Translations under genes and position numbers: made by a program
Shown here: in pieces, positions 1 to 64,000 of the stretch
Layout of the letters: every line of letters starts with the position of its first letter
Numbering within the stretch: the stretch's first letter is position 1
The notes under the pieces: generated by a model
The model's database searches: none
What the model was told of the DNA's origin: nothing
What the model saw: only the letters and a program-made list of their open reading frames with translations
IMG/VR virus record: IMGVR_UViG_3300045125_000085
Coordinates: 64,001 to 128,000 of that record
Strand: one strand, 5' to 3'
Origin: a virus
DNA length: 64,000 nucleotides

Positions 1-86
1 TCCATAGGGAACACACGAGGAAACACGATCTGGTTAGACCGCATGACACCGTACTGTTTATAGAAGGCATTGTAGGTAAGCAACAT
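1..86 (-). CDS. N-terminus of probable virion RNA polymerase beta (N-part) subunit, phiKZ gp178-like; runs off the window
   Basis: ATG at 86 opens MLLTYNAFYKQYGVMRSNQIVFPRVFPM..., directly downstream of the beta' subunit; matches the phiKZ gp178-gp180-gp181 arrangement (synteny only). Confidence 0.55.
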   Translation of the reverse strand, partial: MLLTYNAFYKQYGVMRSNQIVFPRVFPM

Positions 87-92
87 AATGGT

Positions 93-259
93 TTATCCGG
101 TAATGCTGGCTAAGACATATTAATCACATCGGTCTCATGCTTAAAGCTAAAAGTACCATCAGACGCGATGTAGTAATGTCGGCTATTAAGAAAATCTTTG
201 ACTTCTTGTTGGGCATCAGTAGTGAAACACATAGTCCAACTCAAAGTATCGCCATCGAA
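93..259 (-). CDS. Exon 2 of virion RNAP beta' (middle/catalytic) subunit
   Basis: From 259 reads FDGDTLSWTMCFTTDAQQEVKDFLNSRHYYIASDG...; completes exon 1 (...LSRLDCD) to DCDFDGD. Stop is TAG at 110-112 as assembled, or TAA at 93-95 if one indel is corrected. Confidence 0.88.
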
Positions 260-668
260 CCCAATGTCCACGTCTATCCTAGACGCCGGTGCGCAATGAC
301 ACCCGCCCTGAGTTTCTTCAGGGGGCAGACTATCTCATTACCCTCGCCTCTTCTTGTGGAATAGCGGTCGGGTACTTCCCATTTCGACGCACACTCCTAG
401 TGCTGTCTACGCCTTGCTGAAGGGCTAGTCGTTGAGCCTACCTCATGCCCTTTTGGGGTTTAGAGGCTTCGCTGCGTGGTTGCCCAATCCTAACCATGCC
501 GTAATACGACAGGGACTTTTTGACCCGTCACGCTCGCCTTTCAGGCCACGTTGTGGGGGGTTAGGCTCTAAGGGTATTCCCGCAATTAGGAAGGCACTCA
601 TCTCAGTTTACACCGAGAGAGGGACAATAGTAAGAAAATATGCTACATCATATTAAGCTTACTCTAGT
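260..668 (-). ncRNA. Group I self-splicing intron (409 nt, no homing endonuclease ORF)
   Basis: 5' exon ends in U (669) and intron ends in G (260). Minus-strand core elements: P AAUUGCGGGAA (587-577), Q AACCACGCAGC (481-471), R CUCAACGACUA (436-426), S AAUGAGAUAGUC (339-328). P7 GACUA/UAGUC; P1 has a U.G pair at the splice site (IGS CUUACUAUUGUC, 634-623); P9 hairpins present. Confidence 0.93.
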
Positions 669-2114
669 ATCGCAGTCAAGACGGCTTAAATGAGGGAGAG
701 CAGGTGACATAGCGTTTACCCCACCTTCACCCCGTATAGGAAACTCAGGAGCTACTACCTCAGTCTTTTCCCAGCTACTGTCTAATAAGTAGCGTACCTC
801 AGTCCTCGCTGTCGCTTTGACATGTGGGTAACTCGGGTAGATGCTACCAAACCCAGTAACAGGATAACGCGTCACGTAGCCTGGTAAAGTCGGTGCTCGT
901 TGAAAGACCGAGATATACAGTAACTCACAAAAGCTCACAGGACGTACATCAGCTCGATTACGCTCAGGTGGTAGTTCATCTATATCTTGGAATAACCTAA
1001 ACGTACCATCTGGCCCAGTATATAAAAGACCAAAATAGCCTTCAGGTAATTCGAGCACATTATGTCTAAGCTCTTCCTCACCAAAGCGATTCAAGACTTT
1101 CTGTAAGCCTTCGTTAGTCATCCACTCATCGTAGACATAACTAGCGACATCTACCCATTTCGGCTTTAAGGTCTTTTTATCGACTAAGACAGCCGGTGAG
1201 TTAGGTCCTTGAAACACTTGACTTAGAAAGCCATTCCTGATATCAAAGAAGACTATAGGTAAAGCACTCTTAAGAAACTGATAGAGTCCTATCACTGACT
1301 GATTAGGATCTAGCAATCTAGGTGAGTCTAAGCTATCGACTTTCTGGATCAGTGCGGTAGCTACATTACGCGTACTGTTAAAGATCTTGCGTGAAGCCCA
1401 CTTACCTAAGATCATTTTACCTTTGCCTTCCATCATCCCTCTAAAGTAATCGTAGATTTCTATAAAGGTCTCTTGCATCTGGTAGCGTACGACATCCATA
1501 GACTCAGGATTATTCTTCAAAGCAGCCGGATCTATCATACCGGCTAAGGAGATCATGCGTTTATATGGCTTATTGATCTCACCTTCTGAAGGTTTACCAT
1601 CTTCATCATACTCGTAGTCTCTTAAACCTGCCGGCAAGATGATTAGCTTATCGATCAGAGGTTGTTCCCTATACTTCTCCACTAGCTTAATGTTAAACTG
1701 TCTAAGTGGACTAGCTCTAGTCTCGAACACGAGCTCACCAAAATGCTCTAAGAAGAAAGTATAGCCTGTACGACCCTCCATAGGCGTAGACTTAATAAAG
1801 TCTCTATTCGTAGCATCCCAGAGAGCATAGCCTTTACCTGAAATAATATCTGCATACAGCTGCTTTAATTCCTTAATGGCTTTAAACAGTACGGGATGCA
1901 GTAGTCCTATATTTAAGCGTACGTAGGAGAAAGTACGGTTACGGCGCTCATCGCCGACTTTACCAAAGATCTCAGTGCTGAATAAGCCGTTAGCTCTATA
2001 GGTACGAGTAGACGGCTCGAAAGTATCGATCGTGGTGACTGGCGGGATACTGCGCACCATCTCCTCAGTCGGTATGAGGATATTGATATTAAAAGGTAGC
2101 ATGTTTACTGACAT
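669..2114 (-). CDS. Exon 1 of virion RNA polymerase beta' subunit (phiKZ gp180-like)
   Basis: beta'-type motifs GLFSTEIFG, ILPAGLRD, GKWASRKIFNSTRNV, VTRYP; reading frame reaches the metal-binding motif exactly at the intron; likely start ATG 2114. Confidence 0.9.
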
Positions 2115-2155
2115 AGTAGCCCTCAAATCGTTTGAATTATTTAGGAGTTTGTATC

Positions 2156-5100
2156 ATGGCAAAATCTAAAGAAGCTGAACTCGATGATTTCGATTTCGAC
2201 GACGAGCTAGACTTCGACTTTGACGGTCCTAGTGAACCCGGTGAAGATGTAGAGGAAGACTCTCGTAAGCCTATACAGAAGGCTTTTAAAGGTATCCCTC
2301 AGTGGGGCTAAGGACAGAATAGTCTCGACCGAATTTCTCGGTGAGGTGGTCAAAGGCGCTTTGCCGAAAGAATACAGTGAGTCCACTTTATGGGCTCGAC
2401 GGATCAGCCGTAGACCAAGTAGCTAAATTAGCCGGCACTACGACAGAGCTATACCATGACGCGGTCGCTAAGGTCAAGCCTGAGGCTAATCGCGTCTTTA
2501 ACCAGATGTATAAACTGGTACCTACCAGCCAAGTACGTGCACGTGGGTTCTTAGATAAAGTCCGGGGTGCAGTCGGTTTCGACGAAGAACAACAAAGACG
2601 TGCTGAAGTATCTGCCGAAGATCAAGAAATCAGCGATACCTTAGGCAAAATCTTTACTGCGCAAGCAGAGCAAGACTCACAAGAACGTGCTGAAGATCAA
2701 GCAGAAGGACTGATCCAAACAACGATCGAACAGCAACTGCTTTGAATCTGATTCACAGCGATTAGATGCTATCAATGGTAGCTTAGGTCGCTTAGTCGGT
2801 TACAACGATAGAATCAATGCGGCTTATCAAAAGAAGTCTTTAGAATTACAATACCGCTCGTACTTTGTACAAGCTGGTATGGCAAAAAAGATAGCCGAGT
2901 ATTTTGAAGTCTTTAAAGTCCAAGGCGATAGTATCGTCAAGAATACGGCTTTACCGGATTTCGTTAAGCAAAGGGAAAGTGAACGCTTTAAAGAGTTATC
3001 GCGCACTAAGTTTTACGATAAGATCCAGACAGGCTTATTCGGCAGTGGGAGCGGGATAGAACGTGGGATCGCTAAGATTAAAGGACTAATGAAGGAAAAC
3101 ATCGCTGACTTTGTATCAGGGATGAGTGATGCACGAGATGCCATGGGTGACATCTATGATGCCCAGGATATGCTAGGCAGTATGGACATGGGTGATGGTA
3201 AGAAGACCTCGGCGATGGATATGGCCATGGACATGGGTGTGGATATGGGCGCCGGCATGGTCGGTAAAGCTGGTGTCAATTCCTTAGGCCGCAAAGTCGC
3301 TGAAAAGATCCGTAACAAAATGACCGGCAATAATCCGCTATTAACGGATTTTGCTAAGAAGAGCATGAAGTACGGGACGGATATCCCGGCCAGCTTACGT
3401 GAACTAGCGCGTTCAGATGCCTTGAAAGTTTCTAGTGAGGAACTTAATGAAGGCGGTATCATGAACGCCATGAGACGGAATGGTAAGTATGGTCTTAAAA
3501 ACATCATTAGCTTATTTACCGATACCACTGATACAACTATCGATCAAGGCGAGGGCTTCACCGATCTGACTAAGCCAGCTATCTTTGATGTAGTCACTAA
3601 GCGCAGTATCGATAATATCATACCTGGCTACTTAGCACGTATTTTAAGAGAAGTCCAAGTATTCCGTACTGGTGATGAGACGATTTCTTTAACGGAGTTC
3701 GATCATGGCTCTAATCAGTTCATGGATCGTAAGAAGATAGTGCGCTCTATTAAGAAGCTCATGCAGCGTACGATAGCTGGTGATGATGTCAAGCGTCGCT
3801 TTACTGAGTTAGAGCAACAAATAGGTTTAGAGTCATTTTCACCAGAAGCACAAAAAGCTTTACGCACGATCATGTCGAATACGATTTCAGATCGTAATGC
3901 CGGCATCATCGATAGTAAGACTTTTATGGATGAAAAGCATTATCGCGATTTAGATCCTAATGTCGCTGAAGAGATACAGAGCTAAGTTAAAGCAACGCTA
4001 TGACTTAGGTGCAGAAGGCTATGAGGATGAAAACTACAAGCTCAATCAGAAAGCGACCTTAGCTCGTAAAGCATCTGCGTGGACCGCAAGGACATATGGA
4101 GCAGCTAGTCCGTCTCGGACGTAGAGACATATTAAAGGAGATGGGCTTACTGACTGAAGGCGGTGGCGGTTATGCTGCTGTCGTAGGTGAGTTAGAGAAA
4201 GTACCGCGTAAGTTTCGTAAGGAGTTTACGGAAGCAGCTAAGAAGATGCAGTCAGGCGATAGCATCTATGACTTAATCTCAGAGAAGACTAAGACCAAGA
4301 TACAGGAAGACCCTGGTAAGCTGTTTGAGATCATGCGAGATATCGACGCTAAGTTTGAAGGTAGCGGTAGACAGCTAGTAATGGATTATGAAGGTTATCA
4401 GCGCTTCTTAGCCAACCAGCTCTCCGGTGCTGAAGAAGATGACGGCAATGACACTGGCGTAGAAGCCTCTTCAGCCTCTGAAGTCATAGCTAGACGACCT
4501 ACTGCGATACCTACGCGTCGTCGTGTCGCACGTACACCAGGTGTACCGCGTACTGCTAGACGTACTGGACCGCGCACTGTCGCTCAGACTTCTGCACCCT
4601 TACCGACTGTCGCTGAGATATTACCGACCGATACCAGCCACACCTACGACCTTAGCATCGACAGCACCACCACCAGTAGTCATGGCAGAGGACGCGAGTG
4701 ATAAAATCGTCACTGCCTTAGACCCTATAGCTGGTAGCTTAGTAGAGATTAGAGACTTATTAAAAGCCCGACCTATGACATCGATAGGTGTCACAGGTGG
4801 GTGGACTATGCCGATCTATAGATGCATCTAACTTCAGCATAGGTAATCTGCAAAACGTAGCTAAACAACGCATGGATGAAGGTGTACAATATGCCAGCAA
4901 CTAGCAGAGCAACATGTACCTGAAGCAGTCAGATCGCAAGTCAGTGCTGGTATAGATCGCGTCCGCGATACTAACCTAGATAGCATCATGGAGGATTTAC
5001 AAGGCGTCATCGACCTGGTAGGAGAGATGACAGCTGGGGAGATGAAGCAGAACGCTAGTAACGCATATGAAAATGCTCGGTTTACATTAGTCGATAATGC

Positions 5101-8100
5101 TAGTAAGTCATACGAGCGCTTACCGGAAAATGTGCGTACTCGTTTAAACAATGTGTCGCAGACGGTAACGCAAACAGCGACTGACTTAGGTCAAAGAACA
5201 GTCGCTCAAGTCGAAGCCCATTTACCAGAGAATGTCAAAAAGCAGTTAGAGTCTTTACCAAGTGAAGTCAGGGCTCAGGTAGAATCTGCCTATAAACGAC
5301 TCAAGGAAGGTGAAAAGCTACAGAACTTAATTCCAGAAGAGACGAAGAAGCGGATCGAAGCACTGCCTACCGATATTCGTACTAAAGCCAATGAGATTAT
5401 TGGTAAGATACAGTCGACAGAGTCGGTCCATGACTGGGTAGCTCCGGAGACAATAGAGGAATGGAAAAATCTGCCCGGTCATTTACAAGAGCAGTTTTCA
5501 AAAATACCAGATGTGGTCAGTGCTAGATTAAGCTCTAATGCTGCAGAGCAGACCTGATCTTTTTGCCGACGGAAGCACTCCTGTCGGAGCGACAAGGCTG
5601 CCATCTATCAATCTGCCTAGAATACTCGCACCTACGGCTAGCTGGGTAGAATCGATACAGCAGCAAGTCGGCAATAAAATCCCTACAGCTATTAGGAAGT
5701 CTAACACCAAGCTCCAATGCTGCAGAGCAGACCGATCTTTTTGCCGACGGAAGCACTCCTGTCGGAGCGACAAGGCTGCCATCTATCAATCTGCCTAGAA
5801 TACTCGCACCTACGGCTAGCTGGGTAGAATCGATACAGCAGCAAGTCGGCAATAAAATCCCTACAGCTATTAGAAGTCTAACACTAAGCTTCTAATGCTG
5901 CAGAGCAGACCGATCTTTTTGCCGACGGAAGCACTCCTGTCGGAGCGACAAGGCTGCCATCTATCAATCTGCCTAGAATACTTCGCACCTACGGCTAGCT
6001 GGGTAGAATCGATACAGCAGCAAGTCGGCAATAAAATCCCTACAGCTATTAGAAGTCTAACACCAAGCTCTAATGCTGCAGAGCAGACCGATCTTTTGCC
6101 GACGGAAGCACTCCTGTCGGAGCGACAAGGCTGCCATCTATCAATCTGCCTAGAATACTCGCACCTACGGCTAGCTGGGTAGAATCGATACAGCAGCAAG
6201 TCGGCAATAAAATCCCTACAGCTATTAGAAGTCTAACACCAAGCTCTAATGCTGCAGAGCAGACCGATCTTTTTGCTGACGGAAGCACTCCTGTCGGAGC
6301 GACAAGGCTGCCATCTATCAATCTGCCTAGAATACTTCGCACCTACGGCTAGCTGGGTAGAATCGATACAGCAGCAAGTCGGCAACAAAATCCCTACAGC
6401 TATTAGAAGTCTAACACCAAGCTCTAATGCTGCAGAGCAGACCGATCTTTTGCCGACGGAAGCACTCCCTGTCGGAGCGACAAGGCTGCCATCTATCAAT
6501 CTGCCTAGAATACTCGCACCTACGGCTAGCTGGGTAGAATCGATACAGCAGCAAGTCGGCAATAAAATCCCTACAGCTATTAGAAGTCTAACACCAAGCT
6601 CTAATGCTGCAGAGCAGACCGATCTTTTTGCCGACGGAAGCACTCCTGTCGGAGCGACAAGGCTGCCATCTATCAATCTGCCTAGAATACTCGCACCTAC
6701 GGCTAGCTGGGTAGAATCGATACAGCAGCAAGTCGGCAATAAAATCCCTACAGCTATTAGAAGTCTAACACCAAGCTCTAATGCTGCAGAGCAGACCGAT
6801 CTTTTTGCCGAATCCTCTTCTGAAACACAGATACCACCAACTAGTTTAATAAACCGACTTAAGTCTATTAAGCTTAACGGATTGATCTGTGCCTTTATTG
6901 AGCACTATGGCTACAGGTGCAAGTGCAGTTTCAGGCATACCTATCGGTTTAATGTCTCAACTGTTAGGTTCTTTTAAGAACCTTCAGTCTCATCGACCAC
7001 CTCCTCTTCTGAGCACAGTCATCTGCCGCATCGCCAGAGATTAGCGGTACTGAGCAAGGTTTGTTTAAAGCATGGCGTGATAAATTAGCGTTTGATAAAT
7101 TAAAAGAACTCAAGCCTAATATTGTGCTACATCTAAAATAAATTGGTCCAAAGGTGTCGGACAGGGTGATGCTGGTGCCGACGACGCCAGTGAAGACCAA
7201 TTGGCTGATCCACTCCATGCAACCTACACCGGCTCCACCGGTCCAAGAGAGAGAAGCCAAGAGCGATTAAGCGTGTATTAAAGACTACGCGAGGTATTGA
7301 TAGAGGTTATCGAAACTTAGCTGGTAAAGCGATCATGGGTGCTCCTGGTTTTGCACTCAAAACTTTAGGTAATACGTATAAGTACGGAGGTAAAGCTTTA
7401 CTAGGACTCGGTGAATTTGGCGCTATGTTCGCTAGTGAAGCGATTAAAGGCCATTTAGGTATACCGGATAGTCCAGCACTTATGATGACTACGATGCCTA
7501 GACGAGGCTGGATCGCCAAATACTCAACCACAGGAAGCTACCGAAGGTCAAGCTACCGAAACTACTAATAAGCCTAAGGATGGTATCTGGAACCGTGCTG
7601 TAAAGAAGATGGCGGATACTGTAGGTAAAGGTAAGGAGATACCTACTGCTACTGTTACCGATGTATTGAAACGCTTAACTGCTGAAAGAGCACTCAATGA
7701 AGATAATCAAGATCCTGCTCAGACTCAACGCCATTTATCGCAGTTGCAGACTTTAGAGTTTGTTAACACTGCTTTCAGCAAAGAAAAAGAGGCGATAGTG
7801 AAGGTCAAGCTACCGAAGGTCAAGCTACCGAAGGTGAGGAAAAGAAGACAGCTTACAATGATACAGATCATAGCGGGGAGCGAGATGGTAGCTGGAAGGA
7901 TAGGATCAAAGACTCGATGCGCGTGGCTTTAAAGGTGAGATGCCTAAAGAAGCTGAGGTCAAATATAAGCCTGATAAGAACGTCATTGACTTAATGGCTA
8001 AGAAAGCAAAAGAGGTAATGGATAAACTCAAAGGTAATGCCGATAGCGTCAAGGAAGGATTAGAAGATGCTGCTGAAGATCTGCTCGATAGCGATAATGA

Positions 8101-11100
8101 AGGGCGAGACGGTAAGAAACAGGGTAAGGGGTAAGAGCAATAAACCGATGACGAAAAAGGAGCGATTACGTCGAGGTATTAGAAGCGTCTTAGATAAGAC
8201 TAGAGCTGTAGATCGTGGTTATCGTCGCGTGGTCGGCGGCGCTATTCGTAAAGGGTGCTAAGCTTGGAGCAAAGAAGCTTACTGGAGTGTACACAAAATG
8301 GGTGGAAAGGCGATATGGAACATAGGTAAAACAGCTGTACTGGGAGGGTTAAGCAGTCTAGGAGGATTAGCTATGAAAGGCATCGGTGCTGCTGGAAATA
8401 TCGCAAGAGCAGGATCAGCTATTTATGCCGCAGGCGGTATGAGTGGATTACTGGCAGCAGCAGGCAGCATGATGCTTACACCGGTAGGATTAATTGCCGG
8501 AGTAGGTGCTTTAGGTTACGGTCTTTACAAAGCGTATAAATGGTGGAACTGTAATAAAGCTTCCGTTTACACCAATTTACGTTTACGTCAATATGGCTTA
8601 ACTGAAGCCGATAGTGATAAGAACCATTTCATCTTTGAGCTAGAAGAATACCTGATGAAAGAAGCCGTAGGCTATCACACGAAGGTATTCCTTACTTAAT
8701 GGAAAGAAAGCTCGAACCTGAGAAAGTACTCGAAATCTTCGATATCGACCCAGAAGACGAAGAGCGCATGAATGGTTTCATGACGTGGTTTAACGGACGC
8801 TTTAAGCCTATATTCTTATCTCACTTAGCGGCCTTGTTTAAAGTCGACCGTAAAGCTAACTTGCACGAAATCGACGATATCAAGACAGAAGCCTTAGTCC
8901 AGTATATCAATGCTGTCGCTACGCCTAACGGACCTTATGATATTATTGCTTCACCGTTTGAAGATCCTGAAGAATTAACAGCAGGTGTTCAAGATGTAGA
9001 AGCAGCTATTGATCTAGCTAAGTTAGAGTTAAGTAAAGCCAATAAGAACGCTAAAGGTAAAAGTGATGCATTACCAGGCATCGCTGCTGTCAGTCAGACT
9101 ACGCAGTCTTTAGAAAAGAAAGCCGAAGCAGAACATACTGCTAGACCTTCTACGAGTATTGGTAGAGCAGTAGATGCTGCTAAGCCAGAAAGCAAAGGCA
9201 TCGTGCAGAATATCCTAGGCAAGATCCCGTCACTATTATTAGAGGCAGGTACCGCTATCAGCGATTATGCTCGATCCTGTTAAAAAACTCATGACTAAGT
9301 TCAGCACGAACTTAATCCATAAGTTTGCAGGATTTGCTACTGCTTTGAAGCAGGCGGTTTTAAACCTACGGTTTAGTTACTGTAGATATTCATAAAGCCG
9401 GTATCTTGCGTAAGCTAGAGAAAGGTTTATATAAGTATCTAACGGTCGATAAGGATGTAAGAGCTACATTTGAAGGCGATGTATCTGAGATTCTAAAGGA
9501 GTACGGCAGTGATTTTAGGTGTCAGTTGGAGGTCGAAAGTGAACAAGCCCCGATTTGGATACGCTGGTTTAGATTACGGTTCTTACCGGCATATTTAGAG
9601 TATGTAGGACTTAGCGACCGCAGGCGGTAGGTAAGACGTGAACCTGATGAGTTAGAAGATAACCTCAAGGAGAATGCGTAAGTACAATATCGCCTCAAGC
9701 TATCGTAGGCTTAGCCGGATGTCTGGAAAGTAGAAGAAGCCCCATGGCCTGAATACTAAAGTCCGGCCTCGATCCTAAAGCTCTGTGATGAGAATCTTAA
9801 CTTCTTGCAAGATACGCGTTAAGGAAGAGCAAATCAAGGAAGAGAAAGCCAAGAAGCCTAAAGATGAGCAGATCAACGCAGGCATTAAACCACCGGAAAA
9901 TAAGCAAGCCGAGTTTACGCCTGGTTTAGGTAGACCTAATGATCCAGCCAGACCAGGTGAGCAGCTGAATCTTGATAGTGAGGCTGAGACGTCTAAAGGT
10001 TTGAATATAAAACAGATGGAGGGACAACAGGAGTCACAGGCACGTAGCAGCGCTAGTCCTTCTGGCATCGTTATGGATCAATCACCGTTAGCATCAGGAC
10101 AAGGTGGAGATGCCTTTATCAGCTTAGATGGTAACAGCTATATCGACGGTATGCATCCTTCATTCATGTCTAACTTTAGACGGATGGCTGAGGAGTACGG
10201 CAGTAAGACTGGTAAGAAGATCCATGTGACATCGGCCTTTAGATCAAAGGCCCATCAGAGATGTTGCACCGTAAGGATCCAGCAAAAACCGCTAGGCCCG
10301 GTAGATCTCTGCATGAGAAAGGATTAGCCATGGATATCTCGCCTAAGGATGCGAATGAGTTAGAGTCTTTAGGCTTGATGCGTAAATATGGTTTTACTCG
10401 TCCTGTAGGTAGTGAGGATTGGCATATCGAACCCGCAGGGATACAGGTAAATATCGAACGTGCTAAAGCAGATCCTAACTTTGCTGGTAAGATGATCGAT
10501 GCCTCTATAGGTGAGAGGGTGGTGGACTAGGTACAGATAAGAGCGTCAAGAAAGTCACGCGTGATTCTAAGCTAGCCTTAGCCTTACTCGGTGATATTTC
10601 AGTCAAGGATCCTAAGCCAGCTCTAGCATTAGCGCCACCGACACCTAACATGCCTACTGGTCAAGCTGGTGCTGATAGTCAGGGTGGTGGTGCAGGTGGT
10701 CAGGGAGGTTATGCCGGTAGCATAGGTGGTGGAATGACACCTGTCGGCTATAGTCCTGGAGGAGATGGAAATCAAGGCGGTTATGCAGGAGGCGGTGGAC
10801 TTACCTTACAGACACGGAGTTTTGGTGCCTTAGGTGGTGGTGGGTACGGCGGTAGTCTCGCCAGCAGCGCAGCAGGAGGTGTAGCGCCTAGTAGTACAGG
10901 AGGCCCTACCGGAGGTCCTACCGGAGGTCAAGGCTGGATGAACCAAACTGCCACTGGAGCCGACGGTGAAAAGCCTACATTGCCATCCAGCAACATTCCG
11001 AAGATGCTCACAGACTGACACGCGTCAGACTTAGGCAAGCATGCGAAATCCTTAAGATCATTGAGGACCTATGGCGTCAAAGGCAAGTAGGTGTAGCATC

Positions 11101-13470
11101 TCTAAATGCAGACTGCTGGAATAGATCTATCGCATCTGCATCCAGGACTACTGCTAGACTTGAATCCTAATGGCAGGAGCACTGCGGTACGTCAGACAGT
11201 AAAGGCTTGTTCCATATTACGTTGACAGGTACTTGGCGTGAACAGCTGAATAAGTTTGCATCGCAAGTATCCGATGAGCTTACAGCCTGGGTCATCTCCT
11301 TACGATCCTAAAGCTAGCACGATCTTAGCTGGTGGATGCATCTGAACGCAAAACTTCAACATGAGTTAAGAACTTAGTACCTAAGCTTGGTCCGGTTGAA
11401 GCTTACATGACTCACTTACTCGGTGGCGGCAGGTGCTAAACGATTCTTTAGCGCCCCACCAAGTGACACCAGCTGCAGCAGTATTGCCAAACGCAGCGGC
11501 TGCAAAGCTAAGGACGACTTTATTTCGCCGGAAATATGATACAATCCTCTGATCGGGCATGCTGGCAGTGGATACGGTACTGTTAAGGACGTATCAAAAA
11601 CATGCTGGCTAAGAAAGCCAGCTAGTTTTGGTCATTACCTAGGCCATAGTACCACGAATGTTGGTCAAGATATGGTCACAACCGCTGAAAGGATGAAGGA
11701 TCTAACGGAGCTGATCCGACGAAGGCAGCTGGTGCTACAGGTAGTGAGTCAAGTGGTCAGGGATGGTATGGCTGCTACTAGTAGTGGCCAAGGTGGTGGG
11801 GTCTGAACCAGGTACGATGCCTAGTAGGTTGTCAGCACTGGTAGCGGATGCGGGAGTCGAAGTGGGTATGGTGGCGGAGTAGCGAGTAGTTCTGACTAGT
11901 GCAGTAAGTACTAGGCTCAGGTAGTGGTATGGATCGTAGCGTCGCAGGCAGTGCCGGTGGTGATCCCGGAGTTCCTACGCGGAGGTCCTAGCCGGAGGTC
12001 AAGGCTGGATGAACCAAACTGCCGCTGGAGCCGACGGTGAGAAGCCTGTAGCTACACCACACGTATCCGTTCGAAACCTATACCTCCTGGCAAGCAAGGT
12101 ATATTTGAAGGCCATCGAGGAAGGCCTCTAAAGAAGTCGGAGTCGATCCTAGACATGATGAGAAGTGATTGGCTAGCATCAGGAATCTAGTCTGAGAGCG
12201 GATGCAGGTGCTCACGATAGCAATGCACAAGGTTTATTTCAGTTTATGCCTAAAACTTGGAGGTATCAGATCAATAAACTGTTGGAAAAGGGCAAGTATG
12301 AAGAAATCACATCCGGAGCATCTCCATTTGATCCTAAAGCATCCACTATCATGGCTGCCGAATATCTTAAGGAAAACTTTACAGCCGGTATTAAAAATCT
12401 AGTGCCTAAAATAGGTTTGGTAGATAGCTATCTGATCGCACTTCTTAGGCCCATGGAGATTTAGAAGATTTCTTAGAGCAAATCCAAATCAGTCACTGTA
12501 GCTACTGTGGGTATTTCTAGTGGCGTAATTCAGAATAGGACAAATAAGCCATTATTTGCTCCAAATGGTGTACCGACTACGGTAGCAGGTGTTTACGAGA
12601 ATGTAAAGAATAAGTTGACGAAGACTGCAGCTGCCTTTGGTTTGAAAATGCCCGATGAGAATAAATCACCGGATGCAATGGCTAGTGCCGATGATCCGTC
12701 AAAAGGACTGAGCATGATGGTAGAGAAAAAGCCATCGGATCAGATCGCAGGCTATATCAATGGTAAAGCGATACCGTCACAGGAAGCAGGTTCGGCCGCG
12801 ACACCGTCTACACCGCTGACTAGTCCTACAGCTAGTACAGCTACAGCGACTAATGAGTCTAGTCTTGGCTCTGCTCAAGGGACGCAAACCAAGAACGACG
12901 GTATGACTAAGGTAGACTTTCCTAGAAGGCTATCGGATAGTCCGCCTGAACCTTCCACACCACCACCGACACCGCTAGCACCAGCTGCCTCTTCACCGAC
13001 CCAGCAATTGGGTCAGGCACCTGCCGGTTATTCGGAAAGTGTCAGCACGCCTACGCAGCAATATGCTGCTCAAGCTACTGCACTCAATCCGAATGCGACA
13101 GCTAATGCAGCATTACCTGGTCTAGTACCGATGCAGGATAAACGCGATCTAATCGCTCCTGCCGCTATGGTGATGCAGGCTAATGCTCCATTAGTGCCTA
13201 GCTTTAATATGGCGACCCTAGGAGAAGGCATACATAGCGTCGACGATACTTTAAAGTCCTCACTGAAGATCCAGCAAGAGACTTTAGATGTATTGAAGAC
13301 ATTAGCTGCTAGTCTGAGTCCTGAGCAATTACAAATGTTGCTTAAAGGCTTAGCACCGACACCATGCTCCAGACACGACCCCTGCTCCGAGTACTAATAC
13401 TCCGAGCACCACGGCAGCTAAACGCGACATTCCAGCCAGTGCTATTAATCTTAATCGCACTATGGCATAA
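2156..13470 (+). CDS. Giant tape-measure / lytic tail protein (phiKZ gp181-like), fragmented by indels
   Basis: RBS AGGAG then ATG 2156 (MAKSKEAELDDFDFDDELDF); a chain of same-strand ORF pieces (2341, 2879, 4096, 4988, 6249, 8298, 8699, 9785, 10261, 12246, 12507) runs to TAA 13470 and a terminator; contains muralytic domains; divergent from vRNAP beta'. Confidence 0.8.
5531..6811 (+). repeat. Tandem array of ~7.2 near-identical 177-bp (59-aa) units inside the tape-measure gene
   Basis: Unit AGCTCTAATGCTGCAGAGCAGACC... recurs at ~5531, 5710, 5888, 6066, 6242, 6420, 6597 and 6774 (partial); in frame it encodes SSNAAEQTDLFADGSTPVGATRLPSINLPRILAPTASWVESIQQQVGNKIPTAIRSLTP. Confidence 0.97.
10140..10450 (+). 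other. M15 (VanY/LAS-type) Zn-peptidase domain within tape-measure protein
   Basis: VTSAFRS..Q, ARPGRSLHEKGLAMDI (SxHxxGxAxD), GFTRPVGSEDWHIE (ExWH). Confidence 0.85.
11040..12640 (+). other. Two tandem SLT-type lytic transglycosylase domains within tape-measure protein
   Basis: Second copy: ES...AQGLFQFMPKTW...SPFDPKASTIMAAEYLKENF. First copy (11040-11620, very error-rich) retains KGLF..GTWREQL..SPYDPKASTILAG..VEAYMTHLLG. Each is preceded by a near-identical ~70-bp linker (~10910-10976 and ~11980-12047). Confidence 0.75.
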
Positions 13471-13475
13471 AAGGT

Positions 13476-13513
13476 GGCTGAGAGAGCCCTTCTAAGGCTC
13501 TCTCAGCCTTTTT
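13476..13513 (+). terminator. Intrinsic terminator after tape-measure gene
   Basis: GGCTGAGAGAGCC-cttctaa-GGCTCTCTCAGCC followed by a T run. Confidence 0.85.
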
Positions 13514-13540
13514 ATACTCATACCCACTACAGTGATAGCC

Positions 13541-15631
13541 ATGGCTGAAAACGACACACCACCCCCGTCTAGCTTACTGAATAATGATAATGTATCATTC
13601 TTGCTAGATAATGACTGGGCCCGCCAAGCCTTCCTTATTAGCGATGAAGGATTTAGGTGGCGCTGGCACTTACGATACCATCAATCGCTATTGGTCGACT
13701 AGCGCATAACAAGTTCACCGATACGTCGCTCAGGCGGTAATCTCGGTATTAACCCTAGACCGCAATTTACACCGTATGCTGATATCCCAGTTAAAGGTAG
13801 AATGAAAGATCGCAGTGATGTCACTGTCGATGATCAGAAACGGACTATTTCGGAATGGGTCGCTACTATAGTGAATCTATAGACGATAACGCCCAGACCA
13901 TCTACATGCGCTTCGGAGTACCGCAGTTTAACTCTTTAGTCGACTTCTTTCAACTAAAGCGTTCGATGCCGAATATGACGGCTAGTCGCCCGTACTGGTC
14001 GTGGCCCGAGCTGCTTGGTACGACGTCGCTAAAATAGCCGGTGCGATAGGTACTGGTTTACATGCCTTTCCAGCGATTAGTATCGATCGATCTTATCTGG
14101 TCAGGCTTATGCATGACTTGCATTTCAGTCAGCCGACGAGTCGTTCTACTACACTGAAGCCGACTATGCATACGTTATTGGTCAGCTGTCACTACCCTGA
14201 CTAACAGCTATCGCTGTCAACCGTGGCATACATGCCGCAAATCGTAGACGGCGGACAAGACCAGGTAGCAAGGTAATCCTCATAAGCTTAGATGCAGCAA
14301 TGATTGCAGAACCATGCACTCGATGGCGATGCCGGACATCTTTGATGAAGATGGCGGGATCGACGTCTATGCTGTCGCTAATAAAGCACAACGTCATGCT
14401 AATAAGCAGTTCATTAGATGACTGTAGTAACTCAATGTTGCAGTGATACGGATTTTGCTGGGTTTCGTGCAGAAGAGCAGATCAGGATAAGTTGATCGTA
14501 ACCGGGTAAGAGTCTCGTCGATCATAGCTTCATGCGCTGCATTTAAGGCATGGTAACGTATTACGACCATGAAGGATCAACCGACAGCCAGCTTAGAGCT
14601 ATTCGCCTAAAATCGACCCTGAGACATCGCTGGACTCTAGAAGGCGGCTGAGTCAGTCATCATCCTTAAGCTTCTTCGACTCTGAGTTTAGCAGATGGTA
14701 GTCAGTTTGCAGTATTTAAAGTAGACCACACAGGCTCTGCATCTGAAGTCTTTTAGCAACTCAGCAGTAGAGTCCGATCTGTCGAACAAGTATAACTAGC
14801 AAGCTCCTACAGACACGTAGAGGCTAAACTTAGTTTTGCTGACGGCAATATAGTAGGTGAGCTCGATCGGTGAGCATCCTAGGCGGTAGTCAGCCGATGC
14901 TGTCGTTGGTACAGTGAGCGGTATGACGCTAGGTATTTCTGACGTATTGCAATACCTAGGCAATACGTATCGTCGATATCCCGAAACACTGGCAGAGTTC
15001 TTCAGCGTCGCTACCGCGCACATCGTACACGATCCAGCTGATCAGCCCGTATGAAATCCCATATCGCAGATGACAAAACATCTATATACCGATCGCTATG
15101 CTGTTAGCCGCTGTACCTTACCCTCATCTACTGGTAAGCAATCTTACACTAGTCCGTTATTCTAGTCCAGCTGTTTGATGAGGCAGATGTCAGATCCAGC
15201 TCGGACTCATGGAATCTCTAAGTATTACTAGAGGTACCGCTAACTTACCATTTACTAACAGAGGTAGAGGTGATGGCGATAGATGTGAGCTTCTCCGTAA
15301 TGGATTTATCGAGCATCATGCATATGCCTATTTCCACTGGAGCTTTGTTTGGTGCGAATATGAGCGATGGATGAGGATAATATCCTCATGGATTATCTAG
15401 CGGTATTAGCAGGCCAAGATATCTACAGTCAAATGTACTCCTATTGCCTAAAGCTAAACTGAATGCAGTTAAGTATGCCGCACCAACTGGTTTGCTAAAG
15501 CATCTTCACCAGCCTACTGGGCTAGCTTTGATTCATGAAGAAACTACTACTGGGATGTTGGGCTACTTGTTCCCACTATCACCGATTATTAAGCTGTCTC
15601 ACCGACGTCAGATTTATTTCAAGAGCAATAA
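13541..15631 (+). CDS. Tail/baseplate structural protein (phiKZ gp182-like), heavily frameshifted
   Basis: ATG 13541; fragments [50 protein letters not shown]; directly follows the gp181-like gene. Confidence 0.65.
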
Positions 15632-15635
15632 GTCA

Positions 15636-15672
15636 GCATATAGCGAGAGAGCTATCTAGCTCTCCGCTATGC
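15636..15672. terminator. Hairpin between convergent genes
   Basis: GCATA.TAGCG.AGAGCTA / TAGCTCT.CGCTATGC imperfect inverted repeat. Confidence 0.65.
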
Positions 15673-15682
15673 CGTCTTCATC

Positions 15683-16911
15683 TTAAGATCGCACCATATC
15701 CTGGGTTTTGACACGCATAGCGGCAAATGGATCACCGCTTTGACCAGACTGAGCATATGCTTGTTTCGCTTGTTGGCCTGCTAGCATCAATGCCGCGTCA
15801 CTAGGCACAGTCACACCACCATCCGTAACAGGACCTACTTGTAAGCACTGGGTCTGTAACAGTCCAGTCCACGGTGTCTGCGTGATCGTGATTTTCTCTA
15901 CCGATTTGATAGTGTGGCTCTGATACGTACTACTAGACCAATTCGGATCGACTTTATTTAAAGTCTGTACTGACTCTTCGTAGAGTTGTTCTCTTTGTAC
16001 GCTGGTGGTCCAGGCGGTATTTGAAAGTTACCAATAAACTGCTGGCTGACATTCGGTGCATTACTACTGACATAAGGGTGACCAGCATCACTATTCGCTA
16101 TTTCCATCATGCCGTTGACACTACCGTTCCTAGAGGCAGCATTAGCTAAAGCTCCACCGAGCTGATAGCGCTGACCAGGATTCTCTACCTGACTACTGAC
16201 GGACTGATAGACATTAGGTAAATTAGCTCGCATGCCTAGATTACCCATAGAGTATAAGGCTCGTTGTTGATTAGCAGGACTGTAGACTTTCCTAGGACTA
16301 TCGCTATTATCGCCGCCTGTGAAACTATCGAGCAGACTAGAGACATCACTGCCGCCCATCATACTACCAGCTACACTAGCTAGCTCTTTACCTTGGCTGA
16401 TGAGGTTACTGATACCTTCTTTACCACCGAAGCTATCGAGTAATCCGCCACCACCAGCACCTTCTAAGAAGTCGAGCTTGACAGCGCCGGAGAGTTCTTT
16501 AAAAGCACCTATGTCGAAGTTCCCACTCATTAAGCTAGAGCCGATCTTATCTAAGTTGAGATCAGACAGCTTATCGAAATCAATCACACTAGAGAGCTGA
16601 TCCTTAGCGCCACGGATCATCTCACCGACACTGCCTAAGCTATCTAAGCTAAAGCCGCCTTCACCGCCCAACATGCCTTTGACGCTATCCATGATCCCAG
16701 TAGACTCAGCGAGACTCACTGAGGCTACCCATGATATCGCCGCCATTCATTATAGATGAGACGGCTTCACCTAGACCACCTAAAGCACCGGAGTGCGCCA
16801 CCACCCATGGCTTGGCTAAACACACCGGAGTCAGCGGCGGCTCAGAAAGTCCATACTCGGTATATTAGTCTCTTTGTCTAAAAACTCAAAACGATTCGCT
16901 GCTATAGCCAT
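15683..16911 (-). CDS. Gly/Ser-rich hypothetical, probable virion protein (frameshifted)
   Basis: RBS GAGGT, ATG 16911 (MAIAANRFEFLDKETNIP); joins the 15958..16746 ORF. Confidence 0.55.
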
Positions 16912-16946
16912 AGCTACCTCGATAAAAAAAAACATCACAGCATTAA

Positions 16947-16995
16947 GCAAAAAATAATCCACATCCTAGAGGAGCCCGTAAGCCCCTCCAAGATG
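16947..16995 (-). terminator. Terminator of accessory gene; near-identical core at 53635-53656
   Basis: Hairpin core TAGAGGAGCCCGTAAGCCCCTC (16967-16988) with an adjacent A run, i.e. a U tail on the minus strand. Confidence 0.7.
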
Positions 16996-17056
16996 CAGAC
17001 TATTTAGAGCTTACTTATCAGCGAGATCGCCGTAAAAGCTCTAGTTGTCTCGGCCG

Positions 17057-17466
17057 TCAAGGCCGTAAAATCCTCCACATATTTCTCGTCAAATATGTGG
17101 TAACGTCTTCCTTACGACTTAAGCCATCCTTGGCCATACGGCGATCCAGCTTCCATGCCAGACGGAAGATTTTCATCCATGAGGTCAAACCGCTCTGCAG
17201 TTTGCTAAAGAAACGGTAGCAAGATTCATGGTGCCAAACCATGAATTTGATATACCGATTCACCGCATGTACTACAGATGACTTGATGCTGTCTGCTGCG
17301 GCATCTATCTCACGGCATTTTGCCAGTACTTTCATACCTTCTACGGTACTGGTCAAGCTGTCCTTTTTGCCGGTTTTCCATCCAAGCATGAATGCATCCC
17401 GCATTGCTTTACAACCATGATTACGAAAATGAAGACCTTGCGAACGAAAGCGAAGAAACTGTTCAT
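17057..17466 (-). CDS. Hypothetical accessory (early) protein
   Basis: GGAGGTG RBS, ATG 17466 (MNSFFAFVRKVFIFVIMVV...); joins the listed 138-aa ORF after one indel. Confidence 0.6.
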
Positions 17467-17597
17467 AGCACACCTCCTAAGGTATGGTAATAAGTCCATA
17501 CAGCTGAACGACCGTATAGACTGGAAAGGGTGAATGATCTAGCCACCAGTAGGCTAAGATCATCTTTAATATATGGGATTATGTTTTTCTGCACTTT
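17467..17597 (-). promoter_or_regulatory. Early-type promoter plus three-hairpin 5' leader (copy 1)
   Basis: GTGCAG-N10-TCCCATATATTAAAGATG, then hairpins ATGATCTTAGCC/GGCTAGATCAT, AGTCTATACGG/CTGTATGGACT and CATACC-TTAGGA-GGTGTG. Confidence 0.75.
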
Positions 17598-17977
17598 AAA
17601 CTAGAGCTTTAGCTAGTTTACTCCACATAAATGCCTTTACCGATATCGATAAACTGCAGCAACTCTCGCATCTGGTCATACGTAGCAGTCAGGTTAAATA
17701 GCGTCTCATCCATAGTCTCGTCTAGGACTAGTACGCGTATCCACATAGATCATCCATGCTGATGCGGTATAAGTCTTTACTATCAGGAAACCGAAATAGC
17801 TTAAAGCCATGATACTGCTTAGCGACACATTCTTTTAAACAACTACTTAAAGCCGCCATGATCGTCCACGGCAATGACCAGACTGCATACTGCGTACCAG
17901 TCTGTTTTACTTTAAACTCTACGCCATGACTGATCTATACGTAGAGTATGCTGACGGTGCTTAATAATCGTTTTCAT
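17597..17977 (-). CDS. Small hypothetical protein (frameshifted)
   Basis: ATG 17977 after GGAG; coding-like sequence between two regulatory elements. Confidence 0.35.
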
Positions 17978-18019
17978 AGGTAAAGGCTCCGGATGGTCTA
18001 TAAATAAAAAAGTGGCATA

Positions 18020-18048
18020 GCAGAGAGTGCTATCACAGCACTCTCTGC
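18020..18048 (-). terminator. Intrinsic terminator
   Basis: GCAGAGAGTGCT-atcac-AGCACTCTCTGC with a nearby A run. Confidence 0.75.
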
Positions 18049-18059
18049 ATCTCATTTTA

Positions 18060-18808
18060 AGGTGCTACTTCAGCACCGTGATCTCAACTCATCCTGATAA
18101 CGCATCCTAGCAGAGCTCGATCAGCTCTGCTCCTCATTATCCTGCAGACTGACAGCCTAGCTTAGGTTTAGGAAACTTTAAGCAATCAAGTATGCTCAGA
18201 TTCAGCCTATTCTTGAGGAACTCAAAACTAGGTAAGCGATCCTCACGTAATGCTTTCCTGATTTCATCAAAGCCTAGTATTAACCAAGGCCCGCAGTCTG
18301 GACGTATCCGTACGCCATCTTCACGCTTATAGATGTAGTAACATTCTAGCTTTGAGCTCACAGTCCTTAAGAGCCTCAGCCCATTGCGGATACTGCTGGA
18401 GCTTTTGCCAGTTTGCATCCATGATGATTTCTCTGAAGTTAAATACTTCAGCTCTAGTCAGCTTACGTTCAAAGTTACGTAAGCGTCTGCCCACTAGACA
18501 GACTCCTTATCTCATCACAGCGTTCTGCTGATAAGACGTATTTCCAAAAGGTCTCGATAGAGCAGAATCTACCTAAGACATTATGGACAAACGGAGCTTG
18601 TGTACGCTGATCCAGAAACTGGCCGAGATCAGTACTACCGCGGTTCCAAATATTCAAGTGATCGACGCCGTCTTCACCCAAGGTCATCGGTGACGGCATC
18701 GGTGTCCTTATAAGGGTTATGGCGTCGAGTACGACGCTGTCCAGACCCTCTAAAGTCTGCTATTTGCCCCAGACCCTTGAAGTCTGGAGTATAAAGTTCA
18801 TTTCGCAT
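18060..18808 (-). CDS. Conserved jumbo-phage hypothetical protein (frameshifted)
   Basis: GEDGVDHLNIWNRGSTDLGQFL...FVHNVLGRFCSIETFW resembles a motif I recall from large-phage hypothetical proteins; joins 18475..18699 and 18137..18418. Confidence 0.55.
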
Positions 18809-18810
18809 AA

Positions 18811-19385
18811 TTAAGCTCCAGGTAAGTCACACGATATCCCTTATGGCTCAGGCATTTCTTGCTGGTAAGTATATGCGTCAGAGAGGTGAAAGAACAGATA
18901 GATCATTACCAATACTAGCAACCAGTGATTTTGTTTCAGCAAGGCGTCGCAGTATTCGTACTCTACTCGTAATTGCTCCTGGATAGGCTGAGGTATCAAG
19001 CAGGTGTCGGTGTCCTTATTGTCCTCGGGTTCAAAATACAGCCCGCCGGGCTAATACGCCACGTAACTGTATCATCATGCCATTCCAATTAGGACAGATT
19101 GATCTGTACCTGCTTAGTGAGATTCAGCACAAAGTCTCTCAATATCTCATCTTGGAAGATCTGCTCAGTCGTCCTTAATAAACTATCCGGCATGAGCAGC
19201 TGGTATAGTCTATTACCGTAATACCACTGATAGAGAAAATCCATGACGTGTTCTTTATCATCTCTACCGCTAGGGAGTACACGCATGAGCTCTCTATCTA
19301 GTAACGCGATGATCAACTCACCGGCTTCAGCGAAACTAGGAGCCTGGGTAGTGACGCTATAGATGTAATTATTTTTCTCAGTCAT
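18811..19385 (-). CDS. Hypothetical protein (frameshifted)
   Basis: 98-aa ORF with GGAG RBS; continues after an indel. Confidence 0.5.
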
Positions 19386-19827
19386 GATGGTGCTCCCTCA
19401 TCGGTCGTATCAGTGGTGTCGGGTGTAGAGCATCTCTTCATCGCTCATGATGTCTAAAGCGACGACGATATCATGCTCCGTGATAGTCTTTGTTATGGTG
19501 GTGGAGTCGTATCACCAGCTCGAACTTAGGGATATTCAGAAAGCGCATCGCTTTAATAAATACCCGCCAAGTCTATAGTGCTCTTAAACAGTTCCTTCTT
19601 TAAATTCCCTCTAGCTCGTGACCTATCCTTGACATCGCCGATTCTGGCGTTGCGAGGATTCATCAGAAAAGACTCCATCAGCCTATGAAACTGATTTTCT
19701 TCTTATTCGCAGATCAAACAAGATCTTCTGGAATAAAGCTGCTAAGACACTATCGACACCGCCACTCTGAGGTACGGTACCGATTTGATGTGCCTTATCG
19801 CCGTAAGGTATGTTTATGAAATGACAT
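19382..19827 (-). CDS. Hypothetical protein (frameshifted, absent from ORF track)
   Basis: AGGAG RBS, ATG 19827; pieces SGGVDSVLA, FHRLMESFLMNPRNA, RARGNLKKELF, WRVFIKAMRFLNI. Confidence 0.5.
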
Positions 19828-19920
19828 ACTTAACTCCTAGGTCGAAGACTACTCTTAAGGTAGTCGGGTCGTGATATGTGCTCTTTAAATAAAGAGCACG
19901 GCCAGTGATAGGTCGTTATA

Positions 19921-20419
19921 TTAGACTGCTTCAAACAGCGCTAATAATGAGACCGTGTTGTTTAATAAGACATCGAGGACTTGCAGCGTATGGGCTTGAC
20001 GACTACCGACGACTGCTTCACAACTACGATACTGCACGATAAAGGCAGTAGCGGCAGTCTGCCATTCTTCTATAGCTCGGACAGGATCGATATACTGACC
20101 ATATGCATCTAAGAAGAACTCCCACAACGCTATAGATTGCAGAGAGTTATTATAGACATGCGGCATGAGTCCGATATCGTCACTGAGCGCCGTCGTCGCT
20201 ATTTCTAAATGGAACGTATATGCTTCTATAGTAGTGAATAATACACTTGCATCGCCAGAGCCTATACTCAGGATCATAGATCCGGCTGAAATGATCAGCA
20301 CGGATACTTTCTACACTGTACAGACCTTGATCGGTCAGGTGCGGTAAAGCGAGTAGTGGTGGAGTGGATTTACCCACCCACTGCAGACATCGCTTTAAGA
20401 GTCGATGAGCCATGCACAT
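19921..20419 (-). CDS. Hypothetical protein
   Basis: Overlapping 79-aa and 126-aa ORF pieces on the same strand. Confidence 0.45.
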
Positions 20420-20474
20420 GGCTATATCCTCAAGATTACTATATAAGTTTGATTTTTTTAGGAGCTGTCTTTTT

Positions 20475-20882
20475 ATGACTACTGATACACTCTACGCAGA
20501 CGATGATGCGCTCATCCTGCAGCACACCAAAAACATACGCTTTAAAGATCGTCGATCACTTTACTAGCGAAAATGGCTCATTGCCGCGTAATCAAGGTGA
20601 ATGGGCTGCACTGCATCCAAGCCCTAGATGGCTTAGATCGTACTGTGTTTACTAAAGCTAAACTCAAGTCAGACGAACAAAACCAACAACAACGCCAGCA
20701 AGTACTCGACGTAGTCTGCTGTAGCTCCAGCGTACGGAAGTACAGGCATCGTTGCCACCTGTCCGTACGCAGGATTTACCCGATCTACCTACTGACTATA
20801 CAGTAGTACCTGTACCGGGTGAGACCGATATCGGCTTACATGACTTAAACTACATGAGCAGTTCATGAGTGCTCAAGAATAA
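20475..20882 (+). CDS. Hypothetical protein (frameshifted)
   Basis: AGGAG RBS, ATG 20475; includes ALDGLDRTVFTKAKLK. Confidence 0.45.
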
Positions 20883-20903
20883 ATCTTAGCAGAGGTAGAC
20901 TCC

Positions 20904-21682
20904 TTAAGTGGAGTCTCCCTTAGGCGTAGACTCAGGCTGTGGAAAACCATCGGCTTTTTCCATGACCGCCATCGTCTCTTCAAACGCTATTGAGAAATAG
21001 CGCACGGGTAATAATGTCAGCTGAATTAGCGGTCCTGCTATTTGCTCCATCGCTTCAAACGGTGACATCTTTAAAGCCTGTGACTCAGCTACCGCCGTAT
21101 CACTAGGGCGGTCCATTAAAGTACAGAGCAGGACCCATCAAAGTCACTTCAGGGCAAGTCGTCTTTTTCCACTGACCATTTAAGCTGTGGTGTTCTAACC
21201 ACTCTGGATAACGGTACAGGACTAAGACGCTACATTCTTTTGACCCAAGCGGGATTCAGCTGATCGTAGTCATAGCGAACGATCTGTATATCACAGACTT
21301 GCTTGACCGCACTAGCGACTGCACGCACTATGATTTCTTGCTCAGTATCCGTCAGCTCGTACGGATACATATTGATCATGATCTTAGGCGTGTATTGATA
21401 AGGTCCTTGTACGCCTTGCTTTAAGGTCTCGTGTACAAACTCTTTACATAACCGTACCATCGGTGTCAGTACACTATTCTTTAAAGTCTGTCTATCCCTA
21501 GAGCGATAAACTTTCTCAAAGAGCTCTTGATTGACAGGAAACTCATCGGTCCAGCGATCTAAGTAACCTTTGCGTAAGACAGTCTCAGCGGTTTCTGAAT
21601 CTATCAGAAATAAAGTCGCTAAACGTGTATCGAGCAGACAATCTAGCTCGATGCATAGTAAAGAAGTAAAGGTGTCAGACAT
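20904..21682 (-). CDS. Conserved phiKZ-like hypothetical protein
   Basis: MSDTFTSLLCIELDCLLDTRLATL...; joins 21230..21715 and 20904..21116. Confidence 0.6.
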
Positions 21683-21720
21683 ATCAGCCTCATGGTAATG
21701 ACAGTGACCCCACACATCAC

Positions 21721-21754
21721 AGGCCCCTGAGCAGTATCGACTGCTCAGGGGCCT
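21721..21754. terminator. Strong hairpin downstream of vRNAP beta C subunit
   Basis: AGGCCCCTGAGCAGT-atcg-ACTGCTCAGGGGCCT. Confidence 0.75.
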
Positions 21755-21760
21755 TATGCG

Positions 21761-22447
21761 CTACAGGGTGTTAGAGAGATGCATTGCCTTTAAAAAGGTA
21801 CTGGACCGTCCGGGTGGATTCGACTCCTCCGGCATAATGACTTAAAAGTCTTCTAGGTTAGCGCTACCGTGCCGATTGATCATGGCATTGAGCGCACGTC
21901 GCCCTTTTCGTATCACCGCCTCTATACTTAAATAGCTCAGTGACCGATTTGTCCAGACCCATAGCCGTCATTACTTGTAGCTCTGGGAAAGAGATCTTAG
22001 CACCACGTCTGGCTTCACCTGTGGGTTGGCCTGAGAGTATGTCTGAAGTCTTATCGGACTCTTGTACTGATAACTTCTTGACTAGCATCTGAGAGGCACG
22101 TCGTAACGGCATGTCGATCACCATGTACTTGACAGGTGTCAGATGGGTAGGGATGCCATCATGCTCACCTATCCATAGCCTCTGAAAGAAATCATGACCT
22201 AACTTTTTAGCGACTGCTATATTCCTCTCTAAAGTCGGTGAAGCTCCGAAGTTAGGCATCGTTAAAGTCAGGCACTTTTACCAGTCGCTAGATCATCGAT
22301 GAACTGTTTAAACTCAGCTTCACTGATTTTATCAAAGTAAGCTTTATACAACTCAGTCGTAGGTCCTTTCGGTACCATAGCTTCTAAGCATTGCAGGATA
22401 AACTGTTCAGTCTTTTGTCTAGCAGGAGATTTAGCTATGGTGCTCAT
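21761..22447 (-). CDS. Virion RNA polymerase beta C-terminal subunit (phiKZ gp149-like)
   Basis: MPLRRASQMLVKK...SGQPTG..RGAKISFPELQVM..GL...ELFKYRGGD corresponds to the beta C-terminal (GQP..GG.R.GEME) region; ATG 22447, TAG 21763-21761. Confidence 0.8.
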
Positions 22448-22809
22448 GGCCTAAAGCCTTCGGTAAACGATGCAAAGCAGCGAATGGCAGTACCGTATCG
22501 CCTACTAACTTTTGCCAGTCATTGATTTCACCTTGGTAGATCAAGCAATAACGCTCATTGATAGATACAGCAGGACACGCCATCAGTTGCAGGTTCCAAA
22601 ACTGATTCAGCATATGCCAGCTGCACCCGACTGTTCTTATCTCTGGCCTCGATGATGTAATGGCTAGTATCGTAGTTATTGACGACCTCGTCAGCTAGAC
22701 CTGCCTCTAGCAATCGGTCTCGCATCCAGCTCACCAGATCGACCTCCTCAGGGGTACGTGGAGCATGGTAGTCCTGTACTCCTTGAATATACTGCGCATT
22801 AGAAAGCAT
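22444..22809 (-). CDS. Hypothetical protein
   Basis: Two overlapping ORF pieces between the recA-like gene and the RNAP subunit. Confidence 0.5.
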
Positions 22810-22852
22810 AAAGCTAAATCCTCACACTTAAAGAAACATAGAAAGAGCACGC

Positions 22853-24290
22853 CTAGCGCGCTCTCGGTAATTTATCATCGCCAGCCCAGTACGGTGAGTA
22901 CAGGCCCTTACGCATACGGAGTAAATCCATAGTGCTTAAAAATGGCACAGGGTGCTGATCATTATTGACAGTCCACCAGCCTCTAGTACTCAAGAGTACG
23001 TCCCAGTCCCAGCCGAGCTTAATCAAATCCTCAAATAATTGCTGAGGTGTGCACAGTATGTCTTCATCTTTTAAGTAGCGCCAGTAGTGATGCATCTGAG
23101 CCAGCTCTGCCGTGATATTCATGGCACGCCTTAATTTAGCATCTTGATTAAGCTTACTGCGGACACTCGGACGTGAGAGCTTGAGTGACGGATAGAGATC
23201 CAAACTATAATTGGAGTTACTGCCACTGATACCCGAAGCGATCGCACTGATCTTTCAGGTAATGAAACTCACTCAAGCTAGGTAATACGCCTTCAGTCTG
23301 ACTAACGATGAGGTTAAGTACAAAGCCCGTCATACCGGATTTACCACGCAGCTGCCGTAAGCTGACTTGATTTAAATCTAAGTCACCCGGCATCTGGTCG
23401 TCAGCAGTCGAGAGGATACTCAGGGCCTTTAGTGCTTTGATTCAGTAAAGGTGAGGCATTATACGCATGCCAGCAATTACTCATCAAAAAGAAAAACTGA
23501 TCAGTGACGCCTTTGATCTTATCACCATTCTTTAAATGCTGTAACTTCTTAACTGGTGCTTGTGGGATAGGACCGGTAGCGATATTCAGGTCTTTACCCA
23601 TATGAGCTGTCAGCAGCACATAATGCTGCGCTCTCGCAGCGTGTAGCAGGGATCTCCATCATGAACCTAGTCTTAGCTAAGCCTTGACGCATGTGGATCA
23701 CATTGCCACCACTATCACCTAACAGATTATCTTCTTGGATCTTAGCGATATTCTCAGTTTCAAACAAAGTAAAACTGTCAATGCTAGTATAGGTAGGTAC
23801 GAGTATTTCAAACAGCTTACCATTCTTAGCAAGAAACGGAGTAGGGACTGTGAGCTTCTTAGCGTTATCGCGCTTATCCCTAAGAAATTGTTTTAAGATC
23901 TCGTACCAAGGATCAGCATAGTATTGCGTCTTATCGCTCAGTAGCCAGGTACCTTCTTCGACTATGTCTTTATCTTTAAAGCTCTCGAACTTCTGTGAGA
24001 TACGCAGCCATGCGTGACGGCTGACGATTTAACTCTGTATCGTACGTCGTCCCTGAGGTCTCAGTGCTACAGGCGATCCTATCCATAGCTGATAGCATCA
24101 TGTAATCCATCACAGTAGATTTGAAGTTATTGCCGATACCGACGACTCCCGTCAGTAAGCTGAGTCCGCCATTGATGATGCTTTCACCGTGGATACCGAG
24201 GACACTGTGGCCGGTCGGGATATCGAGTCCTGCGCCGACATTGATCATGACTTTGTATTCAGGGGCGGGATCGAATTTTGGTCGTAACAT
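22853..24290 (-). CDS. uvsX: RecA/UvsX-family recombinase (phiKZ gp152-like), frameshifted
   Basis: INVGAGLDIPTG, Walker A GIGNNFKST, YDTE, Walker B-like IDSFT, LLTAH, LRGKSG; pieces 23976, 23401, 22853. Confidence 0.8.
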
Positions 24291-24435
24291 AAATATGCTC
24301 CGTCGAGTGAGTATGGGGGTCACACTATCAGTCTCCACCCAGACTATTTTATATGTGTATGCCTGAGGCGGCGTTTAATGCTATGATTACTCTGGCCGCT
24401 TAGGTCATCGTCTTTACACGGCACACGAGGTCCGT

Positions 24436-25448
24436 ATGAAACCTACTTTATTTTCGGCCGATTCGGTGTCGGTGTCGCTGGAAACCCAGATGGCACAGCT
24501 CGCCTTAGAGGCACAGTTTATGCAGAATGTGACGGATCTGTTCCGGAACATAGTCCCGTCTTTTAAAGCTAGATTGCAGCAGCTGCATCAGCAGCTCACT
24601 GGTTTTACTCAGAAAGATGCAGCGCAAGATCTCATAGCTAACTATGACAATAAGATGGCTTATGCCCATCGCTTCGATAAACGTACTCAGACGGCTTTAG
24701 ATAATGCCAAGCACTTAGATCTACTGATCTTTGGCGAACACATCATCACTATCCCTGAGAACTTCAAAGGCAGCCTGCCCGTATACACGACTACCTCTGA
24801 GACAGACTGTTAGAGACTGGCTTACGGCATCAGTCTTTACTCGATACTTTCAATCAGCAACTCTCAGCTTTCATTAACAACCCAGAGCAACGCAGCTCCG
24901 TCACTGGTAATGTGAGCTTCGCTGAATCGAGTAATCAAAGCGCCGTCTTAAAGGAATACCGTGAGCAGTCTACTAAGACTTTAAAGACTTTCTTCGGTAA
25001 GGATACTGGCATCTCTAAAGCACCTTTGAAAAATGTCCTAGAGCGTTTCGCTGATTTAGAAGCACTCATCGTGCAGATGCAGATGATGGCTCACTTCTTA
25101 GATGTGAAAATACTCCACAGCTATCAAGAAAAGATCCAGCAGATGATCCAGCTACTCGACATCATCATGGATCAGTACCGTAAAGGTACGGTCACTACTG
25201 TCTCGCCTAAAGTCGCTATGACTCTTTCGCAAAATGTCTACGATGTCGCTCAGTATGTAGAGTTCGTAGCACTACTCCAGTATGACGGTAGAGTCTGCTT
25301 AAACGTCGTCGATAGGATCATAGAAGGTCTAGCTAAACCCGATGAATGGAAAGCAGCTAATCCACGACAAGGCTTTGATGAACCTAAGCAATCTAAATGG
25401 TTCGTAGGCTTACAGAATCTCTGGCAGTACGTCCACCAGGGCGCATGA
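24436..25448 (+). CDS. Probable internal head protein with prohead-protease sites (gp153-like)
   Basis: N-terminal SVSLE and LALE fit the S/A/G-X-E cleavage motif of phiKZ head proteins; divergent from the recA-like gene; two ORF pieces. Confidence 0.6.
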
Positions 25449-25472
25449 TCGTATACTTAGTCGGCATAAAGA

Positions 25473-25512
25473 CACTGTGAGTCTACTCTAGCTTTTGAGC
25501 AGACTCACAGTG
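25473..25512. terminator. Hairpin between convergent genes
   Basis: CACTGTGAGTCT...AGACTCACAGTG. Confidence 0.7.
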
Positions 25513-25536
25513 TGATAGGGGCATGTATGCTATCGT

Positions 25537-25976
25537 CTTATCCAGCTAGCGGACTAGCTGTTTTTTGATCTAAGATACTACGATAGAGTACTTGTAGATC
25601 ACCGGCTACTTCATCAGTAGATCCATAGACCATGTAGTCAGGCGCGCTCTTAATCAGGTTCCTCGCTAAATTATAAAAGTCAGGCGGACCATCAGTCTGG
25701 CTGACAGTAACAGGCAACCTGCCGCCACATCCATTGGTACTTGACTAAAGGAAACTCAATAGCTGCAGGATCGTGAGCTAAATTGAGTACTTCGTTGACT
25801 TGCTCTAAAGCAGTTTTATCAGGCTCTTTCATCCAATCCAAGACACCTAACGTCGAAGCAATAAAGATCAACCTCTTAAAGCGTTTAGGTAAGTAACTGT
25901 GTAAAGCTTGGCTTAACCATTGCTTCCAACGTGGTAGCGGTTGATTATAATCAATGGGCTCGACTAAGACATTCAT
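25537..25976 (-). CDS. Hypothetical protein
   Basis: 94-aa ORF with GAGGT RBS; continues after an indel. Confidence 0.45.
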
Positions 25977-26114
25977 GACTGAGACCTCAGGTAGAAGAAA
26001 GACAGCGATATCGCATAAAGGCTGTAACAGCGACGATACCGGCGTAGGATGAAAGACTGTAGGAGTCCTTTTTTGCTAAGAAAGTATCCGCATAGTCATA
26101 AGACACTACAGTCT

Positions 26115-27614
26115 TTAAGACTCTTCGGTCGGTAGTATATTACGGTTTGCAAAAAAGTTCGACCAGATGCCGACCCCTGACAGGGTTTCGATAACGCAAG
26201 CGTACCGAAGGCTGTAGGGTGATTCAAACCACGTCAACAGCGTGACCTTCGGTTCGAGCGTTTCCAAGTTCTTAAGATGATTACGCGATGGTAGATCCGC
26301 ACCTAGTAATAGAGGGATCTGGATCGAGAGTGACTTTATAGCTGTCTGGATAGCTATGGTCACAGAGACATCACGATGACCGACTGCATAGTCTGATTTT
26401 AAAGTCATCGTGGCCGGTTTCGATTTCGTCGCAGGGACAGGTGTGTAAAACACCTCAGTCAGATCATGGCATTGTAAGCCGGTCGCAGTCACTGCATCCT
26501 GTAGCTCAGGGTTAGCAGCTATAGCCAAATAACGATCTAACAATTCGTCTAAAGAGCCGAAGTTTTCGATCGCACGCAAGGACAGACCGCCGAGCCTTAG
26601 CTCGATGGTGAGTGGTTCGTCATCAACGAGTTGATACCGAGAGATCCGCGATTATTATTCAGTAAGGCATATTTGCCATGCTCTTCAATATAGTGATGGA
26701 CATCGCGGTTATAGAGTTTATCCAGCCGCATGAGCATGACTGTATTGACGCTTTGCGATACATCGTACTGATACTGGCGTACAGCCTCGATCACGGGATC
26801 GAGTACTTTCAGTCTTACTATAGAGTAAGCTGCTTCCGGACTCTTACTACCTATGTACTGATCATCTACCTTAACACCGGGTTCAGCTATATAGTAGTGG
26901 CCTAAAGTGTTATGGTTAGGGTTAGAGTTGAAGTAGAGACGCTTGAAGGCTATCATGGGATGACGCGGGATTTCATGCTTTCCAGTAACTCTTCTCAGCT
27001 CTGACTTTACACTTGGAGACATAGTAGGCATCTCTAAGCATAGAGTACGCCTATCACCGAGAGTTTATGTGCGAGCTCGTTACCTAGTATCCCTGCATGC
27101 CCTCGTATCCATTCTACGTGTAAATGGACTCCATTGTCCTTTAAGGTCGTCATAGCCGCCAAGATAGCTAACCAAGTCTCTTGATTAGAGACAGGACTGC
27201 CATCTTGCTTACGCCAATTAGATCGTATCCAGATCGGCAACCAATCCATTACGCCACGGCGTAAGTACTCGCTGTCGGTATAGACTTTGACGTTGCGGAC
27301 ATTATCGAAGTTGATATGAGTGAGGGCGTAAAGTAATGCATCGATCTCAGCGGCATTATTAGTGACACTGTGCTCATCGGCACCATAGAGATCGTAGTAC
27401 CTCTTAAAGTCTTGACTGGTTTATGGACTTGAGTCAACTTATCCGTAGCGATATATCCGGACTCAGTCGTCACATAGCGTCCTGACAATACTTTACTGCC
27501 GTCGTAGTGAGTCGTATAGCGATATCCATGAGCACCCCAGCCAGTCTTACCTGGATTCGGACGTGCAGCACCATCGGTATAGAGGACTATCCCCTCATAT
27601 TGCGTCGTAGACAT
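26115..27614 (-). CDS. rnhA: RNase HI with long C-terminal extension (phiKZ gp155-like), frameshifted
   Basis: IVLYTDGAARPNPGKTGWG, TNNAAEI, YTDSEY, WRKQDGSPVSNQETW, WIRGHAGILGNELAHKLS. Confidence 0.88.
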
Positions 27615-27809
27615 TCTATTCCCCATTCTTGTTGTTACGGCTAGTATCGTGTAATGATCTTTTTTACATGAGCCTATCAGCACAGCATCCGCTCCGTCAA
27701 TCCAGCTTGCATCTCTGTAATCTGATAGCAAAAAAAGAATGTTCCCTGTGCACTCCAATTTGCACAACATAATATAAAGCCAAGAACAAATATAGGCCGT
27801 GTGAGCATA

Positions 27810-28128
27810 GGTTCATTTAACCGATTCTGAAGTAGCTGGTTCGTTGCTGCAGCGATTGACTGTAGTCTCTAACTCGTATATCTTACTTTTGCTGTAAGAC
27901 TGACTGGTTTTGTAACAGCTCGTAGTTTTGCTGCAGTTGTACGTACTTATAACTGACATGCAGTAAAGCACGTCCAGTCATGACGAGCACTAGTACTAAG
28001 ACTACCGTAATGAAGACCTGGATCCAACGTATAGCGTTAAACTGTGGGCTATAGAAATCGAGCTCTGCCTTTTTATTGATGATCAGCTCGGTGATAAAAG
28101 GTATGATTAGTTTGATTAACTTAAGCAC
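27810..28128 (-). CDS. Small membrane protein (one TM helix plus coiled coil)
   Basis: WIQVFITVVLVLVLVMTG followed by a Q-rich heptad region. Confidence 0.5.
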
Positions 28129-28176
28129 GACACCTCACTAATAGTATCCTACACGATTTCGTAAAAGAGAGCTCTT

Positions 28177-29477
28177 ATGTATATTTTAAAAGGATTCGTG
28201 ACGATCCAGGACTTTATCAGCAATGATCCAGGAGTCGTATCCTCAGTAGGCGAGATCAGTACCTGGTCTTTGACTTACACTAAATCGCCTAGTGAGATAT
28301 ATACTCCCAGGCATACCTGGCTATAGGCTAGTCAGTATGCTCAGTAAGGATACGAGCACTGGTGCTATCCCAGTACCTACTAATATAGTCAATGATGTCT
28401 TATCTGTAGTGCGTAGTATCGTCACCTATGCTCAGACTCACTTTATGCCGTATACGCTGAGTGATTTTAGAGATACGATCATGGCTAACTATAGGACGCA
28501 GATATCTCTCAGTTTAAGATGGGGCCTTTAGTCGATCATGGCGAGATCGCTCTACCTGAGTACATCGAGTGGATCAGCTCTACTGTAGCAGGAGCTAAGA
28601 TACGGATATGGTTAGCGGATACAGCTTTCTACAGCAGTATGATGAGTGCTGAGATAGAAGTCATAGCACCTGTGACTAATTTAGACGATCTGTTCGCTAA
28701 TCCAGCTACTGCGTATAAAGCCTTAGCTGAATGGCCTATAGATGCACTGATTAAGAAAGCTCAAGTCGTCAAAGCGAGTCATCCAGAGACATTGACGCGT
28801 ATACTCTCCTCATCCGTACATCTTTACGGATATAGATACGCCGCTCTATGACTATCCACTGGCCGTTATTGATTTACGGTCAGGCGGGTGATACTATCGA
28901 CGCTATGAAAGAAGCCGTCAATCAGTATGCATTAAATCACTCCACTCATACTCACGATCAGCGGGCACTACGCTCGCCTGAGCTATTTAAGCGGACTGAG
29001 TTCATGATTTTGCCTAGATGGGATAAGTACAGTATCCCTGATCTAGCCGTAGAGACGGGACTCCATAGCAGCTTAGCTGATCCTTTTGAAGCCGTCAACT
29101 TCGCTCAGCGTGAACTGACCTTCTATCCTAGAGAGTGGATACCTCAGCATCTGACATTTGCACCGCACTTCTATAAGTCATTGATGCTAGTAATAGTCGA
29201 TGGTCCTGATAACTTAGCCACTAAAGAACGCTTTAGTGCTTTGTTTCCGACTATCTGCCTATCGCTACTACATCTTTAGACTTTAATCGCATGCAGAAAA
29301 ATACTAGGGACTGGTCATTAAAGCTACACGAGATGATCCTCATCTGTAGAAACTATAGACGAGTATACCGTAGTGCCTGAGCAGTATCGTAAACTCCATC
29401 GTGATAATAAACTTTACCTGGCTTACCTCTATCAGGGTGTCAACTACCTGGTCGCTGCGAAGTCGAACTACCGATAA
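28177..29477 (+). CDS. Virion structural protein (phiKZ gp157-like), frameshifted
   Basis: ATG 28177 MYILKGFVTIQDFISNDPGVVSSVGEISTWSLTY; pieces 28292, 28519, 28848. Confidence 0.6.
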
Positions 29478-29487
29478 GAGGGCGTCA

Positions 29488-30232
29488 GTGGCCGAGTACA
29501 TCATCCCCACGATCGGGAGTCAAGGGTATTACCAGATCGCTACTCCATTCGATCGTCTCGTAGCACCTAGTATCAGGTATACCTGTCAAGCAGTACGTAC
29601 ACTCAAGCATTATCTAGCTGAAGGTCAAGATCCGTTTACCTTGTTCTATAGCCCTAATGGCTTAACCCGAGCTGATTTCGATGCTGACTTCTTAGAGAAC
29701 ATGAGCATCGTCGGCTTACAAGCAGAGACGGGTCCTCTGATCTACGTACCGGCACGCTACATCCTGACGTATCCATTACTGGATGGAGTAGCCTATAGGG
29801 AGATGATGCTCGGTGTCGCATTAGGCAGCGTCCCTGAGGCTTTAGATCTATCTGCTATCAGTACCCGTATCAGTAATGTAGTCCAAGAGAGTCTAGGCAT
29901 AGCTCCAGTCATCACGCCAGTACAGATATCAGCTACGGCTATCGTCAGTACTGAGACCGATGCTAGATTAGTAGCTGCTAGACAGGCTCTGATCAGTATG
30001 CAGATGTCAGATAGCACTAGGAGTGACATGTCTACAGTCTATCATCGATCAGCAAGCCCAAGTCATAGCTGAGTTAGAAAAGTACATCATCAGGCACTAT
30101 GTGAGAGATACTACCTTTAATGCGGAAGGTGGTTATTACTATGGTAGTAAACCTAAGAGCCGGTATATGAAACAAATGCCTGAAGCTTTACCACCTGAAG
30201 TCATGTTTAAGCTCAGACTTAAACACTCTTAA
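29488..30232 (+). CDS. Conserved hypothetical/structural protein
   Basis: GAGGG RBS, GTG 29488 (AEYIIPTIGSQGYYQIATPF); joins 29401.. and 30023.. Confidence 0.55.
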
Positions 30233-30256
30233 TAACGCCATCACTAATAGAGAGAT

Positions 30257-30610
30257 ATGGTAATGATCGCTGATGAGTTTATCGCTAAAATGGCCCATGA
30301 GGTCAATCGTACGTATTGTGCGATGCTAGGAGACGATAGCCAAGTCAGCTGGGAAGATGCACCTGAATGGCAGAGGACTAGTGCTATCAACGGTGTGACT
30401 TTTCATAGAGCGAATCCAGATGCTAGAGCTGAAGATAGCCATGCGAATTGGTTGAAAGAGAAGTTAGCGGATGGCTGGCAGTACGGGCCTGTCAAGGACG
30501 TAGAGAAGAAAGAACATCCGTGCTGTGTAGAGTATCATGAGTTACCTGTTGAACAGCAGATCAAGGATAGTCTGTTTAAATCAGTCGTCACGGCTTTGCT
30601 AACGCACTGA
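30257..30610 (+). CDS. RyR-domain (ryanodine receptor repeat) protein
   Basis: AEDSHANWLKEKLADGWQYGPVKDVEKKEHPCCVEYHELPVEQQIKD matches the RyR repeat consensus (H..W...K...GW.YG...D...K.HP.L.PY..L). Confidence 0.85.
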   Translation: MVMIADEFIAKMAHEVNRTYCAMLGDDSQVSWEDAPEWQRTSAINGVTFHRANPDARAEDSHANWLKEKLADGWQYGPVKDVEKKEHPCCVEYHELPVEQQIKDSLFKSVVTALLTH

Positions 30611-30614
30611 GCGT

Positions 30615-30654
30615 CATAGTGCCCTGAGAGCTCTATAGCTCTCAGGGCACTATG
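30615..30654. terminator. Bidirectional hairpin; paralogue of 35198-35237
   Basis: CATAGTGCCCTGAGAGCT-ctat-AGCTCTCAGGGCACTATG. Confidence 0.8.
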
Positions 30655-30705
30655 CTGGGTAAAAAAAAAGGGCACGTACCTGTGCCCAAGAGAGGAGATT
30701 ACACA

Positions 30706-31700
30706 CTAACAAAATCAGTGGAGTTGCTTAGATCTAGCGATCGTTAGAGCATTCCATCTTCTCTAAGCAGCTTGAGGTAATAGCAGACCGAACTAGGTGA
30801 TAAGTTCATCTGCTTAAGCTATCTCAGGCGGTGAAACCGCGCTGGTACAGAGAGTACACCTGCTGACGCTTACTTTGAAAGTAAGCAGTCGGATTATCTA
30901 CGATGCCATCCAGCTCATCCCAACCAGCAGTAATGTCAATAGGGGCAGTCTCTATGTCACCCTACCTTTATAGCCAAGGATGATACGATCACCTATCTGA
31001 CGGCTATACTCAGCACGCTTCTGATGTGCTTCGAATACTCTGTAGAGATCTCTTCGCGCAGGTTTTCGGTCTAGGGTGAAGATGACGTCTTCACCTTTCT
31101 GCACAATTATCGTACCATCAGGCCAGTTGACGATGTAATGACCGTCACCGCATTCTCAAACGACCGGCTCATTAGAGATAATATCAGCATCGAGATCGAG
31201 CCTTAGTCCAGCTTTTCCTGAAGGACTTGCTTGAGCTTAGGGCACTATGTCGGTGATCTCTAAGCGTGTATCGTCATCGGCTATCCAAACTTTGCCATGC
31301 TAACAGTAGATGCATTACTGCTCTAACTGACAAAATACCTCCTGAGATGAATAGGCGAAATAGACTCGACATAGCTGAGTACTTTATGGACTTCCTTGTA
31401 GCTCAGCATGAAGCGTCCACCATTCGGTGGCAGGATGTCTATACCTATAGGCTTTACAATAAGTAAGCCATTGTTTTCTTCCATCATAGGCGCAGAGATC
31501 TTTTTGTTGAATAGTTCTTGCTGTTTGCTATGGTTCATCAGCCTTTCCTTCTTAAGATAATAAGTGATAGTAGGCCCAGTGACGCCGAGCCTCTTGGCGA
31601 TCTCAGTCATGCTGTATCCAGAGTTATAAAGCTGGACTATGACTTTGCTGCGAGATTCAGCATAGTTGTTAGCATCAAACTTATTGGTATTGTGGCTCAT
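30706..31700 (-). CDS. HTH-containing early protein (N-terminal HTH, probably a second C-terminal HTH), frameshifted
   Basis: QLYNSGYSMTEIAKRLGVTGPTITYYLK; near 30760-30860 SPPEIA.QMNLSPSSVCYYLK; preceded by an early-type promoter. Confidence 0.6.
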
Positions 31701-31730
31701 GAGGTATCCCCTATTATTGATTGAAAATAG

Positions 31731-31785
31731 TGAGTAGTACGGTATACTCAGTGTAAGTATATATCGCTCTATTCACTTTGAATCT
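31731..31785 (-). promoter_or_regulatory. Early-type promoter with 5'-terminal hairpin
   Basis: TATATACTTACACTG overlapping hairpin TGAGTA-TACCGTAC-TACTCA, 17/20 identical to 61966-61985. Confidence 0.6.
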
Positions 31786-31817
31786 ATACTGCTGTTAGAC
31801 TCAAGCAGCTGTTGACC

Positions 31818-34313
31818 TTAAACAGGTTTCAGCTTCAAGCAGCTGTTAAAACTAGCTCCAGGTGCTAACTCCACATTAGCACTACAAAGTATGGTAATAT
31901 CGCTATGTTTCATACTGCCATAAGTCTCGTAGTGATGGCTAACTATGAAGATCTGTGAGAACTGGCTATCGTCGATTAGCTCCTGAATGACTTGATAAGC
32001 GGACCGACGATGCGCTGGATCCATTCTAGTAGAGAACTCATCCAGCACGAGTGGATAATCGCTCAGACCTAAGTACTGCATCGCTACGACTTTAAACGCT
32101 AGATCGATGATCTCCTGCATACCAGAGCTAGTCTTAGCGATATCAGGTATGCTGATACTCTCATTGATCTGTACTTGAAACTTATAGTCTAGCTCTAAGC
32201 TATCTTCATCTTCCGGTAAAGTAGCGAGTAGTCGCATAGGGTAGAGCCAGCCTCTAGCGATAAAATGATTCATCTGCTCTACGTAATGACTGATGAATCC
32301 CATTAAGCTTTGAGCAATGAGGCCGCTAGTCGGTGAGAGTTCTTGGGTGAGTTGTTTTAAGGCTTGGCTTTCATGAGTGAGGGTCTCGACTTGTTGTTGG
32401 AGGTTAGCGGCTAAGGCTCTTTGAATGTGGACTTGTGAGAGCGTGCGTTCAGCATTACTGAGTTCTAGGCGTAGAGTCTGGATAGCCTCGTTGAGATGAT
32501 CGCGGATGAGGAGTTGGTTCCAGGCTTCTAGCTGTTGATTACGTTGGCTGAGTAGTCGTGTGAGCGTCTCCTCAATCGACAATAAACGCTGAGCGCTAGT
32601 CTTGTATTGCTGATAGCGTTTTAAGCGCTGCTGGGCGTTCTGCAGGCTGTTACTGTAGTGCTGATAATCAGCCTGGAGTTGATTATACTCAGTTTGTAAG
32701 CGTTGTAGGAATCCAGCTTCTTGATTTTGCGTGAGTTGCTGTAAAGCAGTTAGTCGAATTATCTCTTGCTCTAAATGTTGGATCTCACAGAGTGCTAGTA
32801 GATCTTGCTCTACGAGTTGCAGTTTACTAGCTATCAGTAAAGGCTGAGATCTTAACCAAGCTTCTTGCTTGATCCATTGCCAGAGTGGAGCTAGTACAGG
32901 CCAGCGAGTGACATAAGTTTGATAAGTCTGACTGCATTGCAGATAAGTCGCTAAGATCTCTAGTTCAGCTTGGAGTGTAGTGAGTTCTTTCGTATAGTTA
33001 AAGTGTTGCTGATTCAGTGACTGGATGTTAGCCTCTAGTCTAGCTACCTTAGCGGGCTGATAGCCTATAGACCATTGATGATTGCATTGCGGGCATTGAG
33101 TTTTACCGTGGTCTTTATAGTGGAGTTGTTCTTTTAGTAAGAGAGATTGTTTTTGGGTAGACTGCTCTATCTCAGCTAGATACTGCTGGAGTGTGGTTAA
33201 ATGTTGTTGTTTAGCCTGATGTTGCTCACGGTTATACGGTACATCGAGTACTGGGATACTGCTACAGAGTTCGATTAAAGGGGTAGTGATAGTCTGTAGG
33301 GCTTGTAGTGCCGAGTCAGGTGAAGGCCAGACTAAAGTAGTCTGACACTGTTGACGGAGTCTCTGCTGTCTAGTCTTAAGCTCCTGTAGCCGCTGTTGTA
33401 CATCTTTACTATCCGTGACCGTATTACTCTGAGCTGTATCGACTGCGATCTGAGTCGTCTCTAATTGTAAAGCGAGTTTCTCTAGCAGGATTTGTTGACT
33501 GCGACTCGTGACTTCGGCTTCTTGTATGGCTTGATCGATAGCAGTAAGATCAGTGAATCCTTCTAAGTTAAGAAACTGCTTACGTAAGCTAGGATATTCT
33601 TTCAAACATTGCTTGAGTTGTAGATCTAGTTGACTGAGTTGCTGCGTATAACTCTGGGTAGTGCCAGTGATATTAGGCTTTCTAGCTAGCAGAGTATCTA
33701 AGGCATATCTGAGTACATCGACTTCACTTTGCAGTAGTAATTCTTGCTCTTCAGTCAAGCATTTACTAGCTTCTTGTACGGCCTGAGTCTGAGCTATCTT
33801 TAAAGCACCTTGCACATCTCTGGCTTGCTCTTTCAGTTTCTGAAACACATTAAGTGCATACGTGTAGCTAATATCAGACAACTTAGTAAACCATTGCCGT
33901 CTGTCATTAGGACTCATGCTGGTAAAGCGAGTCGTACCGAGTAATAAGCTATGGACTTCTTGGCTTAAGCCAAATAACTGCTTGACTAATTCTTTTTGTT
34001 CAGCCAACGTACTACTTTGATTTAGCTCTTCACCATCATCCTTAATCAAGCTATGGACTGCGGGTTGGGTAAACTGATTCAGTAAGGTATAGCGTGATTT
34101 ACCATGACTGATTACGACACGCTTATAGCCATCTTTGTAAAAGTCCTGTGATAAAGCTGGCCACGGTGAGAGCTCTTGCAGTAAAGACGATTTACCGCTA
34201 CCATTCGTACCGAGTATCTGGTGCACTTTCTTATCAAAGTCAATTTTCAAATAAGCGATTTCACGTAAAGCAAAGCGCTTATAGCCGACGAGTTCGATGC
34301 TGTGTATTTTCAT
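31818..34313 (-). CDS. sbcC: SbcC/Rad50-like SMC ATPase (phiKZ gp165-like)
   Basis: Walker A GTNGSGKS, long coiled coils, zinc hook CPQC, signature TSSG, Walker B LVLDE, IVSH; intact 831 aa. Confidence 0.93.
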   Translation of the reverse strand: MKIHSIELVGYKRFALREIAYLKIDFDKKVHQILGTNGSGKSSLLQELSPWPALSQDFYKDGYKRVVISHGKSRYTLLNQFTQPAVHSLIKDDGEELNQSSTLAEQKELVKQLFGLSQEVHSLLLGTTRFTSMSPNDRRQWFTKLSDISYTYALNVFQKLKEQARDVQGALKIAQTQAVQEASKCLTEEQELLLQSEVDVLRYALDTLLARKPNITGTTQSYTQQLSQLDLQLKQCLKEYPSLRKQFLNLEGFTDLTAIDQAIQEAEVTSRSQQILLEKLALQLETTQIAVDTAQSNTVTDSKDVQQRLQELKTRQQRLRQQCQTTLVWPSPDSALQALQTITTPLIELCSSIPVLDVPYNREQHQAKQQHLTTLQQYLAEIEQSTQKQSLLLKEQLHYKDHGKTQCPQCNHQWSIGYQPAKVARLEANIQSLNQQHFNYTKELTTLQAELEILATYLQCSQTYQTYVTRWPVLAPLWQWIKQEAWLRSQPLLIASKLQLVEQDLLALCEIQHLEQEIIRLTALQQLTQNQEAGFLQRLQTEYNQLQADYQHYSNSLQNAQQRLKRYQQYKTSAQRLLSIEETLTRLLSQRNQQLEAWNQLLIRDHLNEAIQTLRLELSNAERTLSQVHIQRALAANLQQQVETLTHESQALKQLTQELSPTSGLIAQSLMGFISHYVEQMNHFIARGWLYPMRLLATLPEDEDSLELDYKFQVQINESISIPDIAKTSSGMQEIIDLAFKVVAMQYLGLSDYPLVLDEFSTRMDPAHRRSAYQVIQELIDDSQFSQIFIVSHHYETYGSMKHSDITILCSANVELAPGASFNSCLKLKPV

Positions 34314-34380
34314 GATGCTTGCTCTAATACAATAGACCTACAGCATAGCCTTCTTTCCTTGTTTTTTATGAGCCGTCAAT

Positions 34381-35187
34381 ATGAGCGATCAATTAGAAAG
34401 TCAACTCCGCCTTTATTCCTTAGGTATCGTCGTAGCCGATAAAGCCCGTGATAGTGAAGATATACAAGTACACCCTACTGAGATATTGCCTTTAGTCCAC
34501 GGCCCATTGACTGATAAAAAGACTGATGTCAAAAGCGAAGTACCGGATGCTAGTGCCGTACCGCGTAAGAGTGAAACTAAAGTAGCTGACGTACTCACAG
34601 CTAAATGGCTACCAGGTGATAGTACTAACCGCATGACCGCACCCGATGTCATGGCCGGTGAGACTGTCTTGATCTTTAGGTTCGCGGACAGTGACGAGTA
34701 TTACTGGCGTACCGTGTTTCGTGAACCCACTATCCGTAGGCTAGAGACAGTCTATTATGTCTACGGCAATGTCACTGAGCCTTTAAAGGAAATAGGCAAA
34801 GAAAACTCCTATTGGTTTCAGGTCAGTACGCATGATAAAATCATCAAGCTGCATACGACTAAATGTGATAAAGACCCTAAGGAGCCTTACACGTATGACA
34901 TAGAGCTCGATACGGGTAGAGGTATATTGACGATTACAGATGATGTCAAAAACACCATAGTGCTCACCAGTAAAGATGGAGAGCTCAAGATCACGACTAA
35001 TAAGAAAGTAGTAGTGAAGAGCAAAGATATCGAGATAGAAGGCAAAGTCTCTATCAAAGGTGATACTAGCATCAAAGGTAATGTCAAACTAGATGGTGCA
35101 GTAGAGACTACGTCTAACGTAGAGATCAAAGGCAAGATGAACGCCAAAGTAGTCTCCTTTGGTGGTACGACCATGATAGTCCCGTAA
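34381..35187 (+). CDS. Baseplate spike / gpV-gp5-like protein (phiKZ gp164-like)
   Basis: OB-fold-like N-terminus (GIVVADK...AKWLP..NRMTAPDV.AGE.V) and C-terminal beta-helix repeats (IEGKVSIKGDTSIKGNVKLDG). Confidence 0.7.
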   Translation: MSDQLESQLRLYSLGIVVADKARDSEDIQVHPTEILPLVHGPLTDKKTDVKSEVPDASAVPRKSETKVADVLTAKWLPGDSTNRMTAPDVMAGETVLIFRFADSDEYYWRTVFREPTIRRLETVYYVYGNVTEPLKEIGKENSYWFQVSTHDKIIKLHTTKCDKDPKEPYTYDIELDTGRGILTITDDVKNTIVLTSKDGELKITTNKKVVVKSKDIEIEGKVSIKGDTSIKGNVKLDGAVETTSNVEIKGKMNAKVVSFGGTTMIVP

Positions 35188-35197
35188 AGCGAGTCAG

Positions 35198-35237
35198 CAT
35201 AGCGCCCTGAGAGCACTATGGCTCTCAGGGCGCTATG
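35198..35237. terminator. Bidirectional hairpin; paralogue of 30615-30654
   Basis: CATAGCGCCCTGAGAGC-actatg-GCTCTCAGGGCGCTATG. Confidence 0.8.
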
Positions 35238-35270
35238 ATTGCTACAGACTATCTCGATAAGCTCCGATTT

Positions 35271-36512
35271 CTAGTAGCCATCCCTAGAGTGATCGAACGT
35301 ATGCATAGGTGTCATGCCGCTAGTCACAGTCGTCAAAGCTGGATCAGCTACTGTGTTAAAGACATGATGCTTGTAGAAACTATCCTGTACAGTCAATGAC
35401 CATTGTCCATCTTCTAAGCTAGACCAATATTCACCGAGCTTACCTTGACCTATGATCAGGGGATAGATAGGCTTTTGATAGCTGATAAACATACCTGGTA
35501 AAGCTGGGGTCATGAGTCCTCTACGTACCGTAAATAAATGCGGCGTATCGACCACGATCCAAAACGACTGTGGTAAAGTCAAATACTGCTTGACTACCGT
35601 ATCGGAATAGAGTTCAGTCACACTGACGCGCTCAGGATGGAGTACGCTATTTGACAGACTTAAGCTACTGAGATCTAAGTTGACTATAGACTCAAAATAG
35701 CGCTCTACGTAAGGTAAGTGCTCTAATGACAAAGCATAGCTCGTATCACTGATTTGCCAAAACACCTGAGGATCCGGTAAGACTAGATAGCCGCCTATAG
35801 ACAGCAACACCGTCTGATTAGGCGTAGTAGTCGGTATCGTTAAATACGCTTTGCTATGTAAAGATACATCAGGATTACTAGCGGTAATCTGACTCTCAGT
35901 AATAGGCAGCATAGTCAGCTTACCTATATTAGCGAAACTATATAAGCCGAGTTGATTATTTCTACTTTGTCTAAAGCTCCTACCGCCTTCTTTGACATAG
36001 AGTCCATCATCGTCATAGTCAGTAGGATGCAGGTAGCCGTTGACGGATACTAAGCAATATGAGTAGAGTTGCTCATAGACTACTGGTGTGCCAGGTCTGA
36101 TGATACGGATATCGTTACGAGCTTCCTGCTCAGCGATCGTGCTATCGGGTCTACCGATGATGGTCAGATCGGCTAGATAGCCTGCTTGAAAGGCGTCTCT
36201 GTACTGCACATAATCGACTCTAGTAGTCGGTAGAGCCGGGATAGTAGGTAGTGCTCTAGTCCCTAGGTCTATGAACCAATTCGCTAAAGTACCTAGATAA
36301 CCATTATACTCAGTGCGTAAGGGTTCTAGGTCTACGTAGACAGTGGCCGCTAAAGCGGTATTACTGAGGGTCAGGATGATGCGTCTATAGGTACTAAAGA
36401 TAGTACTGAGACTCTGGGTCGAGAGGTCGGCATTAGACCACTGTGCCTGTAGGCTGCGATCGAGCACTAAAGCGGAAAGATACTGGTACATAATAGCCTC
36501 TGGACTAGACAT
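35271..36512 (-). CDS. Conserved virion structural protein
   Basis: Intact 413-aa ORF with CLVSVNGYLH and LLSIGGYL motifs, inside the tail/baseplate cluster. Confidence 0.65.
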   Translation of the reverse strand: MSSPEAIMYQYLSALVLDRSLQAQWSNADLSTQSLSTIFSTYRRIILTLSNTALAATVYVDLEPLRTEYNGYLGTLANWFIDLGTRALPTIPALPTTRVDYVQYRDAFQAGYLADLTIIGRPDSTIAEQEARNDIRIIRPGTPVVYEQLYSYCLVSVNGYLHPTDYDDDGLYVKEGGRSFRQSRNNQLGLYSFANIGKLTMLPITESQITASNPDVSLHSKAYLTIPTTTPNQTVLLSIGGYLVLPDPQVFWQISDTSYALSLEHLPYVERYFESIVNLDLSSLSLSNSVLHPERVSVTELYSDTVVKQYLTLPQSFWIVVDTPHLFTVRRGLMTPALPGMFISYQKPIYPLIIGQGKLGEYWSSLEDGQWSLTVQDSFYKHHVFNTVADPALTTVTSGMTPMHTFDHSRDGY

Positions 36513-36603
36513 AATGATAAATCAGATGACACATTCACGCTGGCATTTATGCCAGCTTTCCAGGCATTTTTTGCCCCTATACCATTAAATTCGGGAGCCG
36601 AAT

Positions 36604-39600
36604 ATGGCAGTGCTGTATCCATTCGACCCCACGGGGATGGCGGCGGACAACCTCGTGTTCGAGGAGCCGCACGCTGTTACGGAAGCCCATTACCGTGACT
36701 ACCATTTCATTATTCCAGATGTCGCACCGTTCTACGCAGAAGGGCTAGTGATTACCTTAGCAGGCAGTGAGCCTACTCCAGGTACTCACAGCTGGCGTCG
36801 ACTATTTTGAAGTACTGCCTTATGAAGCGGCTACCCGATCGATCGGGAAGCCGATTTATGGCGCGATCGCTTTGAACAGTCGATGGACGAGTGGCGTACT
36901 CTTACTGACGTACCAGACCTTAGGTGGTCAATGGGTAGCCGATCGCAGCTATGTGTATAAAGCCTTAGCTGAGAAAGCCTATAACCCACGGACCACGGTA
37001 TGGGACGTATTGACGGAATGTCGCTGAGATCTTTCCGCCAATTAACCACACGCAGAACTTTAGCGATTATTACGACGAAGGTCAGCTGATCCAAGCTATC
37101 ACTCGTCTAGGTACGGATATCGCTAGAGAAGCCGATAGTCTGCCTATAGTAAGACATCTTAGGAATTTCGACAATCCGCATAAGACCACGAAAGCACAAG
37201 TCGGTCTGCCATTAGTAGAAAACTACCCGATGGCTACGACCGAGCAAGCGCTATCAGGTCAGATACCAAGAAGCCTATATTAGTCCTAAGACATTAGGTG
37301 ATGTAAGGACTGCGATTAAGACTGAGTTTAGTACTGGAATCAATGGCGCTATGCGCTGGATCTCTAGTCTGCTCGATCAGCTGAATCGTCATAAAGCTGA
37401 TCTAAGCAATCCTCACCAAGTCACTAAAGACCAACTCGGCTTAGATCTGGTCGGTAATTGGCGGATGGCTGAGTCAACTGAAGTCAAAGTCAGTACGTCT
37501 GATCCTGACTTTATGCCGGCGACTGACATTATCGTCAATCCGCAAACTTTAGAACTAGTCCGTCTGTCAGTGCTAGATAACTTAGCCACGGCAGTGACTA
37601 ATTTAAATACTACTATCCGGGTGCTGACTGACCATGTCGATGCCCATAAAGCTAATGAGAATAATCCGCATAAAGTCACCGCTACTCAACTCGGCTTATC
37701 AAAGCTCGGTAACTGGGGCATGGCTACGACTGAAGAAGCGATCACAGGTACGGCTACTGATAGTCTGATTAATCCTAGCACACTAAGGTCAGTACGTAAC
37801 GAGATCACTAAGGATATCGATGCTGCGGGCGATACTATTTATAACCATATTACTGAGACTGTGACCACCATCACGAAGTACATTAATGAAGGTGGTACTG
37901 CACTCGATACGCATACTGTAGATTATACTAACCCACACCGAGTCACTGCTACGCAAGTTGGATTAGGCAATGTCGCTAATCTACCTTTAGCTACTGATCT
38001 CGAAGTAGCCAATGGTGAATCGCTAGATAAGTACGTCACCCTTAGACAGATCACTACGTATCTGACGGCCAGAGCTGGCTTACTTTACAGCATTGCTATT
38101 GCTACTGAAGTCGTAGAAGGTGAGTCGATAGAAGCTACATTGACTACAGCTAGAGTAGTCTCAGGGACGCAGTACTATTGGAGTATCGTGCATGGGACGA
38201 CTACTACTGCTAACTTTACTGAGAATAGTGGGGTAGTGTACGTTACAGATAATACTGTTGTCTGGAGTATTACAGCTACCTTACAGTCTGAATTTAACCC
38301 AGATCGTAGCTTTAGCCTAATGGTGCGAGAAGATAGCATTGATGGTAGAGTAGTAGCTATCTCAGATCCAGTCACGTTGATCAACGTGACACGCTTACCG
38401 GATTATCAGTTTAATATAGCACATACGGATGTAATGCTGAGTAAGTCTTGCAGCATGCCGATCTCGCTGACCGTATCGAATACGCCTATTGGTACGACAC
38501 TGTATTGGGAAGTAGCACCATTGACGGCTATAGCTGCCAACTTTAAGCAAAAAGCTGGTGAAGTCATAGTCAGCGGTAACGTAGTCAACTGGACGATAGA
38601 AGCCTATTCGACGATGGCTAACCGCTATCTATCTACCTTTAAGATTAAGCTACGGCGTGGTGCTGCTGACGGTGAAATCGTCGCTATGTCAGAACTACTG
38701 ACATTCGTAGGTACTTTATCAGCGGCGCAGGTGGTGACGGCGACGAGTCTATTCGCACCGGGCGTCTCACTGAACGCGGATAACTATTATAAAGTCACGA
38801 CCTTCCCACGTGCCGTCAGTAATAATTACGATACGCGTCAAGTGGCGCCGTATAAAGGACGCGCACTGCGTAGACAAACAGGTAGTATGGCTACCTTTAG
38901 CTTAGTACCATCAGTCAAAATACTGAACGAAGGTGACGGCTTAAGAGTCAACGTAACGACTAGTCGCGATGTAGGCTATCAGACAGTATACTGGAAAGTA
39001 ATCCATACAGGTACGACGGCGGGTGACTTCGTCCATGATAGCGGTATCTTAGAGATCATCGGTACTAATGGTCATATAGACCTGACGACTATCTTTAAGA
39101 CGACCGATGTAGGTGAGCGTAGCTTTAAAATAGGACTGATGGCATCTAGCTATACAGAAGCACCTTTTGCTACGACTATACCGATCACACTGCTGAATAT
39201 AGATACAGCTACGTTATACCGCATCAGTACTACGAACTGGTCTATCGCTACTAAGCTGACTAAGACATTAAACTTTATAGCTTCTACGAGTAAGTTAGTC
39301 AACGGTACGAATCTGCGCTGGAAGATCAACCACATCAATACACTCAGTACTGACTTTACGTCAGATGTCGGTGTAGCTATAGTGCAGAATGATGCGACTA
39401 GCTTTATAGTCAACGTATCTGATCTGATCAAGCGCTTATCAGTCGCTCAGTTTAGAGTCCAGCTATATGAAGGCATTAACCTGTTAGTGACTTCAGCTCT
39501 AGTGACCGTCTACTCTGATCTGCAAGCTGCTGGTATCATGCAACTAGAAACACTGTATGATCCGTATGTGACCGCTACCGCACGTAACTACTACTGGGTG

Positions 39601-39687
39601 AATAATGTCGGTAGACGTAGTCTAGTCGATCAGCCCATAGTGCCGCATGACTATCCAGCTCAGTGTGACGAGTGCTACAGTCAGTGA
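36604..39687 (+). CDS. Tail fibre / baseplate-anchored protein with NPHxVT repeats and four Ig/Calx-beta-like domains
   Basis: N-terminus YPFDPTGMAADNLVFEE.H; four H....NPH.(V/T)T..Q.GL repeats; repeated EG...T....GT.LYW.I....DF..SG units; indels in the first ~750 nt. Confidence 0.75.
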
Positions 39688-40826
39688 AGGTAGTAGTCTG
39701 ACAGCTAGTCTGACTGCTATCAATATCACTGATCCTACTAACTTCTACTGGAGCATAGAGCACGGTACGACGACTGCGAGTGACTTTACCGCTACGAGTG
39801 GTACGGTCGTAATGACAGCCGGTAGAGCAGACTGGACGATCTCTACTATTTATAGTAGTGTGAATAGTGCTGATAAGACTTACTCGATCGTAGTACGGCC
39901 TTTACCAGAGCACTACAGTCACACCTATCGCATGTAAGGATAATCTGACTATAGGTAATATTTATTATTACGAGCCTACGTATGCTATCAGTAGCAGTCA
40001 GTCTACATATGACAGCATGACGGTCACTAGCATCCCAGTCACAGTGACTACGACACATCTGTCGGATACGACGCTGTACTGGAAAGTGATACCGATTACG
40101 AGTGGCTTAGGTAATGGTAGCTTTACTCTGATCCAAGGTAGTGTAGCTGTAAATTCAGGTACAGGTAGTATTGCGGTAGGGATAAAGAGTACGATACAGG
40201 CGATTAATCCTGCTCAGTTTATCGTGAAGCTATTTAGTGATAGCAGTTACACGACGCAGGTCGCTGTGACAGCTACGATCATAGTGAAGGATCTGACCGT
40301 CTACCCGACTTATAGTTTGACGGTTGGAGTGAGTACGTTAGCTGAAGGCCAATCCTGGCCTCTGAGCCTAGCCACGACGAGCGTCAATAACGACACGACT
40401 CTGTACTGGACGATACTGCTAGATACAGCTTTAGCTACACAGTTTAAAGCAGTCAGCGGTACTATCCGTACGACGGGTGATACGACGAGCTGGACGATCG
40501 CTACTAATGCTAGCTTACTCAAAGATATGGTTAGGACCTTTAGAGTCCAGATCCATACAGGTAGTACTAGTGGTACGGTAGTCGCTACGTCCGCTAGCTT
40601 AACGATCAGTGATATCGTCGGGATAGTGCTCGACATCCATCACGTCATGCCGTGTTGTCTCTACGAGGCGACTAAGCCGATAGATGCTGCCGATTACTAT
40701 GTGATCGGTGTCCATACCCCTTACGTCGCTAATCGAGGAGACTCTCCGTGTCTAAAAATCAAGCGTATTTTCATCGCGTCAATCGACTGCCTGCGCAGTG
40801 TGAACCTTCAGCTATATATTTCCTGA
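39647..40826 (+). CDS. Ig/Calx-beta-like repeat virion protein (three domains), frameshifted
   Basis: VSEGSSLTASL..FYWSIEHGTTTASDFTATSG, TTLYWKVI, LAEGQSWPLSL..TTLYWTI. Confidence 0.7.
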
Positions 40827-41149
40827 AAGGTGAGCATGAGCACGACATGGACATGTATGCTGCAGGTAGTGATCCGAATGAGCTACTGCGAGTCATGACG
40901 GCGAAGGACGTCTTAGCCGCTATCATCCAGCGCTTCTCCAGCATCATGCAGATCGTAGTGGTGATCCCGACTCAAAAAGCTGAGATCTCTTACTACAAGT
41001 CGTTATATATGAAACGTGTCCATATCGACGCTCGTAGCTACTATTGGGTCAATAACCTAGGTAAGCGTAGACTGCGGTATGGCGGTACTGCTATCATGTA
41101 TGGCATACGCGTACCGTCTGCCAACGAGATGGAAAATGCTAACTGGTAG
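40748..41149 (+). CDS. Hypothetical tail-associated protein
   Basis: GAGGAG RBS, GTG start; FHRVNRLPAQCEPSAIYFLK; C-terminal YYWVNNLGKR motif shared with the 36604 gene. Confidence 0.65.
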   Translation: MSKNQAYFHRVNRLPAQCEPSAIYFLKGEHEHDMDMYAAGSDPNELLRVMTAKDVLAAIIQRFSSIMQIVVVIPTQKAEISYYKSLYMKRVHIDARSYYWVNNLGKRRLRYGGTAIMYGIRVPSANEMENANW

Positions 41150-41218
41150 TAGCTAGGATGTAAGGCGATCTGACTAATCAGATGGAAGATGAGCGAGGGA
41201 CTGCGTCGACGCAGCATA

Positions 41219-41250
41219 TAGCCCGGTAGTAGCTACCGGGCTTTTTCTTT
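41219..41250 (+). terminator. Intrinsic terminator (similar hairpin at ~42057-42090)
   Basis: AGCCCGGTAG-tag-CTACCGGGCT plus T run. Confidence 0.8.
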
Positions 41251-41278
41251 GTCTTTTATACTCATGAGGTAATTTACC

Positions 41279-41686
41279 ATGGCTCAATTTGGCACTTTTG
41301 GCACTGTGATGACTACTGCCAACACCTATGTACTGGCTGGTGCTGTTAATACTGGTATAGCGTATGCCACTATTTCTGTCAATCTGGTCAATACTAGTGC
41401 TACGGCTGATACTACTGTAAGAATCGCTATCGTACCTACTGGCGTCACTGTGACCCAGCTGACTACTGATTTAGCGTCTTATAAGAAGTACCATATTGAA
41501 TTTGGTGCTAATCTGACTGCTAATGGCGGTGTACTGGAACGTACCTGCATCCCAGTCTCTCCGGGTGAGCAGGTATTTGTGTGGGCTGCAAGTGGTGATG
41601 TCGCTGCTACGCGTATTCGGTCTGGAACAAGCATCTGCCTAACAAGCACCAGCTATATAGCTCTGGCTTTTAATTTAACTCAATAA
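41279..41686 (+). CDS. Small beta-rich virion protein
   Basis: GAGGT RBS; ATISVNLVN..VRIAI..HIEFGANLTANGGVLERT; true end probably ~41642. Confidence 0.6.
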   Translation: MAQFGTFGTVMTTANTYVLAGAVNTGIAYATISVNLVNTSATADTTVRIAIVPTGVTVTQLTTDLASYKKYHIEFGANLTANGGVLERTCIPVSPGEQVFVWAASGDVAATRIRSGTSICLTSTSYIALAFNLTQ

Positions 41687-41701
41687 CAAAGATGACCTCC
41701 T

Positions 41702-42050
41702 ATGGCACGTTTCACGTATTTTCCCGGCAGTTCGGGTGTTTCACATAGCGGCATATACACGATCAGTGAGGGCGGTACGGGTGTGACTACACTAGCTAGC
41801 GCAATTACGACCTTAGGGGTATCGCCAAGTCTACGATAGGCAACCCAGGCGGACCTGTCAAAATGAGCCCAACTGCGGCAGTAGTAGATCCGGCCCATTA
41901 TCCTACTGGTGCAGGTACTAGCTATACGCTGAATGGCGTCACTAGCTTAACAGGTGGTACGAGTGATAATGCGACTAAAAGGTATTTATTTGGGTGGATG
42001 ATATCCTAGTAGTCACACGTGCCTTTGGTTTAGAACGAGGCTAAAATAAG
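41702..42050 (+). CDS. Short tail-fibre-like protein (frameshifted)
   Basis: MARFTYFPG...ISEGGTGVTTLASAITTLG (GGTG..T motif of fibre shafts); N-terminus resembles the MARYYYSPG start of the next gene. Confidence 0.45.
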
Positions 42051-42117
42051 CGTCATATAGCCCGGCTAAATAGCCTGGCTATTTTTTTTTCATTACCACA
42101 ATAAATGGTGATCACTA

Positions 42118-43717
42118 ATGGCACGTTATTATTATAGTCCAGGGATGGAATTAATCACACAGAAATCACTAGACGATGTCAAAATCGTGTCAGTGAAAAT
42201 TAATCCTTCCATCATAGATAAGGATATCACGCTAGCTAGCGGGCATAATGGTAACTCAGTCGGCCCTATCGCTATTAAAAAGACACTACCGTCAAAATAG
42301 AAAAGGGTGCTTATTGGCTAATTGCTGGTACATCTAATACAGGTACTGCCGATACAGCAATCGGTACTTCTACTGATGCAGCTCACGCTGACCATGTGTG
42401 CATCCGGTACAGACTAGTGTATCTGGTAATGCCGGTACGGCTACTAAGCTGGCTACTGGTCGCTCGATCAGCGCATGACTGGTGATGTCGCTTGGTTGTT
42501 ACTGGCTTCGATGGTAGTGGTGATGCCGCTGCAGGAACGGCTACTTTAGCTAGCGTCGTGAACGGACTTTCTGACTACTAATACCGGTACTAAGACTTAC
42601 CTTTAATGCTAAGGGCTTAGTGACTGGTAGTGCTTGGCTTTGGCTGCTAGCCGATATCCCTGATCTGGATTGGTCTAAGATCACTACCGGTGTGCCGACG
42701 ATCATCACCAGTTACTAGTAGCGATAGTAGTCCTTTACCGGCGTGCAGCTGATACGGCTAGCTAGTCAGGTACCTCGGCTGATGCCAGCTCGCGCCGATC
42801 ACGTGCACCCATTACCGGCTATTACGACTAATCCTTCCATCATAGATAAGGATATCACGCTAGCTAGCGGGCATAATGGTAACTCAGTCGGCCCTATCGC
42901 TATTAAAAAAGGCACTACCGTCAAAATAGAAAAGGGTGCTTATTGGCTAATTGCTGGTACATCTAATACAGGTACTGCCGATACAGCAACCAGTGCAGAT
43001 CATTGCTTATCAGGTATACGACCAGCCGACGATCTCGCCTCTCACTAGCAGCGTGATTCCTAAAGCATTAGGATCAGCTGCCGTCGGTACTTCTACTGAT
43101 GCAGCTCGCGCTGATCACGTGCATCCGATGCAGAAGCAGTATCGGCACGACGGTGATGAGAGTAGCTTTAGCTGTATCAACACTATGCGTTCAGGTAGCT
43201 TATGCTAATAATCAATTAGCTTTAGTGGATACTTTAGGCTTATTCGGATTTGATACGGCTAATACATTACCGGACGATGGCGAAACATGTATAGTGCTGA
43301 CAGCTGGTGGTGGTGGCTGGGTATTAGAGTGCCCGCATTGGGAGTTTATCAATTCTAACCTTCTGTTAGAGGATTGGTCTAAAGATATAGAAACTCGCTT
43401 CACTAATTTTTCTAATAGAATTTTTGAATGGGTATTTCGATATATACCTAGCGCCACTACCACTTTAGACGCGCTAATGGTTATACAACTTTCGATGTAA
43501 TCTTAGTTGGCGCGGTGCTAATGATTTTAAGTATTTGTATCGCGAGCTCCTGGACTTAAAAGTATATCCGCACATTAACATAACGGCACATATTACTGCT
43601 ACTGATACTGTAACCGTTACATTATTTAACCATTATACTGCTTCTTCAGCCAGTGTTCCTAGTGTGCGTTTATTACTGCAAGTTATTAAATTAGATGCTT
43701 CATTTGGCTTCTATTAA
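42118..43717 (+). CDS. Tail fibre protein(s), heavily frameshifted
   Basis: Three GTS.DAARADHVHP motifs, a GNAGTATKLATGRSI..TGDV motif, and a duplicated SVGPIAIKKGTTVKIEKGAYW module. Confidence 0.6.
42201..42989 (+). repeat. Near-identical ~160-bp direct repeat (42201-42360 and 42829-42989)
   Basis: TAATCCTTCCATCATAGATAAGG...GGTACTGCCGATACAGCAA occurs twice and differs only at AAAAAGACACT vs AAAAAAGGCACT. Confidence 0.92.
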
Positions 43718-43787
43718 TAATTATTATTATTGGTTGTTTTAGTCACCGTCTCGATCCTCTTTTAAAAGCACTGTTAGGAGTTTTTTA

Positions 43788-45370
43788 TGCCTGATTTATA
43801 CACCGTGCGTTTAATTAAACGCCTAGTAAAGGGAGTGAGCGGAGTCTCTACCCTTGACACATCTTCGACACCATTATATCGTCTACGACAGATAAAGCGA
43901 CTTTTAAATCTTTGATCGAAGATAAAAAAGGGATGTTGCTTTTAGCTAAGACAGCTAATCAGGCTGTCTTTACAGCGATTACTAAGTCGGCTACGGCTAT
44001 GGGTTATATTGCCAATAGTCCATCTGCTTTAGATTTTTTTACTAATAATACTACCCTTAATAATTTACTTTATGACGGCGTAGGTAGTGTGGGCATAGTC
44101 GCTAATTACAATATAACTAAATATGGAAGAGTAGGCGATAATGCTACGTTAAAGGCACTACCTACCTTTAATGACGTGGTAAATAATTCGCCAGTAATGG
44201 CAGCTATTACAGCTAGTACTACTGGGATGATCGCTATATCGAACAGCTCGATTGCTCTGAATAAGTTTCTATCATCATCTACGTCTGATTTGCTTTATAG
44301 TGCCGCTAGTAATGTAGGCAGCATTTTGAATAAATCGTTAATAAATAACGGCGGTGTAGGAAATAGCACTTTGGCCGGTTTAGCTACTTTTCAAGACGTG
44401 GTAAATAACGCGACTGCTTTTTCTGCTTTAATAAATGACAAAACTACTATTTCGACAATATTAGGAAGCACTGCAGCTATAAATAAAATAACGAGTTATC
44501 CAAATTGGATGAATAGTGCTGCAATGCTACTAGTAACGCTGGTTATATGCTGAATGTAATTAATGTGGCTAACGGTGGAGTTAGAGACGATATGTTAGCT
44601 GCTAAAGCTACTGCTGCCTTAGTTGTTAATGATTTAACCACATTCACTGCTATATCTGCTACAAAGGCAATAACTACGATAGTATATTAAATTCGTCTAC
44701 TTTAATGAATGTTCTTGAAGAAAATAAAAGCATTCTAAAAACTGTAATATGGAATAGTGAAAGTTTGCTAACAGACACTAAAAAATAACACAACAGCTAA
44801 AAATTCATTAGCCAGTTCTTCATTAGTTGTTACTATATCTAATATAGTTAAAAGCAAGACGCAGTCTGTATCTGTAAAAACTGGTTTTTCTATTTTACTA
44901 CAGATGTCTCAATCAGTCAATACCGTCGATGTTGAGCTACTGTTAAATTCTCACGGCTATTCAAGTTGGTATGTCAGAGGTACTATTATTATCGGCCTAG
45001 CTGAACAGTAGTTACGGTCTAGCCGTAATAACCTGGGCTGGATGATGGATATCTATGGGTGGGGCGTCACAAAATTATACGATGAAAATAGATTTACTAG
45101 AAAGTAAATATAGTCCAGTTTTTCAAGTGCACGATGTAGAATATAAAGATAAATCTATAACTAACAGTGATCCCATTTATTTAATAGGGAGAAGTATAAG
45201 ATGGTATTGATATAGGTATTAATACAGTAGTAATGTGTAAATATGTTTCTAATATACCGGCAGCTACCGACTGTTATCAATCTTACTATGGTTTGAAAGT
45301 AGACGCAGCTGGTTATAATTGGAGTAGTAATGGCGTACTTACATTTAAGCTTTTAAATCTTGTCTAATAG
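43788..45370 (+). CDS. AT-rich repeat protein, probable tail fibre/receptor-binding component (frameshifted)
   Basis: AGGAG RBS, ATG 43788; ~70-aa repeats G..L....T F.DVVNN...AI; visibly lower GC than flanks. Confidence 0.55.
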
Positions 45371-45835
45371 GTGACATTCATGCAAACATACACTCACGTT
45401 GTAGTATTGTCTGATGATAAAATCATTGGTTTTTCTACAGTAGCTGCTTCAGAATATTCTGATCGTAACCATGTTGCGTTGGATAAAGCAATAACACCTT
45501 TTATCGACGATCATCTTCATTATCAATATAAGAATGGTGAGGTAGTTTATTCACCAAATAGTGATATTAATGACTCACTAGACATCTACTCTTACGCGGC
45601 AGTGGAGACTGGAGTGGAGACTGGTGATAGTTTGATATCTGGATTAGTTAGGCGTTCAGATAGCGCAGAGTTTTTCGACACACCGGTAACAATAGTGCCG
45701 CTGACTACTACTATCAATACTAATTACGACGATATAACTAATTTTGTCTATGTCGATGGCGTGGTTAAGTATGATGTAGAGGCAGCAAGATTAGCACTTC
45801 AAGCTAAGTTAGCTCAAGAAGATCAAGCGATATAA
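45371..45835 (+). CDS. Probable tail fibre assembly/chaperone-like protein
   Basis: 154-aa acidic ORF with duplicated Y.Y.(N/D)G.V.Y motif at the end of the fibre cluster. Confidence 0.5.
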   Translation: MTFMQTYTHVVVLSDDKIIGFSTVAASEYSDRNHVALDKAITPFIDDHLHYQYKNGEVVYSPNSDINDSLDIYSYAAVETGVETGDSLISGLVRRSDSAEFFDTPVTIVPLTTTINTNYDDITNFVYVDGVVKYDVEAARLALQAKLAQEDQAI

Positions 45836-45837
45836 GT

Positions 45838-45892
45838 ATAGCCTATACGGCATAAGGGGGGGTTTTAGCCCCCCTTATGCCGTATAGGCTAT
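45838..45892. terminator. Perfect 24-bp inverted repeat between convergent operons
   Basis: ATAGCCTATACGGCATAAGGGGGG-gttttag-CCCCCCTTATGCCGTATAGGCTAT. Confidence 0.85.
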
Positions 45893-45900
45893 TTATCTCA

Positions 45901-46445
45901 TTAGCTAGTGACGATCAATTTAGCTAATTCCACTACATCTCCCACCATATCACCTACTAGTCCTTCAGGCAACTCCACACCCATCACTATCATCACTAGT
46001 ATAGCCGCGATCATTAAAGTCCCAGTCACTACTGCATATTTAAAAAACCAAGCACGTAAATGAATCAATGCTAATCGGTTTTTCACCTCTACATGCACTA
46101 ATGTAGGACAGTCCATATCCTTACAATCCCGCATATCGCATACGTCTTTACCACACTGCTCCTTAGGATCTACGTAGATAGGAAAGTGTTTACGCCCTCC
46201 ACCAGCTCAGCTTAGCCTTTACCTTCATACAGTTCAGACTCTACTGCATCTAATGCTAGCAGTATCAGCCGTGTCCGCACAGGTGCAGGTAGCTCACCAA
46301 ACATATCCAGTATCTTCCAAAACTCACTATCGTGCGCATTGATCAAATCACTAAAGCTACTGATGATATCGGTATTCTTAATATGCAATAGCTTCTTTAC
46401 TTCTTTATGATACTCTTTAAGAGCATCTTCTTCTCTGACTGCCAT
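45901..46445 (-). CDS. Membrane protein with C-terminal TM segment (two ORF pieces, probably one gene)
   Basis: 46212..46445 plus 45901..46134; YAVVTGTLMIAAILVMIVMG. Confidence 0.5.
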
Positions 46446-46473
46446 TTTAGCTACCTCGCTCTTGTTAAAATGC

Positions 46474-47060
46474 TCACGTCACTACTAGTCTCCTTAATTT
46501 AAGTAGATGTGTATAAGCGACTGCGATACTATCCACACCGTGCTCATCATACCCGCTCAGTACCTCTGCATCTAGCACGCTCATTAGCTCACTCACACTC
46601 CCCACTGCAGTCTTGACCGCTACTTTATTACCATGCGCTGTAGCCCCCACCAATTTCTTCACTATAGCGGGTTCATAGGTGATGAACTTCACATTAGCGT
46701 CATACGCTTTCACTGCTAATCGCATCGCATACACACATTCGACTAAAGCTGCATAAGCACTCGGCCTGAACCGATTTGTAAAACGGAGACTCGCAGCAGA
46801 CTATCCAGGGCTGATAGACTTCTAATAAATGCAGTACGGCATCGTGCTGATAGCCTATCCGCCCCCATCTATCTAGCTCCTCCCTACATCTACCACGCCT
46901 GTATGCGCAGGTGCTTTGATCGTCCTAGCCTCCACACTTACCACACTGTAATCCTCCCACCGTATCGTCAGCATACATATCCCTAAGTGCTGTGAGCCAG
47001 GGTCTATCCCACAGATCACTCCTGTCTCTACTCCACCCTCTGGCTCGACGCAGTGCCATA
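46474..47060 (-). CDS. ruvC: RuvC-like Holliday junction resolvase (frameshifted; N-terminus fused to the upstream ORF in the track)
   Basis: ICGIDPGSQHLG, IVCESPF, YEPAIVKKLVGATAHGNK..V, DEHGVDSIAVA. Confidence 0.82.
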
Positions 47061-47074
47061 GCTCTACTCCTTTA

Positions 47075-47919
47075 TACACTCGTGACGAGGTAAAAGGCTC
47101 GACTGCCCCTATGTCCATGATCATGTCGATACCAGTGCTATTAAACTGCGTAGTATAAAAGTCCTGGATAAAGTGCGTCACCTGCACAGCTACTGCATCG
47201 GTATAATTGACCACCGTACCGTTAAAGTTACCGGGTACTGCTCTGTCGATACCGCTACAGACGGCTGGTTCACTGATGATCATACCGGCATTAGGGTCGT
47301 CATACAAGATAGCTGCTACATTAGTCGGTTCTTGCATATCGGGTTCAGTCATAGTGAAACGTACCTGAGCTGTCACTGATAGATAATCACCGGTAGTGCT
47401 CAGTACTCCAGTACTACTCAAAGCAGGAGCTGTAGGATTTAAATCCGCTACTGTCGGTGCGAACGGCATACTCGTCACTGCCCCACTACGTTCCGTCATA
47501 TAGGTCATTTGCGGTACGGTCTCATCCAGCTTAAGCATCTTCAGATAGTAAGCGATATAGGTCACACCGTGATGCGTCTCTAGTACTCTTAACCTATAGT
47601 TAATACGCTCGGCAGCCGTCAGGTCATTCTCAGGTGTACGCAGTATGAAAGGTACCTGGTGATATAAAGCAGCATGTCGTGGTAAGTGCGGTACTGCTAC
47701 GATCTGCGTGATACCGTCAGCGCCGACCTGCGCTTTATGACCGCCATTACCTATACCCATGTAGCTGACTTTAGGGGTCTCAGCTACACCTAAGATCACA
47801 CCGCGGTTGACATTATACTTTTCGTTTAAAGTGCTGTTCTCAGCTAATGCGACCGGCATGTTGAGAAACTGACACGATTGCAAATAAGCACCGTAGATAG
47901 TACGGACATTGTTCTTCAT
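47075..47919 (-). CDS. Virion structural protein
   Basis: VRTIYGAYLQ..NSTLNEK..YMGIGNGGH..ALYHQVPFILR..YIAYYLK, a pattern I associate with phiKZ-like baseplate/tail proteins. Confidence 0.65.
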
Positions 47920-47939
47920 AGCGTTTTACTCTGCTTTAA

Positions 47940-50096
47940 ATGGTAGAAGGATGACGGAGCCAAAAGTTTATTTGCTCTTTAGGTACCTGACTATTACGCA
48001 TATCGTCCAGATTCAAATGTAGATCGTAGGTAATAGCAGTACGTGTTGACGATTGATCGAGTACATAGCTTTGATAGTCTGCTCATTACTTAGCTGGACT
48101 TTAGCTAGCTTACGATTACGACTCAACGTCAGTGGTGGTAACTCATGCTTTAGACGTACGACTGCACTATTAAGACTACTGATAGTCAAAGGGTGAGTGC
48201 CATACTTTAATCCTAGCATGCTATCGATGTGCGTACTGATATCGCCTACACGTAAACTAGCCCATTCGAGCTAGGCGTACTGGTTTTTCATTGACCTGAG
48301 CGATCGTTTGGATGCTGTAGCTGAGTCAGTTGACTCATGACGGCTAGCATAGCACTGCTGGATATTAGCAGCTGATTTAGTCAGGATCGAAGCGATAGCC
48401 CGTACCTGCTGTAAACACAGTCTGAATTAATAGCTGTAGTTCAGTACTAGTATAGGTACTCTCAGGTAAATGCTGCGAGCGTAGCCATTCCTGATAGTCC
48501 ATGCCGAGTCTCAGGTAACTCTATTAAAGGATCGCAATGTAATTGCTCAAAGATCCTCGCATAGAAAGCTCGTAGCTGCTGATCCTCTATCCGTGATACA
48601 GTATACCAATACTGCTGCTCTAGCCCAAATGCCGCTACGCCCCATTGATAGAACGCAGTCTTAGCATATAAAGCTCCGTAGTCTAGGCACAGTACGCAGT
48701 ATAGTCCGTACTACATCCACATGTAATCGCTTACTATCTATGCCACTCATGACTTCCTCTAAGCTAGGACACGGCCATCTAAAGACATGGTTTAGCCTGT
48801 AGCTTAGGGATAGTGAGGCATAGGTGTGCCGTACTGCTGATAGGTCAGATAGACTAGATAGATGTACGCAGCCCGACTACTCAGACTACGCTGTTCGCCA
48901 GTGATAGGATCTCTAAAGTTGACGATCACCGGATAGCGGTCCTGGCTGATAAAATACAGCCAATGGTTTAATAACACATCAGTCAGCTTATACGGTACAG
49001 CATCAGTATAGTCTATCAGTGATGACTCTAAGTCTTTAGTCTGCACTACACCTGAGATAGACGTCTTAAATGCTAGATCTATCTCACTATATTCTTCTAC
49101 ACTGACGACGGCATTAGCGGGTGCTAGTTTAGCTTCACGCTTCAATATCTCCGCTAAAGTAAACGTATCTTTCCTAGGCATGTTATACATGCCATTGATA
49201 GAACGTTTCCTAAAATGGTAGTCAGGATATAAGCTTTGATCAAAAACAGTGAGCTGGTTCATGGTATAGTCGGCTATCGGAATATAGCGACGCGACAATA
49301 AATGCTCGATCAATTCTAGTAAAGTCGTCTGCTGACCTACATTATGCTTTAAGCTATCGACATTACGATACAGATACAGAGCTTGCTCTAGCGTATAGTA
49401 ATCCCAGTACTTATCTAAACGACCTCTACACGCTAAAAACTGTTTGATATGAAAGCTATGGGCTTCAGCTGTCTTACAGCGTTTTAGCCATAGATTCATG
49501 ATCGTAGGTACGAGCTGTGAGACCATACTCGCCCACTGACTCGCTGCGTACAGCGTATCTGAATGGATGAAAGCGCGTACATGCCACCTAGCAAAAATAG
49601 CGCTGGATCCATCCCTCTAGCTCGTGTACTAATGTCGCTTCTTGTGGCTCTATTAGCTCACTCGGATAGCTCAAAATAGCGCCATTCTTCGCATTGACGG
49701 CATAATGTAAATCGGCGGGGTACAGGATGCCCAGGATCAGATTTTCTTGATCTGGATATGCCTGCACCAACGCCTGGTAATATCAGAACTGCCGTACTGA
49801 TATGCGATAGCTGTAGCCGTATGACTACTCAGATTCTCCTTAGTAAAGCCTATGGTCTCTAGCGTATCTAAGCTAGTCACCACCATAGCACTATCGAGCG
49901 AATGGTATTCACCAGCTAGGTTTAAGTAATACTTCCAGCTGTAAGGATTATTGTTATCGACATAGCTAGCGCCATACTGCTCCATGATGCCGGTATTCAT
50001 TAAGGTCGCGGCATCTTCAGACTTAATGATTAAAGTCTTGGCTAAGAGTAGCGTCATATCTAAATAGATACGGTACTCGTCTAATGGGGTGGCCAT
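47940..50096 (-). CDS. Large virion structural (baseplate-like) protein, frameshifted
   Basis: WKYYLNLAGEYH..VTSLDT, LILGILYP, AEAHSFHIKQFL; pieces 49737, 49588, 48804, 48013; divergent from the portal. Confidence 0.65.
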
Positions 50097-50146
50097 ACTC
50101 AGTTTACCCTTGTTTCTACTATACTTTAAATAGGATACATTGCACC

Positions 50147-52912
50147 ATGAAAAAACCTAATGATACCCCGCACAGCAATCAGCGCGGGTCTACTGTACGT
50201 CAGCTCATAGATCTCGTCAATAGCCGTAAGTCATATCCCGCTTTACGAGTCATAGGCGATGCCCCTGAGATGGCAGCACTCGTATCGAAACTAGTCCGCA
50301 CCCCGCTCCAGCATCGGACTAGTCCTGAACTAGGTCCGACGGGGCGGGGGTTGACACAGACCCGTATGCAGCAGATTTCTCAAGGCGTCAAAGAGCGCAT
50401 TGGGGATGCAGAAAACATGATGCAACTGTTTCCGGATTTGGAACTTTCGGCCCAAATCCTGGTCAGCTCAGTGCTTTCTCCAAAGGATATGGTGAACTAC
50501 GACCTTATTTTCTCGAACCAAGATGCTCGATTTCCAGCTGAATTAAGTATGAAAATGCTAGATGCTATCAAGGAAGATTTGGATAAGGAATACGACCTCA
50601 AAGCTCAGCTTCCACTTATTTTAAGACAAGTCTTATTCGAGACTGGTAGCTATGTCAGAGCCGTCATCCCTGAGTCTGCAGTCGATGATCTTATCAATAG
50701 AGGTAAGCTCGTCGGTATGGAACATCTATCAGAACTCTTCGATAAGCAAGAACAACCTAAGTCACTCGGTATCCTCGGTAGACCTAAGATCGCTACAGCT
50801 AAGACGGCGCCGCGTACTGCATTAGAGTCCTTTAAGTTTCAGCGTATCCCTTACCAGACGTACGATGCTACTAATGTAGCAGTAGAGTCACCGCAGTCTA
50901 GCTACTTACCTGAAGTCACTGATAACTTCACTGCTACTGAAGCTACCGCGTATCCAGCAGGCTAATAACCGTGCTAAGATCCGTGGTGTCATCAATGGCC
51001 TTAAGCAATCTGCCTTTAGACCTGCTACTGAAGCTACTGCTAATAAAGGTAGTAAGACAGTACTCAATCATCAAGAGCTAGAAGCATTAGTCTATAAAGG
51101 TCATGCGACTAAAGCCGTACCTTTCGTCTCTATCCCTAATGCTACTCAGACGAGTCGTAAATCCGTAGGTAAGCCACTCGTCATGAAGCTCCCTTCTGAA
51201 TCTATCATACCGGTACACGTACCAGGTGATGAGCGTGATCATATCGGCTACTTCGTACTCATAGATGAGGACGGCAATCCAGTCACCCGTCATAGTCAAG
51301 CTGCTTATACTGATACACTCAACACCCAGCTGAGTAATCCGAGTCACTCCATGACCAGCTTCCTCTTAGAGAAAGCTAGGCATAACCTCAGTAATGACTT
51401 TAGGAATAACCTCACTCTCGATCAAGCCGCTAAGATCTATACCGATCTCGTCGAAAACGATCTAATCGAGCGACTCCGTAACGGTATCTATGGTAGTAAC
51501 TTCGCACTCGCACGTACTAATGAAGTCTATCGCGTCATGCTAGCTCGTACTTTCATGAACCAATATACGCGACTCGTCTATATCCCAGCTGAACTCGTCA
51601 CGTATTTTGCTCATGATTACCATGCGAACGGTATCGGTAAGTCATTACTCGATGATCTGAATATGCTCATCAGTCTCAGAGGTATCTTACTCTTCGCCCA
51701 AGTCATGGCTTTGACTAAATCAGCCATAGCTCTGACTCATGTCAATATGACATTAGATCCTAATGACGCTGATCCACAAAAGACGATCGAGATGGCGGTA
51801 CATGACATCATTAGATGCGTCAGCAGTACTTCCATTAGGTGTCAATACGCCTATCGATCTAGTCGATTGGGTGCAACGTGCAGGCTTTGAGTTTACCTTT
51901 GAAGGCCATCCGGGTTTACCACAAACCAAGTTTGACTTTGAGACTAAGAACCTCCAGCATACTGTACCAGATACAGACTTTATGGAGCAGCTACGTAAGC
52001 AGACCATCATGGCACATAGCCTGTCACCAGAAGTCGTAGACTCAGGATTTAGTGCTGAGTTCGCTACGACTGTCGTAGCGAATAACATCCTGCTATCTAA
52101 GCGCGTCCTGCAGATCCAGGAGAAGTTTACCCCACAGCTGACGGATTTCGCCCGTAAGCTGCTCCAGCATGATGAGGAATCTACGTAGTAAGCTCCTAGC
52201 GATCATAGACGAGCATAAAGGACTACTCGGTGCCCATATACCGGATGATGAGAAAACACGCCTTACAGAGCATCCTGGAGGCGTATTTCTCGTCGAACTC
52301 CTTAACGGCTTTATTGAATCCCTAGCGATAGACCTACCACGTCCCGATATCACTACGCTAGAGAACCAATCACAAGCCTTCCAACACTACTCAGAAAGCT
52401 TAGATGCCGCACTAGAAGCTTGGATCAATAGTGACATTTTAAACGATGTGACTTCAGGTGAACTAGGCAGTCATACCGACATGCTCAAAGCTACGTATAA
52501 GTCATACTTCTTACGTAAGTGGATGGCTGAGAACGGCTATATGACTGAGCTGACTGATATAGTAATGGCTGATGAGGATGGCAACGCCATGATCGACTTA
52601 GCAGCTATTATGAAAGACCATATCGAAGGACTGACTCGCTCAGGTGTAGAGTATATCGCTGCTTTGAAACCAATGATAGATGCAGCTAATATGGACTTAA
52701 ATAACCTGAACGTAGAGGAAGGTAGCTCTAGTCCTAGTGATAGTGGTAGCAGTGATGATAGCGGCGGTGGTGATGATGGTGGCTTTGATTTCGGCGGAGG
52801 GGACGACATGGGGGGTGATGAAGCAGGTGGTGAAGAGGCTGGTGGCGATACTGGCGGAGAAGAAAAGGGTGCAGGCGATGATGGTGGTTTAAGGTTTTTA
52901 AGCTACGCTTAA
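50147..52912 (+). CDS. Probable portal protein (phiKZ gp129-like), frameshifted
   Basis: ~920 aa when joined; MMQLFPDLELSAQILVSSVLSPKDM, KLPSESIIPVHVPG..HIGYFVLIDEDG, GIGKSLLD, LSPEVVD; acidic Gly-rich C-tail as in T4 gp20-type portals; cluster of A-X-E protease motifs. Confidence 0.7.
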
Positions 52913-52957
52913 GTGTTAAGCTACGCTTAAGTGTTAAGCAATAAAAGGTACTAAGTA

Positions 52958-53086
52958 ATGAAAGACAATGATAAATGGCATGGCTTAAATAGTGGACTCT
53001 TCGCTATCACCTTTGGCTTTGGCGTCATGCTGATGGCCGATGCTCTCTGGAGTTTGTTTAAAATGGTCTATGAGCATGTGAAGTAA
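52958..53086 (+). CDS. 42-aa single-TM small protein (below ORF-track cutoff)
   Basis: AAGGT RBS-like; MKDNDKWHGLNSGLFAITFGFGVMLMADALWSLFKMVYEHVK*; stop just before a terminator. Confidence 0.5.
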   Translation: MKDNDKWHGLNSGLFAITFGFGVMLMADALWSLFKMVYEHVK

Positions 53087-53097
53087 AAAAAAGAGTG

Positions 53098-53142
53098 AGC
53101 ATATAGCCCAGAAGAGCCATAGTGCTCTCTGGGCTATATGTC
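53098..53142. repeat. Terminator hairpin, left copy of ~45-bp direct repeat
   Basis: AGCATATAGCCCAGA-agagcca-TAGTGCTCTCTGGGCTATATGTC. Confidence 0.9.
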
Positions 53143-53147
53143 GATCT

Positions 53148-53481
53148 TTACCAGTAGCTCTCTGAGCTGGCTGGTATCGACATGGCTTCAATGCGGGCGT
53201 CCTCCAGTCCTTTATAGACGCATAATACACCTTCCCAGTTGATTCTTTTGAAAGGGCTTCGAAAGACGATGTTGCCATCGTCTCTGACTTCTATGACAGC
53301 CTCACCATCCTCGCGTTTCTCCACGATGACTTCTACGCCATCCTTGGCATAGACGACGCGAGTAGGAATTACAGCATTGCCAGACGCCAGCCGAGCTAAC
53401 TCAACGATGGTAGTTTTGGGAACAGCCATAATGTTCCAGTCGTCCAAAAAGAGATCAGTGGTCAATGTCACTTTTGCTCAT
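53148..53481 (-). CDS. Hypothetical accessory (early) protein
   Basis: GGAGGTG RBS, ATG 53481; joins the 107-aa ORF after one indel. Confidence 0.6.
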
Positions 53482-53608
53482 GATACACCTCCAAAGATGT
53501 TACATTACTCTAACAACCGAGCAGATTGTTAGAGCAGAAAGGAGGTTTATGATCTCAGCAGTAGGCTAAGATCATTCTAAGTATATGGGACTGTAAAAAC
53601 TGCACTAT
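53482..53608 (-). promoter_or_regulatory. Early-type promoter plus three-hairpin 5' leader (copy 2)
   Basis: GTGCAG-N9-TCCCATATACTTAGAATG; hairpins ATGATCTTAGC/GCTGAGATCAT, CTCTAACAA-TCTGCTCGG-TTGTTAGAG and ACATC-TTTGGA-GGTGT. Confidence 0.78.
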
Positions 53609-53614
53609 AAAGAA

Positions 53615-53668
53615 AGCAAAAAAGAAGAGTGGTATAGAGGAGCCCGTAGGCCCCTCAGTGCTACTCTT
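53615..53668 (-). terminator. Terminator of accessory gene; core 21/22 identical to 16967-16988
   Basis: TAGAGGAGCCCGTAGGCCCCTC at 53635-53656 with an adjacent A run. Confidence 0.7.
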
Positions 53669-53729
53669 TCCTATCAAAAGAAAGCGATGCTCCTAGCGTC
53701 GCTTTCACTGAGCCTCCGGCCTTCTTTCT

Positions 53730-54397
53730 ATTAAGCTCCTTCTTACTTCATTCTTCCTTGAAGTGATTTCGCCTTCCGTGGCGTTATATGCGGTTAGCTC
53801 ATCCATGATCTTCCACATCCTTAAATAACTCTACACCCAAGGCGTAGAGCTCTGGATCACCTTCCTTGGTGATCAGCACTTCCCATGCACCACCCGTCCA
53901 ACCTCCTTGGTCGGACGAACTGTAGAGTGGCGCCATTCCTTTCAATGGCGCCACCGTATTCATACGACGCTTCCACGTCGTAACGAAGTCTGCCAAACTT
54001 CCTTGTTTTTGGTCCACAGAGAATTCCTTTTCTTTTCAGCGATCCTTGCTTCTTCTTCGCTCATCCTTGCGAATATTTTCATCCTTCATCCTGAACGCTT
54101 GCTCCTCGTCCTTGAAGGGTTTTAACGCTTCCTTGCATAATTCCCTGAAATCCTTTTCAAGAATATCCTTGGCCTCCCTGGCCTTTTTCTTCTCCATGAA
54201 TTCCTTTTCCTCTTGCTCCCTCATCGGGAGCGTTACTAAAAGACATCCCTTTCTATTTCACGTCCTTGTTTAAGTGAATAAACCACCCCTTCCATAGGGG
54301 TTTTTCCTCTGTCAAGGACATACATGGTTTCCCATGTATGTCCGGCCACCCAAGCCTTCTTCCGAGAAAGAAAGCTAAAAGACTTCTGAATGCTCAT
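53730..54397 (-). CDS. Hypothetical charged accessory (early) protein, frameshifted
   Basis: AGGAGGTG RBS, ATG 54397 (MSIQKSFSFLSRKKAWVAGHTW...); joins 54036.. and 53799.. Confidence 0.55.
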
Positions 54398-54516
54398 AAT
54401 ACACCTCCTTGGGTGTTGGCTCTAAGCCCGAGCAGACCTAGAGTATTGATGGATAGCCTGCTTATGCAGGCTTTGGTTCATGCTTACTATGTGGGATTAT
54501 AGCTTTTTGCATTTCA
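54398..54516 (-). promoter_or_regulatory. Early-type promoter plus three-hairpin 5' leader (copy 3)
   Basis: ATGCA-N11-TCCCACATAGTAAGCATG; hairpins AGCCTGC/GCAGGCT, CTCTAGG-TCTGCTCGGG-CTTAGAG and ACACC-CAAGGA-GGTGT. Confidence 0.72.
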
Positions 54517-54530
54517 AAAAGAAAAGTAGA

Positions 54531-54574
54531 AGCATATAGCCCAGATAGCTTTAGTGCTCTCTGGGCTATATGTC
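54531..54574. repeat. Terminator hairpin, right copy of ~45-bp direct repeat
   Basis: AGCATATAGCCCAGA-tagctt-TAGTGCTCTCTGGGCTATATGTC. Confidence 0.9.
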
Positions 54575-54579
54575 AGCTT

Positions 54580-56814
54580 AATTTACTATTCGTCATCGCA
54601 CATAGTACACCTCGGTATAAAGGCGCCAGTAGAGCGATTAGGCTCTACTGGCGCTATGCTGATTAGTTTAGCGACTGATGAGATAGCTACCACTCATGAG
54701 GTAGCCTTTATGCAGTCTATAGATCTGATCATCTCTAGTAATGATCAGATTATTCACTGACATATAGGGCCAGGCTTCCATTTGGGTGAACAAGCTACTA
54801 GCTAACTCATACAGCATCGGTGTTTGCCGCTCATCTATCCTCAGTGGCTCCATATCACCGATCTCTATCGCTAACTCACTGCCGAGTATATCGACATAAG
54901 TCAAGCTATAGTTGATAGGAATAAATGACATATTAGCACTACCATGCATCTCGTCATCACTATCGCTCTCATCATCCTTAATATCAAAGCTTTCCTGATA
55001 TCAGCTCGTACGACTTTATCTAGCGGACTGATCATGCGGTTCCCGAGCATTTCCATCTCGAACCTATCGTAAGCAGCTGAGTAATTACCATCATAGTTCT
55101 CACGCAGGTAATCTTTCAGGCTATCGATATCGCTAGTAAAGCTATCGATACTGATACGTCCCAGCGACAAGTTATACGTCAGAAACTGGTTAATGACGCT
55201 AGTCAGCCAGCTATCGATCTCGTTACAATAGAGTACGAGATCAGTCGCATCTTCGCCATCGGTGTCTTTCTGACTGCTGCAGGCTGTACCGATGCTCCTG
55301 AGCTTCTTAGCCATGTCGGTAAATCTACGCATGCTAAAGATCTGATCGTAGACGTTATCATAGCTCTCATCCGTCACGATAGGTTTAGCTATCAGTGACG
55401 AAGCTACGATACAGACCACAAGCTCCTTTGACACGCTGCTGTCTACGGCACTCCAGCTTGACTCTAAAGATAGCATCTTCCAGGAATGAGCCTACGCTCC
55501 ACTTCTTATCAATGTAGGTATTGATGAGGTCGAGGTTTTCGGCTTCGGGTTCAGTACCATCTACCGATATAGCGGCTTCGAGGTTCTCCCTACTGATAGC
55601 AGCCATATCTCGACTGGCATTAGTGATCTGCTCATTACGCAGTACGCCATCCAGCGTGTAAGAGTGATCCAAGAAAGTGATAGCGTGTATAGTTACGGTT
55701 CATCTGTGATTTCTCCAATGGTTTAACGACCTCGTAGACGCGATCGTTTCTTTTCTGATAGTAGACGTCGAACGCCGATTTATCGATCAACGTCCGGTAG
55801 GGTTGGCTGCTGCTAGGGATCCAGTCAGCTGCAGTGAGCGCCATTTCTAGCTGAGTGCTGTCCATAATAGGCTCCATGTCAGGGACTACACTAGGTGCAG
55901 CATCGGACGACATATAGCGCGTATAGCTATTTTCATAATAGCTCGACGCCTGTAGTCCATTACCACCAGGTCTTCCCTAGAGTAGCCGGTCCTGTGGGTG
56001 GGGTCGGTGGTGGTGTAGGCTGCCCATACTGAGCAGGTGGTGGCGGTGCCGCGTTCTGACTAGTGTACTTATTGACGGCACCTTGCGTCTGCGAATAAGG
56101 AGGAGGGTAGCCCATCCCCATCCCCATCGGCGACTGCATCGGTCGTCCCAGAGTAGCACCACCAGGATACTGCGGTGCTCCCATACTCGGCTGCCCGTAC
56201 GGCTGTGACCCGTACGGCTGCTGATATCCTTGTTGAGGCGAGTACCCATGTTGAGGATACTGCGGCTGGTACTGTGGAGGATATCCCGGTGACTGAGCAG
56301 GGTACTGTGGCTGATACTGAGGAGGAGCGAATCCTCCCATCCCCATCTGCGCCTTCAGATTAGCGATCTCTTGCCGTCTCGCATTTAAGAAGGCTAAGTT
56401 CTCCATCGTGCCATTGATCAGCTGCGGCGTCACCATGCCTTTCAGATCAGGAAACTGATGTAGCTTCTCCGAGATCCAAAGTACATAAGTGTTGCTAGCT
56501 ACTTCAGCCAGTATCTGACGCGGATCCTGCGCCATGCCTTTACGTAGATCGACTGCGATACTAAACGCAGCAGTCGAGACTACATCAGCAAAATCAGCAT
56601 TCTGCCAATTGTTAGCAGCCAACAAGTTGAAGCAGAACATCCTTAACGGTGACTGACCTGAACGAGCCGATGCTTCGTTCGCAATTACCGTAGCAATGTC
56701 TGCTAGAAATGGATAGACCTCAGGTGGGACTTGCACCTGAGGGATAGTGGGAGGCGATCCAGGTGGGTACTGGACCGCTTGATGCTCGTAGGCATCGGCT
56801 CTGTGAGGCAGCAT
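54580..56814 (-). CDS. Conserved large hypothetical protein with P/Q/Y/G low-complexity region, frameshifted
   Basis: AGGAG RBS, ATG 56814; pieces 55960, 55635, 55385, 54901, 54668; directly downstream of nvRNAP beta. Confidence 0.65.
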
Positions 56815-56829
56815 AGATTATACTCCTAT

Positions 56830-58456
56830 TTGATGCCCTTTAACATACCTTCCGTATGCTCCACAAAGACTGGAACTTCGGATTACCGACGATCTCGCCG
56901 TTCGCTAAGTTCACGTGCATGTACGGATTCGCACGGATCATAGGTGTCGGATTGCTCTTGGGTAAGAACAATATCGAACCAGCTTCGATCATGCTGCTAT
57001 GCAGTCGTTTACTAGCGTCTACCGTAGTACGAGTACGGCGACCACGTCTAGCTCCGACTACACTCTGCTGCTGCCCGATGACGCTCGTTAGTTTGAAGTA
57101 CTTATTATCACCCGAATAGCTGACGCTACCCGCAGCGATATTAGCTCTCGTCAAACCAAAGATACTACCAGGCTTCAGCAGCTTATTAAACACACCCATG
57201 ACATCATCCGCTGTTAGCGTCATACCTTTCTCTTGCTTCTTAGTATTTTGCTTAGCTAGTTGAAAAAGCTGTCTTAAATATACTAGTCTTAATATCGAAC
57301 AGAGCATAGTACAAGACTTCTAAGTTCTTACCGTAGACGGACTGGGTGACGTCCGATGAAGCTAATGTCCATTGGTTAAACTCCTTTAAGATGTAAGCCA
57401 TCAGCTCGTAAAAGTCTGAGACTTCACAGCCGATTTCAGCGAGCTTTCTAGCGATGATGGGGTCGACATACTCATTTAAACTACCGAAGTGCTCTTGGAT
57501 CTTCGTGTAGTTGACACCCATGCGGCTATTACCGAGAAGATGACTTCACCTAGCAGTATGATCCATAGCCTAGCATCCGTAATCGTCTCGATCGCTATAC
57601 GCTGAGGAAAGTGATCGATGACGTAGAAAGCAACCTGCCATCAATGCCTGCGTCATCGCATTCCAATCTGACTTAGGCACCGCTACGAATAACTTGCTAG
57701 GGAAGTATATGGGATCCATATACGTCTTGGGTTTAATCTGCAAAGACGTACAGACGACCCAATCGCTCGCTGGATAATCGCGCTCCGTATGCTCACCATA
57801 CTCTCCGACTATAGGTGTCGTATTAGCGAACTTCTGGAAATGTCTCCATAAAGCCATACCGAGCAAACAAGTAATGCGCTACACAACTCTTCGCTTTAGT
57901 CGTAGGCGGTACTTTCTTCATTTCGGTGCTCTTTCTGAAGATTTCGCTCCAGACTACATACGTCTGCTCTCTACCTTGATTCGTTACGAACGAGACAGGC
58001 AAGCGATAGAAGTTGACCTTATCGCGTTCGAGCCGTACGAATACGGATTGTCCTGTCGCCGATACACACTTATCCGTCAGTACGGGATGGATGTGATAGC
58101 AGGTGCCGCCTAGATGAATGATCCCCGCATCATCTACGAACGGCAAATACAAATACCTATCGAACTTACGGCCTTGATACTGGAACCAGAAGCGGACTTG
58201 ATAGATGTCGCTCCTAGCTAGATTAAGGATACGTCTGCCATTCCTGGCTTTTGTGACTTCTTCAAACTCTTCCTTAGGTGTACAGCGTTGATATCCTAGA
58301 TACTCTAGCTCAGGTACTGAGCGTATCGCACCACCTAAATAGCTCGTCGATATATCGCTCTGCTAGAGGGATATACGTAGTAGCTAGTCCGTCACACACT
58401 GCCCGGTTCGGATACGGGACGTGCTTGTCTATCAGCTCCCTAAATGCTTTCTCCAT
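56830..58456 (-). CDS. Non-virion RNA polymerase beta N-part subunit (phiKZ gp123-like), frameshifted
   Basis: AGGAG RBS, ATG 58456; RCTPKEEF..LARSDIYQV..YLYLPFVDDAGIIHLGGTCYHIHPVLTD, SYSGDNK, LHSSMIEAGS..LPKSNP...ANPY. Confidence 0.78.
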
Positions 58457-58519
58457 CTTAGACTCCTATTGTAGTTAGTTTATGGATATCCTAGCCTTTT
58501 AAGGCCAGGACATCCTATA

Positions 58520-59668
58520 TTTGCCATGATTATTTTTTCATGACGACAGCGGCCACCCTAGCCCTGCGACTAGCGCCCCCGTAATGAACTTAAACCAGTC
58601 GTGGTTGTCCTTACAGATCGTAGAGAGCGTTGCTCGTAGTACGATTCACGCTCTAACTTCTGAGAATCAAACTTAGCTTTGAGTCTCTGGGCTTCGGCTT
58701 CCATGTCGAACTTCTCCTTCGCTAACTCCGCTTCCCGTTCTTTCATCTTCGCTTCCCGTGCATGTTGCTCAGCACGGATGCGTTCAGCTTCTTCTCTGAG
58801 CTTTTGTTCTAGCTGCTTGATCTTCTAGCTGCTTGATACTGAAGCGATGATTCATCTCAGCGACTTGCTCTTGCCTTAACGTCTTAACATCCCCACCCGA
58901 GATAGCTTCTTCACGTGTCTTAAATAGACCGAGCTTTTCTTCTGCTTCCTCTAGCTCGAACCTACCGACATTGATGATAGGCTTGCCGTACTGATCTTGA
59001 TCCGTGATACCGACATAGACTCCACTAGCACGTAAAGGATCTACCCGTGGCTTCAGCTGCAGTAGCTGCTTAGCTAGATAGATAAATCGCTCACCGATCT
59101 GATGCTCATTATCTATTAACTCTATAGAAAACGTCAAGCCATGTATCGTCTTCGCCATCTCCTGATAGCGCTCCTGTAAGAGCACTGAGTAAGAGTGCGG
59201 ATGATCCGGTGCCTGGCTCGGATGATCGAGCGTGACGACGATATCACGATTCGCTATGTATAAAGAACGATGCTCCTCTAAACGCTCTTCCTTGACTACG
59301 CAGTCCAAGATGACTTGAATCGGTGTAAAGCGATGATCCTCATATTGGCGAAAGAACGATTCCTTAAAGATGCGAAAGTCAGCATAATCATTATCTTCCG
59401 AACGCTCTAAGAACAAACGCTGTAAATCCGAAATGCACTTACAGGCACCATGTACTCATCCCTGATAATAAACTCCTGCGAGTATGTGTCAGGAGTACTA
59501 TCGATACGATGCTTGGATATTGCTCCTATCTACTACCGTGATTTGATAGCGTGTGTGGTTGATATACACGGTACGTCGTTGTATACCACTCACGTGCTGA
59601 TTAGGCATCTCATACGGGCCATGGATCTTAGCGCGTACGAGACCGATTAAATGCTCAATGTCTAGCAT
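58520..59668 (-). CDS. Conserved hypothetical protein with C-terminal coiled coil (gp122-like position)
   Basis: GGAGGT RBS, ATG 59668; includes the 58784..59416 ORF (LGLFKTREEAISGGD). Confidence 0.6.
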
Positions 59669-59686
59669 AGATACCTCCTATTGCTG

Positions 59687-59717
59687 CATTATTAGTATAT
59701 GGGGACATACTGCATTC
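59687..59717 (-). promoter_or_regulatory. Early-type promoter upstream of the nvRNAP operon
   Basis: ATGCAG...CCCCATATACTAATAATG, same CATATA-N6-ATG pattern as the other copies. Confidence 0.6.
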
Positions 59718-59726
59718 GACTAGACG

Positions 59727-59765
59727 GCATAGACAGAGGAGCTACTGTAGCTCCTCTGTCTATGC
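59727..59765. terminator. Perfect 18-bp hairpin
   Basis: GCATAGACAGAGGAGCTA-ctg-TAGCTCCTCTGTCTATGC. Confidence 0.8.
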
Positions 59766-59769
59766 TGGC

Positions 59770-60178
59770 TTATGCATGGATGATTCCTAAATTGTAAGCT
59801 TCTTGTAGTCTAGCCTCAATCTCAATCATCAAGTAATGACCGAAAGCGTTCAGTATCGGAGTAGGCTGCTCTTCATTGACATACTGTCTAATAAACAATA
59901 CGTTACGACAATCCAGCTTGTGTAAATGATAGCCTAAATCCTACTACTGTCTGCAGCTCTTCAGGTACAGGCTGTACTCTCATACGGGTGCAGTAGCTGT
60001 AAATCATCAGCTACATCCCCGCCTAGATAACCATCGAGGTAGATCTTAGCGATCTTAGTATCTGCTTGCAATATACCTTTCTGCTGAGTACCGTCGTATT
60101 CGACTAAGTGTAACTTAAGGTAGCGTTTCGCATACAGTGCTGAGTGGTATAGGTCTACGTGCAGCAGCAGTAGTCATG
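59770..60178 (-). CDS. Hypothetical protein (frameshifted)
   Basis: Coding-like minus-strand pieces (YLKLHLVEYDGTQQKGILQADTKIAKIYLDGYLGGD). Confidence 0.35.
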
Positions 60179-60233
60179 GTATACTCGGTAAAATACGAGC
60201 ACCTATCGCTAGATGCTCGTAGAGTGCTGTTAA

Positions 60234-60996
60234 TTATCTATGGAGTTCTCTGAGATAACTACAGAATGCCATCCCTGCAGCTGTCTCGTAATCCATATCG
60301 TCCGTCTTAGCGATACGGATCACCATGTCAGGATGGTCTAGGCGCTTGATGCCGAACATCCAGGCATTTTCTTCTTTCTTAAAGCAGCTTAACATCAGCC
60401 ACAGATTAAAGCGCTTAAACACTTTATTCATAGCCTTGTTATTCCAAGCTCTAATGAAAGGTGCTACGGGTTGGTCTTTGAAGATAGGCGACATCATCAT
60501 CGCCTGAAAGCCTTCTTCAGTCACTAAGAAGCTCTTAGCCATTGCATCCATGAGTGTCTGACTGACATCGTAGCGATTCAACCAAGCTTTGACGTTCTTA
60601 CGTGAAACGACCTGCTCATTATCTATCGGGTTTTGCAGGTTCTCGTAGTTCTTCAGCGTTTCATCGAGGTTGCCTTCACCGCTAGTGTTTTCAGCGAGCT
60701 TCTGAGCTGAGAGACTGTTCAGGAAGTCTATGAGGACTTGATTAGTCAGCGTATCGCCTTCAGTAGATTCCAGCAAAGCAGCCGCTACGTCTGCTGGCAA
60801 CTGCATCTGACCTGGCATCTGCGGTGGCATCTGCGGTGGCATCTCCATGCCTTCAGGTATTTCTTGAGCTATACCTTCGGCCACAATCTCAGGTACTTCC
60901 AGTACGTCAGACTCGCTAGCAGTAGACTCGGCTTTCTCCATAGGTACTTCGACAAATTCAGCATCAATGATTTCTTCATCAGGGCGGTAGGACATT
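60234..60996 (-). CDS. Hypothetical protein with acidic N-terminus and MPPQ repeats
   Basis: Intact ORF; likely start ATG 60996 after GAGGAG. Confidence 0.65.
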
Positions 60997-61295
60997 ATAG
61001 TAGACTCCTCTAGGGTCGTATGGTCGGTGTCGACAGATGGTCGTTTAGGGGTGAGACGGATGCGGTTAGGCTCCATTAGGACTCCTTAGTTTAAAAGCAC
61101 TCATTAGCATATACAGCTTACCTAAAAATAAGGCAGCATAATACGCATCAACGCTGAGCCGACACTCAGTGCTATGCGTAAGTAATTCCAGCGTGGAAAA
61201 AAGGAGGCACCACGTAGGCACCTCCTTAAGATTTCCCTTTTCTCAGAAGAAGGTAATAGCAGTAAACGTGAGCACATCTACCACTATACGATACC

Positions 61296-61935
61296 TTAGA
61301 TAAAAGTAGCCATATCAAAGCCGACGATAGTGCCGCCTTCAAACGGTATCTCGGCTCCATCAGCAGCGATCGCATGGACGCCATTGATCTCTAGCTTAAA
61401 GGTATCGTCATTATAGTTAATGACGCCTGAGATATCTAAGCTCAGTTCGATATACCACATGTTCTCATGATACTGGAGTGGGCCAGGTATCTCTTCTTCT
61501 AAGAAGACTTGATCGCCTTCCACGGTCATACTAGCTTGACTGATAGTAGTACGTACTGAGAGATCATAGCGATACTCCCAGCTCTCTGGCTGATCATTAT
61601 CGACCGAGTCATGCCAGTGATCTGGTGCAGAGAAACTGTTGCTGACCCTGATGACATAGGTATTCCCTTTATCAGTCTGTACCTGCAGATAGAGAGCTGA
61701 GTAGGAGATCAGCATCTTTCTGAGTGCATCAGGATCCAGCTCGACGATCTTCTCGATCGGTATATCTAAGTTGACTTTCAGCGGACTGGTATAAGGTGCA
61801 TCTTCCGGGATACTGCCTCGCCTGCAGCGGTCGTGGTTCCAACACCATGCTATCTACGAAATAATCCGCCATGTCTTCCTGGAATACAGGGTAGCAGAAA
61901 GTCAAAGCAGAAGTCTTGTAAGCGATTGTTCTCAT
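61296..61935 (-). CDS. Hypothetical acidic early protein (two ORF pieces)
   Basis: ATG 61935 (MRTIAYKTS); joins 61296..61715; terminator-like hairpin at ~61200-61230. Confidence 0.55.
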
Positions 61936-61964
61936 GAGTATTACTCTCTTGTGGATTAAAAGGA

Positions 61965-62017
61965 ATGAGCAGTAGGGTATGCTCATAAGTAATATATGCG
62001 TCCCTGTTTTATTTCAA
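61965..62017 (-). promoter_or_regulatory. Early promoter (exact TATATTAC) with 5'-terminal hairpin
   Basis: CATATATTACTTATG contains the phiKZ early-promoter core TATATTAC; followed by ATGAGCA-TACCCTAC-TGCTCAT. Confidence 0.72.
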
Positions 62018-62115
62018 TATAGCACTATTTTTAAGTCAGGAACTAATGGTGTGCGACCTCATTAGTGAGGCATATTACTCATTTGTTTTCATCACGATCA
62101 CATTAGGCTACACCC

Positions 62116-64000
62116 ATGTCGACACCTACTGCATACGTCATTCGCCGCAACCACACTATCGCTGAATTCGATAGTAATAAAATCTACACCGCCATAATGA
62201 AAGCCTTCTTAGCCGTAGAAGGTGATCACGCTAACGATAGCAGTCGTATCCATGACACAGTCACACGACTGACTGTAGCGATTACTGATAATCTCTTTAT
62301 AGCAGCTAAAGCTTCAGTCATCACGCATAACAACCTGCCTCTCTTCGCTATCGAAGATATCCAAAACCACGTAGAACGCCAACTGATGCATAGTGACTAC
62401 TACACAGTCGCTAAAGCTTATATCCTTTACCGTGAAGCCAGACATCAAGAAAGACAAGACCAACCCACATCACGCTCTTTACCGATCATACTACATACAG
62501 GTGAGCATGCTATCTGGACTGAGCAAGATCTACATAGTAAGTTCGATAGCTTAGCAGCTGATCTTAATGACGTAGATGCTGACTGGCTGCATGAACATAC
62601 TCTAGCGACTACGTTCGAGTGGATCACTGAGAAAGAACTCTACACGGCTATCATCATGCTAGCGCGTTCACGTATAGAAGTAGAACCTCAATATAGCTAC
62701 GTAGCTGCGCGTGTACTCTTACTCCTGCTCCAACAAGAAGCAGTCGAGCGTGTAGTCTCAATAGAAGCTGCATCATTTTTTACAAGCCTACCTACGGCGG
62801 CTTTACATTATACGGCTTACTTTAGAGCGTATATTAAGCAAGCTGTAGAAAAACAACTCTTGCATCCTCGCATGCTAGAAGTCTATGGTAGTGAACTCAC
62901 TAGACTAGGCGACGCTTTAAACCCTAAACGCGATCTATCCTTTACTTACCTAGGCTTACAGACACTGTACGATCGCTACTTCATCCACGATGGTGATACT
63001 CGCATAGAGTTACCACAAGCCTTCTTCATGCGTGTAGCTATGGGTCTATCGCTCAATGAGCAAGAACCAGTAGAACGTGCTATTGAGTTTTATCACTTAC
63101 TCTCACAGTTCGACTACATGACCTCTACACCCACACTCTTTAATAGTGGGACATTACGCCCTCAGCTCTCTTCATGCTTTCTTTCTACAGTACCAGATGA
63201 CTTAGATAGCATCTATGAAGCCATCAAAGATAATGCACTCTTATCTAAATATGCTGGAGGTCTCGGTAATGACTGGACATCTGTCAGAGCACTAGGTTCA
63301 CATATCGTCGGTACTAATGGTAAATCGCAAGGCGTAGTACCTTTCCTTAAAGTCGTCAACGATAGTGCTATCGCTGTCAATCAAGGTGGTAAACGTCTAG
63401 GTGCGGCATGTGTCTATTTAGAAAGTTGGCACTTAGATATAGAAGAGTTCTTAGAACTCAAGAAGAATACTGGTGATGAGCGTAGACGTACTCATGACAT
63501 CAATACTGCGAATTGGATCCCCGACCTACTGATGCAGCGTGTCATGGAAGAAGGCATGTGGACATTATTTAGTCCTAGTGACGTACCTGATCTGCATGAT
63601 CTCTACGGTGCTGCTTTTAAAGCTCGCTATGAGGAGTACGAAGCTTTAGCTGAGTCAGGTCAACTCCATCATAAGCGCCTACCTGCCTTACAGTTATGGC
63701 GTAAGATGCTGACCATGCTGTATGAAACAGGCCATCCGTGGATCACGTTTAAAGATCCTTGCAACATACGCTACACGAATCAACATGTAGGTGTAGTACA
63801 TAGTAGCAACTTATGTACCGAAATTTGCTTGCATACTAATGCCGAAGAGATACGCAGTCTGCAACTTAGGTTCAGTCAATCTAGCACGTCATATACTTGA
63901 AGACGGCGGTATAGACTATAAGAAGCTAGCTAATACCGTCAAGCTCGCTATACGTATGCTGGATAATGTCATCGACCTGAACTACTACAGCGTCGATAAA
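62116..64000 (+). CDS. nrdA: Class Ia ribonucleotide reductase alpha subunit; runs off the window (indel near 63855)
   Basis: N-terminal ATP cone (YVIRRN..FDSNKI..AI.KAF), TPTLFNSGT..QLSSC, KYAGGLG, VNQGGKRLGA, SSNLCTEI. Confidence 0.96.

Follow-up and report, generated by a model that had tools for sequence, protein, structure and literature searches.

A predicted ORF-less group I intron of the phiKZ gp180 family interrupts the catalytic motif of a virion RNA polymerase gene

We analysed a window of 64,000 nucleotides of viral DNA (positions 64,001 to 128,000 of the 144-kb IMG/VR record IMGVR_UViG_3300045125_000085), close to one end of which the minus strand carries two coding pieces of an RNA polymerase (RNAP) gene. 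The pieces are separated by 409 nt with the character of a group I intron. The features of the interrupted gene are as follows.

669..2114, minus strand: exon 1, virion RNAP beta-prime N-terminal subunit; 482 codons, ATG at 2114..2112
260..668, minus strand: predicted group I intron with no nuclease ORF (Rfam match; exactly absent from the relative L005; homologous introns; covariation)
306..641, minus strand: stretch matched by Rfam RF00028, from P2 to P9 (full model, 1-253)
622..626, minus strand: predicted internal guide sequence U-GUCC (5'-region fold; GUCC invariant in the family)
110..259, minus strand: exon 2, FDGDTLSW..., with 49 codons and a stop at 112..110 as recorded

The sequence GAGG (2124..2121) lies six bases upstream of the exon 1 ATG, and the exon closes with the codons GAC TGC GAT, of which GAT (671..669) encodes the first Asp of the DFDGD motif. 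From there the minus-strand ORF runs on into the intron, from which six non-homologous codons, TRVSLI, are read after ...HLSRLDCD before a stop at 650..648. When 668..260 is removed, exon 1 is in frame with FDGDTLSW... (259..113), the sequence from 259 onward being TTC GAT GGC GAT, which encodes FDGD, followed by 45 further codons. A preliminary description of this DNA had reported both the HLSRLDCD-TRVSLI end of the ORF and the motif restored by the removal, and the sequence reads exactly so. The Cys that it had remarked upon before the first Asp is real as well, the 92%-identical protein P0001 likewise reading RLDCDFDGD.

The PHROG profile phrog_2986 (RNA polymerase beta subunit) matched exon 1 over profile positions 1-484 (E 6.5e-162) and exon 2 over positions 485-532 (E 2.4e-10). 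Since these matches adjoin, the two exons are contiguous in the profile. Ralstonia phage RP12 has an uninterrupted HLKRLGADFDGDTASG (RLGADFDGDT) opposite HLSRLDCD and FDGDTLSW of the window. Alignment with phiKZ gp180 homologues, which the preliminary description had proposed, gave 36% identity between exon 1 and phiKZ gp180 (E 4e-109) and 33% identity between exon 2 and the stretch that follows the phiKZ intron. A tblastn search with the exon 1 protein recovered about 300 jumbo-phage RNAP genes, and the homologues from Erwinia phage RAY and Klebsiella phage N1M2 carry the annotation virion RNAP beta-prime; the RefSeq entry for phiKZ gp180 reads structural head protein. In phiKZ, gp180 is the virion RNA polymerase subunit that bears DFDGD (PMC10612078). 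These matches identify the host gene as that of the virion RNAP beta-prime N-terminal subunit, a homologue of phiKZ gp180. Pfam returned nothing for exon 1 or exon 2, and a PDB sequence search with exon 1 as the query gave no match to any solved structure, a blank that points weakly to a subunit other than the solved non-virion gp55 type. No match was obtained by megablast or blastn when gene and intron queries were run against 50,697 phage records; the relatives described here were found through protein comparison only.

Compared with two of these relatives, L005 (protein 92% identical) and L006 (an NCBI MAG, 78% protein identity), exon 2 lacks one base between positions 122 and 121, the relatives reading ATTAAATATG and the window ATTAATATG. 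The missing base turns the exon 2 end ..IKYVLASITG* into ..INMS*, yet conservation of the bases after the gap extends to the stop codon of the relatives and to the next start codon. The exon is probably one of 55 codons hidden by a 1-nt deletion. Next lies the gene for the beta subunit, a protein of about 1416 aa in L005; it is colinear but broken by 28 gaps, mostly single inserted bases outside homopolymers. Its substitutions relative to L005 are 0.36-0.43 at third codon positions as against 0.02-0.13 otherwise, even where the indels are densest. This indicates that the beta gene evolved intact and that its indels either arose very recently or, as is more likely, are errors of sequencing or assembly and not signs of decay. 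Because so many 1-nt indels lie immediately downstream, individual intron positions may likewise contain errors.

The intron is 409 nt long, starting ACTAGAG (A668) and ending ATTGGG (terminal G260). A covariance-model search with Rfam RF00028 (Intron_gpI), a check proposed in the preliminary description, matched 641..306 on the minus strand over the full model, with a score of 59.8 bits against a gathering threshold of 50 (E 5e-14). Neither the window nor the rest of the 144-kb record contains another such match, and the score is the third lowest of the intron family. L005 is colinear without the same 409 nt, and window positions 669 and 259 map to the adjacent L005 positions 4730 and 4731; the boundaries of the intron are thus fixed to the nucleotide. 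No alternative junction preserves both the reading frame and the DFDGD motif, and the exon junction is exact and in frame by comparison with L005 and with the protein profile. The U at the 5' exon end (U669) and the terminal G at the 3' splice site (G260) that had been noted earlier are both confirmed. L006 carries a 402-nt intron at the same site, which scores 65.8 bits with Rfam. On this evidence 668..260 can be assigned to the group I introns, as first proposed, and lies between the first Asp and FDGD of the RNAP motif.

Eight same-site introns, namely those of the window, L006 and six other phages including Pseudomonas phage OMKO1, were aligned for the analysis of covariation. A strongly conserved core is common to all eight, and the following elements of the predicted ribozyme were placed in the window.

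375..594, minus strand: P3 (CUUCCU at about 593..588 with GGGAAG at 380..375), enclosing P4 to P6; alignment, covariation
584-579/479-473, minus strand: P4; alignment, covariation
573-571/485-483, minus strand: P5; alignment, covariation
565-559/495-489, minus strand: P5a, with a further branched extension; alignment, covariation
472-456/450-436, minus strand: P6/P6a; alignment, covariation
328..430, minus strand: P7 (GACUA at 430..426 with UAGUC at 332..328), pseudoknotted with P3; 100% paired, 2 compensatory pairs
425-420/415-409, minus strand: P7.1; covariation in 3 of 6 pairs
407-404/389-386, minus strand: P7.2; covariation in 3 of 4 pairs
374-370/343-339, minus strand: P8; alignment, covariation
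323-317/312-306, minus strand: P9; alignment, fold
about 303-287, minus strand: P9.1; fold
about 286-270, minus strand: P9.2; CGUCU/AGACG, compared with CCCGU/ACGGG in L006
261..323, minus strand: P9 to the conserved 3' tail GUGGACAUUGG before the terminal G; alignment, fold

P7 encloses P7.1, P7.2 and P8. The structure that was tested comprises 66 pairs in 14 helices (P2, P3, P4, P5, P5a, P6, P6a, P7, P7.1, P7.2, P8, P9). Across the eight introns, standard pairing was observed in 93.3% of cells, compared with 39-47% in a control in which the 3' partners were slid by 1-3 columns. Compensatory changes on both sides were seen in 45 of the 66 pairs, and none of 500 shuffles matched the real alignment on any of five measures. 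The covariation in P7 is direct, with GACUA/UAGUC, GAUCA/UGAUC and GGCCA/UGGUC all represented. Between the window and L006 alone, 15 pairs are altered on both sides with pairing kept, and P9.2 adds more. The window row holds five non-standard cells in the fixed alignment (in P3, P6, P6a, P7.2 and P9), of which the one in P3 vanishes after a one-base register shift. Folding of the single intron sequence was only modestly better than that of shuffles (z = -1.98) and is not counted as evidence. RNAalifold also drew a helix between the guide GUC and the 3'-tail GAC and a hairpin across the 3' splice site; both were unsupported and were left out of the tested structure. The alignment-based structure recovered the P3 pairing CUUCCU/GGGAAG, the extended P5 and the three P9 hairpins of the preliminary description, and its IA-like P7.1/P7.2 correspond to two covarying hairpins at 425-409 and 407-386. 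By its predicted structure the intron belongs to subgroup IA, which is marked by P7.1/P7.2.

When the 5' region is folded, the guide UUGUC pairs with the exon GAU together with A668 of the intron. U669 stands opposite G625 as a wobble pair, accompanied by U624-A670, C623-G671 and U626-A668, in a P1 hairpin of 43 nt. The same GAU/GUC pairing folds in four relatives (L028, L009, L041 and L042) despite different intron-side sequences, and the P1 with a U.G splice-site pair that had been proposed earlier therefore folds both in the window and beyond it. The P10 proposed with it (CGAUGG with CUAUUG) is not supported: it re-uses G625 of P1 and shows no conservation among the related introns. A convincing P10 could not be identified; across the family, the nucleotides 5' of the guide G show no consistent pairing to UUCGAU. 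The codon for the first Asp is GAT in all 11 intron-bearing alleles and in 4 of 32 intron-less ones, the other 28 having GAC; the association (Fisher 2.4e-7) comes from related rows with kinship ignored and is to be read as an indication only.

Among the 120 protein clusters closest to the window protein, 68 are continuous (about 536-548 aa) and 52 (about 43%) stop within the motif. About 26 of the interrupted clusters stop after the first Asp and 19 after DxD, while a few others stop after DxDG or DxDGD, or one residue earlier. An alignment query of IMG/VR yielded 41 loci, as opposed to the one locus obtained with a single-protein query, and 12 of these 41 are interrupted. Rfam group I introns were observed in all ten distinct interrupted loci, nine of them above the gathering threshold and the tenth, L028, at 29.6 bits. 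Serratia phage 2050HW was considered as a further interrupted case and rejected: its three annotated pieces overlap end to end, which indicates frameshifts and not introns. Some relatives have two introns, leaving micro-exons of 6 nt (UUCGAU) or 12 nt (UUCGACGGNGAU).

Whether the insertion site was already known had been left as a question in the preliminary description, and we find it occupied in phiKZ itself by the gp179 intron. There, gp180 ends PLGAD* and is followed by a 1443-nt intron with PHIKZ179 and then by an unannotated exon, FDGDTVSF. PhiPizzaParty has a phiKZ-like arrangement, with an intron scoring 93 bits (Rfam) and a 357-aa ORF with an HNH_3 domain, and OMKO1 (ON631220) has a 481-nt ORF-less intron at the D/FDGD site that scores 88 bits. 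The intron is absent from 35 of the 47 matching Phikzvirus records. The prediction that gene callers would report a catalytically dead subunit is borne out by truncated proteins, namely the NCBI MAG protein P0004, USL86798 of OMKO1 and the RefSeq entry NP_803746 of phiKZ, which ends PLGAD*. Across phiKZ-like phages, the stretch coding for DFDGD is a hot spot of frequent intron insertion. Insertion at D/FDGD is not new, and the window intron belongs, to judge from its sequence, to the phiKZ gp180 intron family as one of its ORF-less members.

ORFs within the window intron are short, the longest being 43-74 aa, and Pfam found no domain in the small ORFs inside it, in keeping with the earlier observation that it lacks a nuclease ORF. 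A six-frame search of the 144-kb record for HNH, HNH_3 and GIY-YIG domains, also proposed earlier, gave no match. The record is, however, estimated at only about 49% complete, and its missing half could encode a free-standing nuclease. The L006 intron, too, yielded no nuclease.

In a tree of the exon 1 protein, the window and the intron-less L005 are sisters and the intron-bearing L006 is next to them, both groupings having full support. Mapped onto the host-gene tree, the interrupted state requires at least 9 changes over 46 rows, 7 of which are forced by well-supported branches. The introns of the window and L006 are 64% identical and their exons 72% identical, and both introns have the lineage-specific long P7.2, long P8 and P9.1/P9.2. 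L005 still has GAT at the first Asp. The simplest reading of these sequences is that an ORF-less intron was present in the common ancestor of the window and L006, was kept functional and was lost precisely in L005; independent gains in the window and L006 lineages are possible. Because the ORF-less state is common to the window and a relative with 72% exon identity, the ORF would have been lost long ago or was never there. Each of the three reasons that the preliminary description had offered for the missing nuclease (a post-homing remnant, mobilisation in trans, or retention because the target of a competitor's endonuclease is destroyed) may still apply, but a recent post-homing remnant fits the data less well than an ORF-less intron passed on vertically over a long time.

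Taken together, these results make it very likely that an ORF-less IA intron of the phiKZ gp180 family splits the RNAP gene of the window between D and FDGD and that splicing is needed for the full subunit. In the mechanism that we propose, exon GAU and the first intron bases would pair with the guide UUGUC to form P1, with the U.G wobble at the splice site, and the primary transcript would be spliced via guanosine-initiated two-step transesterification. The product would be the full subunit of about 531-537 residues. Its predicted spliced junction is GACTGCGAT joined to TTCGATGGC, encoding LDCD-FDGD, and the predicted junction-spanning tryptic peptide is LDCDFDGDTLSWTMCFTTDAQQEVK. Unspliced message would give a 488-residue protein with one of the three catalytic Asp residues. 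On a wider scale, one intron family would occupy D/FDGD in many phiKZ-like phages, the phiKZ member holding gp179 in its P1 loop, and the window lineage would have an old ORF-less intron, vertically inherited, that its sister L005 lost precisely. Since the host gene is essential, the ribozyme fold would be kept by selection, and from its conservation we infer that the intron is spliced in vivo.

A true split gene would account for the locus differently, with exon 2 translated alone from GUG 271..269 into a 53-residue peptide that joins the 488-residue piece, and with a dead or unrelated structured spacer in between. Indeed, a GTG ORF occupies 271..110 with AGGA 5 nt upstream of the GUG, an in-frame NUG stands four codons before exon 2 in all members of the intron family, and RNAP subunits of jumbo phages are already split into several polypeptides (PMC7598289). 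However, most relatives have CUG at the NUG codon and one has UUG, so that the conservation is at the RNA level and not that of a start codon. The spacer, moreover, forms a complete group I ribozyme in which compensatory changes, the canonical U-1 and a terminal G are all present, and the break would fall inside the five-residue metal-binding loop. The preliminary description had allowed for an FDGD piece that is separate in homologues; the gene is continuous in 68 of the 120 closest ones and in the 92%-identical sister, and we regard the split gene as extremely improbable. It is also very improbable, in our judgement, that the intron no longer splices and that the virion RNAP genes are pseudogenes in a defective or fragmentary element. 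The 1-nt deletion that alters the last residues of exon 2, the 28 gaps that break the beta subunit gene and an Rfam score below that of most relatives would fit such decay, but exon 1 is open through 482 codons, the substitutions in the beta gene relative to L005 are concentrated at third codon positions, and the helices in the window's lineage stayed paired through 15 double changes.

A separate question is what keeps a spliced intron in place. By splitting the DFDGD coding sequence, the intron may shield the phage, removing the target of gp179-type HNH nucleases that co-infecting relatives bring in, and it may be mobilised in trans by such a nuclease. phiKZ and PhiPizzaParty hold an HNH-bearing intron at the same site, the nuclease of a related PhiPA3 intron cripples intron-less phiKZ at another virion RNAP gene (PMC11620839), and insertions recur at this hot spot, where 52 of 120 homologues are interrupted and the tree calls for at least 9 gains or losses. 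Nevertheless, neither the record searched (about 49% complete) nor the L006 intron yielded a nuclease, and intron and exons have diverged to a like degree between the window and L006, a pattern that simple vertical retention in an essential gene already explains; we hold protection to be possible and rather unlikely. With the same reserve, we can imagine that one intron family has colonised all three Asp codons of DFDGD, after each GAU and 6 nt apart, with the guides GUCC, GUCG and GUCUCC each tuned to the exon upstream of it and with two sites occupied together in some phages, and that the window copy is one state of an ongoing intron/endonuclease arms race at the RNAP active site, kept as a block to gp179-type cleavage. 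Any reason for persistence is one that we infer.

Automatic calls of this subunit gene are in error wherever the intron occurs, the 488-residue product being without two of the three metal-binding Asp residues. The same annotation error affects RefSeq phiKZ, OMKO1 (a candidate for phage therapy) and, among the closest metagenomic homologues, about 43%, and would mislead anyone who inferred a dead RNA polymerase or cloned the annotated ORF. To the phiKZ gp180 intron family the window contributes a member that is old, compact and free of a nuclease. In the setting to which the hot spot belongs, intron nucleases have been shown to serve as weapons when phages co-infect, a picture that the window leaves unchanged.

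Among the closest known systems is the phiKZ gene 180 intron. phiKZ gp179 has been called an intron-encoded homing endonuclease (PMC12676376), and PMC11512511, which cites Ceyssens 2014 and Mesyanzhinov 2002, includes gp180 among the genes with an intron; a long-read transcriptome of phiKZ gave no splicing reads for predicted introns (PMC10914365). A full-text literature search combining intron, DFDGD and phage found no paper that spells out the D/FDGD junction. The phiKZ intron lies in the same gene and at the identical point (GAU / UUY GAY GGN GAY) as that of the window, and in both phages the annotated ORF is truncated after the first Asp. The phiKZ family and the window intron also have in common a conserved core, a GUCC guide and a YUGRACAnnnnG 3' tail. 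They differ in that the phiKZ intron is 1443 nt long with a 357-aa HNH_3 ORF between the 5' splice site and the guide, whereas the window intron is 409 nt and ORF-less. The host proteins are 36% identical, and blastn detects no DNA similarity between the two. Because pairwise blastn is negative, the homology of the window intron with the phiKZ type rests on multiple alignment and structure. The gp179-type HNH intron is also present in the phages PhiPizzaParty, LC, T2P, U1B and Wadjak.

OMKO1 resembles the window in that its intron is ORF-less at the same D/FDGD site, and its truncated ORF is annotated only as a hypothetical protein. The core of its intron can be aligned with that of the window intron, and both have the GUCC guide and the 3' tail. 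The OMKO1 intron is a recent deletion derivative of the phiKZ type, with 93.7% identity over the 3' 569 nt, and it keeps 150 nt between the splice site and the guide, whereas the window intron is compact. The classical subgroup IA phage introns, those of T4 td/nrdB/sunY, SPO1 DNA polymerase, Twort and LUZ24, may be ORF-less or ORF-bearing; they are of the same ribozyme class, lie at a conserved site of an essential gene and have the 5' U.G, the terminal G and P7.1/P7.2. Their hosts belong to nucleotide metabolism or are DNA polymerase, whereas the window host is RNAP. The likeness is a matter of established background, which the analysis covered through the Rfam model. The gp210 intron of PhiPA3 is, like that of the window, a group I intron at conserved Asp residues of the catalytic region in a virion RNAP gene (PMC11620839). 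It lies at another site, in the beta subunit gene gp211/209 (the phiKZ gp178 homologue), and it carries the HNH nuclease that the window intron lacks. It is the model for the use of an intron nuclease in phage-phage competition (Birkholz et al. 2024, PMC11620839).

We observed a tandem pair of group I introns inside the DFDGD motif of the virion RNAP beta-prime gene in five IMG/VR relatives. Their positions, in the coordinates of each relative's locus, are as follows.

Two-intron loci in relatives, with insertion points given by the catalytic Asp that they follow
L009 4947-5700, introns after Asp 1 and Asp 2
L041 4932-5687, introns after Asp 1 and Asp 2
L008 4947-5842, introns after Asp 1 and Asp 2
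L042 4935-5748, introns after Asp 1 and Asp 3
L030 4950-5956, introns after Asp 1 and Asp 3

The paired introns leave between them a micro-exon of 6 nt (TTCGAT) in L008, L009 and L041, and one of 12 nt (TTCGACGGNGAT) in L042 and L030. Four loci give Rfam scores above the cut-off for both introns of the pair. In the fifth, L030, only the downstream intron has an Rfam match, and the putative upstream intron, which lacks one, is deduced from its junction sequences. At every junction in these loci a T precedes the intron and a G is the terminal intron base, and the guides (GUCC, GUCG and GUCUCC) match their own insertion sites.

The introns of all three sites keep the 3' tail YUGRACAnnnnG directly before the splice site (261-272 in the window). 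The GGAC of this tail and the guide GUCC are complementary, and four codons upstream of the exon there is an in-frame NUG. The tail may form P9.0, a hairpin at the 3' splice site or an alternative pairing.

Another relative, L020, has an interruption of approximately 1.8 kb after DF (4941-6726), where the ORF tail reads ..GADFK. The 3' end of the insert gives a weak Rfam match (51.9 bits), and the insert is probably an intron with a nuclease gene at a further position. The homologue of Serratia phage 2050HW (L048 2501-4140) is annotated as three CDS pieces. These pieces overlap, a pattern that points to frameshifts in this record more than to introns.

Single-base changes are also present in our record. 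Near the end of exon 2 (window 121-122, minus strand), a 1-nt deletion relative to both the intron-less L005 and the intron-bearing L006 changes ATTAAATATG to ATTAATATG, shifting the frame of the final codons and producing a premature stop. Beyond it, the bases still agree with the relatives in reading frame, in the stop codon and in the start codon that comes next. A second affected gene, the next one after the interrupted subunit gene, adjoins the window on the left.

Broken gene in the viral record
G000:C1 about 60,075-64,086 (L003 10075-14086), minus strand, virion RNAP beta-subunit gene

In L005 the counterpart is intact and encodes 1416 aa; the copy here is colinear with it and is split into at least seven frames by 28 gaps, chiefly single inserted bases outside homopolymers. 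Such damage could mark a pseudogene; the third-codon-position substitution bias is preserved, however, which suggests that the gaps are assembly or sequencing errors instead.

Interrupted homologues are likewise found in cultured phages.

Introns and interrupted gp180 genes of cultured phages
L051 (NC_004629 184157-190016) 759-3836, interrupted gp180 of phiKZ
L049 1361-3470, interrupted gp180 homologue of OMKO1
L050 3828-5270, phiKZ-type intron of PhiPizzaParty, HNH ORF at intron positions 56-1129

In the PhiPizzaParty intron, the HNH ORF follows the 5' splice site and precedes the guide (GUCC at 1110), apart from its final codons, which overlap the guide; the ORF therefore lies inside the P1 loop. 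In RefSeq, the annotated phiKZ gp180 has 490 aa and ends in PLGAD*, whereas the FDGD exon of 55 codons downstream of the gp179 intron carries no annotation. The OMKO1 gene, labelled hypothetical protein, shows the same truncation as phiKZ gp180, with an ORF-less intron of 481 nt.

Follow-up and report, generated by a model that had tools for sequence, protein, structure and literature searches.

Stabilizer hairpins of bacterial and phage mRNAs, such as that of the ompA leader, form a stem from the very 5' end. The structured RNA leader of ~95 bases described here, a real and undescribed element of a jumbo phage, likewise has a stem at its predicted 5' end and no single-stranded end, but its 5' arm is a nearly invariant tag that overlaps the promoter initiator region.

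Early vRNAP promoters have been described as TATATTAC in phiKZ and as a consensus in EL, 201phi2-1, and OBP/N1M2 (PMC7058600, PMC7598289, PMC8244752, PMC11512511). The promoters upstream of the leader resemble them in having an element that is AT-rich and strongly conserved ~10 bases ahead of the start, another (T-rich or simply a second element) around -20 to -30, and (G/A)TG in the region of the start. Both sets recur before one-strand operons of small unknown genes, and both are unlike sigma-70 promoters. They differ in that a folded leader here carries the conservation on through ~95 transcribed bases (for phiKZ, most 5' UTRs are reported as 31 to 40 nt), that no shared leader is described in those four papers, and that the promoter sequence is lineage-specific.

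In T4-type phages, the promoter-early stem-loop (PeSL) cassettes (PMC2839356) are similar ~100-bp repeats with an early promoter, stem-loop, Shine-Dalgarno (SD) sequence, and start codon. They too lie before orphan genes in variable regions and show signs of shuffling: some cassettes are empty, and relatives carry other cargo in the equivalent place. However, PeSL promoters are sigma-70-like rather than phage specific, and the PeSL stem-loop lies in or adjoins the promoter and terminates upstream transcription, whereas the leader has three hairpins that are predicted to be transcribed, that covary, and one of which is predicted to pair with the start codon. Part of the leader module also recurs inside operons.

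The S15-bound pseudoknot/double-hairpin operator of Escherichia coli rpsO (PMC3985624) resembles the leader in having two alternative folds, separate hairpins or a pseudoknot between a hairpin loop and the start region, which control ribosome access (a prediction in our case), but it has no sequence or Rfam relationship to the leader and serves one autoregulated gene, whereas the leader is used on an entire class of phage genes that are unrelated. The T4 RegB/RegA system (PMC1702504, PMC3014915) offers a further parallel: GGAG plus an upstream S1-binding region marks early messages throughout the phage at their ribosome sites, a signal through which one factor could act on a whole class. The T4 targets are short linear motifs, in contrast to a three-hairpin leader.

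Leader family and fold

A preliminary description of the 64,000-nt window analyzed here had proposed a candidate cis-regulatory RNA family of three minus-strand leaders with a common layout, before open reading frames (ORFs) starting at 17466, 53481, and 54397 (its copies 1, 2, and 3; here, copies C, D, and E). Every sequence feature it named was found where it had been placed, including a 17-mer shared by hairpin 1 of copies C and D (17547-17563 and 53559-53575), an anti-SD ACCUCC upstream in copy D, and a common hairpin 2 loop, UCUGCUCGG(G), on different stems in copies D and E. Minimum-free-energy folds gave three hairpins in each copy. The three copies are genuine, but the family is far larger. 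At E<0.01, a covariance model returned 14 matches across the 144-kb contig of this uncultured phiKZ-like jumbo phage, all on the minus strand (E values of 1e-8 to 1e-21), and a pattern scan added a 15th, giving at least 14 to 15 copies, minus strand throughout. Collecting copies genome-wide and in relatives also showed that one close relative retains the leader, and comparison with Rfam gave no match. A more distant relative, with ~70% DNA identity, retains only the promoters and 5' hairpins, in syntenic positions, and lacks the hairpin 2/3 module, suggesting that the module is dispensable or recent. What recurs is a structured 5' leader with a phage-type promoter upstream and unrelated small genes downstream.

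A full copy consists, in order, of the promoter, a 5' hairpin, a pyrimidine anti-SD-like tract, hairpin 2, and a weak hairpin that holds the SD. In the window, the model recovered copies C, D, and E and a degenerate, cargo-less copy at 54598-54697 (minus strand). The full match to copy C (17461-17563, minus strand; 74.5 bits) comprises hairpin 1 (17536-17561), the pyrimidine tract (17523-17532), hairpin 2 (17494-17521), hairpin 3 with the SD (17469-17486), and AUGAAC (17461-17466). Copy D (53476-53575, minus strand; 92.1 bits) has hairpin 1 at 53551-53573, the anti-SD-like tract ACCUCCUUUC at 53537-53546, hairpin 2 with loop UCUGCUCGG at 53508-53534, hairpin 3 with the SD at 53485-53500, and AUGAGCA at 53475-53481. 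Copy E (54392-54481, minus strand; 52.6 bits) has a divergent hairpin 1 (54455-54472), hairpin 2 with loop UCUGCUCGGG (54420-54443), hairpin 3 with the SD (54401-54416), and AUGAGCA (54391-54397).

Covariation backs this fold. In an alignment that was itself fitted to the structure, 84% of cells were paired and two-sided changes occurred at 15 of 22 pairs; all copies except one come from a single contig, and these paralogues are not independent. Hairpin 2 had compensatory changes at nine of nine pairs under a conserved loop, with 94% pairing. The observed values were reached in none of 500 shuffles, and slid controls gave 31 to 43% pairing. Three hairpin 2-3 modules lie between cistrons with neither promoter nor hairpin 1, which points to a module that acts in RNA at start sites.

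Promoter class and predicted 5' end

The promoter pattern TGCA-N10/11-TCCCAYATA-N6-ATG had three matches in the window (17561-17593, 53573-53604, and 54479-54511, all minus strand) and none in 100 dinucleotide-preserving shuffles. The copy C promoter (17564-17610, minus strand) has a T-rich stretch and TGCA, then TCCCATATA, 6 bases before an ATGATC initiator region; the copy D promoter (53576-53622, minus strand) reads TGCA-N10-TCCCATATA, and that of copy E (54482-54528, minus strand) reads TGCA-N11-TCCCACATA. A search for sigma-70-type sites found none at the copy C promoter and none on the minus strand at the copy D promoter. Three other minus-strand sites in the window belong to the class: CCCATATACTAATA-ATG at 59689-59726, which has a short leader without the three hairpins; GCATATATTACTT-ATGAGC at 61986-62020, where the predicted transcript begins with a 7-bp 5'-terminal hairpin; and a weak member at 31753-31788, which lies ahead of a gene at 31323-31700 of the small helix-turn-helix type. 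All 26 matches to the promoter profile were on the minus strand.

The promoter is phage specific and similar to the early consensus published for EL, 201phi2-1, OBP/N1M2, and phiKZ. Under a published rule, a bioinformatically visible motif centered near -10 marks a vRNAP early promoter. The promoters can reasonably be termed early from their resemblance to those of other jumbo phages, and the label "accessory" for the leader genes is likewise reasonable. A hairpin is present at the predicted start of 19 of 23 promoter-class sites, compared with 38% of random 36-mers. The first ~12 predicted transcribed bases (ATGAKC-YTAGCC) are conserved across promoter subclasses and in relatives, even where the remaining leader differs.

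Closure of the ribosome site

Compensatory changes accompany a complementarity between the hairpin 2 loop (G-Y-U-C) and the start region (U-G-A-R-C), and pairing between the two would explain why unrelated genes have a common codon 2. Of 14 copies, 10 had at least five contiguous complementary bases. Matches summed to 66, compared with 45 ± 3 for shuffled loops, and in 11 of 15 copies the duplex energy lay between -5 and -10 kcal/mol. The four-pair helix was 94.6% paired, versus 0 to 39% when slid. Three copies show a change from C-G to U-A, which among paralogues may represent one or two events, and one shows a change from U-A to A-U. Complementarity was near zero in copies O and Q and extended over only four bases in copies H, M, and P. 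One relative carries a leader in which the other loop type sits on a D-type stem, together with the AUGAAC that matches it.

With energies of -4 to -8 kcal/mol, hairpin 3 is weak. The form previously proposed, a 5- to 6-bp stem and a hexaloop (UUAGGA, UUUGGA, or CAAGGA) closing on GGUGU, can be drawn, but the computed fold differs in copies C and D, where a slightly longer stem and a tetraloop are preferred. Structural switching is plausible given three competing closures: by hairpin 3, by the anti-SD-like tract, and by base pairing between the hairpin 2 loop and the start codon.

We consider it somewhat better than an even chance (roughly 55%) that the leader is a cis-acting structured element for stability and translation gating, spread as a cassette, on transcripts from the phage's own early-type promoters. 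These would be of the kind read by the virion RNA polymerase in phiKZ-like phages, with an AT-rich CAYATA-type element ~10 bases upstream and the conserved ATGA(T/G)C-YTAGCC initiator region. Transcription would begin at or adjacent to the first base of hairpin 1, leaving a message with no free 5' end and thereby, we propose, protected from 5'-end-dependent decay. Next would come a single-stranded pyrimidine tract resembling the anti-SD end of 16S rRNA; the hairpin 2 loop would form a pseudoknot with the U and G of the start codon and with codon 2, and hairpin 3 would bury half of the SD.

Cargo genes, cassette spread, and alternative readings

Of the three ORFs behind the leaders in the window, only the copy E cargo (54236-54397, minus strand; 53 codons) is apparently whole. 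It matched no known family and is followed by two more small ORFs and then the copy D promoter. The other two frames, described earlier as ORFs starting at 17466 and 53481, are broken. Read from the leader AUG, the copy C cargo (17353-17466, minus strand) ends after 37 codons, and ORF 17057-17473 gives the frame in which its remainder lies; since its orthologue in a relative has 81 codons and the same MN(S/T)F..F.R start, it is frameshifted in this assembly. At the copy D cargo (53148-53481, minus strand), the leader AUG opens only eight codons (53455-53481). The actual gene (53148-53471) lies in a frame shifted by one base with respect to its paralogue, the cargo of intercistronic copy O, to which it is 69% identical starting at residue 1; an A-run shorter by one A would join the two frames. 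The contig has many frame breaks compared with its relatives, and single-base details are therefore uncertain. Overall, the cargo consists of small orphans and one STIV_B116-like/DUF1874 protein.

It is possible, though rather unlikely, that the repeat serves mainly as a PeSL-like recombination cassette, kept and homogenized for swapping small genes together with their expression signals, with hairpins that are generic stabilizers or insulators and have no specific gating role. The properties of PeSL have been described (PMC2839356). Some cassettes here are empty or broken, with seven codons at copy A, eight at copies D and P, and five at 54598-54697, where the degenerate copy (25.7 bits; E of about 1e-3) has a 12-bp hairpin, then GAGGUGUACU-AUGUGC, and sits between the preceding gene and the copy E promoter. 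Cargo genes are singletons at 90% identity, relative G002 has different leaders and different cargo at conserved promoters, and the copy C leader of a relative is chimeric, with the stem of D type and the loop of C type. However, simple homogenization is not expected to produce compensatory changes at every hairpin 2 pair under a fixed loop, would not make the loop change together with codon 2, and does not account for promoterless copies exactly at internal start sites.

A second, more doubtful reading is that the conserved loop, the GGAG of hairpin 3, or both are the target of a putative phage protein that shuts off the early class, either a translational repressor or an endoribonuclease, comparable to RegA and RegB acting on T4 early messages. 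The loop sequence is conserved on varying stems, GGAG is exposed at the hairpin 3 loop/stem junction in nearly all copies, and the upstream pyrimidine tract is a potential S1 binder; T4 RegB cleaves within GGAG of early mRNAs with the aid of S1 (PMC1702504). Loop conservation, however, is already explained by pairing with the start codon.

We regard as improbable the earlier suggestion that CsrA/RsmA of the host binds the hairpin 3 GGA loop and represses or times translation. As at CsrA/RsmA sites, a small SD-overlapping hairpin exposes GGA, as it does in the three window copies, and copy E (CAAGGAGGU) comes near the SELEX core. In the SELEX consensus, RUACARGGAUGU (PMC7652899), ACA is invariant, the loop is the hexaloop ARGGAU, and stems do not exceed 4 bp, whereas ACA is absent from the leaders, GGA occupies loop positions 4 to 6 instead of the expected 3 to 5, and stems are 5 to 7 bp. 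The GGA is moreover the first three bases of the GGAGG SD itself; it is the only GGA in 8 of 15 leaders, 2 of 15 have none, and the weaker A-N-GGA form occurs at the SD in two copies only. Nothing specific to CsrA/RsmA gating was found among these features. Least probable of all is a DNA-level element (for example, a signal for replication or packaging, or hairpins close to the promoter that serve the phage polymerase) with an incidental RNA fold, which suits the conserved first ~12 bases as an initiator, but the helices contain 38 G·U versus 7 A·C pairs and form well only in sense-strand RNA, indicating that this is the folding molecule, and hairpin 2-3 modules occur far from promoters, always just upstream of an SD and AUG.

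A recombination cassette and a leader that stabilizes messages and gates translation are compatible, not exclusive. In our favored reading of a gating leader, the cassette of promoter, leader, AUG, and codon 2 would move among loci by recombination, which may be why it is common to unrelated cargo genes. Its combined elements would keep the ribosome site closed or switchable, by ribosome standby and unfolding or through recognition of the conserved loop by a putative factor of the phage or host, and translation of the whole gene class might in this way be limited or timed.

Extent, layout, and promoter of the leader family

The virus record is a single sequence of 144,006 bases, of which the window covers bases 64001 to 128000. 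Since it encodes both a multisubunit RNA polymerase beta-type subunit (best match, Ralstonia phage RP12, 45%) and a phiKZ-type major capsid protein, the contig is a fragment of an uncultured phiKZ-like jumbo phage; the phage collection contained no close relative of it. The polymerase open reading frame (ORF; 648 to 2126, minus strand) encodes 492 amino acids here, versus a longer, uninterrupted 537 in relatives, and is directly followed by a group I intron (306 to 641, minus strand; Rfam RF00028, 59.8 bits, above threshold). A close homologue of this subunit (78% identity) is filed under a metagenome-assembled genome named "Methylococcaceae bacterium," which is possibly a hint to the host or possibly a binning accident. 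Between 44001 and 46000 the GC content is 0.36, compared with ~0.46 elsewhere, and long ORFs are scarce. The abundance of short ORFs prompted a comparison with alternative genetic codes, but these were dismissed, as the standard code fits and the interruptions are frame shifts with respect to relatives.

Three leaders precede minus-strand start codons at 17466 (copy C), 53481 (copy D), and 54397 (copy E), and their sequence reads as the preliminary description had it. Its promoter pattern matches exactly three places in the window and none in 100 shuffles. The 17 bases said to be identical in copies C and D are indeed so, copies D and E share the hairpin 2 loop UCUGCUCGG on differing stems, a GGA-containing loop stands ahead of GGUGU, and copy D carries ACCUCC. 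All three copies fold into three hairpins at energies well below those of shuffled controls (z from −4.3 to −5.8). Hairpin 3 is present as drawn, except that its computed fold in copies C and D is one to two pairs longer and closes on a tetraloop. The supposition that the family was undescribed also holds against Rfam, in which the leaders match no family at gathering or permissive thresholds.

The family itself is larger than the three copies first reported. The word ATGATCTTA is over-represented across the genome and pointed to additional copies beyond the window. A covariance model made from ten copies with one round of refinement gave 14 matches at E < 0.01, every one on the minus strand, and a pattern scan added a 15th. 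When the window was searched with filters off, the model returned copies C, D, and E plus a degenerate match at 54598 to 54697 (minus strand). The latter, a remnant of the hairpin 2-3 module without cargo, has a five-codon ORF behind it and may have been left by recombination of cassettes. The full layout is present in eleven copies. Copies M, O, and P, all beyond the window, consist of hairpins 2 and 3 only, have neither promoter nor hairpin 1, and are located inside operons, between the first cistron and those that follow. Because these three sit between cistrons, the hairpin 2-3 module appears to work in RNA at translation starts and not as part of a promoter.

Alignment of the upstream regions gave one promoter class, with an invariant A-ATA-T core (CAYATA), four to six further bases, and ATGA(T/G)C; the core reads CAYATA(C/G)TA in 11/11 aligned copies. 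The form first noticed, TGCA...TCCCAYATA, is one sub-class, and another has TGGATTGAAAAG upstream. A promoter profile found 26 sites, all on the minus strand, among which the general form CATATA(C/G)TAA-NN-ATGAGC precedes genes that have no three-hairpin leader. None of the three window promoters (minus strand) has a sigma-70-type match. In jumbo phages of this kind, a motif detectable from sequence is the early promoter of the virion polymerase, ~10 nucleotides long, AT-rich, and centered near −10 (PMC7598289). The element found here is likewise conserved, AT-rich, repeated ahead of presumed early operons, and findable by sequence alone. Judged by eye, it resembles the early-promoter consensus of EL, 201phi2-1, OBP/N1M2, and phiKZ (ACATATTAC-TT-ATG and CCCATATAC-N5-ATG here versus TATATTAC in phiKZ, ...CCTACATTATY in EL, and ...TATATTAC-N4-GTG in 201phi2-1).

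Applying the published −10 rule, we infer that RNA starts near the G/A of ATGA(T/G)C, where hairpin 1 has its first base. A hairpin begins within the first five bases at 19 of 23 sites of the promoter class, versus 38% of random 36-mers, and the promoter, a similar 5′ tag (ATGAGC-CTAGC...), and the 5′ hairpin are kept in two relatives. A reading of ATGAGC at these start regions as a leaderless start codon was dropped because most sites meet a stop within 3 to 12 codons. Terminator-like hairpins, separate from the leader, precede the promoters. They form a sequence family of their own (AGAGCACYC-N4-GGTGCTC plus a T-run; positions 5120 to 5200 and 6225 to 6260 of stretch L001 and ~11760 to 11850 of stretch L003, both beyond the window) and lie immediately ahead of the next promoter, an arrangement also reported in phiKZ and 201phi2-1.

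Covariation and predicted pairing with the start codon

Across the leader, 84% of alignment cells are paired and 15 of 22 pairs show changes on both sides, values that no shuffle reached, in a model-fitted alignment that is itself adjusted to the structure and composed of paralogues of common ancestry. When partners were slid, pairing fell to 31 to 43%. Hairpin 2 carries the main weight of the covariation support for the fold, with compensatory changes at 9/9 pairs, 94% of cells paired, and a constant loop G-Y-U-C-R. In hairpin 1 the 5′ arm is nearly fixed, and the 3′ arm and the register vary. Since the 3′ arm of hairpin 3 is the Shine-Dalgarno (SD) region, variation there is almost confined to the 5′ arm.

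The unrelated cargo genes behind the leaders start AUGAGC(A) or AUGAAC(A), a common beginning that is odd for unrelated proteins. The hairpin 2 loop contains the complement of this start: UGCUC matches GAGCA and GUUCA matches UGAAC, and the loop of copy H has CACA facing the UGUG of AUGUGC. At least five contiguous complementary bases occur in 10/14 copies, always over ORF positions +2 to +7, and the summed match is 66, versus 45 ± 3 with shuffled loops. Duplex energies lie between −5 and −10 kcal/mol in 11/15 copies. A four-pair loop-start helix is 94.6% paired, versus 0 to 39% when slid, and two of its pairs covary (C-G to U-A in three copies and U-A to A-U in one). Exceptions are copies O and Q, with almost no match, and copies H, M, and P, with four bases. 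Just one leader turned up in another genome, on sequence L144 of a relative; it joins a copy D stem to a loop of the copy C type, and its start is AUGAAC, as predicted.

As modeled, the pairing would have the geometry of an ordinary H-type pseudoknot, the long connecting loop of which would contain hairpin 3. Between hairpins 1 and 2, the pyrimidine tract (CACCCUUUCC, ACCUCCUUUC) is also able to pair with the SD and does so in the computed fold of copy D. Since hairpin 3, the loop-start pseudoknot, and this anti-SD-like tract can each cover the ribosome site, there are three possible ways of closing it. The closest mechanistic precedent is the rpsO/S15 operator (PMC3985624), which alternates at the start site between a pair of hairpins and a pseudoknot; pairing of a hairpin loop with the start-codon region is predicted computationally here too, from the complementarity and the two covarying pairs. 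The likeness does not extend to homology with rpsO/S15-type operator RNAs, as no Rfam family reaches threshold on the leaders even with E values up to 10. What this analysis adds is the pairing of loop and start codon, the reading of the intercistronic copies, the test of CsrA, and the caveat on frame breaks.

Relatives, cargo genes, and frame breaks

Exact and gapped searches with leader DNA patterns in IMG/VR, JGI metagenomes, and species genomes returned chance matches only, in coding sequence or at unrelated loci of bacteria, and none was confirmed by the covariance model. The model also had zero matches in G001 (a complete relative of 257 kb, RNA polymerase identity 49%), in G002 (a 50-kb syntenic relative), and in the surroundings of the capsid gene of a relative with 86% capsid identity. 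L144, whose neighboring gene is 90% identical, keeps the copy C leader (62 bits). Metagenomes 3300047457 and 3300013132 contain relatives. G002 has ~70% DNA identity over genome positions 1 to 44.8 kb and keeps the promoters and 5′ hairpins; its leaders differ and are mostly shorter, and its cargo differs in places. Because L144 has the leader and G002 only the promoters and 5′ hairpins, the three-hairpin form seems to be a recent expansion in one lineage.

The cargo genes are orphans, except for one STIV_B116-like/DUF1874 protein outside the window. Neither Pfam nor PHROGs gave a name to any window cargo gene, and a cluster look-up of eight cargo proteins at 90% identity found no member outside this contig. 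The cargo of copies L and I (L003 1554 to 2048 and L005 ~8780 to 9007, both minus strand and beyond the window) are apparent paralogues with an HExxH-type motif (AHESGH and LHEIGH) and are putative small metallopeptidases.

Statements about ORFs need care because the record has many frame breaks. Comparison with close relatives located broken regions at window positions 15958 to 17473 and 53148 to 53481 and at genome positions 1 to 1576 and 138166 to 140062. From the AUG of copy D only 8 codons can be read; the next ORF, of 107 codons, shares 69% identity with the copy O cargo, beginning at residue 1, and removing one A would bring the two frames together. The AUG of copy C opens 37 codons, and L144 has an 81-codon ORF with the same N-terminus, the remainder of which matches an overlapping 138-codon frame here. 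The gene after the copy C cargo has 411 codons in a relative and is split here. Where G002 has an ORF of 566 codons, the contig's first 1.5 kb is fragmentary, and the capsid gene has 461 plus 183 codons here versus 725 in relatives, a split that could be an intron. The breaks are either indel errors of assembly or real decay of the genome; the leader family and its covariation are unaffected by them.

Competing readings and biological meaning

We favor the reading of the leader as a cis-acting element for RNA stability and translation gating, at a probability of roughly 0.55. A hairpin would cap the 5′ end of the RNA, the ribosome site would be held closed or switchable by hairpin 3, the loop-start pseudoknot, and the anti-SD-like tract, and the whole would spread as a cassette. 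A bolder version, which we consider doubtful, makes the leader an address label for the whole class. Its 5′ tag and loop-start pseudoknot would be recognized by a dedicated factor, either encoded by the phage or a host factor modified by it, that licenses or shuts off translation of all early anti-host genes together; in a nucleus-forming phage, the first messages might instead be sorted in this way. If true, jumbo phages would have a translational operator acting virus-wide, a kind so far not described for them.

It is unlikely that the leader is mainly a shuffling cassette of the PeSL type (PMC2839356). Empty cassettes, other cargo at conserved promoters in G002, and the chimeric leader in L144 are possible signs of recombination between copies, and a conserved composite repeat of promoter, stem-loop, SD, and start ahead of orphan genes is common to both systems. 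However, PeSL promoters are sigma-70-like, whereas the promoter here is phage-specific, and the PeSL stem-loop lies in or beside the promoter and terminates upstream transcription, whereas here three hairpins without a U-tract lie downstream of the predicted start. Less probable still is that the leader is the target of a phage repressor or nuclease, as with RegA/RegB in T4 (PMC1702504). The gating, cassette, and repressor/nuclease readings are not mutually exclusive.

A CsrA/RsmA site, suggested by the GGA loop in the preliminary description, is very improbable. A GGA in the loop of a short hairpin over the SD is a true likeness in the three window copies, but 2 of the 15 family members have no GGA. 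The CsrA SELEX core RUACARGGAUGU has an invariant ACA and a hexaloop ARGGAU closed by AC/GU on stems of 4 bp or fewer (PMC7652899). The window loops (UUAGGA, UUUGGA, and CAAGGA) instead sit on stems of 5 to 7 bp, in a different loop register, without ACA, and even a weaker A-N-GGA at the SD is present in only two copies. Two or more GGA sites spaced 10 to 63 nucleotides apart are usual, although not obligatory, for CsrA/RsmA, whereas the leaders have one GGA in 8/15 cases, none in 2, and more in 5; the one GGA of a leader is the SD itself. A sub-threshold CsrB/RsmB-like match at 54016 to 54203 (minus strand; 24.3 bits, gathering score 71; E = 2e-4 over 1.3 kb searched) falls where the sequence is rich in purines and GGA and also forms a Lys/Glu-rich ORF of 62 codons, immediately downstream of leader E, and is probably a composition effect. 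Least credible of all is a DNA-level signal, since G·U pairs exceed A·C pairs 38 to 7, so that the helices belong to the sense RNA and not to DNA or an antisense transcript.

Early promoters are known for jumbo phages with their own RNA polymerase, but the fate of their first messages after transcription is almost unexplored. In the element favored here, a leader that is shared and covaries draws the start codon and codon 2 of unrelated genes into an RNA structure, and it offers a concrete, mutable handle on early-gene control, whether of stability, timing, or selective translation. The loop/codon 2 pairing makes a sharp prediction that can be tested cheaply with compensatory mutants, and a possible use of the leader is as a compact expression part in phage engineering. 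Because it marks the places where new small genes are inserted, one of them DUF1874/STIV_B116-like, the leader may also help to locate early anti-host genes in phage contigs from metagenomes.
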